This document shows, piece after piece, positions 1-41,656 of a stretch of 41,656 bases of DNA. Source of the stretch: Oculatellaceae cyanobacterium bins.114 (lineage in GTDB: Bacteria > Cyanobacteriota > Cyanobacteriia > Elainellales > Elainellaceae); NCBI GenBank assembly GCA_033764315.1, contig JANRJA010000166.1, forward strand, positions 1 to 41,656. The letters are read 5' to 3'. The notes under the pieces are model-generated. The model had not been told where the DNA came from and ran no database searches. It saw only the letters and a list, made by a program, of their open reading frames with translations. Positions within the stretch are counted from its first letter, which is position 1. Every line of letters begins with the position of its first letter. A program made the translations under genes and the position numbers.

Positions 1-1275
1 TATCAAGTTGAGGCAGATCAACCAGGTCAACAAGCCACCGATATCTTTGACGCAAACCCTCTTTTACCCGGCATTATCCTGGTCGAACAGGGCAATTTGG
101 TCGGCATGATTTCGCGACGGCGATTTCTAGAACAAATGAGCCGCCCTTATGGATTGTGTTTGTTTTTAAATCGACCCTTGACGGTACTCTATAGCTTTAT
201 TTCATCAGAGGTATCCGTCTTTCCTGGCAAGACACTGATCGTCACCGCAACCCGTCAAGCACTCAAACGACCTCCTGAGCAATTATATGAACCTGTGGTT
301 GTCCAAATCGAGCCGCAAGTTTATCGACTGTTAGATGTCTATCAGTTATTAGTTGCTCAATCTCAAATTCACGAACTGACCCGCAAGTTATTGTATGAAC
401 AAACTCAGGCTCAGATGATTCAAGCTGAGAAAATGGCGAGTTTGGGGCGGATGGTTGCAGGTGTAGCTCATGAGATTCTAAACCCAGTAAATTTCATCTC
501 AGGCAATATTCGTTATCTCTCAAATTACAGCCAAGACCTGATTCGTTTGCTATCCATTTATCAGTCTGAAGTAAGCAATCCCTCTCAGAAAATTATTGAT
601 GTCAAAGAAGAAATCGAGTTGGATTTTGTGGTTAATGATTTAACTCAAATTATTGACAGCATGAGAATAGGCGCAGAGCGTCTAAAGGGAATTGCAGGCA
701 GTCTGCGCAGCTTTTCTCATACCAATGAAAATGATCTGAGACCCGTTGACATTCACAACTGCATTGACAACACACTGCTGATTCTGAATAATCGCCTTAA
801 AAATAGTGTTGAAATTATTAAGCAGTATGGTGATGTTCCAACCTTGACCTGTCATTTTGGACAGATTAGCCAGGTCTTTATGAACCTGATTAGCAATGCC
901 GTTGATGCATTAGAAGAAAAGGCAAAAGAGAAAACTTTAACGGGTGAACTTCAGACCTCTGATCAATCAACTTGGGAACCTAGTATTACGATCGCCACAG
1001 AGCGACATACCTCAGACGATCCTACTTCCCAAAACAAAAATGCATGGGTTCTCATTAAAATTTCCGACAACGGGCCAGGAATTCCTAAAGAGATTCAAGG
1101 GCGAATTTTTGAAACCTTTTTTACAACTAAACCTGTGGGTGAAGGGACAGGGTTAGGATTAGCCATTAGCCATCAAATTGTGGTTGAAAAGCATAATGGC
1201 AAGATTAATTTGCAGTCTGAAGAAGGGCAAGGAACAACCTTTGAAATCTTGTTACCTGTTCAGCCATCCACTTAA
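1..1275 (+). CDS. Sensor histidine kinase (HisKA + HATPase_c) with a cyanobacterial CBS-like N-terminal segment; 5'-partial
   Basis: Frame is open from base 1 (YQVEADQPG...LLPGIILVEQGNLVGMISRRRF), so the true start is upstream of the window. H-box VAHEILNP, N-box QVFMNLISNAVDA, G-boxes DNGPGIP and FFTTKPVGEGTGLGL. Confidence 0.93.
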   Translation, partial: YQVEADQPGQQATDIFDANPLLPGIILVEQGNLVGMISRRRFLEQMSRPYGLCLFLNRPLTVLYSFISSEVSVFPGKTLIVTATRQALKRPPEQLYEPVVVQIEPQVYRLLDVYQLLVAQSQIHELTRKLLYEQTQAQMIQAEKMASLGRMVAGVAHEILNPVNFISGNIRYLSNYSQDLIRLLSIYQSEVSNPSQKIIDVKEEIELDFVVNDLTQIIDSMRIGAERLKGIAGSLRSFSHTNENDLRPVDIHNCIDNTLLILNNRLKNSVEIIKQYGDVPTLTCHFGQISQVFMNLISNAVDALEEKAKEKTLTGELQTSDQSTWEPSITIATERHTSDDPTSQNKNAWVLIKISDNGPGIPKEIQGRIFETFFTTKPVGEGTGLGLAISHQIVVEKHNGKINLQSEEGQGTTFEILLPVQPST

Positions 1276-1307
1276 GCCATCAAAAATCGTCGGTAGTCCT
1301 AAGTAAG

Positions 1308-1344
1308 TAAGGAATGTGCCGCGCTCCGCGCGGCACATTCCTTA
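1308..1344. terminator. Perfect 17-bp inverted repeat between convergent genes; probable bidirectional terminator or REP-like hairpin
   Basis: TAAGGAATGTGCCGCGC-TCC-GCGCGGCACATTCCTTA, between the stops at 1275 (+) and 1346 (-). Confidence 0.75.
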
Positions 1345-1345
1345 T

Positions 1346-2185
1346 TCAAAAATCATTACTTTTAGAGCAGTACCAATCGTCTAAACGAGGAATGGTGATG
1401 ATTTGACGAACTAGTTGTTCTCGGAGAGTCACTTGATACTTTTTACCAGGTTTAGTATACGACCAAACTAATGCTTTCAATGTCCAGAATGGAATGGATA
1501 TGATGTAACCGATGAAATATCTTTCTAACCTGAGAAAGCGCGATCGCCACGGTTCATCAAACATATCAATGGGTTTATACCCATGATCTACAAAAATCTC
1601 GATCGCATCTTTGTGTGCTTCTAGTAGAGAGTAATAGTCAATGTTGCCCAATGTTTGCAGGTAGGATGTGGACGGTCTGGGGAAATTAGAGATAGGCAGT
1701 GAACTTGTGCTAACCAAAGCCTCATCATTAAATTGAGTGGAAAAGGTAGCGTGTGTAGTTCGACCGACATAAGAAACGAGTGTTAGAGCGATGCTTTCGT
1801 GTTGATGTTTGAAAATAAATACAATCACATCAAATTTGGTTCTAATGCAAAAGCGATCGATTTCTTCAAACCCTACTCTTTGAATCTTGACTAACTCAGC
1901 CTCTAATGCTTTTAAAGTGCTGATAAACTTACGCTCTGGAATATCACGAGGAACAAATTCATCTAAGAAAATAGAAGCAAAACCGACATAATTACTTCCC
2001 ATGATGATGAATAGTAATCCAGGAAGCAACACAAAAAAATCGATGGGAAAAGGCAGGCGATAGGGTGACTTTGTCCACATTGTCATGAGAACTGTAAAAC
2101 CGATCATAAGAAAGATCGGGTTGATATTGACACCCAATCGGATGAGTTGTTGTTCAACTCTAGAGAACTGTCTCTCAGCCTTCAT
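1346..2185 (-). CDS. Hypothetical membrane protein (279 aa)
   Basis: Long ATG-started ORF with two N-terminal hydrophobic segments (IFLMIGFTVLMTMW; FFVLLPGLLFIIMG); no family recognised. Confidence 0.7.
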   Translation of the reverse strand: MKAERQFSRVEQQLIRLGVNINPIFLMIGFTVLMTMWTKSPYRLPFPIDFFVLLPGLLFIIMGSNYVGFASIFLDEFVPRDIPERKFISTLKALEAELVKIQRVGFEEIDRFCIRTKFDVIVFIFKHQHESIALTLVSYVGRTTHATFSTQFNDEALVSTSSLPISNFPRPSTSYLQTLGNIDYYSLLEAHKDAIEIFVDHGYKPIDMFDEPWRSRFLRLERYFIGYIISIPFWTLKALVWSYTKPGKKYQVTLREQLVRQIITIPRLDDWYCSKSNDF

Positions 2186-2308
2186 ATACCCACAATTTCC
2201 CGTATTTATTAAGCTCTTACTGTCAAAAAATCTATCAACAGGATTCCCTAATGGCTCGAACTTGTAACGATACGGTTAACAATTGATAGGAAGAGATAGG
2301 AAGGGAAA

Positions 2309-3187
2309 TTAGGAGTTTTCGATGGGTCTACCTTTGGGTTCAGGCAGTGCTGGACGAGGTTGATAGGGCATAGGGATATATTGAACCGAAGGACGCCCTC
2401 CTTGAGGTTGAGGATATAGCTCCATCAAGTTATAAATCGCTTTGGGTAGCCCGACAGTAATTGGCAACCCTAATTCGGTCGCTTCTTCAACCGTGATCGG
2501 GTAGTCATGAGTCACTCTACCTGTCGTTAAAGCATCAATAATGGGTTCAACATGTTCAGGGGCAATTTTTGGAGTTGGAACTGTATCTTTTAACAGGGTT
2601 CTAACAAATCGTTGTACCTGTTGAATGGCTTTTCGTGACATGTCTGCCATAATCAGGGTTTCATCATCTATTTCAGCGATCGGCTTGTCTTCAACCACTT
2701 TGAGAATGCTCGCTGCCGGAAAATTGCCCAATTGTGGATCAACCGGACCCAACACCGCATTAGCATCCATAACGATTTCATCTGCGGCTAACGCTAACAT
2801 CGTGCCGCCACTCATGGCGTAATGGGGCACAAAAACAGACACCTTTGCAGGATGGCGAATTAACGCTCGCGCGATCTGCTCTGTGGCTAACACCAATCCA
2901 CCCGGAGTGTGCAGAATGAGATCAATGGGAACATCTGAAGGAGTAAGCCGAATTGCTCTTAAGATTTGCTCTGAATCTTCAATGGTGATGTAGCGAGATA
3001 GCGGAATGCCAAGTAAGCTGATTGACTCTTGACGATGAATCAAGAAGATAACACGGCTGCGTCGTTGACGCTCAAAATCTTGTAGAGCTTGAATTCGACG
3101 GGCAGCAATTTGACGACGTTGAAACGCAGGTTGTAGAGATGAAATAAGTAGAAAAATCCAGAACAGATCAAATAGATTGAAATTCAC
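2309..3187 (-). CDS. SDH-family ClpP-fold serine protease with N-terminal membrane anchor
   Basis: IDLILHTPGG, YAMSGGTM (Ser), LGPVDPQ (Asp), THDYPI (His); GTG start. Confidence 0.9.
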   Translation of the reverse strand: MNFNLFDLFWIFLLISSLQPAFQRRQIAARRIQALQDFERQRRSRVIFLIHRQESISLLGIPLSRYITIEDSEQILRAIRLTPSDVPIDLILHTPGGLVLATEQIARALIRHPAKVSVFVPHYAMSGGTMLALAADEIVMDANAVLGPVDPQLGNFPAASILKVVEDKPIAEIDDETLIMADMSRKAIQQVQRFVRTLLKDTVPTPKIAPEHVEPIIDALTTGRVTHDYPITVEEATELGLPITVGLPKAIYNLMELYPQPQGGRPSVQYIPMPYQPRPALPEPKGRPIENS

Positions 3188-3254
3188 AGCGATCGCCCTT
3201 TTGACATAGTCACACCAATGACAACACTATTATTCCAAACTTCTAAAGATGCAA

Positions 3255-3270
3255 TCTCTCTCTAGAGTTA
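3255..3270 (-). promoter_or_regulatory. Candidate copy of the shared 16-bp palindrome upstream of the SDH protease
   Basis: TCTCTC-TCTA-GAGTTA, about 68 nt upstream of the start; the -10 assignment is ambiguous. Confidence 0.45.
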
Positions 3271-3336
3271 CCTATACAGTTACTGTTATTGGTGTTGTTA
3301 GTAGAGCGGTTATCTCGTAGTCCGAGACATCAAAAC

Positions 3337-3429
3337 TATAGCAGCCCTAAATCATTTGTGAGATTAGCAGGTTGTGAGAGGCGCACCCCGGAGATGTGCA
3401 CCACTCACAACCCATTTGGGATTGCTGTA
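3337..3429. repeat. Miniature inverted-repeat (MITE-like) element with internal hairpin
   Basis: Termini TATAGCAGCCCTAAAT (3337-3352) and ATTTGGGATTGCTGTA (3414-3429) match 12/16 as an inverted pair; internal inverted repeat 3370-3386 / 3396-3412 matches 15/17; TA-rich ends. Confidence 0.6.
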
Positions 3430-3601
3430 TATAAGTAGATAAGTAGGAAGGCACAATGATTTGTAGGATGGTGGCGATCGCAAAACCCATGCGGATGTTA
3501 GGTTTCATAATTTAACCTAATCTGCATCCATCTTATATTTAACGTCACTCATACAGGTTTTGGTCTCCCTCTCAAAAGAACTTCAGCCATTAGCTCTAAA
3601 A

Positions 3602-3635
3602 TAAAACTCTCTTAACACTTCAATAGTTAAGAGAG
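3602..3635 (-). terminator. Rho-independent terminator downstream of psaL
   Basis: CTCTCTTAAC-N9-GTTAAGAGAG stem followed by a T-run on the minus strand. Confidence 0.6.
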
Positions 3636-3742
3636 CAAAGGTCTGAAGAGATATAAGGAATTGTTGGGAGAGGATTGCGCTTAGTCAAGGGTTTTACATC
3701 ACCCTATAAGTTGGTTTATTGAAACCTTTAGGTCTTGAGATT

Positions 3743-4258
3743 TTAGGTATTGAGAAAACTGCTAAATACATCTAGATTGGCAAGAATGAAGTAGGCAAAC
3801 ACAGCACCACCAATGCCACCAATCAAAAAGCCGCTTGCATATTCATTCCAGCCTTCAGAAGACTTCAGTGCAGCAGGGGGAGCAGGTGTCGTAATAGTTG
3901 CTTCTGGCTCAGGGGGAAAACTAAACGCATACAGCGAGATGGCTAGGGTTGAGATCACAACTAACCCAACCGCCGAGAGCAGACCCGCAAGATTAGCAAT
4001 TTCAGTGTTGCGCAGCGGACCCAATTTAACAAAAGGTCCAATCAACCAATAACCATGCGCCATCCCAACTTCTAATCCACGTCGTAAAGGAGTGATGCCT
4101 TTGCGATAGCCAGGTAAGTTGTTAATTAGAGTACGGGTGAAATTAGAAGAGTTGATAGGAGTTGCTAAATTCCCATTTTGAGGATCACCTGCCGGAAAAA
4201 CAACCTCACGGTTTCTTGGATCACTGGGGCGATCGTTCGATCGGGTAACGCTTTGCAT
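3743..4258 (-). CDS. psaL: Photosystem I reaction centre subunit XI (PsaL), Pro-rich-loop type
   Basis: DPQNGNLATPINSS, INNLPGYR, RRGLEVGMAHGY, KLGPLRN, EGWNEYASGFLIGGIGG are PsaL signatures. Confidence 0.97.
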   Translation of the reverse strand: MQSVTRSNDRPSDPRNREVVFPAGDPQNGNLATPINSSNFTRTLINNLPGYRKGITPLRRGLEVGMAHGYWLIGPFVKLGPLRNTEIANLAGLLSAVGLVVISTLAISLYAFSFPPEPEATITTPAPPAALKSSEGWNEYASGFLIGGIGGAVFAYFILANLDVFSSFLNT

Positions 4259-4290
4259 ATCGTCTATATCTCATGTTTGGTTTGGGATTT

Positions 4291-4369
4291 ATATTAGATA
4301 GAAGCTTTATTAAGAACTTCATTCTTAAGGTACAAAATCCAATACTTCAACAATCTATTAAAAGATTAA
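4291..4369 (-). promoter_or_regulatory. Putative psaL promoter: shared palindrome + -10 box, with a second upstream palindrome
   Basis: TCATTC-TTAA-GGTACA (4319-4334), 22 nt gap, minus-strand TAATAT (4296-4291); second copy TCTATT-AAAA-GATTAA (4354-4369). Confidence 0.6.
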
Positions 4370-4475
4370 TTTACGATTGTTACTGTTAATGGAAGCGCAA
4401 CATTTTCATATTTTTCTTGTTGAAAAATACAAACTCACACCTCCGTATCAATCTAATTCTGCAAAGCCATTCCAT

Positions 4476-4509
4476 AAAAATCAACGGATGCAATTAACAC
4501 ACCCGTTGA
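4476..4509 (-). terminator. Rho-independent terminator after the 173-aa gene
   Basis: TCAACGGATG-N9-CACCCGTTGA stem with a minus-strand T5 tract. Confidence 0.6.
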
Positions 4510-4559
4510 AAGAAACTGTAGGAGATGAAGCACAATCTATTAACTCATTGTGTCAGCGA

Positions 4560-5081
4560 TTAACGACAATTGCTAAACCAACGAGCCGCGATCGCCCCCA
4601 ATGCTGCCCCAACAACCGGATTGCTCAAAAACTTGAGAATAGCAGGCTGATCTGCTAACACATCTTGAAAGACATCCGGGTGATTGTGATAGGCAAAGGA
4701 TGCAAGTTTGCTGACATCATCTGCACTCATCCGGTTAGGATGACGACTTGATAACCCCAACTGTTGTTCTAAGGTGCGATCGTCTAAGCCTCGTTTCTTT
4801 AAGTGACTGAAAAACTCTTTTGCCACTTCATCCCGCTCATTTGGCTTGATCTGAGCGATCGCTTGTTGCAATTCAGGCTCCATCTGCGACGTAGGAATAT
4901 TGCTGGGATGGAGAGAGCGACCAAACAATTTACGACGCTCTTCCCGAGAGGAACGCTGGGCAAAATCATCAAAATTCTGATAGTTTTCAGTTGAGTCAGT
5001 TGCATTGTTATCCAACGACTCCACATTACCTCCGGCCAAGTCATGCATGATTTGGCGTTTGTATTCATCACTATTGGGCAT
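4560..5081 (-). CDS. Hypothetical protein (173 aa), hydrophilic with a C-terminal hydrophobic tail
   Basis: ATG with strong SD (GGGGAGG on the minus strand); tail FLSNPVVGAALGAIAARWF; 47 nt downstream of the lipoprotein gene on the same strand. Confidence 0.85.
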   Translation of the reverse strand: MPNSDEYKRQIMHDLAGGNVESLDNNATDSTENYQNFDDFAQRSSREERRKLFGRSLHPSNIPTSQMEPELQQAIAQIKPNERDEVAKEFFSHLKKRGLDDRTLEQQLGLSSRHPNRMSADDVSKLASFAYHNHPDVFQDVLADQPAILKFLSNPVVGAALGAIAARWFSNCR

Positions 5082-5128
5082 GTTTTAAACCTCCCCTGTA
5101 AAAAATGCATTCGTGAAATGCAACTTTG

Positions 5129-5557
5129 CTATTGATACTCAATCTGCTGAGCGTTGTGATCGTATTGAGCCGTCAAAATGAGTTTTTTATCGGGAGCGTA
5201 AACTAAGACAGTTAAATCACGATTAGGAAAGTTGCGTTGCAAACCCTGAGTCAGCGATCGCGCTAAAGGACGCACTTCATTTGGGCGCACTTGAGGTGAA
5301 ATGACGACTCCCAATTTATTGTCATCTCGAACATAAGCATCAGAGACAAGTCCACCTGCTGATTTCACAACCCAATCTCCAAAGCTTTGCCCAACTGTCG
5401 TATTGCCTCGTTCAAGCTGCTGATAAGCAGTGGATGCATTGCCAGATGACACTTTAGGCTGAGTGGATTGAGCCGTACCGCCACAAGCAGTTGTGACTGT
5501 AAGAACGACGGCTAAGACTAAGGCAACTAAAACCTTTTTAACATGTTGTAAATTCAC
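5129..5557 (-). CDS. Putative lipoprotein of unknown function (142 aa)
   Basis: Signal peptide KKVLVALVLAVVLTVTTAC with lipobox-like TAC; SD AGGAGGA; GTG start. Confidence 0.85.
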   Translation of the reverse strand: MNLQHVKKVLVALVLAVVLTVTTACGGTAQSTQPKVSSGNASTAYQQLERGNTTVGQSFGDWVVKSAGGLVSDAYVRDDNKLGVVISPQVRPNEVRPLARSLTQGLQRNFPNRDLTVLVYAPDKKLILTAQYDHNAQQIEYQ

Positions 5558-5804
5558 AGAGTCCTCCTAAGGGCCTGTAAATGATATTTGCTATTGACGA
5601 TTAGAGAATGACCAAGAAACCTAATTAAACACAAAGTAGGTTATCTGTTAGACAAGCGATCGCATCACCAAACCGATCCAACAAGATTTGCACTGTGTAG
5701 ATTTTAGAAAGGGGCTCAGAACTAACCAAACCCCTATTTATTACTGACACACTCGCACTCTACTAGATGGCTGTTAGTTTCTCAGTCATCTCGTAGTTGA
5801 GTTT

Positions 5805-5987
5805 CTAGTCAAGCTTGCGCTTAACATCGTCTTTTACATCTTCCACGGCATTACGAACTTCAGCACTCGCTTGCTTGGCTTTACCCTCGGCTTTATCAGC
5901 GCGATCGCCTGTGACTTCGCCACGAGCTTCCTGAGCTTTACCTTCGAGATTTTTGCCAGTTGCCTTAGCTCTATCTTCTAAACTCAT
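5805..5987 (-). CDS. csbD: CsbD-family general stress protein
   Basis: MSLEDRAKATGKNLEGKAQEARGEVTGD...AEGKAKQ is the CsbD pattern; spacing from the SD GGAGGA favours ATG 5987 over 5993. Confidence 0.92.
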   Translation of the reverse strand: MSLEDRAKATGKNLEGKAQEARGEVTGDRADKAEGKAKQASAEVRNAVEDVKDDVKRKLD

Positions 5988-6072
5988 GATCATTTCCTCC
6001 TATTTAACACAACTGAATCTTTGAAATTAGTTTTAATTAACTTTCAAAGCCGTTGTTGTTTTCTATAACTCA

Positions 6073-6116
6073 ACTGTATAAATAAACTGTTCCAATTTTA
6101 TCTACCTCAAGCCATA
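6073..6116 (-). promoter_or_regulatory. Putative csbD promoter: shared palindrome + -10 box
   Basis: TCTACC-TCAA-GCCATA (6101-6116), 22 nt gap, minus-strand TACAGT (6078-6073); weaker second copy at 6163-6178. Confidence 0.6.
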
Positions 6117-6255
6117 AAGTTGTCTAAAATACACTTTGTAATGAGAAAAATGCTATTGAGTCTCTCTCTAAAGATTCTAAAATAATAGCTTCCCGATCTT
6201 TCATAAGAGTCAGGAAGCTAGTTACAGGTTTGAATGCTTGGTGATTGATAGAAAC

Positions 6256-6495
6256 TTAATTATTCACAGGGTTGTCACTCAAATTGCTAGGGCGGTGAAA
6301 GTTGCTATCAACCCAGCACCGAGGCAATTCTTCTCCTGACGGAAAGACTAATTGGTTCTTTGCGATCCCTTCAGGAGCTTGCTCTTCTTGACCCGCTTGA
6401 ATTCGACCTTGAATCTGATCGGTGGTAGGGTTAACCAAATCAGCAACATCTAAAACTTCCACCAAGGTTCCGGTCTGTTTGTCTTGTAACAACAT
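6256..6495 (-). CDS. Small conserved-type protein (79 aa), function unknown
   Basis: QAGQEEQ and LVFPSGEELPRCW motifs of a small cyanobacterial family; directly downstream of the GH13 gene. Confidence 0.85.
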   Translation of the reverse strand: MLLQDKQTGTLVEVLDVADLVNPTTDQIQGRIQAGQEEQAPEGIAKNQLVFPSGEELPRCWVDSNFHRPSNLSDNPVNN

Positions 6496-6567
6496 GGCAT
6501 TATGCTAATGAATTTACTTCAGCATGGAATCAACTGACTGATTTAACATCGCCCGCGAGATATATCA

Positions 6568-8220
6568 CTATTGCCAAACCAAGACTTTCGCTTCGTACTC
6601 AGGGAGATCAAGCATGATGGTTTGATCGCCAGAGTCGATATCATAATCTCCCGTCCATTCATGCCAGGTTCCATTATGTGGAAAATTAGAAACTTGATAT
6701 CCAGCTAGATAGTTGTCTGAAAAATTGGCGACAACTACAACACGAGAACCTTCATCATTCCAACGAATGTAGGCCAAGACTTTAGAGTCTGGATCTTCGT
6801 AGAAGAAATCAATATTCTCGGTATATAAAGCGTGATTGCCTTTGCGGAGTGCAATGAGTCCTTTGTAATAGTCAAACAAGCTCTGGTTCAGATCATGTTG
6901 CAAAAGAGTCCAGTCAATCTTAGAAGGGTCGATTGTTTTATGTTTATATTCCCCAAACTCTTCACCCATCCAAATGAGAGGTACTCCAATCGCAGTCATC
7001 ACTAACACTGCACCTAACTTAATCCGTTTGAAAGCCGCTTCATCAAAAATCTCTCGATCGCCTAGCTCAGCCAGTACGTGATCATGATCATGATTGGTGA
7101 GATAATTCACCACATTTGTAGCTCCTAAGAAACCCTGACGTTTACAGTCTATGACCTCTTTAAGCCGCTCTAGATCAAACGTATCGCCACAAATATGCTC
7201 TAACACACAGTGATAGAAACTATCGTGCCAGCACCCATCCATTGGGCCTTCAAGCCCCGTGATAGAAGGGGTTTCGGGAATATGCTCAGCCACATTGTAA
7301 AATGGTTTTGCACCCGCTGTTTGCTTAGCTTCCTGCACAATCCAATGCATGAAGTCATAGTTATTAATCTGCCGTGCTGCGTCATAACGAATACCATCAA
7401 TGTGATATTCTCGAATCCAAAACCGAACCGCATCACCAATGAACCGCCAAGCTGGATGGACTTCTAAATTTTCGTCATAGTGTTCGTAGTTAAACTCTGG
7501 CCCCCAATTATTATCAGGGTCACGGGGTGAGTGATGATACCAATAATCGTGATCAATTTGTGTGAGTGGACTTTCTGCTTCTGAATGGTTATAAATTCCA
7601 TCCATTAGCACACGAATACCTCGCCCATGACACTCATCGATCAGATTTTTTAACTCCTGAGTAGACCCATAACTGGATTCAGTGGCAAAGAAATGGCGAG
7701 GATTGTAGCCCCAACTGTAATCTCCTGGGTATTCCTTGAGAGGCATTAATTCGATCGCATTAATCCCCAAATCACACAAATAATCTAATTTTTCAATCAC
7801 ATGTTTGTACTTGCCACGGACATAGCGATCGCTCTCTCCACCTGAAAAGTCAGCCACATGAAGTTCATAGATGACTAGCTCATGATCAGCAGGCAGAGGT
7901 TTGTCATCATGTTTCCAGACATAATCATCAACGATGACATCTCCATCTTTGATCCGAATAATGCCATTTTGGCTAGGGTCATCAATATCAGTGACATAGG
8001 GATCAATTACTTCTACCCACTGATCAGGTTCAAAAAACCAACTTTTTGACTGAACCCGAAACTTATACTGATACGAGCCATCTGCTAAATCAACAGTGGT
8101 TCTAAAGTAGCCATCCTCACCTTTTTGCATCTCAATCTCTTGCCAATCAGAAAAAGAGCCAATGAGAGAGGCAGCCTTATTGTAAGGAGCAAAAAGTTTA
8201 AATTCAGTTAAGGTTTTCAT
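6568..8220 (-). CDS. GH13 alpha-amylase-family glucan enzyme with N-terminal CBM48-like domain (branching enzyme/TreZ-like)
   Basis: FAPYNKAASLIGSFSDW, VIYELHV, LGINAIELMP, SWGYNP, GIRYDAA (nucleophile), VAEH (acid/base), TNHDH. Confidence 0.93.
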   Translation of the reverse strand: MKTLTEFKLFAPYNKAASLIGSFSDWQEIEMQKGEDGYFRTTVDLADGSYQYKFRVQSKSWFFEPDQWVEVIDPYVTDIDDPSQNGIIRIKDGDVIVDDYVWKHDDKPLPADHELVIYELHVADFSGGESDRYVRGKYKHVIEKLDYLCDLGINAIELMPLKEYPGDYSWGYNPRHFFATESSYGSTQELKNLIDECHGRGIRVLMDGIYNHSEAESPLTQIDHDYWYHHSPRDPDNNWGPEFNYEHYDENLEVHPAWRFIGDAVRFWIREYHIDGIRYDAARQINNYDFMHWIVQEAKQTAGAKPFYNVAEHIPETPSITGLEGPMDGCWHDSFYHCVLEHICGDTFDLERLKEVIDCKRQGFLGATNVVNYLTNHDHDHVLAELGDREIFDEAAFKRIKLGAVLVMTAIGVPLIWMGEEFGEYKHKTIDPSKIDWTLLQHDLNQSLFDYYKGLIALRKGNHALYTENIDFFYEDPDSKVLAYIRWNDEGSRVVVVANFSDNYLAGYQVSNFPHNGTWHEWTGDYDIDSGDQTIMLDLPEYEAKVLVWQ

Positions 8221-8336
8221 GTATTGCAGGCGTCCTGGTTCAGGAGATAAATCTAATAATGGGAGATCAAGAGACTCTATGAAGTAACTCCAATAGTATT
8301 GGAAAATACTCGCTTGAGAGACAAATGTACAATTTT

Positions 8337-8443
8337 AATCTAGATACTTTCGGCGTTAATTTCGTCTTTCTGAGGACATGCCTTTTCAACTCAAAAATCT
8401 TACCCTTAGAGGGATGTATTGCAGTTTCCAAAACCGTTACATT
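8337..8443. promoter_or_regulatory. Back-to-back putative promoters of the GH13 gene (-) and CdaR regulator (+), each with the shared palindrome
   Basis: TCTTTC-TGAG-GACATG (8365-8380), 22 nt gap, minus-strand TAGATT (8342-8337); CTTACC-CTTA-GAGGGA (8399-8414), 23 nt gap, TACATT (8438-8443). Confidence 0.55.
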
Positions 8444-8663
8444 CTTCTGTCATTAAAAGACGGTTTAATCTTCGAGTTAAGTGCCCAAGTGGGTTTCTTC
8501 TTCGTCACCTTGGCATACATCTCAAGCACCATTTTAAGCACCATTGCATGAATGAATCAAATAAAAAGAGTTAAATAGATTTGCTGTGCATCTATCATCA
8601 ATCTAGACTCATCTTGAATTTAATAAAAGCTGAAAACATAGCTTTAAAGACACAAAAAATATA

Positions 8664-9914
8664 TTGATAGAATCAGTTCAAAACAACAGCGGTATATCCC
8701 AATCAAAATTCATGCTAGATGCATCCACTCGCTTCATTCAGCTCGCTAATATGATCACTGACAGGGTTGCCGAATTATTGTATGCCCCTGTTTTAGTGAC
8801 CAATAACCAAGGAGTGGTCATTACCAGTAGTGAGCCTGAACAGGTTGGGCTTTCTCTCAATTGGGAGAAAAGTGGAAAAGTATTAACGAATTGTTTGAGG
8901 ATTCCATTGCACCACGAAACAGAAGTCGGTGAGGTGATTGTAGGCAAATCACTTGATCAAGAATCTATCTCACCTCGGCTTGCTCAAGCTCTGGTTGAAT
9001 TAGTAATTAATCAAACCACTACTCAAAAACCGTTACCCAGTCAACATGAGCTTAAAAATCAACTGATTAATGATTTATTACAGGGTCGAATTTGGAATGA
9101 AATGATTATTCTAAATCGAGCTAAGTCTTTAGGGATCGATTTAACTCCGCCCAGAGCCGTTATTTTAATTGATGCGACAGATTATGTCTCTCGTCATGTC
9201 AGTACACCCGATCCATTGGCCAGAGACATAGAGTCAGAAAGACGAACTCAAATTGTGATCAATAGTATTGTCAGTTTCTTTCATTTACCTAATGACACCA
9301 TTTGTGCCAATTTGGGACAGGGACAAGTCTGTGTTTTAAAAGCAAGTGATACTAAGAACCTGGATTTATGGGCAGACTGCAATGATGTTTCAAAAGGGTT
9401 GGGGTCATCATGGGCAAACTTAACCGCTCTCAAGCGAGCCGCAGATGCTTTGTTGGTGAGGCTGTGTAGTGACTTGAGTGCTGCTGTTAATATTGGCATT
9501 GGACGTTATCATCCTGGGATTCAAGGATTAGCTCACTCCTACGAAGATGCTCGTGCGGCTTTGTCGCTGGGGAGTCGCTTTTTAGGGTACAACCGAGTGC
9601 ATTGTTTGGGGGAGTTAGGGATCGCTGCCTTCATCGGGGTAGCGGATGAAAGTACTAAGGTTGATCTAGCAAAGTATTTGTTAAGCCCACTCGATCATGA
9701 GCCTGAGTTGTTGACTACTTTAGATGTCTTCTTTAGTGAGAGTTGTTGCCCCTCCTCAACTGCAAAACGGTTATCGATTCACCGCAACACCCTTAGCTAC
9801 AGATTAGACAAAATCGTCTCTTTGACCGGCCTAGAACCCCGGCAATTTGACGATGCCGTTCAAATGCGTTTGGCATTGCTATTGCGATCGCTGCAATCTG
9901 CACTGCCAAGTTAA
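8664..9914 (+). CDS. CdaR/PucR-family transcriptional regulator
   Basis: C-terminal HTH TAKRLSIHRNTLSYRLDKIVSLTG; GGDEF-like middle domain (IGIGRYHPGIQGLAHSYEDARAAL); CdaR-like N-terminus. TTG start; alternative ATG at 8712. Confidence 0.92.
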   Translation: MIESVQNNSGISQSKFMLDASTRFIQLANMITDRVAELLYAPVLVTNNQGVVITSSEPEQVGLSLNWEKSGKVLTNCLRIPLHHETEVGEVIVGKSLDQESISPRLAQALVELVINQTTTQKPLPSQHELKNQLINDLLQGRIWNEMIILNRAKSLGIDLTPPRAVILIDATDYVSRHVSTPDPLARDIESERRTQIVINSIVSFFHLPNDTICANLGQGQVCVLKASDTKNLDLWADCNDVSKGLGSSWANLTALKRAADALLVRLCSDLSAAVNIGIGRYHPGIQGLAHSYEDARAALSLGSRFLGYNRVHCLGELGIAAFIGVADESTKVDLAKYLLSPLDHEPELLTTLDVFFSESCCPSSTAKRLSIHRNTLSYRLDKIVSLTGLEPRQFDDAVQMRLALLLRSLQSALPS

Positions 9915-9974
9915 GCAATTCTGGGCACAGGTTAGGAGTCAAAACGCATCTTACAGTTCATGACATCCACCGAC

Positions 9975-12077
9975 TTAAGTCCGAATTAGCAATTGCTTGA
10001 CTAGTTGCTTTGTCGATTCTACAGAGGGCAATTGAATGCGTGGAATCTCTGTTGTTTTTGTACCGTAAACAACCATGCGATCGCCTCCATCTGCCGAAAC
10101 TCTTGCCATCGCCACTTTTCCAGTAATGCGATCGCCATTGAGCAGCACGTCTACAGGGTTAATTTTGCCCAGTTGCATGACTGCTTTTTCACCGTCATAA
10201 AAGCTCACCTGAACTAAACTCTGTTCGATCCGAAAGTCTGTCACCAATTGCATCAACTGCTCAATGGAAGTTTCACCAATCTTCCCATAAACCATACTCG
10301 CTAAGTAAATTGTCCGTTCGCCTGTGCTCTTGTAACACAATGCCGGAATCATGCTGTGGGCATATCTAGGATTACCATCTTGTAGCTCATTGCCCCAAAT
10401 CGTATAAGCTTTTGACTGGTGAGTGTAACCATAGAGGTTTCGGAGAAAGCTTATCTTGCTATTGTGATAAACCGCCTCTGCACCTGGAATAGAAATCACT
10501 CTGACCGCCTCTGTTTCATCCTTGTTAAAGCCTAAAGGATACCCACCCTCTCGAAAAAATAAGGGTTTACGAGTTTCAATGCGATGAACATTGATCATGA
10601 AATCATCTTTAACCAGGACATAGGAATAGCTAAGACCTATCCTCTTATTACCTGGTAGCCAATATCTCGAAGCTGTAAAGTTTTTCTCACAGAATAAGGG
10701 TTTCATTCCCCATCGCTGTTCATACTGCACTCCATCTTGAGAAAACGTCAATGCATTGTCACAGTTGTAATTGTGTTCCACTGAGCGAGGTTCATAAGTA
10801 AACACTGACGAGTAAGCAAAGTTGTTATATTTCTTCCTCGATTTGTAATTTTTCTGAGAAGACTTTTGATTAATCAGTTGTACATGACCCGTTTCTTTGT
10901 TGCCTAATAACAAGAAACCAGGTGATTTGATAGGAACCGAGAAATTCTCAGAATGAATAGCTAACGGTTCTTCGGGAACCTGCCAAAACGGATGAGAGTT
11001 AGGGAGCAGAAAAAGATTAAATGCCTTGCCAGCCCAATAAGGAGAACCCCCACAGGAGTAGCTTTCTAACATAGAAGCACAAGGGCGTAAATACCCTAAG
11101 CTCAGGTGTAAATCCTCCGTTAATATGCCATTTTCAAAAAAGACTTTAGTTCCCATGTTGTACATGGTCTTGATTTCGCCCATCGATAAATCAATACAGT
11201 TGAGGTATACCCCCAACGCAATAGGAGCCAGGTAAGCAAACCGATAGGTCATCGATCTGCCAAAACAAGGAGTAGTGCCATCACCTGCAAAGAAATAACG
11301 AAAGTTATGCATAAACTGACGCATTCTATCCAGATGAAGCTGTGCTAAATCGGGTTGAGAGTCTCCATCTAAAATGACCCACATTAGATGGTAATAGTGA
11401 AAACCCCAAGCGTTGTAATAATCAAAGTGATTTTCTTTAGTTCCATCACGATACCAGCCATCTCCCACATACATCTCGTTGCACGCTTGGAGCTTTGTAT
11501 GAATTTGCTCAGGAGAATAAGACATTCCTAAGCGTTTCAAAACCGTGTTGGTGATCACATCAAAAAGTAACCAATTGGTCTCATTAGACTGTACCTGGTT
11601 GCACTGCAACAGATAATTGGCAATTTGTTGTTTCTCTTGACTAGAATACCGATCCCAAATTTGGGCTTTTGATAAATACAAAGACCACGCCAAGGAGGCA
11701 CATTCCACCAGATTTTGGGATTGATTGCCGATCGCCCCCCAATAGTCAGGGTGGTGAGGGTCAGTTCCAGCTAATAGCCCTTCTTGGTAAAACTCAGCTA
11801 GATCAACCCTTGTTCCATCTAAATCGACCTGGCTGGGTTGATTTGCATGCAACCACGGCCCTACCATAATGAACGATCTGGCGAATCCCTCTAACCCATC
11901 TGAGTCGCGGCGTTCACGATGGATTGTAGGAATCCACACGTGAGCTTTGCTCTCTGAGGCGTGAGTCAAAATTCCTTTCAACAAAACTAGAAACAGTTCT
12001 TCCCAATGGTGTCGAGTCCATCCTGTCATCTTTGACTGAGTGTAGTTTAAAGGAGATGACCACTGTATTATTTTCAT
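9975..12077 (-). CDS. DUF2264-domain protein (GH154-like putative glycoside hydrolase)
   Basis: DGLEGFARSF, GTDPHHPDYWG, QNLVECA, NWLLF, YVGDGWYRDG, FDYYN, FGRSMTYRFA, ESYSCGGSPYWA. Confidence 0.85.
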   Translation of the reverse strand: MKIIQWSSPLNYTQSKMTGWTRHHWEELFLVLLKGILTHASESKAHVWIPTIHRERRDSDGLEGFARSFIMVGPWLHANQPSQVDLDGTRVDLAEFYQEGLLAGTDPHHPDYWGAIGNQSQNLVECASLAWSLYLSKAQIWDRYSSQEKQQIANYLLQCNQVQSNETNWLLFDVITNTVLKRLGMSYSPEQIHTKLQACNEMYVGDGWYRDGTKENHFDYYNAWGFHYYHLMWVILDGDSQPDLAQLHLDRMRQFMHNFRYFFAGDGTTPCFGRSMTYRFAYLAPIALGVYLNCIDLSMGEIKTMYNMGTKVFFENGILTEDLHLSLGYLRPCASMLESYSCGGSPYWAGKAFNLFLLPNSHPFWQVPEEPLAIHSENFSVPIKSPGFLLLGNKETGHVQLINQKSSQKNYKSRKKYNNFAYSSVFTYEPRSVEHNYNCDNALTFSQDGVQYEQRWGMKPLFCEKNFTASRYWLPGNKRIGLSYSYVLVKDDFMINVHRIETRKPLFFREGGYPLGFNKDETEAVRVISIPGAEAVYHNSKISFLRNLYGYTHQSKAYTIWGNELQDGNPRYAHSMIPALCYKSTGERTIYLASMVYGKIGETSIEQLMQLVTDFRIEQSLVQVSFYDGEKAVMQLGKINPVDVLLNGDRITGKVAMARVSADGGDRMVVYGTKTTEIPRIQLPSVESTKQLVKQLLIRT

Positions 12078-12364
12078 GTTGTGTTATTAGGTTGATTTTC
12101 TCTATCAAGTAACAGATGCAGAAATCGCAATAGTCGCGAATTGTTCTATTAATGTTTCAGAAGAACCTTGAAAGGTGGCACGCTTTTGTGTAGAGATAGT
12201 GTTACGTCATTAATGTTCCACGTTTTTTATAATTGACTTAGAGTTATTTATTTCAGAAACTTTAGTCACGCCAATAACGTCACACATTACTATTTTTATT
12301 TCTGCTAAACTGTGTTTTTTTAGCTCAGATTTTCCTTCAAGTTACTTTAAGAGAAAAATTCTTC

Positions 12365-12402
12365 AAAAAAAAGCGCAGAGGTCAAACAGGAACTTTGCGC
12401 TT
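12365..12402 (-). terminator. Rho-independent terminator after the 186-aa lipoprotein gene
   Basis: AAGCGCAGAG...CTTTGCGCTT stem with a minus-strand T-run. Confidence 0.6.
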
Positions 12403-12490
12403 CATCGGTGAGTGATATCTTGAGAGTGAATGAGTACTAAAAGTAGCGATTGACAGTCAAGCAGGGCGATCGCTCCAGTTATTTTTGGGT

Positions 12491-13051
12491 TTACTTTGCG
12501 GCATTGATATCTTGGTCTTCACCTGCTTGCTCAAGGGTGAAATCAGCATTGTCATTGAGGAACTCAGAGGCATCTTTAAATTGTTGCCCCACTTTCTCAA
12601 GAATCTTTTCGTCAGGGTCACTCCGATTGATGATCCCTTGACGCTCTGCTGGAATCGGCTCTGGTTTGAGTGCTTCACCTCTGGGACCAATGTCAGCTTT
12701 ATTAGTGCTAGTTGCACTAGAGCCAGGATAAAGCAAGTCAGAGGCGTTGCTTTTAATATCAGCACTGTTGCTGGCAATGAGTTGATTTAAGTCAAAACGG
12801 CCACTTCTTAAGTTGCTATCTTGATGCTTTACTTGCGGGTCAGTTGACATCTGGTAGTCTGTATAACCATCTCCACCCATTGAGTGGGGGTTATTATTGC
12901 CGCCCATCTGCACTGGCGGAACCTCTGGGCGCGCGCCCTGAAGATTGCCTGTGTTGCAAGCGGTACTAAACAGCAACGCGACTCCCACTACAACCAGAGA
13001 GACAACCTGCCGCAACCTTAAATTTTTGAGAAATGAGACCAATCTGCTCAT
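12491..13051 (-). CDS. Putative lipoprotein of unknown function (186 aa), low-complexity hydrophilic body
   Basis: LRLRQVVSLVVVGVALLFSTAC signal with lipobox; PPVQMGGNNNPH motif; SD AGGAG. Confidence 0.85.
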   Translation of the reverse strand: MSRLVSFLKNLRLRQVVSLVVVGVALLFSTACNTGNLQGARPEVPPVQMGGNNNPHSMGGDGYTDYQMSTDPQVKHQDSNLRSGRFDLNQLIASNSADIKSNASDLLYPGSSATSTNKADIGPRGEALKPEPIPAERQGIINRSDPDEKILEKVGQQFKDASEFLNDNADFTLEQAGEDQDINAAK

Positions 13052-13139
13052 AGAAGGCTCCTGAATGATCCAAACAAGGATTCAAGCGATCGCTATAACG
13101 CTCAACTCGTAAGGAATCCACTTTACGAACTACACATAA

Positions 13140-13237
13140 AGCTTAGAGATAGCGATAAAATTTTACCTCTGACAAAAGTTATAAATTAGGAATTCAGCGA
13201 GTCATGATTGAATTCTTAAAATCCATCTTAAGTAGGA
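13140..13237 (-). promoter_or_regulatory. Putative lipoprotein promoter with two shared palindromes
   Basis: TCTGAC-AAAA-GTTATA (13168-13183), 22 nt gap, minus-strand TAAGCT (13145-13140); second copy TCCATC-TTAA-GTAGGA (13222-13237). Confidence 0.55.
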
Positions 13238-13249
13238 AGCATTCATCCC

Positions 13250-13280
13250 AAAAAATTAGGGAAGTGGTACCACTTCCCTA
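13250..13280 (-). terminator. Terminator-like perfect 24-bp palindrome after the hemerythrin gene
   Basis: TAGGGAAGTGGTACCACTTCCCTA (13257-13280) followed by a minus-strand T-run, 24 nt after the stop. Confidence 0.65.
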
Positions 13281-13304
13281 GTTGCACCCTTGCAACAGTA
13301 ACCC

Positions 13305-13784
13305 TTAACGCTTGGCTAACGCTTCCTCAACCTCTAATTCCATTCTGCCTTTTGCTGCCTGGAATTCTTGCCCTAATTCCTGCAACTCTTGCTCACCCAT
13401 ACACCCACGAACTGCCTCAAAGATTTCGCTTTCTTCTTCTTCTACGTGGTGTGTGACAGATTCTTTGAGATGCATCATTCTGGTTTTGAATTCAGAGCCA
13501 TTAGGTTCCAGCGTCTTCATCTCTTCGAGTAAGATTTTAACCGAGTTGTGCTCTTCTTCGGCTTCTTCAATATACTCTTGAGTGTCTTCATACTCTTGCA
13601 TTGCCGGATAAAACACGAGTTCTTCGGCATAGGCGTGCAGGTTCAACTCTTTGTAAATCTGGTCAAAACACTCCTGGACTTTTTTTGCACCTTTAGCACT
13701 TTCGGCTTCGGTAAATAATTTCTCTACAGTGCGGTGATCTGCTTCGATCAGTGCCAAGATATCGGTCGCTTTTGTTTTAGCCAT
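13305..13784 (-). CDS. Hemerythrin (HHE cation-binding) domain protein
   Basis: EADHRTV, LHAYAEELVFYP, EEEH, HHVEEEESEIF metal-ligand motifs; ATG 13784 has an SD-like GGGGA (alternative ATG 13799). Confidence 0.92.
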   Translation of the reverse strand: MAKTKATDILALIEADHRTVEKLFTEAESAKGAKKVQECFDQIYKELNLHAYAEELVFYPAMQEYEDTQEYIEEAEEEHNSVKILLEEMKTLEPNGSEFKTRMMHLKESVTHHVEEEESEIFEAVRGCMGEQELQELGQEFQAAKGRMELEVEEALAKR

Positions 13785-13995
13785 CTGTCTATTCCCCATT
13801 GTTAAACAATTTCAAAAGTTTTTTAAGACGTTTCAGATTGCATTTCTAAGTCCACTATTGACACATCCATCAATCAGTAAACTAATCATTTAAGCTTGAC
13901 ATTTTAAAGGGAATCAGTTCATCAACCATTTGACTGACATACTCCTATGCTTTAAGCAGTTAAGCCTAATCGTAAAGAGCACAAATTGGGCTAAT

Positions 13996-14038
13996 ATATT
14001 ATTTTTAGTAGAGCTATTAGAACCCTCCTCAAGATAGA
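13996..14038 (-). promoter_or_regulatory. Shared palindrome in the hemerythrin / GT9-cluster divergent region
   Basis: CCCTCC-TCAA-GATAGA (14023-14038), 21 nt gap, minus-strand TAATAT (14001-13996). Confidence 0.5.
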
Positions 14039-14049
14039 TTTTGAGGCGT

Positions 14050-14241
14050 TTGTGCAATTGCCCAATAAAGTACACCAAGATGATTTATTTCTTTATGCAA
14101 TTGCCTAATGAATTCACAAAATTGAATAGTTAGGATGACGTTATGTGGTTTCTTCACATAGCAGATTTATTGTTCATCGCACGTCAGATTTGAGTTGAGA
14201 TATTTGAGCTTTAGAACAACTCTCTTTGTGCAATTGAACGA
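14050..14241 (+). promoter_or_regulatory. Three imperfect palindromes; candidate CdaR/PucR operators
   Basis: TTGTGCAATTGCCCAA (14050-14065), TTATGCAATTGCCTAA (14093-14108), TTGTGCAATTGAACGA (14226-14241). Confidence 0.6.
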
Positions 14242-14289
14242 ATCAGGTTTTGTCATTTTATTTTGTTTATTTGTCGGTAGTAGGTCGAG

Positions 14290-15399
14290 ATGGAAACGCG
14301 TCTCAGCAACAATTATCGATTGCAACACCCACTGCCCAAACAGATTGTGGTTGTGCGATCGCTCCCTGGGTTGGGCGATCTCCTCTGTTGCATTCCAGCT
14401 ATCCGAGCACTGCGGGCTGCTCTGCCAGAGGCTCACCTAACACTGATTGGGTTGCCTTGGGCAAAATCGTTTGTGCAGCGGTTTGGGCACTACTTTGATG
14501 AGTTCTTAGAATTTCCCGGTTGCCCTGGAATTCCAGAAGTGGTCTTAGAGCCTGACCAGATCGTTGCCTTTTTAGCCCAGGCACAACACCGTAATTTTGA
14601 CCTGGCATTGCAATTGCATGGCACTGGCACCTCTATCAATCACTTTGTCATGTTGTTGGGGGCAAAACAAGCGGCAGGCTTCTTTCCCAAAGGACAGTAT
14701 TGCCCTGATCCACAGCGTTTTCTGCCCTATCCAGAGCACGAACCAGAAGTGTGGCGACATCTTCGATTACTAGAGTTTTTGGGGATACCGTTGCAGGGAG
14801 ATGATTTGGAATTTCCCATCCACGAGTCTGATTGGCAAGATTGGCAGACGATCGCCACAGAACACAATCTCAGACCGGGTCGTTATGTGTGCATTCACCC
14901 TGGAGCCAGTATCAAGGCTCGACGCTGGGCACCCGAATATTTTGCGCTAGTCGCAGACGCACTGGCAGCACAGGGATGGCAAATCGTTTTGACGGGTACG
15001 GCGGCTGAAGCTGATTTGACGCAAATCGTAGCTGAAACGATGCGTGCTCCAGTTGTAAATCTGGCGGGCCAAACCCACTTGGGGGCGATCGCTGCTCTGT
15101 TGAGTCAGGCGCAACTATTAGTTTGCAATGATACAGGGGTTTCCCATTTGGCTGCTGCACTGCGAGTCAGGAGCGTGGTGATTTTCTCCAATTCTGATCC
15201 CCATCGTTGGGCTCCTCTCGATCGTCAGCGTCATCGCGTCGTGGTGGATGCAGCTTTGTTGCGGCATCAGGTGCAGTGGGGGAATGAGGGTGTTGTGCAA
15301 CAGGCCATCGCCCCTGACTTTTGTTTTCCAGCCACCCCTGTTGTCGTATTAGCACAAGCCCTAGAAATACTGCATCAGGAGGTGCCCCATGCATCCTGA
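14290..15399 (+). CDS. Glycosyltransferase family 9 (ADP-heptose heptosyltransferase-like)
   Basis: RSLPGLGDLLC, FDLALQLHG, IHPGASIKARRW, VCNDTGVSHLAAAL. Confidence 0.93.
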   Translation: METRLSNNYRLQHPLPKQIVVVRSLPGLGDLLCCIPAIRALRAALPEAHLTLIGLPWAKSFVQRFGHYFDEFLEFPGCPGIPEVVLEPDQIVAFLAQAQHRNFDLALQLHGTGTSINHFVMLLGAKQAAGFFPKGQYCPDPQRFLPYPEHEPEVWRHLRLLEFLGIPLQGDDLEFPIHESDWQDWQTIATEHNLRPGRYVCIHPGASIKARRWAPEYFALVADALAAQGWQIVLTGTAAEADLTQIVAETMRAPVVNLAGQTHLGAIAALLSQAQLLVCNDTGVSHLAAALRVRSVVIFSNSDPHRWAPLDRQRHRVVVDAALLRHQVQWGNEGVVQQAIAPDFCFPATPVVVLAQALEILHQEVPHAS

Positions 15400-15961
15400 G
15401 GATTGGCGTGCCGTGGGCCGTTTGCTGGTGGTGGGGGGTAATCCGCAACCAGCGGAGGTGCTTTCTCTTCACGCTGCTCTGTCATTCGTGAGACGTGCCC
15501 TACCTGAGGTTGACCTGACAGTGTTAACCGTGGAGACATTAGACCTTGAGGCTTTGCAAGCGATGCAAATAGAGGCGATCGCCCTAGTTGACCGAGAGAG
15601 GTCTGATCAAGATTTACAACCTACCGATTCCTCTGCCTACAACACCCCTCTTGATCAAGGAAGCAGAGCAGATCTGATGCAGCAGGCTAAACCGCTCATT
15701 CAACACTTGGGCGATCGCAGATTTGATGCTGCCCTGATCTTCACGACTCCGACCCAATCTCCCTATGCCTGGGCTTATCTCTGTTATTTAGCAGGGATTC
15801 CCATTCGCATTGGGCAGTCTCAAGAGTTTGGTGGAAGAGTGTTATCAACCTGGGTTTCGCCTCCATTAGAAGAGGTTTCCACCACTGAATATTATCTGCA
15901 CTTATTACAATCGATCCGTTTAACCGCAACTCAAAAATCTCAACCTCAGCTTGTAGTTTAA
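15389..15961 (+). CDS. Stand-alone GT9 N-terminal half-domain protein (190 aa)
   Basis: FDAALIFTTPTQSPYAWAYLCYLAGIPIRIG matches the GT9 paralogues at 22033 and 25150; no C-terminal domain; SD AGGAGG and 11-nt overlap with the upstream gene. Confidence 0.8.
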   Translation: MHPEDWRAVGRLLVVGGNPQPAEVLSLHAALSFVRRALPEVDLTVLTVETLDLEALQAMQIEAIALVDRERSDQDLQPTDSSAYNTPLDQGSRADLMQQAKPLIQHLGDRRFDAALIFTTPTQSPYAWAYLCYLAGIPIRIGQSQEFGGRVLSTWVSPPLEEVSTTEYYLHLLQSIRLTATQKSQPQLVV

Positions 15962-16022
15962 TTCAAACCCGCATTCAGATTAATCACTCAAAACACCATT
16001 CAAAAATTACATTAAACTCTTT

Positions 16023-16988
16023 ATGCCGCTACGAATTTTAACCTGGCACGTTCACGGAAGTTATCTCTACTATTTGACTCAAGCCCCTCATGAGTTTTAT
16101 TTGCCGGTGAAGCCGGGTAAACCAGAGGGATATGGAGGGCGATCGGGCAATTTTCCTTGGGGTGATAATGTTCACGACATTGCAGCCGATGAAGTACGGC
16201 ATCAGTCGTTTGATTGCATCTTATTTCAGTCACGTCGCAACTATTTACAAGACCAATACGAGATTTTATCCCTGACTCAGCAACAACTGCCTCGGTTATA
16301 TCTGGAGCACGATCCCCCGCGTGAGCACCCCACCGATACGCCACACATTGTAGATGATCCAGCCATCTTGCTGGTTCATGTCACCCACTTTAATCGCCTC
16401 ATGTGGGATAACGGACAGACCCCAACCTGTGTGATCGAGCATGGTGTGATGGTGCCAGACCATGTGCACTACAGCGGTGAACTGGATTGTGGCATTGTCG
16501 TCATCAACGGTTTGAAAAAGCGGGGTCGTCGCCTGGGAGCCGATTTGTTTGAACAGGTTCGACGCACTATTCCCCTGGATCTCGTCGGTATGGATGCAGA
16601 ATCGCTGGGCGGATTGGGTGACATAGCCCATACCCAACTCCCTCCCTTTGAAGCACGCTATCGATTTTTCTTTCACCCCGTTCGTTACACCAGTTTGGGA
16701 CTGGCGGTATGTGAGGCAATGATGCTGGGCTTACCCATTATTGGCCCTGCCACAACAGAACTGGTGACTGTGGTCGAGAACGATATTTCTGGCTATGTCC
16801 ACACGGATGTAGAGGTTTTGATCGAGCATATGCAAGCTTTATTAGCCGACCCAGCAAAGGCACGGCGATTAAGTGCAGGAGCCAGAGACCAAGCACGATC
16901 GCGCTTTCACATTACCCGATTTGTCCAGGATTGGAATGATGCATTTGAACGGGTGGTCAGTCGTCCACTCATGCCCGCGGCGGGATGA
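16023..16988 (+). CDS. Glycosyltransferase, GT4-like
   Basis: C-terminal PVRYTSLGLAVCEAMMLGLPII and VENDISGYV of the GT-B donor domain; N-terminal ILTWHVHGSYL. Confidence 0.85.
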   Translation: MPLRILTWHVHGSYLYYLTQAPHEFYLPVKPGKPEGYGGRSGNFPWGDNVHDIAADEVRHQSFDCILFQSRRNYLQDQYEILSLTQQQLPRLYLEHDPPREHPTDTPHIVDDPAILLVHVTHFNRLMWDNGQTPTCVIEHGVMVPDHVHYSGELDCGIVVINGLKKRGRRLGADLFEQVRRTIPLDLVGMDAESLGGLGDIAHTQLPPFEARYRFFFHPVRYTSLGLAVCEAMMLGLPIIGPATTELVTVVENDISGYVHTDVEVLIEHMQALLADPAKARRLSAGARDQARSRFHITRFVQDWNDAFERVVSRPLMPAAG

Positions 16989-17049
16989 ACTTGCAGGAGC
17001 TTTGTAGTGCCTTCCTCTCAATCACAGTCAACCTTTTACCCATCAAATC

Positions 17050-18987
17050 ATGACTAAACGCATTGCTTTAATTAGTGAACATGCCACCCCACTGGGCATT
17101 TTTGGTGGCGTTGATAGTGGCGGACAAAATGTCTACGTGGGTCAATTGGCAAAGCATCTAGCAGCGATCGGGTATGACGTCGATGTGTTTACCCGACGAG
17201 ACCATGAACCCCTTCCAACTGTGGTGGATTGGCAACACGGGGTACGGGTGATTCACGTTCCTGCTGGCCCCCCTACGGCCCTACCAAAAGAGCAACTTCT
17301 GCCTTATATGCGGGAATTCACGGCTTTTATGTTGGATTGGTGTCGGGATCACACGTCCTACGATTTGATCCACGCCAATTTTTGGATGTCGGCTCTAGTG
17401 GCGGCAGAGATTAAACGGGCGATCGCCATTCCCTTTGTGGTGACGTTTCATGCTTTGGGGCGGGTGCGACGATTGCATCAGGGCAAGGCAGATCAGTTTC
17501 CAGATGACCGTTTTGCGATCGAAGATCGGGTGGTACAGGAGGCGGATCACATCATTGCCGAATGTCCTCAAGATCGAGAGGATCTGTTGCAGCTTTATCA
17601 CGCTGATCCCAATCGCATTAGTGTGATTCCCTGTGGGTTTGATACAACCGAGTTTTGGGCGATCGACAAAGTGCGCGCCCGCTTGACTCTAGGCTTGCCC
17701 CCCGATGAACACCTAATTTTGCAACTGGGGCGAATGGTGCCGCGCAAAGGGGTAGATACGGTGATTCGGGGCTTTGCTCACGTCTTAAAACAGCGATCGC
17801 TGCCAGCCCGGTTGCTGGTTGTAGGGGGTGAGGCAGAGGTGCCCGATCCACAATTGACCCCAGAGATTGGACGGTTAACGGCGATCGCACAAGAATTAGG
17901 GGTTGCTCCTCGTGTGACGTTTGTGGGGCGCAAGGGGCGAGAGGTGCTGAAATACTACTACAGTGCAGCAGATGTGTTTGTCACAACCCCCTGGTATGAA
18001 CCCTTTGGCATTACTCCCATTGAAGCAATGGCCTGTGGCACTCCGGTGATTGGCTCTGACGTCGGGGGGGTGAAGTTTACAGTCAAGGATGGTGAGACGG
18101 GTTATCTGGTGCCACCCAACGAACCCGAACGATTGGGCGATCGCCTGTTGCATTTATTAGAAAATCCACAACTGATCAGCTTGTTTGGGAGACAAGCCAT
18201 TCGTCGGGCTCAAGATCACTTCACTTGGGAAAAAGTGACGAGTGCAGTAGCGGCATTATATGAGGAGGTATTGAGCGGTGCAAACGCAGTAGTAGGAGTT
18301 GAGGCCAATCAACTGGCCATTTTGGATCGCGGCTTTGAATCAGTGCTGCGGGCAGTACAGCGATCGCAGCGACTCTTGCGTCCCAGTATTCAGTCAGCCT
18401 CTCAAGCGATGGGCAACTGTTTTTTGCGAGGGGGCAAGTTGTTGATCTGTGGCAATGGCGGCAGTGCAGCCGATGCTCAACACTTTGCCGCAGAACTGGT
18501 GGGACGGTTTTGTTGTCCTCGGCGGGCAGGACTGCCTGCAATGGCACTGACGGCTGACAGTGCGTTTCTCACAGCATGGGCCAACGATGTCAGTTACGAC
18601 GATGTGTTTGCGCGTCAAGTCGAGACGTTTGCAAAGCCGCAGGATGTATTGCTGGGGATCAGCACCAGCGGATGCTCTAAAAATGTAGTTGCAGCCTTTG
18701 AGGCAGCAAAGCGGCTCAATCTCACGTCGATCGCCTTGTTAGGGGGCGATGGGGGTGAATTGCGAACGAAAGCAGACATTGCGATCGTGGTGCCTGCATT
18801 AGAGACGCAACGCATTCAAGAAGTGCAGTTATTGGTGATTCATCTGCTATGTGAGTTGGTGGAGGAACAACTGCTGACAACTCGTTCGAGCGATTTTGAG
18901 CGACTGAGCAATTGGGAGCAAGGTTACGAATTTGACGAGTTTGAAGTGATAGAAGAAACAGCAGCGATCTTGGGAAATCGGGGATAG
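17050..18987 (+). CDS. Fusion of an MshA/SPS-like GT4 glycosyltransferase and a SIS-domain phosphoheptose isomerase (GmhA)
   Basis: ISEHATPL...DSGGQNVYV, GRMVPRKG, YEPFGITPIEAMACG; then CGNGGSAADAQHFAAEL, NDVSYDDVFARQV, GISTSG, RIQEVQ. Confidence 0.92.
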   Translation: MTKRIALISEHATPLGIFGGVDSGGQNVYVGQLAKHLAAIGYDVDVFTRRDHEPLPTVVDWQHGVRVIHVPAGPPTALPKEQLLPYMREFTAFMLDWCRDHTSYDLIHANFWMSALVAAEIKRAIAIPFVVTFHALGRVRRLHQGKADQFPDDRFAIEDRVVQEADHIIAECPQDREDLLQLYHADPNRISVIPCGFDTTEFWAIDKVRARLTLGLPPDEHLILQLGRMVPRKGVDTVIRGFAHVLKQRSLPARLLVVGGEAEVPDPQLTPEIGRLTAIAQELGVAPRVTFVGRKGREVLKYYYSAADVFVTTPWYEPFGITPIEAMACGTPVIGSDVGGVKFTVKDGETGYLVPPNEPERLGDRLLHLLENPQLISLFGRQAIRRAQDHFTWEKVTSAVAALYEEVLSGANAVVGVEANQLAILDRGFESVLRAVQRSQRLLRPSIQSASQAMGNCFLRGGKLLICGNGGSAADAQHFAAELVGRFCCPRRAGLPAMALTADSAFLTAWANDVSYDDVFARQVETFAKPQDVLLGISTSGCSKNVVAAFEAAKRLNLTSIALLGGDGGELRTKADIAIVVPALETQRIQEVQLLVIHLLCELVEEQLLTTRSSDFERLSNWEQGYEFDEFEVIEETAAILGNRG

Positions 18988-19017
18988 AGACACGTTGAGA
19001 TGCCAATTTTCTACATG

Positions 19018-19052
19018 ATCCCCCCAAATCCCCCTTAAAAAAGAGGGTTAGG
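19018..19052. repeat. Partial cyanobacterial CCCCCTT-N-AAGGGGG type palindromic repeat
   Basis: ATCCCCCCAAATCCCCCTTAAAAAAGAGGG; related fuller copy at 39664-39749. Confidence 0.5.
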
Positions 19053-19100
19053 AATGATTACTCAATACATTTTTGAAATTCAACTCAGGGAGAAGCTGAC

Positions 19101-19829
19101 ATGACCGAATTATTGAATGGCAAAGTGGCTCTCGTCACAGGAGGTGGACGAGGCTTAGGAGCCGCCATCTGTGAAACGCTAGCAGAAGCAAAAATGGTAG
19201 CAATCGTGGCTGATATTCAGGTAGATCTGGCAGAACAGGTGGCAGAACAGCTGCGATCGCGCGGATTGGAGGCTCTGGCACTGCCGCTGGATGTCACCAA
19301 TGAGCAGCAAGTAGAAGCCGTAGTCCAAAAAATCGTGGATCAATTTGGACACATTGATGTGTTAGTAAACAATGCCGGAACAGATGTCACGCTTCCGGTC
19401 GAAGAGTTGGCGATCGCCGATTGGGATCGAGTCATGAGTGTGAACTTACGGGCACCGTTCATTCTCGCTAAAACCGTGATGCCCTTGATGAAATTACAGA
19501 GACATGGGCATATCGTCAACATTGCCTCAACTGCCGCTAAACGAGTTTGGGCAAATGCCTCGGTCTATCACGCTAGCAAGTGGGGATTGATGGGCTTGAG
19601 CCATGCTCTGCATGTCGAAGCTCGTCCACATGGAATCAAAGTCACAGCAGTTGTAGCAGGTGGCATGAGAACTCCGTTTTTGCTAGACCGCTTTCCAGAC
19701 ATTGATCCTGGTGTCTTGCAAGACCCCAAAAACGTCGCTGAAACCGTTCGTTATGTCTTAACACAGCCTGCGGAAACGGTGATCCCAGAAATCATGGTCA
19801 TTCCCATGAGAGAGGGGTCATGGCCTTAA
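19101..19829 (+). CDS. Classical short-chain dehydrogenase/reductase (SDR)
   Basis: TGGGRGLG, NNAG, IAS, YHASK; 242 aa. Confidence 0.93.
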   Translation: MTELLNGKVALVTGGGRGLGAAICETLAEAKMVAIVADIQVDLAEQVAEQLRSRGLEALALPLDVTNEQQVEAVVQKIVDQFGHIDVLVNNAGTDVTLPVEELAIADWDRVMSVNLRAPFILAKTVMPLMKLQRHGHIVNIASTAAKRVWANASVYHASKWGLMGLSHALHVEARPHGIKVTAVVAGGMRTPFLLDRFPDIDPGVLQDPKNVAETVRYVLTQPAETVIPEIMVIPMREGSWP

Positions 19830-19879
19830 GACAGGAAGTGAGAGGGTGCAAGGCTAAAAGGGTGGAGTAAAAGGTAAAG

Positions 19880-20536
19880 ATGAGCAGACGAGCTGTATTT
19901 TTAGACAAAGATGGAACCTTAATTCACAACGTTCCCTACAACGTTGATCCTGACAAGATTGACCTGACAGACGGGGCAGCGATCGCCCTACAACAGATGC
20001 ACGCAGCTCAATATGCTTTGATCGTTATCACCAATCAATCAGGCGTGGCGCGAGGTTACTTTCCTGAGACCGCTCTAGCAGCCGTAGAACACCGATTACA
20101 CGAGCTATTTGCCACCGTTGGCGTGCCTCTAACGGGCTTTTATTACTGCCCTCACCATCCCCAAGGCAACATTCCGTTTTATAGCATCGAGTGTGATTGT
20201 CGCAAACCCAAGCCGGGGTTAATCTACCAGGCCGCCCAAGAGCACAAGATTGACCTGACGCAATCCTGGTTTATTGGCGATATTTTGCATGATGTAGAGG
20301 CAGGACGAGCGGCTGGCTGTCGCACTGTGTTGCTCGACAACGGCAACGAAACAGAATGGGAACTGTCTCAAACCCGTTTGCCCCATCATCTGGTCACTGA
20401 TTTGGCTGAGGCGGCTCGACTCATTGTGGCGATCGATCACCCTTTTGATCGCCCGTCGTCCATTGCCTCACGCGCTAGATTGCTCGAAGCGAACCCTGAG
20501 ATTCAGTTGCTCATGGAGGTGAGGCATGGAGGCTGA
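19880..20536 (+). CDS. gmhB: D-glycero-D-manno-heptose 1,7-bisphosphate phosphatase (HAD IIIA)
   Basis: FLDKDGTL, ITNQSGVARG, YCPHHP, CDCRKPKPG, IGDILHD; lies between the gmhA fusion and hldE. Confidence 0.9.
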   Translation: MSRRAVFLDKDGTLIHNVPYNVDPDKIDLTDGAAIALQQMHAAQYALIVITNQSGVARGYFPETALAAVEHRLHELFATVGVPLTGFYYCPHHPQGNIPFYSIECDCRKPKPGLIYQAAQEHKIDLTQSWFIGDILHDVEAGRAAGCRTVLLDNGNETEWELSQTRLPHHLVTDLAEAARLIVAIDHPFDRPSSIASRARLLEANPEIQLLMEVRHGG

Positions 20537-22040
20537 CCTGATCCGTCTGGTGAATGCATGGTCATCGCTTAGCGTTCTTGTGATTGGCGATGTCATGCTG
20601 GATTGTTATCTCAACGGCACGGCCCACCGTCTCTGTCAGGAAGCCCCTGTTCCCGTGGTAGCGGTGAACCAACGCCAAGATTTTCCGGGTGGAGCCGCCA
20701 ATGTGGCCGCTAATGTGGCGAGTCTAGGAGCAACGGTGCGTTTGGTATCGGTCATAGGTGACGATGTTGAGGGCGATCGCCTGCGACAGGCATTAGCGCA
20801 CAACCAAGTAACCACGGCTGATGTGTTCATCACCCCCACTCGCACTACATTGGCAAAACAGCGAGTCTTAGCAGCCGATCAATTGCTCGTGCGCTTTGAC
20901 CAAGGCAGCACTGAAGCGATCGCCCCTGACCTGGAAGATGGGGTCATTGAACATCTCACGGCTGAGTTTGCCAGGTGTGATGCTGTCATCGTGTCGGATT
21001 ATGGGTATGGCATCCTGACTCCACGCATCATTCAAACCCTAGCCAGTCTGCAAGCCCGTTATCCTTGTGTGCTGACGGTAGATTCTAAGCGATTGTCAGC
21101 CTACCAAAAGGTAGGTGTGACCTTAGTGAAACCCAATTACACCGAGGCGACCCAATTATTGGGAATCCCGCAACAATCCGAGCATCGAGTCGAACAAATC
21201 ACCGCTTGGGGCGATCGCCTGTTAGCTCTAACCGGAGCCGATACAGTTGCTGTGACATTAGATGCCGAAGGAGCCGCAATATTTCAGTTGGGGCAATCTC
21301 CCATCCACACCCCTGCTAAATCTGTTCCAGCTCAGCAAACATCGGGTGCTGGAGATACCTATATCAGTGCTTTTACGTTGTCATTAGCAAGCGGCGGAAC
21401 TGTGGCGATCGCCTCTTCCATCGCGGCAGCAGCGACGGCGGTTGTCGTACAACAAACGGGTACAACCCTCTGTTCAGCCACGGCATTGCGTCACACATTT
21501 ACGGTTCCATCCCAAACCGCTTTATCCCAAACAAATTCATCAAAAACAAATTCATCTCAAACAATCAAAATTATCAGCGATCGCACCACTCTCTCTAGCT
21601 GTGTGCAACAGCTTCATGCCGCCGATCGACGGATTGTATTGACCAATGGCTGCTTTGACATTCTCCATGCGGGTCATGTCTCGTATCTAGCACAGGCAAA
21701 GGCTTTGGGCGATGTGTTAATCGTTGGGGTTAATGTAGATGAGACGGTGAGACACCTCAAAGGCAGCGATCGCCCAGTGAATGCTCTCCCCGATCGTCTG
21801 GCCGTGTTAGCCGCCTTGGAGTGTGTTGATTACTTGGTGCCCTTCACAGAATTAATGCCCCATGCCTTGATTCGGGCAATCTGTCCAGCGGTGTTTGTGA
21901 AAGGCGGCGACTACACCCGCGACACCCTGCCAGAAGCGGCTTTGGTCGAAGAATTGGGCGGTCAGGTGCAGATTTTGCCCTACGTTAGCGATCGCTCCAC
22001 CACAAAACTCATTCACCACATCTTGACTACCCATGCTTGA
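20526..22040 (+). CDS. hldE: Bifunctional heptose 7-phosphate kinase / heptose 1-phosphate nucleotidyltransferase
   Basis: IGDVMLD, EAPVPVV, GGAANVA, SDYGYG, KPN, SGAGD (PfkB kinase); TNGCFDILHAGH, KGGDY, RSTT (RfaE-II). Confidence 0.93.
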   Translation: MEADLIRLVNAWSSLSVLVIGDVMLDCYLNGTAHRLCQEAPVPVVAVNQRQDFPGGAANVAANVASLGATVRLVSVIGDDVEGDRLRQALAHNQVTTADVFITPTRTTLAKQRVLAADQLLVRFDQGSTEAIAPDLEDGVIEHLTAEFARCDAVIVSDYGYGILTPRIIQTLASLQARYPCVLTVDSKRLSAYQKVGVTLVKPNYTEATQLLGIPQQSEHRVEQITAWGDRLLALTGADTVAVTLDAEGAAIFQLGQSPIHTPAKSVPAQQTSGAGDTYISAFTLSLASGGTVAIASSIAAAATAVVVQQTGTTLCSATALRHTFTVPSQTALSQTNSSKTNSSQTIKIISDRTTLSSCVQQLHAADRRIVLTNGCFDILHAGHVSYLAQAKALGDVLIVGVNVDETVRHLKGSDRPVNALPDRLAVLAALECVDYLVPFTELMPHALIRAICPAVFVKGGDYTRDTLPEAALVEELGGQVQILPYVSDRSTTKLIHHILTTHA

Positions 22041-23157
22041 CTGGAACACCGCCCAAAACATCCTTTGCATCCGCTTAGACACGATTGGCGACGTGATCAT
22101 GACCACACCCGCCATGCATGCCCTCAAAACAGCACACTCCGATCGGCGCATTACGCTGATGACCTCTTCGGCTGGAGCCGCGATCGCCCCACTCATCCCT
22201 GATCTGGATGATCTGATTGTGTACGACTCTCCCTGGCTCAAGGCAACGGCTCCACGGGTGGATAGCACACCGGAATACGATATGGTCGAGCAACTGCGGC
22301 GATCGCAGTTTGATGCAGCGGTAATTTTTACGGTCTACAGTCAAAATCCATTACCATCCGCTTTTTTGTGCTATATGGCAGGGATTCCGCTACGGTTAGC
22401 CCACTGTCACGAAAATCCCTATCAATTGCTGACCCACTGGATCAAAGACCCAGAACCAGAGCAATTGACTCGCCATGAAGTGCAACGACAGTTAGATTTA
22501 GTCGCCAGTGTGGGGTGTCGAGGTGGCTTGGATGAATCGGACAACCGGATGCGGTTACAGGTTCCACCGGAGGCATTAGCGCAGGCTGAGCAAAGGTTAG
22601 CCGACTTGAGCATTGACCGCGATCGCCCCTGGATTCTACTCCATCCGGGAGCAACCGCTCCTTCACGACGCTATCCCCCCGAAGGGTTTGCAGTAGTGGC
22701 TCGACAGTTGGTGCAGGCAGGAGTGCAGGTGATTTTTACAGGCACAAAACCAGAAGTGGAGTTAATTGAGTCAATTCGTTTTCTGATGAGTGCTCCATCC
22801 CATTCACTGGGCGATCGCCTGTCTCTCAGCGAGTTAACAGCTCTCCTCTCATTGGCTCCACTGCTGGTTTCTAACAATACAGGGCCAGTTCACATTGCCG
22901 CCGCCGTTGGAACGCCCATCGTGGACTTATACGCCCTCACAAACCCTCAACATACTCCCTGGGGCGTGCCCAATCGCGTCTTATTTCACGATGTGCCCTG
23001 TCGCATATGTTACAAGAGCATTTGCCCTGAGGGACATCATCACTGCTTACGTTTAGTTGAGCCAGAAAGAGTTGTCAATGCTGCTTTAGAACTATTACAG
23101 ACGCCAAGACAAGATTCATCGAGCGAAACGATTTTACTAACCCAATGTTTGGTATAA
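22033..23157 (+). CDS. Glycosyltransferase family 9 (WaaF-like)
   Basis: IRLDTIGDVIMTTPA, LHPGATAPSRRY, SNNTGPVHIAAAVG, C-terminal CRIC...CP...HHCL. Confidence 0.93.
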   Translation: MLDWNTAQNILCIRLDTIGDVIMTTPAMHALKTAHSDRRITLMTSSAGAAIAPLIPDLDDLIVYDSPWLKATAPRVDSTPEYDMVEQLRRSQFDAAVIFTVYSQNPLPSAFLCYMAGIPLRLAHCHENPYQLLTHWIKDPEPEQLTRHEVQRQLDLVASVGCRGGLDESDNRMRLQVPPEALAQAEQRLADLSIDRDRPWILLHPGATAPSRRYPPEGFAVVARQLVQAGVQVIFTGTKPEVELIESIRFLMSAPSHSLGDRLSLSELTALLSLAPLLVSNNTGPVHIAAAVGTPIVDLYALTNPQHTPWGVPNRVLFHDVPCRICYKSICPEGHHHCLRLVEPERVVNAALELLQTPRQDSSSETILLTQCLV

Positions 23158-23218
23158 ACCGAGCGTTGAAAATCTTCTTTTTGGGTACATGACGCGATCG
23201 CTAACACCTTCTATAAAA

Positions 23219-23261
23219 CTTTTTTCTCTCTTCTTTTTTTCTTTTTCTCTCTTCTTTTTTT
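23219..23261 (+). repeat. Pure-pyrimidine tandem duplication (22 + 21 nt) immediately before the GT2 start codon
   Basis: CTTTTTTCTCTCTTCTTTTTTT then CTTTTTCTCTCTTCTTTTTTT then ATG. Confidence 0.8.
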
Positions 23262-24062
23262 ATGATTGATATTCTCATTCCCACCTATTGTCGTCCGGCA
23301 GCATTAGCCGTGACTCTGACGAGTCTATGTGCCCAAACCTATCGTAATTTTCGTATCATCATTTCCGATCAAACTGAAGACAGCAGTGCATTTGAGAGTG
23401 GTGAAGTGCAAGCAGCCCTGCGAGTATTGCAAGCACATGGGCACGAGGTTAAGCCGCTCAAACATTTACCTAGACGAGGTCTAGCAGAACATCGGCAATT
23501 TTTACTCGATCAGGCGATCGCCCCCTACGCTTTATTTCTCGATGACGACCTGATTTTAGAACCCTGGGTGGTAGAGTGTTTGCTCAACACGCTGCAAACA
23601 GAGCAATGTGGTTTTGTCGGGTCAGCGGTAATCGGTTTGAGTTTTCACGAGGATATCCGTCCCCATCAGCAAATTCTGGAGTTTTGGGAGGGTCCGGTTG
23701 AACCCGAAATCGTTCGCTCTGGCACTCCGCAATGGGAGCGGTACAAGCTTCACAATGCCGCCAACCCCTATCATGTGCAGCAACAGCTCAACCTGACTCC
23801 TGATCAGCCTCGCACCTATCGGGTTGCCTGGATTGGCGGTTGCGTGATGTATGACACAGTTAAGTTGCGTCAGGTCGGCGGATTTGAGTTTTGGCGTGAC
23901 TTACCCCCCAATCACTGTGGCGAAGACGTGTTAGCTCAGTTGCGTGTCATGGCGACCTTTGGCGGCTGTGGTGTATTGCCTTCTGGCGTGTATCACCAGG
24001 AGTTACCCACCACCATTAGCGATCGCAGCATAGACGCTCCCCAGTTATTGCCAGTGGTATAG
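23262..24062 (+). CDS. Glycosyltransferase family 2
   Basis: ILIPTY, IIISD, FLDDD, VGGF, GEDV GT-A motifs. Confidence 0.9.
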   Translation: MIDILIPTYCRPAALAVTLTSLCAQTYRNFRIIISDQTEDSSAFESGEVQAALRVLQAHGHEVKPLKHLPRRGLAEHRQFLLDQAIAPYALFLDDDLILEPWVVECLLNTLQTEQCGFVGSAVIGLSFHEDIRPHQQILEFWEGPVEPEIVRSGTPQWERYKLHNAANPYHVQQQLNLTPDQPRTYRVAWIGGCVMYDTVKLRQVGGFEFWRDLPPNHCGEDVLAQLRVMATFGGCGVLPSGVYHQELPTTISDRSIDAPQLLPVV

Positions 24063-24072
24063 GGGAGACATC

Positions 24073-26181
24073 ATGAGAGAGATTCGGCACATTCTATTTG
24101 TTGAGCTACTAGGCGGCATTGGCGATCTGTTAATGGCACTGCCTGCCATTCATGCAGTAGGGCGATCGCATCCTCAAGCGCGGCTGACAGTGCTAACGTT
24201 TGCTCCCGGAGGGGAGTTGCTGCAGCATGATCCATTGGTGCATCGAGTGGTGGTTGCACCCAGAGGACAGGCCCGTTTCACATTGGATGGGCTGTTGCTG
24301 GGTGAACAGTTTGACCTGATTATCTCAGATACCAATTACGATGGCATAGCAGATGCCATTCATGACTATCAGGCGCGATTACCCATTGCTCCCATCATAG
24401 TGACGAATCTGTGGCGATCGCCCCCACCGGATCAGCGAGTCTCCGACCGATTTTTAACCGTGTTATTAGCGGATGGTGTAATTCAGTTAGAGGCTGTCAC
24501 ATGGAATCAACCCTATTTATATCTCACTGCAACAGAGCGGGCGATCGCGCGTCAGAAACTGGGGGCTGCTTACCGTCCACTGGTGGTGCTCTGCCCTGAT
24601 GCGGGTATGGCCATCAAACGCTGGGCACCTCACCACTTCATCACCGTTGGTAAAGCGTTGCAACAGCAATATGGAGCCACAATCATCGTTCCAGTGGGTT
24701 CAGATGTCGATCAGGCAATGGCGGTCGCCACAGGAATAGGTGGCACCGCTCAAGTCTGGCAATCCGGATCGCTACGGAGCCTGGCAGCGATGTTAGCAGA
24801 AGCAGATTTGGCGATCGCCGCCGATACGGGGCCAGCCCGGATTGCAGCAGCTCTGCAAGTACCTACAATTACCCTATTTGGTCCCTCATGGCATGGACGC
24901 TATGGGCAACCTGATCCGCACCTCAATTTGCAAGGTTTTCTAGAGTGTCCAGAGCGCAATATCAACAACTTTACCGAGCAAGCCTGTTGGTATAGCGGAC
25001 AGTGCCCGTTTGAGTGGAGCACCTGTCTGGAAGACATTTCACCAACCAGTGTGGTAGAAGCGGCAATACGGTTGCTGCATTCACAAGAAACACAACCATT
25101 TTCAAATGTGATTCATCTCAAGGCACAACCGACCGCGTTAGCCTCTCATTGGCAGTCAGTGCAAAATTTGCTCGTGATGCGACTCGATAACATCGGTGAT
25201 GTGATCATGACTAGCCCTGTGTTGCGATCGCTCAAACAAAACTTACCCAATGCCAAGCTGACCTTGATGGCAAGCCCTGGTGGTGCGTTGACTGAACCGC
25301 TGTTGCCCTGGGTAGATGAGGTGTTGCCGTGGCGGGTGTTGTGGCAAGATTTGGGGAAGCTGGACTTCAACCCCGATCGCGAATGGGATCTGATTGAAAC
25401 CTTGAGTCAGCACAAATTTGATGCGGCAATTATCCTCACCAGTTTTAGCCAAAGTCCTCATCCGGCTGGATTGGTCTGCGCTCTGGCTGGCATTCCCCTG
25501 CGTCTAGGAGAGTCGAAGGAGCAGGATTTAGGCACACTAACCCACGCCATCCCTCCTGCCCCAGATGACTTGCATCAGGTTGAACGCAATTTGAGACTGA
25601 TCGAATCGGTAGGTTTTAAAGTGAGCGATCGCGGTTTGGCATTGCATATCCCGGTGATCTCTCCTCTACGAAGAATAGAACCTTTTCCCTATCTGGTCTT
25701 GAACCCCTGGACAAGTTGCCCATCGCGCAATTATTTCAGCGATCGCTTTGCTCATGCGGCTCGACACCTGAGCCAGATGATGGGTTGGTCGGTCGTTGTT
25801 ACCGGAGTCGAAAAAGATCAAGATCGCGCCCATGAATTGTTAGATTACTTAGGTGAGCACTTGGGCGATCGCGCCATTGACTTAATCGGCAAAACTAGCC
25901 TACCAGAACTGGTGGCGTTAATCGCTGAGGCAAAACTGGTGCTGAGCAATAACACCTCAACAATGCACATTGCCGATGCAACCGGAACTCCCAGCGTCAT
26001 TCTCTTTGCGGGCACAGAACTAGAGCGACAGTGGCAACCGCGTTACAGTCCCACTCGATTATTGCGCCGCCCAACGGTGTGCAATCCCTGCTATACGTTC
26101 AACTGCCCCCATCAGTTGCAATGCCTGGATATTTCCTCAGAGGCCGTTGTAACCGCTGCATTGGAGCTATTAAAAGAGTGA
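24073..26181 (+). CDS. Tandem double GT9 glycosyltransferase (702 aa)
   Basis: Unit 1 ELLGGIGDLLM...ADTGPARIAAAL; unit 2 from about 25150 MRLDNIGDVIMT...SNNTSTMHIADATG; each ends in a Cys cluster. Confidence 0.92.
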   Translation: MREIRHILFVELLGGIGDLLMALPAIHAVGRSHPQARLTVLTFAPGGELLQHDPLVHRVVVAPRGQARFTLDGLLLGEQFDLIISDTNYDGIADAIHDYQARLPIAPIIVTNLWRSPPPDQRVSDRFLTVLLADGVIQLEAVTWNQPYLYLTATERAIARQKLGAAYRPLVVLCPDAGMAIKRWAPHHFITVGKALQQQYGATIIVPVGSDVDQAMAVATGIGGTAQVWQSGSLRSLAAMLAEADLAIAADTGPARIAAALQVPTITLFGPSWHGRYGQPDPHLNLQGFLECPERNINNFTEQACWYSGQCPFEWSTCLEDISPTSVVEAAIRLLHSQETQPFSNVIHLKAQPTALASHWQSVQNLLVMRLDNIGDVIMTSPVLRSLKQNLPNAKLTLMASPGGALTEPLLPWVDEVLPWRVLWQDLGKLDFNPDREWDLIETLSQHKFDAAIILTSFSQSPHPAGLVCALAGIPLRLGESKEQDLGTLTHAIPPAPDDLHQVERNLRLIESVGFKVSDRGLALHIPVISPLRRIEPFPYLVLNPWTSCPSRNYFSDRFAHAARHLSQMMGWSVVVTGVEKDQDRAHELLDYLGEHLGDRAIDLIGKTSLPELVALIAEAKLVLSNNTSTMHIADATGTPSVILFAGTELERQWQPRYSPTRLLRRPTVCNPCYTFNCPHQLQCLDISSEAVVTAALELLKE

Positions 26182-26244
26182 TGGAACAGAAAGCAAAAAG
26201 CGAGAGAACCTCTACTTCCTGCTCCCACTCCCCTATACATCGAC

Positions 26245-26260
26245 TCCCTCTTTTGACAGT
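26245..26260 (+). promoter_or_regulatory. Shared palindrome upstream of gor (possible internal promoter)
   Basis: TCCCTC-TTTT-GACAGT in the 141-nt gap; only a weak -10 (CACTAT) nearby. Confidence 0.45.
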
Positions 26261-26322
26261 GGTTCAGGTGAGTCAATCAACACTATTACAGAAATGGCGA
26301 TTATAGCTGGGCGAATAGAGCA

Positions 26323-27666
26323 ATGGCATACGACTACGATTTGTTAGTGATTGGGGCAGGACCTGGCGGATTGGCAGCCGCCAAACGGGCTGCTCATTAC
26401 GGGGCAAAAGTGGCGATCGCCGAACGAGAGGCTTTAGGTGGCGTATGTCTAAACCAGGGCTGTATTCCTAAAACGCTAATGGCTTATGCATCACGCTTTC
26501 AACAATGGTTAGAGGATGCTCGTTGCTATGGCTGGCAATTAGAGCAAGCTCAGTTTAATTGGCAACAGTTTCGTAAGGCACGAGATCATGAGATCGAGCG
26601 GGCCCGCCAAAGCCATACCAAAACCCTTACTGAGTCAGGAGTTGACCTCTTATCAGGGCAAGCTATTTTTGTAGACCCTCACACCTTAACGGTGGGCGAA
26701 CAGACCGTGTGTGCTGACAAAATATTGGTTGCCGTTGGAGGCAAGCCAATCAAGCCTGATATTCCTGGAGTTGAGCATTGTGTCACCTCACGCGAGATGT
26801 TTGCTTTAGAAGAGTTGCCCAAACGGTTGGTCATTATGGGCGCAGGCTACATTGGCGTAGAGTTTGCCAGTACGTTTCGAGGCTATGGGGTTGAGGTTAC
26901 TCTGATCAACGCTGACGCAGAGATTTTATCGGGCTTTGACGATGATCTGTGTAAAACAGTCCACAATGGCTTAACAGAACGCGGTATTGGCATGTGGTGT
27001 AACACTAAAGCCAAACAGGTTGAGCCAGTCGCGGATGGATTGCAGATCACACTCTCTGGCAATTGCCCTGAGACGCTGATGGCAGATCTCGTGCTGTGCG
27101 CCATTGGTCGTACCCCCAACTTGGATGAACTCAAGCTAGAGCAGGCGGGTGTCGAGGTTAAGGAACAAGCGATCGCCATAGATGAGCAATACTGCACCAG
27201 TCAACCTCACATTTTTGCCGTGGGTGATTGCACCAATCGGGTGCCGCTAACACCTGTGGTGCGCACCGAAGGGCGCATCTTTGCCGACATTCACTTTGGC
27301 GATTCTCCGTGTCAATTGACCTATGATCTGATTCCCTCGGCTGTTTTTTCCCATCCTCAAGCAGCCGGAATTGGACTCACCGAAGCCAAAGCTCGAAAGA
27401 AATTTGGAGATGAGGCGATCGCCTGTCAGAGCATCCAATTTCAACCGTTGTTTAATCGCTTGCTCGATCATCCCACGTCACCCAATCTGTTTAAGCTGGT
27501 GCTGCAAAAGTCGTCGGGTCGAATTTTAGGAGCACATCTAGTGGGAGATCAGGCCGCTGAAATGATTCAAGGAATCGGGCTAGCGATGCAACAAGGCGTG
27601 ACCCAGCACAACCTTGAAACGATGATTGGCGTCCATCCTACAACCACTGAGGAACTGTTGAGTTAG
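26323..27666 (+). CDS. gor: Glutathione-disulfide reductase-like flavoprotein
   Basis: GAGPGG, GGVCLNQGCIPK redox disulfide, GAGYIGVEFA, GDCT...LTPV, HPTTTEE. Confidence 0.85.
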   Translation: MAYDYDLLVIGAGPGGLAAAKRAAHYGAKVAIAEREALGGVCLNQGCIPKTLMAYASRFQQWLEDARCYGWQLEQAQFNWQQFRKARDHEIERARQSHTKTLTESGVDLLSGQAIFVDPHTLTVGEQTVCADKILVAVGGKPIKPDIPGVEHCVTSREMFALEELPKRLVIMGAGYIGVEFASTFRGYGVEVTLINADAEILSGFDDDLCKTVHNGLTERGIGMWCNTKAKQVEPVADGLQITLSGNCPETLMADLVLCAIGRTPNLDELKLEQAGVEVKEQAIAIDEQYCTSQPHIFAVGDCTNRVPLTPVVRTEGRIFADIHFGDSPCQLTYDLIPSAVFSHPQAAGIGLTEAKARKKFGDEAIACQSIQFQPLFNRLLDHPTSPNLFKLVLQKSSGRILGAHLVGDQAAEMIQGIGLAMQQGVTQHNLETMIGVHPTTTEELLS

Positions 27667-27668
27667 TC

Positions 27669-28943
27669 ATGTCCAGGACTTCTATCAAAGTAGCGTTGAT
27701 TGCCGGAACTTATCATCCACAACAATGTGGGGTAGCTCACTACACCTTGCATCTGAGGGATGCGCTGGCTCAACGAGGCATTGATTCAACAGTACTAACG
27801 ACCCATGTAGCGGCTAAAGTCCAGGATGCCAGTGTCATTGGAGCCGTGACCGAATGGCGATTCACCGATCTGCTGTCGCTAGTCAAGACCATTCACAAAA
27901 CTCAAGCCCATATCTTACACATTCAACATGCCGCAGGAACTTATGGCTTCGATCGCACCATTTTTTTGCTGCCACTGGTGTTGAAACTCAGCGGTTGGCG
28001 ATCGCCCATTGTCACGACACTACATGAATATGGTTGGTGGGAATGGCAACCCCGATGGCTGCCTGCCGATTGGGTAGAAACGTTGAAAACCTGGGGACAA
28101 GAGCGCGGTTGGTGGGATCGAGAAGACGGATTTTTGTTGACGCAGAGTAACGCCATTATCACGACCAATGCAGAGGCTCAACAGGTCGTGAATTCACGTT
28201 TGCCCGATTTAGTAGACCGGGTTCAACAGATTCCCATTGGAGCCAATATCGCGATCGCCCCCATCTCTCGATCTCAAGCTAGACAAGCTCTGCGACAGCG
28301 GTGCGGCTGGGCTGATGATACTCTCGTCTTCGCGTTCTTTGGTTTTTTGCATCCCGTGAAAGGCTTAGAAACGTTGCTGCTTGCGTTTCAGCAGATTACA
28401 GCAACCTATCCAAAGGCTCGTCTGGTGTTAATCGGAGGCGTGGAAAGCCTTGCTTTGCCTGAGCTACAAGCAAAACACTATTGGGATCAACTGCAAGCCC
28501 ACATTGCAGACCTGAAGTTGCAACAGGTAGTCCACATGACGGGGTATTTAGACCCCATCGTAGTGTCTGAATGCTTACGGGGAGCAGACATAGGCGTGCT
28601 GCCATTCAATCATGGGGTAACGCTCAAAAGCGGTTCTTTGTTGGCGTTGATGGCTCATGAATTGCCTGTGATTGCTACCTGTGCCAATCCGCCTGACCCT
28701 GAGTTAGCAGGCGATCGCCTGCTGTACTTGATTCCCCCCCGCAACGAGGCAAGTCTGGTAACAGCCATGCAACATCTGGCAGGCAATGCAGACCTGCGAC
28801 ATCAATTGGCACAAGCCGGATCTCGATTTAGTCAACCGTTTACCTGGTCTAGCATTGCCGATGCTCATCAAGCCGTCTATCACTCTGTTTTGACGGCCTC
28901 TCCGTTGTCTAGTCCGTTTGCCGAGAGACCACTAACCTCATGA
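27669..28943 (+). CDS. Glycosyltransferase family 4
   Basis: CGVAHYT, VTTLHE, FFGFLHPVKG, ADIGVLPF. Confidence 0.9.
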   Translation: MSRTSIKVALIAGTYHPQQCGVAHYTLHLRDALAQRGIDSTVLTTHVAAKVQDASVIGAVTEWRFTDLLSLVKTIHKTQAHILHIQHAAGTYGFDRTIFLLPLVLKLSGWRSPIVTTLHEYGWWEWQPRWLPADWVETLKTWGQERGWWDREDGFLLTQSNAIITTNAEAQQVVNSRLPDLVDRVQQIPIGANIAIAPISRSQARQALRQRCGWADDTLVFAFFGFLHPVKGLETLLLAFQQITATYPKARLVLIGGVESLALPELQAKHYWDQLQAHIADLKLQQVVHMTGYLDPIVVSECLRGADIGVLPFNHGVTLKSGSLLALMAHELPVIATCANPPDPELAGDRLLYLIPPRNEASLVTAMQHLAGNADLRHQLAQAGSRFSQPFTWSSIADAHQAVYHSVLTASPLSSPFAERPLTS

Positions 28944-30061
28944 AACGTCACCCTCTGCACGTTGTCATATATACCGATGCTGCCGGAATGGGTGGTGCGG
29001 AAATTAGTGTAGGACACTTGATTGCAACAATATCTCCCGATATTCAAATCACTGTGGTGGGGGTTGTGGCTAATGTGGTAAATGCGATCGCCGATCGTCG
29101 TCCTCACACCACTCGGTTAGTACTGCCTACACCAAGAATTCACTCATGGGTTACTCATCTGGCAACCTTTAGACAACTGCAACCCGATATTATTCACTGC
29201 AATTTGTGTACTCCGTGGGCCTGTGCGATCGCTCTATTTACTGCACTTTTATTGCCTCATACTCGTGTCGTCCGAGTCGATCAGTTGCCACTACGGACAA
29301 CAGATTTAATCACCTGGTTAAGAACTCGGTTGCTGTCTCTGCGAGTGGATGCTCATGTGGCAGTGGGTCAAGCCAGTGCCCGCCGTATGGAAGATTTCTA
29401 CGCCTTGGGGCGGGATACGGTAATCTCAATCCCCAATGGGGTTCCAGACTACTGCTCCCAACTGTCGCCATCCCAAAACCCAGCCAAATCTGACAGGATG
29501 ATCGTCGGTAGCATCGGTCGGTTAGATGCGATGAAAGCCCACGATATCTTACTCAGGGCGATCGCTCAAGTGGATGGGGTGCAAGTTGTCATTTTAGGTG
29601 AGGGTGCAGAACGTCCTAATTTAGAACGATTAGCAGTAGAACTGGGAGTGGGCGATCGCCTCCAGTTACTGGGTTGGTTGGATGTTCCTCAAGCCTATTT
29701 ATCAGGGTTTGATGTTGTGGCTCTGCCTTCTCGCTCTGAAGGGTTTCCTCTAGCGATGGTAGAGGCGATGTTAGCAGCACGCCCAGTGATCGCCACTCGT
29801 GTCGGCAGTATGCCTGAAGCCATCATTGACGGACAAACCGGGCTGCTGATCGAAAAAGATGATGTAGAGGGGCTAGCTCACGCGTTACGGCGATTGCGGG
29901 ATAACCCTCACTGGCGATCGCAGTTGGGGAAAACCGCTCGTGAATTGGCGATCGCTCAGTTTACGGTAAAGGCAATGGCTCAGCGTTACGAAGACTTATG
30001 GGATAAGGTGCTCAGTGCCCCACAACGATCACGGTGGCGTGTCCCTCGTCCTAAAGATTAG
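28940..30061 (+). CDS. Glycosyltransferase family 4
   Basis: GGAEIS, IPNGV, IGRLDAMKAH, PSRSEGFPLAMVEAM; ATGA overlap with the previous gene. Confidence 0.92.
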   Translation: MKRHPLHVVIYTDAAGMGGAEISVGHLIATISPDIQITVVGVVANVVNAIADRRPHTTRLVLPTPRIHSWVTHLATFRQLQPDIIHCNLCTPWACAIALFTALLLPHTRVVRVDQLPLRTTDLITWLRTRLLSLRVDAHVAVGQASARRMEDFYALGRDTVISIPNGVPDYCSQLSPSQNPAKSDRMIVGSIGRLDAMKAHDILLRAIAQVDGVQVVILGEGAERPNLERLAVELGVGDRLQLLGWLDVPQAYLSGFDVVALPSRSEGFPLAMVEAMLAARPVIATRVGSMPEAIIDGQTGLLIEKDDVEGLAHALRRLRDNPHWRSQLGKTARELAIAQFTVKAMAQRYEDLWDKVLSAPQRSRWRVPRPKD

Positions 30062-30075
30062 GAAAAGGGCGATCG

Positions 30076-30528
30076 CTACCGATTAATCTGGGTTTCAACT
30101 CCGGCGACCACATCCGATGCGCCAGGTTGTTGCTCTGGTCGGCGAGTATACCACCACGCCCAAGCAATCAGAACGGCTTGAAACGGCAACCGAAACCAAT
30201 ACAACAACGGGTGATGCGGAATCCCTTCAATCGGAATGCCGTTTAGGGCCTGGTTAATATTGGCTGGAAAGACGGCAATAAATAACGCAATCAATCCCCA
30301 CGCAGCCGCTACGCTCACAAACGGAATCAGTAATCCAATGCCACCCAAAATTTCAAAGAATCCGCTGATATAAACCAATCCAAAGGGATTCGGCAATTCG
30401 GGCGGCACAATTTTGGCATATTCCTGTGGCTTGAGGAAATGAGTAATGCCAACAATAATAATAGCAACAGCAAGCATAACCCGCAGAATTTCTTTACGAC
30501 GATAATACGGTCGATCGATTGATTTCAT
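30076..30528 (-). CDS. DoxX-like membrane protein
   Basis: GITHF, YISGFFEILGG, AVFPANI, RLPFQ; four hydrophobic segments. Confidence 0.88.
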   Translation of the reverse strand: MKSIDRPYYRRKEILRVMLAVAIIIVGITHFLKPQEYAKIVPPELPNPFGLVYISGFFEILGGIGLLIPFVSVAAAWGLIALFIAVFPANINQALNGIPIEGIPHHPLLYWFRLPFQAVLIAWAWWYTRRPEQQPGASDVVAGVETQINR

Positions 30529-30569
30529 AACCTAATACATTGCTCACATTATTGATAAATCTCTACTAA

Positions 30570-30613
30570 ACGCTAGCAATTTAAAGTATCAATTTCGTCT
30601 ATCTTCAGATGTT
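30570..30613 (-). promoter_or_regulatory. Putative DoxX-gene promoter: shared palindrome + -10 box
   Basis: TCTATC-TTCA-GATGTT (30598-30613), 22 nt gap, minus-strand TAGCGT (30575-30570). Confidence 0.6.
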
Positions 30614-30716
30614 TTACAAATAGTGTCGTTGAACTGTCACAATCCTATTTGATTCGTGAAAAGCTCAGGAATACAGCCATTCGTCAATCTTCTTAGTAAT
30701 CACTCAACTCAAAACA

Positions 30717-31655
30717 ATGAATGAACCTTACTTTAAACAACCCGAACTAGGATTGGTTTGCATTACAGCATCCGAGCAGGTTCGGTTTAAGACCATGACT
30801 CGCAAACGGTTGTTGCAGTTTACCCCTATTGAGCAAGCTAACGTTTTACGCGATTTATATGCTCAAAACTTAAGGCGATTAGACGCAGCCATTAGCTTTT
30901 GCGAGCAAGAACAGATTCACCTCTATCGCTTGATTTCTGGGTTGTTTCCTTTTGCAGATGACTCAATCGGCGCAGATGTTCTCACAGAATTTGTTGAAGG
31001 CTTAGCGATTGTGGGAACACGGGCGATCGCGGCTGGAATCCGTTTGGTGTTACATCCCGATCAATTTGTAGTGCTTAACTCCGATCGCCCCGATGTTATT
31101 CAAAACAGCATCAAGATCTTGACCGCCCAAGCGCGGCTATTTGACCTGCTCAGACAACCGCGATCGCCCTGGGCACTGATGAACATTCATGGCGGCAAAG
31201 GCGATCGCGCCGACCGTCTGGTCAATGTCATTCGAGAGTTGCCTGATGCAATTCGCTTGCGGCTAACGTTGGAGAATGACGAGTATGCCTATGGAGCCAA
31301 CCAAATTGCTGAAGTGTGCCTTGCAGCAGGCATTCCAATGGTATTTGATGCGCATCATCATGCCATTCACCAACGTTTAGAAACCTACGAAGACCCCAGT
31401 GTGGCAGAGAGTTTAGCATTGGCTAAAACAACATGGCAAAACCCAGAATGGCAGTTGGTACACATCTCAAATGGAGCGGAGTCATTTGCTGATCCAAAGC
31501 ACAGCGATTACATCACATTGATGCCCAGTTCTTACCGCAACGTGCCTTGGATTGAAATTGAAGCAAAACAAAAAGAACGAGCGATCGCCCAGTTGCGTGA
31601 AGATTGGCTCATCAACACCTTCACGGCTCGATCTACAAAACTTCAAATGGCTTAA
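30717..31655 (+). CDS. uvsE: UV DNA damage repair endonuclease
   Basis: LGLVC, LYRLIS, HPDQFVVLNS, LENDE, FDAHHH, HISNG, KHSDYI, IEAKQKE. Confidence 0.93.
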   Translation: MNEPYFKQPELGLVCITASEQVRFKTMTRKRLLQFTPIEQANVLRDLYAQNLRRLDAAISFCEQEQIHLYRLISGLFPFADDSIGADVLTEFVEGLAIVGTRAIAAGIRLVLHPDQFVVLNSDRPDVIQNSIKILTAQARLFDLLRQPRSPWALMNIHGGKGDRADRLVNVIRELPDAIRLRLTLENDEYAYGANQIAEVCLAAGIPMVFDAHHHAIHQRLETYEDPSVAESLALAKTTWQNPEWQLVHISNGAESFADPKHSDYITLMPSSYRNVPWIEIEAKQKERAIAQLREDWLINTFTARSTKLQMA

Positions 31656-31764
31656 ATCATAATCTGACCATTTGAAGATTTTACTATCTCTCAAGTTAGT
31701 TAGTCTACAGTCAGAATCCAATGAATTCTTTAAATCTCAAACGCTTAAATTAGAGACATTAATC

Positions 31765-31989
31765 ATGGCAGAACAAACTGAAAAAACACCAGGTGAGCAG
31801 GCGTTAGAAACCACTCACAATCCAAAAGCGAGTCTTGAGAAAGCTCGTAATGCAGCCGAAGGGAAGAACTCCAATTCTTCTGGAAGTGCTGCACCCAGTA
31901 GTGCTCAAGAGCATATCCCCGGTACGTCTAACCCCAATGCGACCGATCTTCCGTCCTCAAATCGTCCCTTACCCGATGAAGCGACTTAA
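31765..31989 (+). CDS. Small hydrophilic, probably disordered protein (74 aa)
   Basis: ATG at 31765 is in frame with ORF 31672; rich in E/T/S/P/N. Confidence 0.65.
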   Translation: MAEQTEKTPGEQALETTHNPKASLEKARNAAEGKNSNSSGSAAPSSAQEHIPGTSNPNATDLPSSNRPLPDEAT

Positions 31990-32031
31990 GCCTTTTAGAT
32001 CACTACAACTGAAGCGTTAATTAGAATGCGG

Positions 32032-32089
32032 TGCAGGGGCTTCGTCGTGAGCACTCATACAAAAAGCTGGCTAGAGATGAAACCCCGCA
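32032..32089. repeat. Imperfect inverted repeat between convergent genes (REP/terminator-like)
   Basis: TGCAGGGGCTTCGTC ... GATGAAACCCCGCA. Confidence 0.45.
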
Positions 32090-32131
32090 TCCTAATCGCA
32101 AGGAACGTGAATTGACTGTCTACAATTCAGC

Positions 32132-32386
32132 CTATAACTCATCGGGTGTTTCAGGAGCAATCTCAATTCCCAATTGGCTCCTGTCAAATGGAGTTGGAGT
32201 TCCTAAATCTCCAAAGCTGTTGATCTCCACGCCAATATGTTCACCTGCTTTTTTTAGCTCTCGTTCAAACGCAGCAATATCAGTGCCGTAACCACAGCGT
32301 TCTGCTGCCGCTTCAATGCCCTGATTTGAATTTGCCTTGGCACAATCAATTAGATCAGTGCCATAAAGGGGTTCCGGTGATGCCAT
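32132..32386 (-). CDS. Small conserved-type hypothetical protein (84 aa)
   Basis: LYGTDLIDCAKAN...RCGYG...FERELKKA; SD AGGGG; own palindrome-bearing promoter. Confidence 0.85.
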   Translation of the reverse strand: MASPEPLYGTDLIDCAKANSNQGIEAAAERCGYGTDIAAFERELKKAGEHIGVEINSFGDLGTPTPFDRSQLGIEIAPETPDEL

Positions 32387-32419
32387 TGATTTATTTCCCC
32401 TACAAAGATTACTAAAACG

Positions 32420-32464
32420 ATTTTAGAAACAAATAGATTGATGACTACTCCATCAATAGACAGA
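32420..32464 (-). promoter_or_regulatory. Putative promoter of the 84-aa gene: near-perfect shared palindrome + -10 box
   Basis: TCCATC-AATA-GACAGA (32449-32464), 23 nt gap, minus-strand TAAAAT (32425-32420). Confidence 0.6.
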
Positions 32465-32664
32465 ACAAAAGATAGATAAATATACAGAAATCATAGGAAA
32501 AAGCAAATAGCGATCCTGATACCTTGAAAGGGCAGGACATTCAACCCGAAGAGGTCTACATTGTCGATCCTGCTAATGCTGAAGTGCGGCAAAGCTCACC
32601 CGTCAATCCGCGAATCAGCAAAAAATCCCTGGAATCTCCAGAAGAAGCTGTGCGTTAACCATAA

Positions 32665-33705
32665 TCAAAGCAGACATTGAACAGCGTTACATGCGCTCAA
32701 TCTAAGCTGATTGATCAGAGTTTGTAGGCGCGATCGCAAGGCTTGTGCTTTATGGTAAGCATTTGTGCGGCTGGGTTGCCAGTCGCGATCGCTCAATGGG
32801 GTCTCGATCGGTTGAATGAAGTACCTTAACTGGGTACGATTTGCCCACACCCCCATAGACGGAAACAAGATAAACACCAACACCAACAGGGACAACGGAA
32901 ACATGGGCAATCCCAGCCAACGAGCGATCCGTTTAATATTCACTGTCCAAGGATGGAGGTTCTCACTGCCCAGGCAAGCCACAGGCAGAATAGGGATTTG
33001 ATGGCGATCGCTCAGTTGCACAAAACTAGGAGCAAACGTTGCTAACTGATATCGATTGCGCCATCCCTTTGCTAGACCTCGCCAGCCTTCTGGGGCATAC
33101 AACACAACGGCATTGTCTGACTGTGACTGAAGCACCAACTCAAAACTCTCAAATTCAGCTCTGACACCACCCAAGGCTTGCGACCACCCTACAGGCAACC
33201 ACCACCGCAACCAGGGATGGTCGAAAAAGATTTCATGCGCCAAAGGTTGTGGAAACCAGCCTCGCGCCTCAGTTAACAACACGCCCAAGCTGACAATATC
33301 CCAGGGAAAACACATCCCTGCATGGTTCATCGCAATGATCAAACGACCCGTTTGGGGCAAGTTTTCGAGTTGATGCAACTCCGCCCGAAAGTGGCGATGC
33401 ACAATAGGAGTGAGGATCTCTTGCTGAAAGGCCGACTGATAGTGAGGGTCAATGGCTTGTGCCGTGCCACGAGGAGCACGACACCCCAACCGCAACCAGC
33501 GCAGCAACACCGCCAGATAAAACCCCCCTGGCAGCAAAAACAATAGATATTCCAGACTGTTCCAACCGTCGGGGTCAGCGTGATAGTGCTGCCAGTGGCG
33601 ATTAAACAAAATTAACCACCCCGGCGGATACCACAAGCAAAACCAATCAAACCACCGAAATCTGTAGTGTTTAGGGGGTTTGCTAACGAGGCGATCGCTC
33701 AACAT
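32665..33705 (-). CDS. Lysophospholipid/glycerol acyltransferase (LPLAT, PlsC/DGAT2-like)
   Basis: AMNHAGMCFPWD, LYAPEG, IPILPV; Trp-rich N-terminal membrane segment; SD GAGGAG. Confidence 0.85.
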   Translation of the reverse strand: MLSDRLVSKPPKHYRFRWFDWFCLWYPPGWLILFNRHWQHYHADPDGWNSLEYLLFLLPGGFYLAVLLRWLRLGCRAPRGTAQAIDPHYQSAFQQEILTPIVHRHFRAELHQLENLPQTGRLIIAMNHAGMCFPWDIVSLGVLLTEARGWFPQPLAHEIFFDHPWLRWWLPVGWSQALGGVRAEFESFELVLQSQSDNAVVLYAPEGWRGLAKGWRNRYQLATFAPSFVQLSDRHQIPILPVACLGSENLHPWTVNIKRIARWLGLPMFPLSLLVLVFILFPSMGVWANRTQLRYFIQPIETPLSDRDWQPSRTNAYHKAQALRSRLQTLINQLRLSACNAVQCLL

Positions 33706-34070
33706 GACTCCTCACAAAAATCCCTGATTCTATCCTCCCGTTGAGGGCGGCATTGGCATTCATTCTAGATGCAAAAATTTAGATAGAGAAAAAGAAAATA
33801 GCCCAAGATGAAATTCGATCTTCACAAAAAGATTAGAAAATGTACTCAATTATGCCCACATTCCCCATGAGATAGACGACAATAGAATTTGCATTGCCCC
33901 AGAACAATACCAACGCATTGTGTGAGAGGTTTTTAGCCTCGTTCCTTGTGTCAGTGGCGGTTTAGCGATCGCTTTCAGTGACATTAAGTGAACTATTAAA
34001 ACGCGTTAGAGTTGTATCTGTGCCTTTGCTACAAACTATTTCTAGAGCAAATTATTCAATGACTAATTTG

Positions 34071-34154
34071 CCCTCATTCCAACCCTTCTTCCCTGGGAGA
34101 AGGGCTATCAGCTATTCCGGTTCCGTCTCCTGTGAGAAAAGGATTAGGGTGAGG
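34071..34154. repeat. Degenerate cyanobacterial palindromic dispersed repeat
   Basis: CCCTCATTCCAACCC ... GGATTAGGGTGAGG termini; internal CCCTTCTTCC-CT-GGGAGAAGGG hairpin. Confidence 0.55.
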
Positions 34155-34540
34155 ATTAGAACTAGCGGGCATTTTAGAAAAGTTGCATATTAAATATCCA
34201 ATTCCTGTTTAGAGCCATTGTCTAGAGCGATCTCCGTTTCACACATCACTCCGTTGACAGAAGACCTTCCCTCGTGTGTATTAAATGCAACATCTTTAGT
34301 GTTCTTTTCTTGAGATTCAGGTAATAGTCATCTTATTACCGATGGTTTCGAGGATGACGCTGGCTGGGTTAATTCATTTTATGAACGGCATTGCCCCCAA
34401 GGTGCATGTCTCTCAACCTTGACTCAGTCGGTCTCAACGAAAAGCCTCAAATCTACAGCACATATCTTTTAGTAAAAAATTAATCCTAATTACTCTCAAA
34501 AACAGATGGGTTTGATGACCCCTTAGGAGAAATCAGGGTC

Positions 34541-37102
34541 ATGGTAGATATCCTCCTGGTTGACGATAATTTGGGCGATCGCTTACTGGCTATCGGTGAG
34601 CTAAAGCGTTTCTTTGGCAGTCATTTATACGTGACTGAAATTACTGGAGCAGAGGAGTTTCATCAAGCCCTGACTAGCAGTCAGTTTGATGTCGTTATCA
34701 CCGACTACACCTTGCACTGGGGAGATGGCTTAATGGTGCTGCGATTGATAAAAGATCGCTACCCCGATCGCCCAGTCATTATGTTTACCAACAGTGGCTC
34801 TCAAGAAATTGCAGTAGAAGCAATGAAATTGGGGCTAGATGACTATGTGATCAAAGCACCCAATCACTACATGCGACTGCCGATCGCAACTCAAGTTGCT
34901 TTAGAACGAGCCGCAGAAAAACACAAATCGGCTGGTTTAGAAGTACGGTTACAGTCTCTGCTTAATCAACTGGAGGTAGGGGTCTATCGCATGAACGGCG
35001 ACGGGGTTTTGTTAGAGGCAAATCCTGCTTTTTTTCGTTTGTTAGGGCTTAATGCAATTCCCCCATCTCCCCTTCCTGCAAAAGCTCTCAATGACGTTAC
35101 CTTACAGGTCTGCCCTACCGTACTCAACCAATTACACCAGCATGGAGATAGTCGTGAAAAAGAGTTGCAACTCCGACAAGCTAATGGAGCTATAACCTGG
35201 TTGCGTATTAGTCAAAGTTTGAGCTATTCAGGAAAAACCTTACTGATCGACGGGTTAATCGAAGATATCAGCGATCGCAAACAGGCAGAGCACGAAAAAG
35301 AGCGGTTTTTAGCCCGCGAACAACAGGCTCGCATTGATGCTGAAATGGCTCACCAACGATCTGCTTTTTTGGCAGAGGCGAGTCGTTTATTAGCCACAAC
35401 ACTTGACCATCGCACAACATTACCGCAATTAGCCCAACTTGCCATTCCGACTCTGGCAGATTGGTGTTTTATTGATGTGATCGAAAACCATGTCCGCAAC
35501 TTTAGAGACCCTATAGTGGCAGCGATTACTCCCGAAAAAGCGGCGTTAGTGCTGGAGTTAAGGCGACGCTATCCACCGCCCTTAAATGCTAACTTTGGTG
35601 CCCCAAAAGTATTGCGTACTCGTGAGTCAGAGTTGAACCCTAACATTTCTCAAGAAATGTTGCTATCTATTGCCCAAGACGAAGAGCATTTACAACTTTT
35701 GCAAAAATTAGGGGCAACGTCTTATATGATTGTGCCGTTGGTCGCACGGGGACAAAGCATTGGAACTCTTGCTTTTGCCCTGGCACGCTCTGACCGCCGC
35801 TATGGTCAAGCCGACCTGGATATGGCAAGAGGACTCGCTGTACGTGCTGCGCTGGCGATCGATAATGCACGGCTTTATCAGGAGGCACGAGATGCAAATC
35901 AAATGAAAGACGAGTTTTTGGCGATCGTCTCTCATGAATTGCGGACACCACTCAACTCGATCTTAGGTTGGTCACAATTATTACAAACTCGTCAATTTGA
36001 TGAATCAGCAAGATTAAAGGCGATTGAAACAATTGAACGCAATGCCCGTGCTCAAAGTAGACTTATTGATGATATTCTTGATGTTTCTCGACTTATTCGT
36101 GGCAAATTACGATTAAATCTAGAGCCTGTGCCGCTGTTGCCCATAATCACAATGGCAATTGATGATATTCGGTCAGCCGCACAGCTTAAAAATTTACGGA
36201 TTGAGACGTCCTTAGATGCAGCAGTCGGGCACGTTTTAGGAGATGCTGAACGTCTACAGCAAATCATTTGGAATTTGCTATCCAATGCTGTTAAATTTAC
36301 TCCTACCGGAGGACATATTTGGGTTCACCTTGAGCGCATTCGTCGTGAAGTTGTTAACTCTACGATTAGAAGCCAAACTCCCTTAGTGGCGGATTTGCCT
36401 TCTACGCTCAACGCTTCACACTATGCCCATCTAGTAATTCAAGATACAGGTCAAGGCATCAGTCCAGACTTTTTGCCGTTTATTTTTGATCGCTTTCGCC
36501 AAGCCGACAGCACTAAAACCCGATCACAGAGTGGTTTGGGGTTAGGGTTAGCTATTGTCCGAAGTTTGGTAGAGATGCACAATGGCGTTGTGTTTGCCGA
36601 AAGCAGCGGAGAAGGGAAAGGCTCTATATTTACAGTGCAATTGCCCCTTCAAGATACTCCATCATTTACTACATTTCAAAAATCATCCATGACCAATGAT
36701 TTTCCTGATTTGAGTGGTTTGCGGATACTTTTAGTGGATGACGATGCTGATACCCGTGAGCTTGTCACCTTTGTTTTAGAGCAATGTCATGCTGAGATTA
36801 TGGCAGTAGTATCGGCTCAGGAGGGGTTTGCGGCGATCGCCCAAAATCCCCCCGATTTGTTGATCAGTGATATCAGCATGCCTGATGAAGATGGCTATTC
36901 CTTGATGCGCCGCATTCGAGCCTATGAAGCTGAGGAAGGACGACGTCAAATACCTGCGATCGCCCTTACTGCGTTTGCCCGTGACGAAGATCGACAAGCA
37001 GCACTTGCAGTCGGCTTTCAACAATACTTTGCTAAACCCATTAATCCATTTGACCTTGTCGCAGTGATTACAACCCTTGTCAAAGCTCCAGAAACCGCCT
37101 GA
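34541..37102 (+). CDS. Hybrid sensor kinase REC-PAS-GAF-HisKA-HATPase-REC
   Basis: ILLVDD/VITDY (REC); EANPAF, DISDRKQAE (PAS/PAC); LADWCFID, ALAIDNARLY (GAF); SHELRTPL; NAVKFT, DTGQGI, GLGLGL; LLISDISMP (REC). Confidence 0.95.
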   Translation: MVDILLVDDNLGDRLLAIGELKRFFGSHLYVTEITGAEEFHQALTSSQFDVVITDYTLHWGDGLMVLRLIKDRYPDRPVIMFTNSGSQEIAVEAMKLGLDDYVIKAPNHYMRLPIATQVALERAAEKHKSAGLEVRLQSLLNQLEVGVYRMNGDGVLLEANPAFFRLLGLNAIPPSPLPAKALNDVTLQVCPTVLNQLHQHGDSREKELQLRQANGAITWLRISQSLSYSGKTLLIDGLIEDISDRKQAEHEKERFLAREQQARIDAEMAHQRSAFLAEASRLLATTLDHRTTLPQLAQLAIPTLADWCFIDVIENHVRNFRDPIVAAITPEKAALVLELRRRYPPPLNANFGAPKVLRTRESELNPNISQEMLLSIAQDEEHLQLLQKLGATSYMIVPLVARGQSIGTLAFALARSDRRYGQADLDMARGLAVRAALAIDNARLYQEARDANQMKDEFLAIVSHELRTPLNSILGWSQLLQTRQFDESARLKAIETIERNARAQSRLIDDILDVSRLIRGKLRLNLEPVPLLPIITMAIDDIRSAAQLKNLRIETSLDAAVGHVLGDAERLQQIIWNLLSNAVKFTPTGGHIWVHLERIRREVVNSTIRSQTPLVADLPSTLNASHYAHLVIQDTGQGISPDFLPFIFDRFRQADSTKTRSQSGLGLGLAIVRSLVEMHNGVVFAESSGEGKGSIFTVQLPLQDTPSFTTFQKSSMTNDFPDLSGLRILLVDDDADTRELVTFVLEQCHAEIMAVVSAQEGFAAIAQNPPDLLISDISMPDEDGYSLMRRIRAYEAEEGRRQIPAIALTAFARDEDRQAALAVGFQQYFAKPINPFDLVAVITTLVKAPETA

Positions 37103-37159
37103 TATATAGAGGCTCGATCTAAGCTTCTCATTTATTCCCTGCCTTCCAGAACATTCCTA

Positions 37160-37298
37160 TCATGGCTCAAAGCTAACATCGTCTCCCAGTAAATTCATTT
37201 CCTGGCTCAAAGCCATAGTCCTCTAAAGAAAACTAGACCCACATTTCAGCCCGTTGAAATAGGCTTTTGCCATTAGCTCAGAAATTTATTTCAGGGCG
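37160..37298. repeat. Degenerate REP-like palindromic cluster
   Basis: CCAGTAAATTCATTTCCTGG, AGCCCGTTGAAATAGGCT, CAGAAATTTATTTCAGGG, and a direct repeat TGGCTCAAAGC (two copies). Confidence 0.4.
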
Positions 37299-37832
37299 AG
37301 TGAGCAACGAAGCAATCACCCTTTTAAAACGTTTGTCAGTCAACCCGCTTATTGGTTTTAAAGAGAGCCAAGCAATTTTTAGTGAAGCAACATTCATGTT
37401 TTGCGTTGCTTATCCATCGTTTTATCAAATTCCATTAAGGTATCTTGTTCTACTAAACACACTAATGCATCTCATGTCTGACTAACATTGAGAGCAACGG
37501 TATTGCTCAAAGTCTTGCACAACAGCCAATCAACTATTTTTATAGCAGGACAAAAAATAGATCTATTCCCAAAGACGTATATCTTATTCAAGGAGGATAA
37601 CTATTATTTAATTGTGAATTTTATAACTTCTTTAGAGTCCCCAGCACTTTTAATATCAGCAAATTAGGCAGCGTTTTTTCTAATGTTCTAACGCTACTTA
37701 GGTGGACTAAGTCTAAAGCCAATCTATCTGATTACAGAGTAACAGAGACGTCAATTTTCTCTGATACTATGTTGTGCTGCAACTCATTACCAGAACAATT
37801 TCTTGCTGTCCCACACTCAACGAAGCCTGTTT

Positions 37833-38078
37833 ATGACTCGTTCAAACGACTTGGCACTGGTGGAGGAATTCTTCTTTGTTATATCTTTGACTGAAGAGAC
37901 AGACCCTGTGAGTATTAACACCAGTATTAATCTAGCAGAATTTGACTTTTCTGAAAGAGAAATTCAAAAGCTTGAAAGGCTGTGTCGCCGGGTAGAGCTA
38001 TCTTTATTGGATGCGTTTAGCGAACGCTTTCCTGCTGCCTCAGTCATTGTTGAGATTCGGGCTACTCGATCAAATTAG
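37833..38078 (+). CDS. Small hypothetical protein (81 aa)
   Basis: ATG in frame with ORF 37803; globular-looking composition; shared palindrome TCTATC-TGAT-TACAGA upstream at 37723-37738. Confidence 0.55.
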   Translation: MTRSNDLALVEEFFFVISLTEETDPVSINTSINLAEFDFSEREIQKLERLCRRVELSLLDAFSERFPAASVIVEIRATRSN

Positions 38079-38183
38079 CCTGTTTTCAAGAGAGTTGGTC
38101 GATTGACTGACTTCTAACATTTAATCTAACTTCAGATCCACATTCCCATTTCCACTTTATAGTCAATTATTGGTTGCAATTTC

Positions 38184-38228
38184 TCTATCAAGATGTAGAT
38201 ACAGTCTCCCTAATGAATCAACTAGATT
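38184..38228 (+). promoter_or_regulatory. Putative promoter of the DUF2993-DUF2231 pair: shared palindrome + -10 box
   Basis: TCTATC-AAGA-TGTAGA (38184-38199), 23 nt gap, TAGATT (38223-38228). Confidence 0.6.
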
Positions 38229-38269
38229 ACTCAAAAGAAGTAGATCAAAGTCATTAGGAGACGATTTGA

Positions 38270-39013
38270 GTGACTCAAAGTGGTGGTGACTTGGGGGAAC
38301 AAGCCCTCAGCAAAGTCGCTGAAATTGGGATTAAAAATCAACTTGATAGTGCAGAAGATATCAATGTCGAAATCAAAACAGATCCCTTGAAGCTCGTTCA
38401 GGGTGAAGTTGAATCTGTGTTGATCGAAGGCAAAGGTCTAGTGATGCAACAAGACCTCCGCATGGAAGAAATGAATCTTCAAGCTGATGCGATCGCCATC
38501 AATCCTTTAAGTGCTGTATTTGGCACCATTGAGTTAACGCGTCCGACTCAAGCCACGGCAACGGTTGTGCTGACTGAGAACGATATTAATCGCGCTTTTA
38601 ACTCAGATTATATTCGTGGAAAACTACAGCAATTGCCAGTCACAATTAATGGCAAACCTACACAAGTTGATACTCAATATATTGAATTTAAACTTCCAGG
38701 TGAGCAAAAAATAGCCTTGACGGCTGGAATTGTTTTGAAGGACACAGGTGAAGCTCATAAAGTAGCATTCACAGCGGTTCCACGAGTTAGCTCCGACCAC
38801 CAAACGGTGTTATTGGAAAACATTGAATATAGCGAAGGAAAGGACTTATCACCAGAGCTAACCGAAGCAATGTTAGCCCAAGCCCAAGACTTGTTAGATT
38901 TGCAAAATTTTGAACTGCAAGGAACCAAACTACGGCTTAGCCAATTGCAAGCTGAGCAGGGGCGGTTGACGTTAAGCGGAGATGCCCAGATCGAAGAATT
39001 TTCATCAACTTAA
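38270..39013 (+). CDS. DUF2993 / LmeA-like phospholipid-binding protein
   Basis: LGEQALSKVAE, TDPLKLVQGEV, LTENDINRAFNS; SD AGGAG; GTG start. Confidence 0.85.
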   Translation: MTQSGGDLGEQALSKVAEIGIKNQLDSAEDINVEIKTDPLKLVQGEVESVLIEGKGLVMQQDLRMEEMNLQADAIAINPLSAVFGTIELTRPTQATATVVLTENDINRAFNSDYIRGKLQQLPVTINGKPTQVDTQYIEFKLPGEQKIALTAGIVLKDTGEAHKVAFTAVPRVSSDHQTVLLENIEYSEGKDLSPELTEAMLAQAQDLLDLQNFELQGTKLRLSQLQAEQGRLTLSGDAQIEEFSST

Positions 39014-39036
39014 TTCATCAACGCAAGGAGTCAAAA

Positions 39037-39558
39037 ATGACACGTACACCTAATGTAGAACCTTTGATCGAAAGCGATGAGCGTGAGTTTCGAGATAGTG
39101 GCGTTCCCAGTACGGTAGCGATCGCCCAGCATCCCCTGCATCCATTGCTTGTCACCTTCCCTATTGCATTTTTGGTAGGAGCCGCTGCGACAGATCTCGT
39201 TTTTTGGTGGCTGAGCGATCCATTTTGGGCAAGAGCATCTTTTTGGCTGATTGCGGCAGGTTTAGCCAGTGGAGTATTAGCCGCTATCACAGGCATGATG
39301 GACTTTCTCCGTATTCCTCGTGTACGAGAGCGCAAAGCCGGATGGGCACACATGATCGGCAATGTAGCCGTTTTAGGATTTAGTGTGATTAACTTACTCA
39401 TCCGGTTAAACAACATTCAAGGTGCCGTTGTACCGCTTGGGTTAATCATCTCAGTAGTAGTTGCTGCTCTGCTTGGGGTTACAGGTTGGTATGGGGGCGA
39501 GTTGGTTTATCGTCACAAAATCTCTGTGATTGGCGATGGAAGTTTTCATCGTCCTTAA
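39037..39558 (+). CDS. DUF2231 membrane protein
   Basis: HPLHPLLVTFPIA, HMIGN, GWYGGELVYRH; four TM segments; SD AAGGAG. Confidence 0.88.
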   Translation: MTRTPNVEPLIESDEREFRDSGVPSTVAIAQHPLHPLLVTFPIAFLVGAAATDLVFWWLSDPFWARASFWLIAAGLASGVLAAITGMMDFLRIPRVRERKAGWAHMIGNVAVLGFSVINLLIRLNNIQGAVVPLGLIISVVVAALLGVTGWYGGELVYRHKISVIGDGSFHRP

Positions 39559-39663
39559 GCGCAACCGTTAACCCTTGATTCACATCCAAGATTAGTTTGC
39601 TCTGCTGGTTTACAGGTTATCCCACACGAACGAGGGAAATCTGTACTCTCAAATTATGGGTTT

Positions 39664-39749
39664 GATCCCCCTCGATCCTCTTTAACAAGGGAAATTTCAA
39701 ACGCCACTGGGCTCGATTCTCCCCTTTTTAAAGGGGATCTAGGGGGATT
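39664..39749. repeat. Cyanobacterial palindromic dispersed repeat (CCCCTT-N-AAGGGG family)
   Basis: GATCCCCCTCGATCC ... CCCCTTTTTAAAGGGGATCTAGGGGGAT; same family as 19018-19052. Confidence 0.6.
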
Positions 39750-39907
39750 CTTAGAATTGTGTGTATACGGAATGCGTCTTACAAAGAACTCTGCCTTCTG
39801 GTTTGTGGGTTATCCAGATTTAGAGAGTGGGGATGAAAGGCAACTCAAATCAACCTTAACGTGTCGCATAAACCTCTTGATGATTCAACATTGACGATGT
39901 GAATGCT

Positions 39908-41596
39908 ATGGATAGTTACGATGTCATCATTATTGGTGCGGGTCACAATGGCTTGACCTGTGCGGCTTATCTGCTCAAAGCAGGCTACAGTGTTTTGCTA
40001 TTAGAAAAGCGATCGCTGCCTGGTGGTGCTGCCACTACAGAAGAACTGATGCCAGAAGAGGCACCGGGGTTCAATTTCAATCGCTGCGCGATCGACCATG
40101 AATTTATTCATTTAGGCCCTGTAGTAGAAGAGCTTGAGTTAGCTAAATATGGGCTTGATTACCTGTTTTGTGACCCCGTGGTCTTTTGCCCTCATCCCGA
40201 TGGCAACTATTTTTTGGGGCACCAATCCGTGGCACAAACCTGTGCAGGCATCGCTACTTACAGCCCCAGAGATGCTCAAAAATATGCTGAGTTTATTGAG
40301 TATTGGCAACGTTTTATCAACGCCATCATTCCTGTCTTTAATGCTCCGCCTAAATCGCTGATTGATATTGCGGGCAATTACAACGTCCCAAAATTGAAGG
40401 ATCTATTTTCTGTTTTAGGATCACCTGATCAAACCCTGGATCTCTTTCGCACCCTGTTGACTAGTGCGGAAGATATGCTGAATGAATGGTTTGACTCCGA
40501 AATTGTGAAAGCTCCTCTGGCACGTTTAGCCGCAGAATTGGGTGCCCCACCCTCACAAAAAAACTTGGCGATCGGTGCCATGATGATGGCAATGCGGCAT
40601 CACCCTGGTATGGCAAGACCTCGTGGTGGAACAGGTGCCCTGGTTGCAGCTTTGGTTAAACTCGTCACAACGCATGGAGGGGTAATTTTAACAGACCAAT
40701 CCGTTGAGCGGGTGTTGATCGATGAAGGACAAGCCGTTGGGGTACGGGTCGCGGGAGGTCAAGAATATCGAGCCAGTCGAGGTGTCATCTCTAATATTGA
40801 TGCCCAACGCCTGTTCTTACAGATGATCGATGAGAGTGATATTCACGCTGCCGATCCTGAGTTGCGCGATCGCCTCAGTCGTCGATTGGTCAATAACAAC
40901 GAAACCATTCTCAAAATTGACTGTGCTCTATCAGAGCCCTTGCGTTTTGAACATTACAACCATCAAGATGAATATCTCATTGGGTCTGTCTTAATTGCTG
41001 ACTCTGTTAAGCAAGTTGAGATTGCTCATCATGAACCCTCCATTGGCAAAATTCCAGACTCTGACCCCTCTATGTATGTTGTGATGCCAACAATGCTTGA
41101 CCCATCAATGGCACCCGATGGTAAACACACCCTGTGGATCGAGTTTTTTGCCCCCTATCAAATTGAGGATGCGGAAGGAACAGGTTTTGCAGGCACAGGT
41201 TGGACCGATGACTTGAAGCACAAAGTAGCCGATCGCGTACTCGACAAATTGGCAGAGTATGCGCCGAACCTGAAAAAAGCTTTAATTGCACGGCAAGTCG
41301 AAAGTCCCGCTGAGTTGGGGGCACGGCTCGGCGCATTCAAAGGCAACTACTACCATCTCGACATGACTCTAGAACAGATGGTGTTTTTCCGTCCCCTTCC
41401 TGAGATTGCCAATTACAAAACTCCGATTCAAAGGCTTTATCTCACCGGAGCGGGGACTCACCCCGGCGGTTCGATCTCCGGAATGCCAGGGCGTAACTGT
41501 GCTCGGGTGTTTTTGAGCACTCAACAACCGATCGCTCAAGCATTAACCGATGCCCGCCAATCCTTGAAAAGTTTAACCAAAACACTGGGTCTTTAA
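39908..41596 (+). CDS. crtO: Beta-carotene ketolase (CrtO, FAD-dependent)
   Basis: IGAGHNGL, PGGAATTEE, CAIDHEFIHLGPVVEEL, NNNETILKID, GAGTHPGGSISGMPGRNCA closely follow cyanobacterial CrtO; alternative GTG start at 39899. Confidence 0.9.
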   Translation: MDSYDVIIIGAGHNGLTCAAYLLKAGYSVLLLEKRSLPGGAATTEELMPEEAPGFNFNRCAIDHEFIHLGPVVEELELAKYGLDYLFCDPVVFCPHPDGNYFLGHQSVAQTCAGIATYSPRDAQKYAEFIEYWQRFINAIIPVFNAPPKSLIDIAGNYNVPKLKDLFSVLGSPDQTLDLFRTLLTSAEDMLNEWFDSEIVKAPLARLAAELGAPPSQKNLAIGAMMMAMRHHPGMARPRGGTGALVAALVKLVTTHGGVILTDQSVERVLIDEGQAVGVRVAGGQEYRASRGVISNIDAQRLFLQMIDESDIHAADPELRDRLSRRLVNNNETILKIDCALSEPLRFEHYNHQDEYLIGSVLIADSVKQVEIAHHEPSIGKIPDSDPSMYVVMPTMLDPSMAPDGKHTLWIEFFAPYQIEDAEGTGFAGTGWTDDLKHKVADRVLDKLAEYAPNLKKALIARQVESPAELGARLGAFKGNYYHLDMTLEQMVFFRPLPEIANYKTPIQRLYLTGAGTHPGGSISGMPGRNCARVFLSTQQPIAQALTDARQSLKSLTKTLGL

Positions 41597-41615
41597 GAGC
41601 ATGCCTTAGCTCTAC

Positions 41616-41651
41616 TGTGGGGCGTTTACTGACCGCCCCACAATCTCTTTT
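41616..41651 (+). terminator. Rho-independent terminator after crtO
   Basis: TGTGGGGCG-N9-CGCCCCACA then ATCTCTTTT. Confidence 0.75.
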
Positions 41652-41656
41652 AGCCT

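Follow-up and report, generated by a model that had tools for sequence, protein, structure and literature searches.

The closest described system is the set of genes under OrrA (Alr3768), a NarL/LuxR-type response regulator of the salt and dehydration response, in Anabaena/Nostoc PCC 7120 and in N. flagelliforme. In the accessible part of the original report OrrA is presented as the master regulator of Anabaena dehydration tolerance with approximately 400 dependent genes (PMC9804601), and the available sections of the published work define the regulon by arrays and by binding to whole promoter fragments (PMC9804601; PMC13131328). The N. flagelliforme report, as far as it is accessible, describes binding of OrrA to the mysA and susB promoters, the latter by Y1H, and proposes that OrrA is phosphorylated by a sensor kinase (PMC13131328). 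A non-exhaustive literature search, covering parts of the sources, found no published OrrA recognition sequence, spacing rule or division into direct and indirect targets. NfSrr1, a LuxR-type cyanobacterial regulator with overlapping targets, binds the treZ and susB promoters in EMSA according to the available part of its description, which proposes the non-palindromic motif ATMAGTAARCYYAAT derived from five promoters (PMC11962455).

In Firmicutes, the CesR, LiaR and VraR operators share a common 16-bp inverted repeat, TC...CT-nn-AG...GA with a CT-nn-AG core, and the lactococcal CesR motif is given as TCAGHCTnnAGDCTGA in the accessible part of the report (PMC4447274). These operators are bound by NarL-type dimers with a recognition helix nearly identical to that of OrrA. 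Among cyanobacterial activators, NtcA uses class II promoters of the form GTA-N8-TAC-N22-TAN3T.

The window analyzed here, a 41,656-nucleotide stretch from an Oculatellaceae cyanobacterium (genome G000), contains a 16-base palindrome that is repeated more often than expected by chance. Judged from sequence comparisons, this element, TCTnnCT-nn-AGnnAGA, is quite likely to be an OrrA operator, a candidate for class II activation of salt and dehydration genes. The wider proposition, that it represents an undescribed OrrA recognition sequence and promoter architecture found in most of the class Cyanobacteriia, with a regulon including alternative photosystem I subunits, we regard as evenly balanced. 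The regulator family is that of the published regulon (the orthologue is 74% identical) and so are the kinds of targets (lti2, sus, sps, tre, avaK, dps, ChaB, DUF2993 and DUF6658), whereas the present host belongs to another family than the published OrrA hosts, and with the motif the regulon would reach over a large part of the class.

The cyanobacterial motif differs from the CesR box in having T instead of A as its third base, and the associated signal is osmotic or drying stress as opposed to envelope stress. Unlike S. mutans LiaR, which needs a flanking MTMA4 stretch, it has no informative flank: in 67 aligned sites no position beyond the site and the -10 box carries more than 0.2 bits. 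The LiaR box proper was therefore rejected, the motif resembling it in its working but being a different element. NtcA sites likewise end approximately 22 nt before a TANNNT -10 box, but differ in sequence, length (14 bp versus 16 bp), protein fold (CRP versus NarL) and signal; GTA-N8-TAC does not describe the consensus found here, TCTATCTTAAGATAGA.

Promoter-type sites in the window

An earlier note on this DNA had listed 17 copies of the palindrome, nine of them in front of a -10 box. All 17 of the 16-mers were found at their coordinates, and in 9/9 promoter sites a TANNNT hexamer lies at exactly the claimed gap of 21 to 23 nt in the direction of transcription. The consensus given in that note, TCYNYC-N4-GRNAGA, could not be upheld as written: it matches exactly only one of the 17 sites, and TCTnnCT-nn-AGnnAGA is a better consensus, which also fits held-out sites on other contigs. 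The scoring matrix was built from 46 sites on other contigs; these had themselves been picked with the window matrix, and the matrix is therefore only semi-independent. Seven of the 27 upstream regions in the window contain a site that scores 8 bits or more and has its -10 box at 21 to 23 nt, compared with a mean of 0.18 (maximum 2) in 300 dinucleotide shuffles and with 81/4201 upstream regions in the rest of the genome (Fisher p = 8e-7), so that the enrichment holds over both backgrounds. The idea of a regulon confined to the window had to be widened: strong sites on other contigs have TANNNT at gaps of 22 or 23 nt, so the regulon is genome-wide, and it is widespread in the phylum, with the window as its densest island.

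The site upstream from the second psaL copy (3743-4258) occupies 4319-4334 on the minus strand with its -10 box at 4291-4296 (promoter element 4291-4334, gap 22, 10.9 bits). Among the 13 closest matches to this psaL (L232-L244, the window included) a site with a -10 box at 22 to 23 nt was found in seven, two of which score only 5.5-5.9 bits, as against 1/17 canonical-type psaL genes. Also on the minus strand, the csbD gene (5805-5993, Pfam CsbD) has its site at 6101-6116 (element 6073-6116, gap 22, 14.5 bits), which is kept in the same-genus genome G653 with 13.8 bits and a gap of 22, and the hemerythrin gene (13305-13799) has its site at 14023-14038 (element 13996-14038, minus strand, gap 21, 14.7 bits), likewise kept in G653 (13.4 bits, gap 21).

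The GH13 gene (6568-8220), an Lti2 orthologue, has a minus-strand site at 8365-8380 (element 8337-8380, gap 22, 10.2 bits). Its protein is 78% identical to that of the gene matched to all0875/lti2 in the Nostocaceae genome G638, and on dehydration the expression of all0875/lti2 rises 127-fold in the wild type but 2.3-fold when orrA is mutated. The same site may also serve the CdaR/PucR-like regulator gene (8664-9914) on the plus side, with a gap of 20 here and 21 in G653. The plus-strand site of this gene itself, at 8399-8414 (element 8399-8443, gap 23), is weak (5.8 bits) and uncertain; its sequence is preserved in G653 but the gap there is 25.

The gene at 12491-13051, earlier described as encoding a lipoprotein, is a DUF6658 gene with a minus-strand site at 13168-13183 (element 13140-13183, gap 22, 9.6 bits) that is kept in G653 with a gap of 22. 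The homologous gene alr0198 (34% identity) shows 107-fold induction in the wild type versus 3.1-fold in the orrA mutant. At a distance of 54 nt there is a distal second site, 13222-13237 (13.0 bits), with no -10 box at 20 to 25 nt, and G653 has a distal site of 10.8 bits at the same offset. Further along the window, minus-strand sites are found for the DoxX gene (30076-30528, Pfam DoxX; site 30598-30613, element 30570-30613, gap 22, 10.4 bits) and for an 84-aa ORF (32132-32386; site 32449-32464, element 32420-32464, gap 23, 13.4 bits), and a plus-strand site for the DUF2993/LmeA gene (38270-39013; site 38184-38199, element 38184-38228, gap 23, 10.6 bits). In all3198, the homologue of this DUF2993 gene (54%), the site reaches 17.2 bits with a gap of 22, and induction is 53-fold, compared with 1.2-fold in the orrA mutant.

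The copies listed earlier without a matched -10 box were a mixed group. Five of them score 8.5 to 13.0 bits: besides 13222, these are 3255-3270 upstream from the SDH-protease gene (2309-3187), with 10.6 bits, no -10 box at 21 to 23 nt and a TANNNT at gap 25 on the minus side; 26245-26260, which precedes the pyridine-nucleotide disulphide reductase gene (26323-27666) by 62 nt, with 9.6 bits and no TANNNT at 20 to 25 nt; 33861-33876 upstream from the acyltransferase gene (32665-33705), with 8.5 bits and a TANNNT at gap 25 on the minus side; and 37723-37738 upstream from a 91-aa ORF (37803-38078), with 10.4 bits and no TANNNT at 20 to 25 nt. The remaining three are poor (4354, -0.8 bits; 12101, 4.8 bits; 37582, 4.7 bits).

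OrrA and the distribution of the motif

In agreement with the earlier note the regulator is not encoded in the window, as none of 22 GerE/LuxR HTH matches is on this contig. The OrrA orthologue of the genome lies at C210:11001-11711, the sole match at E<=1e-60, and its nearest solved structures are LiaR and VraR, with an almost identical recognition helix. Its best match in G638 is the 74% identical protein, where both orrA qPCR primers of PMC9804601 match exactly; a separate scan of genome contigs gave no match for the orrA primers. The C210 gene has an upstream site of its own (11.5 bits, gap 22), and OrrA probably binds its own promoter. Of 80 orrA upstream regions, 51 contain a site scoring 8 bits or more, compared with 26/78 for downstream controls; a -10 box at 21 to 24 nt is present in only 15/80, suggesting a modest autoregulation signal.

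The motif pattern is present in 117 of 301 genomes of the phylum. In a count over 136 class-level genomes, in which kin are not independent, the 93 genomes with a strong OrrA match contained 322 sites versus 27 for reversed-pattern controls, and the 35 genomes without OrrA 17 versus 18; two of the latter have a split OrrA match with an adjacent site. A strict match is absent from 12 of the 93, including all three of family f19, and G209 and G215 have three matches each, yet only a 46-47% OrrA homologue. Family f3, which we infer to consist of Microcoleus-type crust organisms, has the highest motif density (1.33 strict sites per Mb).

As expression reference we used the published orrA-mutant arrays (PMC9804601) mapped to G638, sampled from a table of 5,342 rows, in which direct and indirect control are inseparable. 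A gene was counted as OrrA-dependently induced if its induction reached at least 3-fold in the wild type and was much lower in the orrA mutant. Of the 18 promoter-type hits in G638 that could be assigned, 11 fall into this class (binomial p = 2e-7, base rate 10.3%), the other seven being sigD, purU, all2003, alr3920, all3136 and two genes assigned from their position alone. In the reverse direction, a site scoring 7 bits or more was found for 15/18 induced versus 8/26 uninduced genes (p = 8e-4), a difference that is weaker when only upstream regions no shorter than 250 nt are considered (13/15 versus 5/11, p = 0.04; rank test p = 0.06). Ten predictions were made before the array rows were inspected; six of the genes were induced, and alr3037, alr4057, hrcA and alr0165 failed. 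Several strong OrrA targets (mth, lti2, all0458, alr0198, alr0803 and all0164) have a site but no TANNNT at 21 to 23 nt, and targets of this kind with a strong site may use a variant -10 box or have the site in an upstream (class I) position. At avaKa and avaKc the geometry fits, with scores of only 5.0 and 3.8 bits, and for the hli pair in L285 no site was found. The susB and mysA sites were scored in relatives and not in the N. flagelliforme fragments themselves: susB orthologues have a promoter-type site in 25/30 genomes (permuted mean 2.3, with 1/200 permutations as high), and two of four mysA-like genes have a 14.2-bit site at gap 23. The photosystem I genes in the predicted regulon are the second-copy psaL of the window and, in G638, psaB (alr5314) and the psaJ-like asl3190.

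These results could also arise from a genuine activating site that is recognized not by OrrA but by a different NarL/LuxR regulator, working together with OrrA or further down the same pathway, such as an all1704-like paralogue, NfSrr1 or another NarL protein of G000. G638 has two OrrA paralogues (68% and 63%), in several NarL proteins of G000 the recognition helix is largely the same, and the EMSA results for NfSrr1 point in the same direction. G000, on the other hand, has only one OrrA-class gene, and all1704 is neither induced nor compensates for the loss of orrA. The motif proposed for NfSrr1 is different from the palindrome, and NfPixJ and NfSrr1 occur together mostly in Nostoc species, according to the accessible part of the published record, whereas the motif is densest in family f3. 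We therefore consider another regulator unlikely, and the earlier proposal, in which an OrrA homologue of the NarL/LuxR type activates as a dimer in class II geometry, is supported by the spacing, the co-occurrence with OrrA and the enrichment among OrrA-dependent genes.

Spacing and promoter architecture

On held-out contigs, sites scoring 10 bits or more show TANNNT at gap 22 in 29/227 cases and at gap 23 in 18/225, while other gaps mostly give 0-4%. Taken together, gaps 22 and 23 account for 47/225, compared with a mean of 6.6% (maximum 16%) for 40 column-permuted matrices. The peak is absent from 585 sites inside ORFs and is seen only in upstream regions. As the site ends 21 to 23 nt before the -10 box (taken as -12 to -7), its center would be at about -42.5, and the fixed spacing supports a class II activator position over the -35 region.

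Phosphorylation by a sensor kinase is established for NarL-type regulators. In the mechanism we propose, osmotic or drying stress would cause a sensor kinase to phosphorylate OrrA, an OrrA dimer would bind the inverted repeat, and from its position overlapping -35 it would recruit RNA polymerase as a class II activator, with start sites and contacts as predicted from the spacing. The window would then be an island of OrrA promoters for general-stress genes, namely those of the Lti2-type GH13, CsbD, DUF6658, hemerythrin, DoxX, DUF2993 and second PsaL proteins. The 16-bp site and the 21-23 nt rule make direct OrrA targets simply testable, and the motif links many genes of unknown function and the second PsaL to desiccation biology, besides offering a compact salt-inducible promoter part. 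Since the site precedes stress genes in many cyanobacteria, sets of drying-stress genes could be predicted from sequence; if the proposal is true, the direct dehydration regulon would be predictable in soil-crust lineages, uncultured crust cyanobacteria included, and stress remodelling of photosystem I would be wired straight to OrrA.

A fixed distance to the -10 box is also what would be expected if the element were part of a stress sigma promoter (SigB2 or another group 2 sigma factor) with an indirect link to OrrA, and induction of sigB2 does need orrA (3.4 versus 1.5). Related to this is the earlier observation that the promoter-proximal half of the palindrome is usually the better conserved. 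It holds at the susB orthologues and at avaKa and avaKc, where only the proximal half is well kept, but is not general, as it applies to 26/46 held-out sites (p = 0.63) and 5/9 window sites (one a near tie). In the held-out sites both halves are informative and symmetric. A gap of 21 to 23 nt exceeds the spacing of a sigma-70-type -35/-10 pair, single sites between divergent genes have -10 boxes at 22 to 23 nt on both sides (e.g. G131:C65 and G195:C1), and sigB2 itself has a 9.3-bit site with a gap of 21, all of which makes the sigma factor reading very improbable and leaves OrrA binding as the preferred one. Still less credible is binding of the motif by the CdaR/PucR-like regulator of the window: of the 38 window proteins that were scanned it alone has an HTH, and sites lie in the promoter of its gene, but as a query (E<=1e-10, with no positive control) it was unmatched in 5/5 site-rich genomes, namely G005, G131, G295 and G097 with 9-14 strict sites each and G638 with its OrrA-linked sites. 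Chance matches in AT-rich intergenic DNA, a caveat raised by the earlier note as sites were chosen by eye and 3/17 do score below 5 bits, can be dismissed for the set in view of the held-out spacing peak, the shuffles, the permuted matrices, the reversed-pattern controls and the cross-genus conservation, and may still account for 4354, 12101, 37582 and 8399.

Regular spacing of paired sites was sought around 88 promoter-type sites; 15 secondary sites lie upstream and 9 downstream, with no clear peak. In the gap distribution there is a second peak at 33 nt (12/230), which is only suggestive.

The palindrome and its spacing

All 17 of the 16-mers listed in the earlier note were found in the window, and TANNNT is present at all nine promoter sites, exactly at the gaps (nt between palindrome and -10 box) given there. 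The consensus given with them, TCYNYC-N4-GRNAGA, fared worse, as it matches exactly at only 1 of the 17 sites, and 128 positions of the window fit it with two or fewer mismatches. We therefore derived a symmetric weight matrix (consensus TCTATCTTAAGATAGA) from the nine promoter sites and applied it to the remaining contigs of this 6.64 Mb cyanobacterial genome (G000), in which the window is contig C231, using 4,228 upstream regions delimited by a simple ORF caller. Among held-out matches of at least 10 bits on these contigs, TANNNT occurred at gap 22 in 29/227 and at gap 23 in 18/225, compared with 0-10 of approximately 215-236 at each remaining gap between 10 and 35, showing that the fixed -10 spacing recurs outside the window with a peak at gaps 22-23. 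These two gaps together accounted for 47/225 matches; 40 column-permuted matrices averaged 6.6% and reached at most 16%. No gap peak was seen among 585 matches within ORFs, and the match density upstream was about 5-fold that in ORFs. NtcA promoters follow a related type of formula, GTA-N8-TAC-N22-TAN3T.

The 67 held-out promoter-type sites (with the -10 box at gaps 21-23) read TCTnnCT-nn-AGnnAGA and have no informative positions in their flanks. A better conserved promoter-proximal half, also claimed previously, is seen at susB orthologues but not in general (26/46 held-out sites, 5/9 in the window).

OrrA as the candidate regulator

The palindrome is a real cis-element, symmetric over 16 bp, fixed in spacing and conserved; it co-occurs with orrA and is enriched before OrrA-dependent genes, which supports the OrrA homologue that had been put forward as candidate regulator. 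Most probably it is the operator of this known master regulator. As stated before, no such regulator is encoded in the window, which holds none of the 22 GerE matches of G000. One of these, C210:11001-11711, is itself preceded by an 11.5-bit site at gap 22. In G638, a Nostocaceae genome picked by match to an avaKa primer of PMC9804601, its best match shows 74% identity and contains exact copies of both orrA primers, which makes C210:11001-11711 the OrrA orthologue. Among solved structures, those of LiaR/VraR come closest to it, their recognition helix being almost the same, and the CesR motif in the available passages of PMC4447274, TCAGHCTnnAGDCTGA, shares the architecture of our palindrome. 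Upstream sites of at least 8 bits were present in 51/80 orrA relatives (controls: 256/1,554 G000 regions and 26/78 downstream regions), 15/80 having a site with a -10 box at 21-24. In another NarL-type regulator gene of G000 (C34:1105-1758), a TGA interrupts the stretch that matches the HTH.

The strict pattern TCTNNCTNNAGNNAGA-N22-23-TANNNT was found in 117 of 301 sampled genomes of the phylum (families f3, 16/16; f6, 34/37; f17, 2/14), and OrrA at E<=1e-60 in 101 of the same 301. Sites were counted against OrrA in 136 class-level genomes, which include kin and hence are not independent, the other 165 being excluded. The 93 genomes with strong OrrA had 322 sites versus 27 reversed-pattern controls, the 35 without OrrA 17 versus 18, and the eight with divergent OrrA 1 versus 0. 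Two genomes counted as lacking OrrA (G008 and G091) have a split OrrA match adjoining one of their sites; reassigning them by hand arithmetic gives 326 versus 27 with OrrA and 13 versus 18 without. The strict site is missing from 12 of the 93 strong-OrrA genomes, including all three of family f19, and G209 and G215 have three strict sites each, yet only a 46-47% OrrA homologue. Binding by a NarL protein other than OrrA appears unlikely.

Phosphorylated OrrA dimers would bind the palindrome with the site centre near -42.5 and recruit the polymerase by a class II mode, and OrrA may also regulate its own gene. A sigma-factor element is a very unlikely reading. The probable OrrA operator is apparently new as a sequence, the regulator itself being already known. 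Our literature search found no OrrA recognition sequence, although Ehira 2014, Schwartz 1998, Shang 2018 or supplements could hold a partial site; no motif is given for OrrA in the available parts of the text and Table S2 of PMC9804601, nor is such a sequence in the available passages of PMC13131328, PMC11962455, PMC4447274, PMC7760821, PMC12157317 and bioRxiv 10.64898/2026.06.09.731130.

Sites and OrrA-dependent induction

Sites in G638 were compared with Table S1 of PMC9804601, which gives fold induction by salt or dehydration (below as wild type/orrA disruptant). To pair genes with table rows we used protein accession, product name, or order and strand, with the accession-to-tag offset inferred. 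The motif search gave 54 matches at 51 places, of which 33 were set aside (within ORFs, -10 mismatch, no same-strand gene, plasmid, or without a table row consulted). Eleven of the 18 remaining genes were induced at least 3-fold in wild type and much less in the disruptant: susA (12.1/2.7), all3191 (10.0/1.8), all3198 (53/1.2), asr4093 (48/3.0), asl2417 (16.9/2.0), all3375 (5.0/1.4), alr5324 (19.3/1.8), all5334 (3.2/1.1), alr2562 (10.4/3.2) and, placed by position, alr1733 (9.1/1.1) and alr2331 (11.4/2.8). The base rate of induced genes from the available part of PMC9804601 is 552 of ~5,340 (298+493-239), against which 11/18 has p 2e-7. The seven uninduced genes were sigD, purU, all2003, alr3920, all3136 and two placed by position.

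For ten further genes predicted from promoter-type sites, with array rows consulted afterwards, six were induced OrrA-dependently, namely asr3089 (89/2.7), spsA (4.7/1.6), alr5335 (6.0/1.3), the psaJ-like asl3190 (5.9/1.3), asl0163 (266/6.8) and all0802 (29/0.8), and four were not; the base rate for these ten exceeds 10% because known stress clusters guided the choice of regions. In the reverse direction, among G638 genes outside the motif-search matches, a site of at least 7 bits preceded 15/18 induced versus 8/26 uninduced genes (p 8e-4), with 8/18 versus 3/26 for promoter-type sites only (p 0.03) and 13/15 versus 5/11 for regions of at least 250 nt (p 0.04).

Some of the strongest OrrA-dependent genes are homologues of genes in the window. 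The window GH13 is 78% identical to lti2 (127/2.3), through which OrrA was originally found according to the available part of PMC9804601, DUF2993 54% to all3198, DUF6658 34% to alr0198 (107/3.1), and the hemerythrin 38% to a gene matched to alr3199 (155/1.2). In N. flagelliforme the mysA and susB promoters are reportedly bound by OrrA (available passages of PMC13131328). Sites of at least 5 bits with a -10 box at 22-23 preceded 25/30 susB orthologues (best 30 of 53 matching genomes), and 2/4 mysA-like genes, so called by our own reading that the next ORF resembles an O-methyltransferase, have a 14.2-bit site at gap 23. The sites of lti2, mth, all0458, alr0198, alr0803 and all0164 lack TANNNT at 21-23, some having CANNNT at 20-21; avaKa and avaKc show the right geometry but score weakly, and no site lies upstream of the hli pair. 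These exceptions count against a single promoter architecture.

The window as an island of sites

Scoring with a matrix derived from 46 sites outside C231, which are semi-independent because they were picked with the window matrix, classed 7/27 upstream regions in the window as promoter-type versus 81/4,201 elsewhere (p 8e-7), and 300 shuffles of the window gave a mean of 0.18 and a maximum of 2. The window is thus enriched over both shuffled and genome-wide backgrounds, and C231 tops all G000 contigs in promoter-type site count, but the supposed window-wide regulon extends to other contigs. The concern about chance matches applies to part of the list: 13/17 named sites reach at least 8.5 bits, while 4354, 12101, 37582 and 8399 fall below. 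Chance as the origin of the matches as a whole is scarcely credible. Further promoter-type clusters occur on C185 (5/18 upstream regions) and C172 (5/74). Two unlisted window sites lie at 31685-31700 (10.6 bits, -10 at gap 23, minus strand, just past uvdE) and 34122-34137 (9.9 bits, ~400 nt upstream of the hybrid kinase 34541-37102).

By Pfam, the window genes behind sites encode PsaL, CsbD, GH13 with CBM48, a PucR-type regulator, DUF6658, hemerythrin, DoxX and LmeA/DUF2993; that CdaR itself binds the palindrome is highly improbable. The best 40 of the 67 held-out sites precede genes for GH13 with CBM20, GH13 with DUF3459 (which we take to be treZ-like), ChaB, PfpI, DUF2267, HtrA, GT4, a transglycosylase-associated protein, a flavin disulphide reductase and a NarL-type response regulator, and for 15 of these 40 the following gene has no Pfam family at E<=1e-5. 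Judged from the known families, these genes look like a general-stress or desiccation set. In G653, a genome of the same genus, the csbD, DUF6658, hemerythrin and psaL sites are conserved at gaps 21-22. At C23:340983-343147 of that genome the csbD region lies right next to the CdaR gene and GH13 (window 6568-8220) is absent from this place, although the 8365/8399 site pair is conserved.

The window psaL (3743-4258) is a second copy, 58% identical to G000:C174:31523-31948, and its clade recurs in the family with the motif ~60 nt upstream, canonical-type psaL being mostly without the site/-10 geometry. In G638, psaB alr5314 (4.7/1.8) and the psaJ-like asl3190 are OrrA-dependent with sites nearby. 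Canonical psaL genes (L246-L249, L253, L255 and G000:C174:31523) share a conserved upstream element, TCTA.AT.GAG.G.GA, which is motif-like (5.7-8.9 bits) and mostly without a -10 box at 21-23.

Inside the stress island lies a long plus-strand GT9/GT4/GT2 glycosyltransferase cluster (14290-30061), with no promoter-type site on the plus side of 14023. It also holds SIS, HAD and PfkB-cytidylyltransferase genes and a disulphide reductase, and is heptose-pathway-like in its glycosyltransferase, SIS, HAD and PfkB-cytidylyltransferase content. A dispersed repeat of ~100 bp at 3336-3436 folds as a long stem-loop (-37 kcal/mol); BLAST finds 189 pieces of it in G000, and it is present many times in both G653 and G662.

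Follow-up and report, generated by a model that had tools for sequence, protein, structure and literature searches.

What does a cyanobacterial operon for the synthesis and transfer of heptose make, if not the inner core of LPS? The window (the whole analysed stretch of 41,656 nucleotides from Oculatellaceae cyanobacterium bins.114) has 13 ORFs on the plus strand between 14290 and 30061, all intact and co-oriented, with intergenic distances of -11 to 141 bp and overlaps at four of the 12 junctions. Domains were assigned with Pfam and NCBIfam profiles, and 32 window ORFs were scanned. An earlier note, made from the sequence alone, had read this span as a heptose-synthesis and multi-heptosyltransferase cluster. 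The ORF calls and profiles confirmed its 13 co-oriented, partly overlapping genes, and, as it had stated, no Kdo, lipid A, WaaL, Wzx/Wzy, or ABC export gene was found among the 32 ORFs. The genes are as follows.

14290..15399, +, GT9a heptosyltransferase-family enzyme (Pfam); in one tree group with the second GT9 of Streptomyces (the one at the cwgJ position)
15389..15961, +, lone N-terminal half of a GT9, 190 aa (match to GT9 N-terminal halves)
16023..16988, +, GT4a, GT-B fold, the gene most diagnostic for the family (Pfam, fold search)
17050..18987, +, GT4b in the N part (SPS/MshA-like, proposed primer), with a fused GmhA from about 18286 (profiles, residues)
19101..19829, +, classical SDR oxidoreductase (Pfam); in 56 of 80 loci
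19880..20536, +, GmhB-type HAD-IIIA phosphatase (profiles); in 67 of 80 loci
20526..22040, +, HldE, kinase and nucleotidyltransferase; its motif reads YVSDRSTT, in which Arg is position 5 (profiles, motif)
22033..23157, +, GT9b; in one tree group with the first GT9 of Streptomyces, the one at the cwgE position (Pfam, tree)
23262..24062, +, GT2 glycosyltransferase (Pfam); in 35 of 80 loci
24073..26181, +, GT9c-GT9d tandem fusion (Pfam); two separate genes in several loci
26323..27666, +, Gor-like (glutathione-reductase-like) oxidoreductase, a second paralogue, accessory (profile score under the cut-off)
27669..28943, +, GT4c, accessory, in cyanobacterial loci (Pfam); 12 of 80 loci
28940..30061, +, GT4d, accessory, in mostly cyanobacterial loci (Pfam); 5 of 80 loci at 40% identity or more

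The fused GmhA domain corresponds to residues 426-611 or so of its protein. The ORF at 15389 has no Pfam match, resembling only the N-terminal half of GT9 proteins, and its position is taken by a full-length GT9 in several other loci. No clear transmembrane segment was found in the 13 proteins (KD19 maximum 1.82), and a PDB search gave no informative relative for the SDR or the GT2. The gene set of the note stood as a cluster, while locus counts make Gor, GT4c, and GT4d accessory. Gor lies in the cluster at only three places (the source genome, its congener G001, and locus L009). Gor, DUF6658, DoxX, UvsE, and DUF2264 were each rejected as core members, being found in 0-1 of the first 80 loci.

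The note had also called the region a stress island. The GC content of the cluster is 0.513, against 0.476 for the genome and 0.433 for the flanks; among 537 genome windows, 1.9% are at 0.51 or above. The region is syntenic with G001 at a dS of 1.0-2.2. Thus, a recent island was rejected, and the cluster is an old resident. The dN/dS is 0.03-0.13 in 12 of the 13 genes and 0.34 in the half GT9. The 13 genes are real and under purifying selection.

Heptose donor pathway and the LPS question

The isomerase, kinase, phosphatase, and nucleotidyltransferase of the HBE set are all present with their catalytic motifs, which supports the GmhA-HldE-GmhB pathway of the note. The three enzymes probably produce NDP-D,D-heptose. 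The H/E/Q/H residues of GmhA are kept in 28-30 of 30 sequences, and the R in 23. GmhB scored above the TIGR01656 cut-off and below the GmhB equivalog cut-offs; the nucleotidyltransferase domain of HldE scored above the TIGR02199 cut-off and the whole protein below that of NF008454. Compared with the motif (F/L)XXGRSTT of the promiscuous HENase STTR5, the HldE motif has Tyr1 and Asp4 but keeps Arg5, which 24 of 33 related motifs share.

Does the operon add heptoses to a Kdo-less cyanobacterial LPS? LpxC is present in the source genome, the GmhA of the cluster is the sole strong GmhA-like SIS_2 match in the assembly, and two GT9 proteins scored above the TIGR02195 (WaaF) cut-off. D-glycero-D-manno-heptose has been reported in Spirulina LPS. 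However, a search of the source genome for kdsA, kdsB, and waaA, as the note had suggested, found no WaaA (the assembly is 90.7% complete) and KdsA and KdsB matches below the cut-off only. LpxC is absent from 11/11 Chloroflexota carriers, and orthologous clusters also occur in Actinomycetota; a restriction of the cluster to lipid A producers was thus not found. Locus L018, titled Actinomycetota, has LpxC and a cyanobacteria-like cluster and was left out of the LPS-free count. WaaA was found in 14 of 50 carriers, none of them from cyanobacteria or Chloroflexota. Of the 11 Chloroflexota carriers, 10 have an HldE domain inside the locus, versus 4 of the 14 WaaA-positive ones, as expected if the latter borrow the heptose supply of LPS. 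Diderm carriers retain separate GT9s, one of them beside waaA in genome G084, and the cluster occurs in just 22 of 40 family genomes. Such an LPS modification is therefore very unlikely.

The GT9 proteins themselves differ from those of waa loci. The net charge of their N-terminal halves is 0 to -7, as compared with +6 to +10 for E. coli WaaC/F/U and +2 for WaaQ, and in a quick tree with many open forks they fall outside the WaaC clade and apart from WaaC/F/Q. The window system shares the donor enzymes and the GT9 family with the ADP-heptose/LPS inner core pathway (GmhA-HldE-GmhB-HldD, WaaA/C/F/Q), but it lacks HldD and WaaA, its GT9s form separate acidic clades, and it occurs in LPS-free phyla too. 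These sequence comparisons support the proposal of the note that the cluster is not an LPS-core locus, and they argue against the LPS labels on these genes in databases. The premise that cyanobacteria lack heptose holds as a rule of thumb but is not general, given the Spirulina LPS and a second, dispersed GT9/GmhB/HldA/HldC set in the source genome.

Relationship to the Streptomyces cwg operon

Is the cluster specific to cyanobacteria, the setting in which the note had placed it? The synteny search that it had suggested found the cluster across many phyla, including LPS-free ones such as Chloroflexota and Actinomycetota, and its gene order hardly differs between monoderms and diderms. In phylum-wide samples, in which only some candidates were scored, it was found in at least 13 of 151 genomes around G050 and at least 2 of 201 around G044. 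Seven domains of the window have orthologs in a 12-gene operon of Streptomyces (L084), whose GmhB, two GT9s, GT4a, GT4b, GmhA, and HldE are 30-50% identical to the window proteins. The GT9 pair, GT4a (39% to the gene at the cwgF position), and the MshA-like GT4b are 30-43% identical to the proteins of L084 and a further locus (L085), and the GT4b residues are common to them. The two GT9 groups shared with Streptomyces have supports of 97 and 91 in the quick tree.

The published labels of the S. coelicolor cwg operon (SCO6179-SCO6190, cwgA-L) fit L084 by position: a nucleotide-sugar dehydratase, transferases, a "dehydratase", a glycosyltransferase, the phosphoheptose isomerase cwgH, and the bifunctional synthase/transferase cwgI. 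Judged by this annotation order rather than by a direct sequence match, the window cluster is a relative of cwg. GmhA, HldE, and GmhB are co-located with the orthologous GT9 pair, GT4a, and GT4b. Because the nucleotide-sugar dehydratase, the carbamoyltransferase, and the cwgC-type GT2 are absent from the window, its operon is a cwg variant and not a strict cwg. In addition, unlike cwg, it has an SDR, another GT2, two more GT9 domains, the half GT9, GT4c/d, and Gor, a GT4b fused to GmhA, and apparently a CdaR-type control (tandem palindromes and TAnnnT) in place of sigma-E. A carbamoyltransferase was found in 21 of 80 related loci and had no match in the source genome.

The cwg operon, named since 2002, is sigma-E dependent, induced by vancomycin, salt, and cold shock, and predicted to synthesize a cell wall glycan. 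The literature searched, with most subscription papers outside it, yielded no report of a cwg product beyond this prediction and nothing on the product, cyanobacterial occurrence, regulator, or operator of the cluster, in agreement with the note's word "uncharacterised". A named operon of a model organism, whose product is a prediction in the papers found, is now tied to a cluster in many phyla. For the note's suggestion that the product is made under stress, the evidence is indirect and consists of UvsE co-occurrence and the induction of cwg in Streptomyces.

The original cwg hypothesis would make the product a carrier-borne heptose polysaccharide of the wall or surface, with priming, flipping, and attachment by housekeeping genes. 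The sigma-E dependence and the inductions of cwg are in its favor. So is the presence, in relatives, of genes for carbamoyl, pyruvyl, and methyl tailoring, a kind of gene typical of surface glycans. Moreover, an MsbA-like ABC exporter adjoins the cluster in six Oxalobacteraceae-type loci; the exporter was rejected as a core member since its orthologs are limited to these loci of one lineage. On the other hand, the gene order is kept between very different envelopes, the GT9s are acidic and without membrane segments, GT4b has a predicted sugar-phosphate acceptor site, and no recurring carrier or export gene was found; the neighbour families that recur in 80 loci, as far as they were examined, include no priming phosphoglycosyltransferase, flippase, or polymerase. 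I regard an envelope glycan as somewhat unlikely.

A CdaR-family regulator and its putative operator

How is the operon controlled? The span flagged in the note missed a CdaR-type regulator gene and an operator, both lying outside it. What is new here is the proposed tie of the following features to the cluster.

8712..9914, +, CdaR/PucR-family regulator, proposed dedicated activator (Pfam HTH_30 and GGDEF_2)
14050..14065, no strand, putative operator box 1, TTGTGCAATTGCCCAA, identical in G001
14093..14108, no strand, putative operator box 2, spaced 43 bp from box 1 and overlapping the place where a -35 element is expected
14131..14136, +, predicted -10 box TAGGAT, 22 nt downstream of box 2
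14226..14241, no strand, third operator-like box, within what is predicted to be the 5' leader, kept in G001

The regulator has an N-terminal sensor-like domain, a GGDEF-like domain, and a C-terminal HTH_30. The database protein starts at 8712 and the ORF caller chose a TTG at 8664. The regulator has 25% identity to E. coli CdaR along its entire length, although it scored 21.4 bits for Diacid_rec (cut-off 23.6) and 81.9 for the CdaR equivalog NF008550 (cut-off 612), and a fold search (Rv2242, BAD_0249) placed it at the family level only. The gene is single-copy with a dN/dS of 0.04, lies inside the operon in L017, L018, L028, and L034, and is concordant with GT9b in 40/40 family genomes (22 with both, 18 with neither).

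The promoter has two TTGTGCAWWTGCACAA palindromes with a spacing of 43 bp and a -10 box, with transcription predicted to start near 14143. Of 31 loci, 29 have a further box at a spacing of +42 to +44 (1.6% in shuffles), and 25 have a further box together with TAnnnT (0.05% in shuffles). The motif lies upstream of 15 of 19 cyanobacterial loci (L018 and L037 being placed with cyanobacteria), 3 of 10 Chloroflexota loci, and 0 of 24 others. By genome, the regulator was found in 13 of 15, 3 of 11 (the same three Chloroflexota as for the motif), and 0 of 17, respectively. L079 keeps a degenerate promoter, and the regulator was not found in its genome. A wider regulon in the source genome was rejected: only three further sites with two or fewer mismatches were found, none in tandem. 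In a generic scan, sigma-70 promoters were no more frequent than in shuffles (13 vs 18.0), and neither were terminators (14 vs 17.2).

The E. coli CdaR regulon has the same palindrome before cdaR and between garP and garD, the latter with a partner box at a distance of 42 bp, while no box with three or fewer mismatches was found around gudP. The domain layout is also alike, but CdaR targets are for sugar-acid catabolism and the window target is a biosynthetic operon. Since the N-terminal sensor of the window regulator is shortened and is its least conserved part, the effector probably differs from that of CdaR. There is strong comparative evidence for a dedicated CdaR-family activator, which would bind the putative tandem palindromes, with the second box at about -42, and activate the TAGGAT promoter. 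The operon likely has its own on-switch gene and conserved control site, which would be a direct route to finding the product: the proposed regulator and its precise putative operator could be used to switch the pathway on in cultured cyanobacteria.

Proposed product

The authors of the NDP-heptose work wrote that little is known of what heptoses do beyond LPS and that clues should come from the genes nearby (PMC11573728). With a probability of about 0.5, I propose that this cwg-type operon makes a cytoplasmic heptose-containing oligosaccharide, switched on by its own CdaR-family activator. The top PDB match of GT4b is the cyanobacterial SPS Tll1590 (E 1.7e-76). K80/H134/R154/R228/E317 are kept in 56/56 GT4b sequences and correspond to R105/H158/R178/R249/E331 of TeSPS, where the acceptor phosphate is bound by R105 and R178. 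GT4b scored 133 bits for sucrose-phosphate synthase (TIGR02472, cut-off 576). This candidate priming enzyme, retaining and SPS/MshA-like, would move a hexose from an NDP-hexose onto a phosphorylated sugar, the likeliest acceptor being the heptose or sedoheptulose 7-phosphate handled by the fused GmhA. If the acceptor is a sugar phosphate, no lipid carrier is needed.

The four GT9 domains would then add heptoses, GT4a/c/d and GT2 would add hexoses, and the SDR may alter one residue; carbamoyl, methyl, or radical-SAM tailoring might follow in other phyla. The use of a heptose donor is assumed from GT9 family membership. The catalytic Asp is kept in every row but a gapped one, and Arg replaces the His of the DTGxxH motif in GT9c. 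The working logic would resemble that of Tll1590 and the glucosylsucrose synthase Tll1591, with sugar-phosphate priming and then extension to a soluble stress oligosaccharide, whereas the window has a heptose donor pathway and GT9 extension. The glycan may be an accessory protective one of terrestrial, stress-exposed strains. Against a cytoplasmic product, a small solute would hardly call for eight or more transferase domains, other parts of the genome could provide a lipid carrier, a flippase, and a ligase, and the sigma-E dependent, vancomycin-induced cwg points to the envelope.

Only tentatively, the product of GT4b-GmhA might be a C7 analogue of sucrose- or trehalose-phosphate (glycosyl-heptose or glycosyl-sedoheptulose 7-phosphate), on which the GT9s would build a branched heptose oligosaccharide, and the CdaR-type switch might sense a new signal in cyanobacteria. 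If so, many phyla would share an unrecognised class of protective glycan inside the cell, which would also be the missing cwg product and would explain the synthesis of NDP-heptoses in LPS-free bacteria.

Two other acceptors were considered. A heptose glycan built directly on protein in the cytoplasm would suit enzymes that appear soluble and carrier-free, and ADP-heptose is known to serve protein glycosylation. It is improbable, since no recurring substrate gene was found in 80 loci, GT4b is nearest to the small-molecule enzymes SPS and MshA, and a TPR domain was found in 0/13 ORFs (Pfam). Poorer still are the prospects of a phospholipid or diacylglycerol of the cytoplasmic membrane: a phosphate-binding GT4 could accept a phospholipid head group, and PimB-type enzymes share the fold of GT4a (rank 37 in its fold search, in which many GT4s matched at 10-16% identity, at the family level only), but the conserved core has no acyltransferase or membrane protein, and the GT9s are acidic. 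Two further SPS-like paralogues (36%) are encoded elsewhere in the source genome.

The heptose gene cluster

The cluster is real and widespread, and is judged to be a non-LPS heptose glycan operon related to the cwg operon (SCO6179-SCO6190, cwgA-L) of Streptomyces coelicolor. The source assembly (6.6 Mb, 90.7% complete) holds the window as contig C231, and the nearest named protein matches are in filamentous cyanobacteria of the Oculatella/Leptolyngbya type. Thirteen co-oriented ORFs lie between 14290 and 30061, overlapping at four junctions. Pfam and NCBIfam bore out the gene inventory of the earlier note. It comprises four GT4 and four full GT9 domains plus a GT2; alongside them are an SDR, GmhB, HldE, a Gor-like protein, and a GmhA that is joined to one of the GT4s. 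The features discussed are as follows.

3743-4258 (-), PsaL paralogue, upstream
6568-8220 (-), CBM48-GH13 glycosidase, upstream
8712-9914 (+), CdaR/PucR-family regulator
9975-12077 (-), DUF2264 gene, between the regulator and the operon
14290-15399 (+), GT9a
15389-15961 (+), half GT9 (190 aa, the N-terminal half of a GT9)
16023-16988 (+), GT4a
17050-18987 (+), GT4b fused to GmhA
22033-23157 (+), GT9b
24073-26181 (+), GT9c-GT9d
30717-31655, UvsE

Compared with a congener (G001) at dS 1.0-2.2, 12 genes have a dN/dS of 0.03-0.13, and the half GT9 has 0.34. The half GT9 is retained as a gene of 130-210 aa in more than 10 cyanobacterial loci and one Chloroflexota locus, and is possibly a non-catalytic acceptor-binding partner. 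Despite its raised GC (0.513, against 0.476 for the genome), a recent island is ruled out by the synteny of the cluster region with G001. Thus, the cluster is an old accessory block.

Related clusters and the cwg operon

A scan with GT9b gave at least 546 relatives among the 599 candidates listed, and 80 loci were retained. By record title, they belong to Cyanobacteriota, Chloroflexota, Planctomycetota, Pseudomonadota, Acidobacteriota, Gemmatimonadota, and others. Counting matches of at least 40% identity, GmhB is present in 67 loci, GT4b in 58, SDR in 56, GT4a in 51, GT9a and the HldE kinase in 46 each, GT2 in 35, and GmhA in 31. The gene order is mostly that of the window, and many loci are incomplete at their ends. 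The synteny search suggested in the earlier note thereby found related clusters in cyanobacteria and in LpxC-less Chloroflexota.

Searches of plasmid sequences turned up relatives of GT4a in Streptomyces, Nonomuraea, Arthrobacter, and Clavibacter. A Streptomyces locus (L084) has a 12-gene operon in the order dehydratase, carbamoyltransferase, GT2, HAD, GT9, GT4, GT4, SIS, rfaE, GT9, GT2, and GT2, and seven of the encoded proteins are 30-50% identical to proteins of the window. The labels of S. coelicolor SCO6179-6188 agree with this order at each position, as given in the available text of PMC5839063, PMC4630627, bioRxiv 2025.04.11.648403, and PMC3902916. This step of the link rests on annotation order, not on a direct sequence match. 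In excerpts of the respective papers, cwg, an operon of 12 genes, has a predicted role in cell wall glycan synthesis and is vancomycin-induced and in part sigma-E dependent (PMC6767563), while cwgA is up under salt (PMC13011467) and cold shock (bioRxiv 2025.04.11.648403). Since three cwg genes are missing from the window and other genes are added, its cluster is a cwg variant. A deacetylase gene adjoins the cluster in Burkholderia (PIG-L, L081:21688-22383); another, SCO6178, is placed next to cwg in the available S. coelicolor text.

Relation to LPS

The source genome has LpxC. The Kdo genes, whose absence would fit the earlier view that the product is not an LPS inner core, gave no WaaA match in the genome and only sub-cut-off scores for the KdsA and KdsB models; HldD also scored only under its cut-off. 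Among 21 carriers tested, LpxC is absent from all 11 Chloroflexota and present in the other 10. WaaA was found in 14 of 50 carriers, none of the 14 being cyanobacterial or Chloroflexota. Diderm carriers keep other GT9s elsewhere in their genomes, one of which adjoins waaA (G084). A quick tree built from 68 GT9 domains placed GT9a and GT9b/d with Streptomyces proteins in groups specific to the cluster (support 97 and 91), and GT9c in a cyanobacterial group; no window GT9 lay within the WaaC clade, and the placement of WaaF was unresolved. The four window GT9s have a pI of 5.6-6.1 and an N-half net charge of 0 to -7; in E. coli, that charge ranges from +6 to +10 across WaaC/F/U, and WaaQ has +2. 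An LPS-core locus would agree with two cluster GT9 proteins passing the WaaF model cut-off, with heptose in Spirulina LPS as reported in the available part of PMC4515613, and with the cluster's GmhA being the only strong one in the assembly; the lack of a WaaA match, the LpxC-less carriers, and acidic GT9s outside the WaaC clade argue against such a locus and for the earlier view.

Proposed product

The HldE motif YVSDRSTT contains the Arg of (F/L)XXGRSTT, which marks CTP/UTP use according to parts of PMC11573728 and PMC11461863, and the Arg is retained in 24 of 33 related motifs. The locus includes HldE in 10 of 11 Chloroflexota versus 4 of 14 WaaA-positive carriers, a retention pattern that supports heptose as the working donor. 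HldE is a kinase domain alone in L003, L009, L010, L015, L034, L037, and other cyanobacterial loci, where dispersed HldC may supply the nucleotidyltransferase.

The nearest relatives of GT4b are Thermosynechococcus SPS and MshA. Its K80, H134, R154, R228, and E317, unchanged across all 56 sequences compared, Streptomyces among them, align with SPS R105, H158, R178, R249, and E331; R105 and R178 bind the acceptor phosphate (PMC7264703, in part). GT4b would start the glycan from a sugar phosphate; that it is fused to GmhA suggests a C7 phosphate as the acceptor. In some lineages it might transfer GlcNAc, as MshA does. No clear membrane segment was found in any of the 13 cluster proteins, nor a recurring carrier, flippase, or polymerase among the neighbour families examined; the main alternative, an envelope glycan, would have its export supplied from elsewhere. 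The working analogy for the proposed route is SPS with glucosylsucrose synthase, which make soluble salt-stress oligosaccharides in cyanobacteria (PMC9909042, in part), and the product is likewise suggested to be a soluble heptose-containing glycan. A survey of the openly accessible literature gave no account of the product, of the cluster's occurrence in cyanobacteria, or of its regulator and operator.

Predicted activator and operator

At up to 3 mismatches, the palindromic box TTGTGCAATTGCACAA has three matches in the window, all in the 490-bp gap before GT9a and all conserved in G001; whole-window shuffles gave a mean of 0.42, and 2 of 100 reached three. Among loci with enough sequence, 15 of 19 from cyanobacteria, 3 of 10 from Chloroflexota, and none of the 24 others carry the motif no more than 650 bp upstream of GT9a or GT4a (shuffles <1%). 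Spacing was measured from one first box per locus in 31 loci, the window among them, that were picked for having a box. In 29 of these, another box lies at +42 to +44 (shuffles 1.6%), and in 25 a TAnnnT hexamer comes 22-23 nt after that second box (shuffles 0.05%). Therefore, box 2 is near -42, the position of class II activation. In L013 (689-2401), an IS605-family element separates the operator-promoter from the first gene.

The palindrome also occurs in E. coli (NC_000913.3) at 182396, 52 bp before cdaR, and at 3275076, between garP and garD, where another box lies 42 bp upstream. It is absent near gudP, and seven additional matches lie elsewhere. The genes cdaR, garP, and garD belong to the CdaR regulon, and the palindrome is a candidate CdaR operator.

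By neighbour clustering, a PucR/CdaR-family gene orthologous to the window regulator is near the cluster in 9 of 80 loci, within the operon in four. Among 41 relatives, 16 genomes have both the regulator and GT9b, and neither gene occurs outside these 16. In an overlapping set of 40 family genomes, whose kin are not independent, they match in all 40 (22 both, 18 neither), and concordance is complete also inside the mixed genera g4 and g17. By genome, the regulator is found in 13 of 15 cyanobacterial, 3 of 11 Chloroflexota, and 0 of 17 others, the three Chloroflexota being the same three with the upstream motif. A discordant locus, L079, keeps the promoter in degenerate form, and its genome yielded no regulator. 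The regulator model (pLDDT 80.6) resembles PucR-family structures; of its parts, the N-terminal sensor shows the lowest conservation and is shorter than in CdaR. The cluster is a new form of the cwg-type operon, with a predicted activator of its own.

Indirect stress association and neighbouring genes

UvsE is present in 17 of 22 family carriers versus 1 of 18 non-carriers, mostly unlinked to the cluster, and hemerythrin-like neighbours occur in 11 of 80 loci. Together with cwg induction in Streptomyces, these indirectly associate the cluster with stress. Flanks of related clusters, including L084:1667-5478 and 18256-21605, carry GAF-ANTAR, PP2C, STAS, CsbD, BON, PRC-barrel, and hemerythrin-like genes, which are typical of general-stress regulons.

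The source genome has a second, dispersed set of adjacent GT9 and GmhB, plus HldA and HldC (C8:30468-31794, C139:59923-60750, C2:4800-5207), and no second strong GmhA was found in the assembly. The GH13 gene is not in the syntenic region of G001. The DUF2264 gene is absent from that region and from every other related locus examined, and is thus a lineage-specific insertion.
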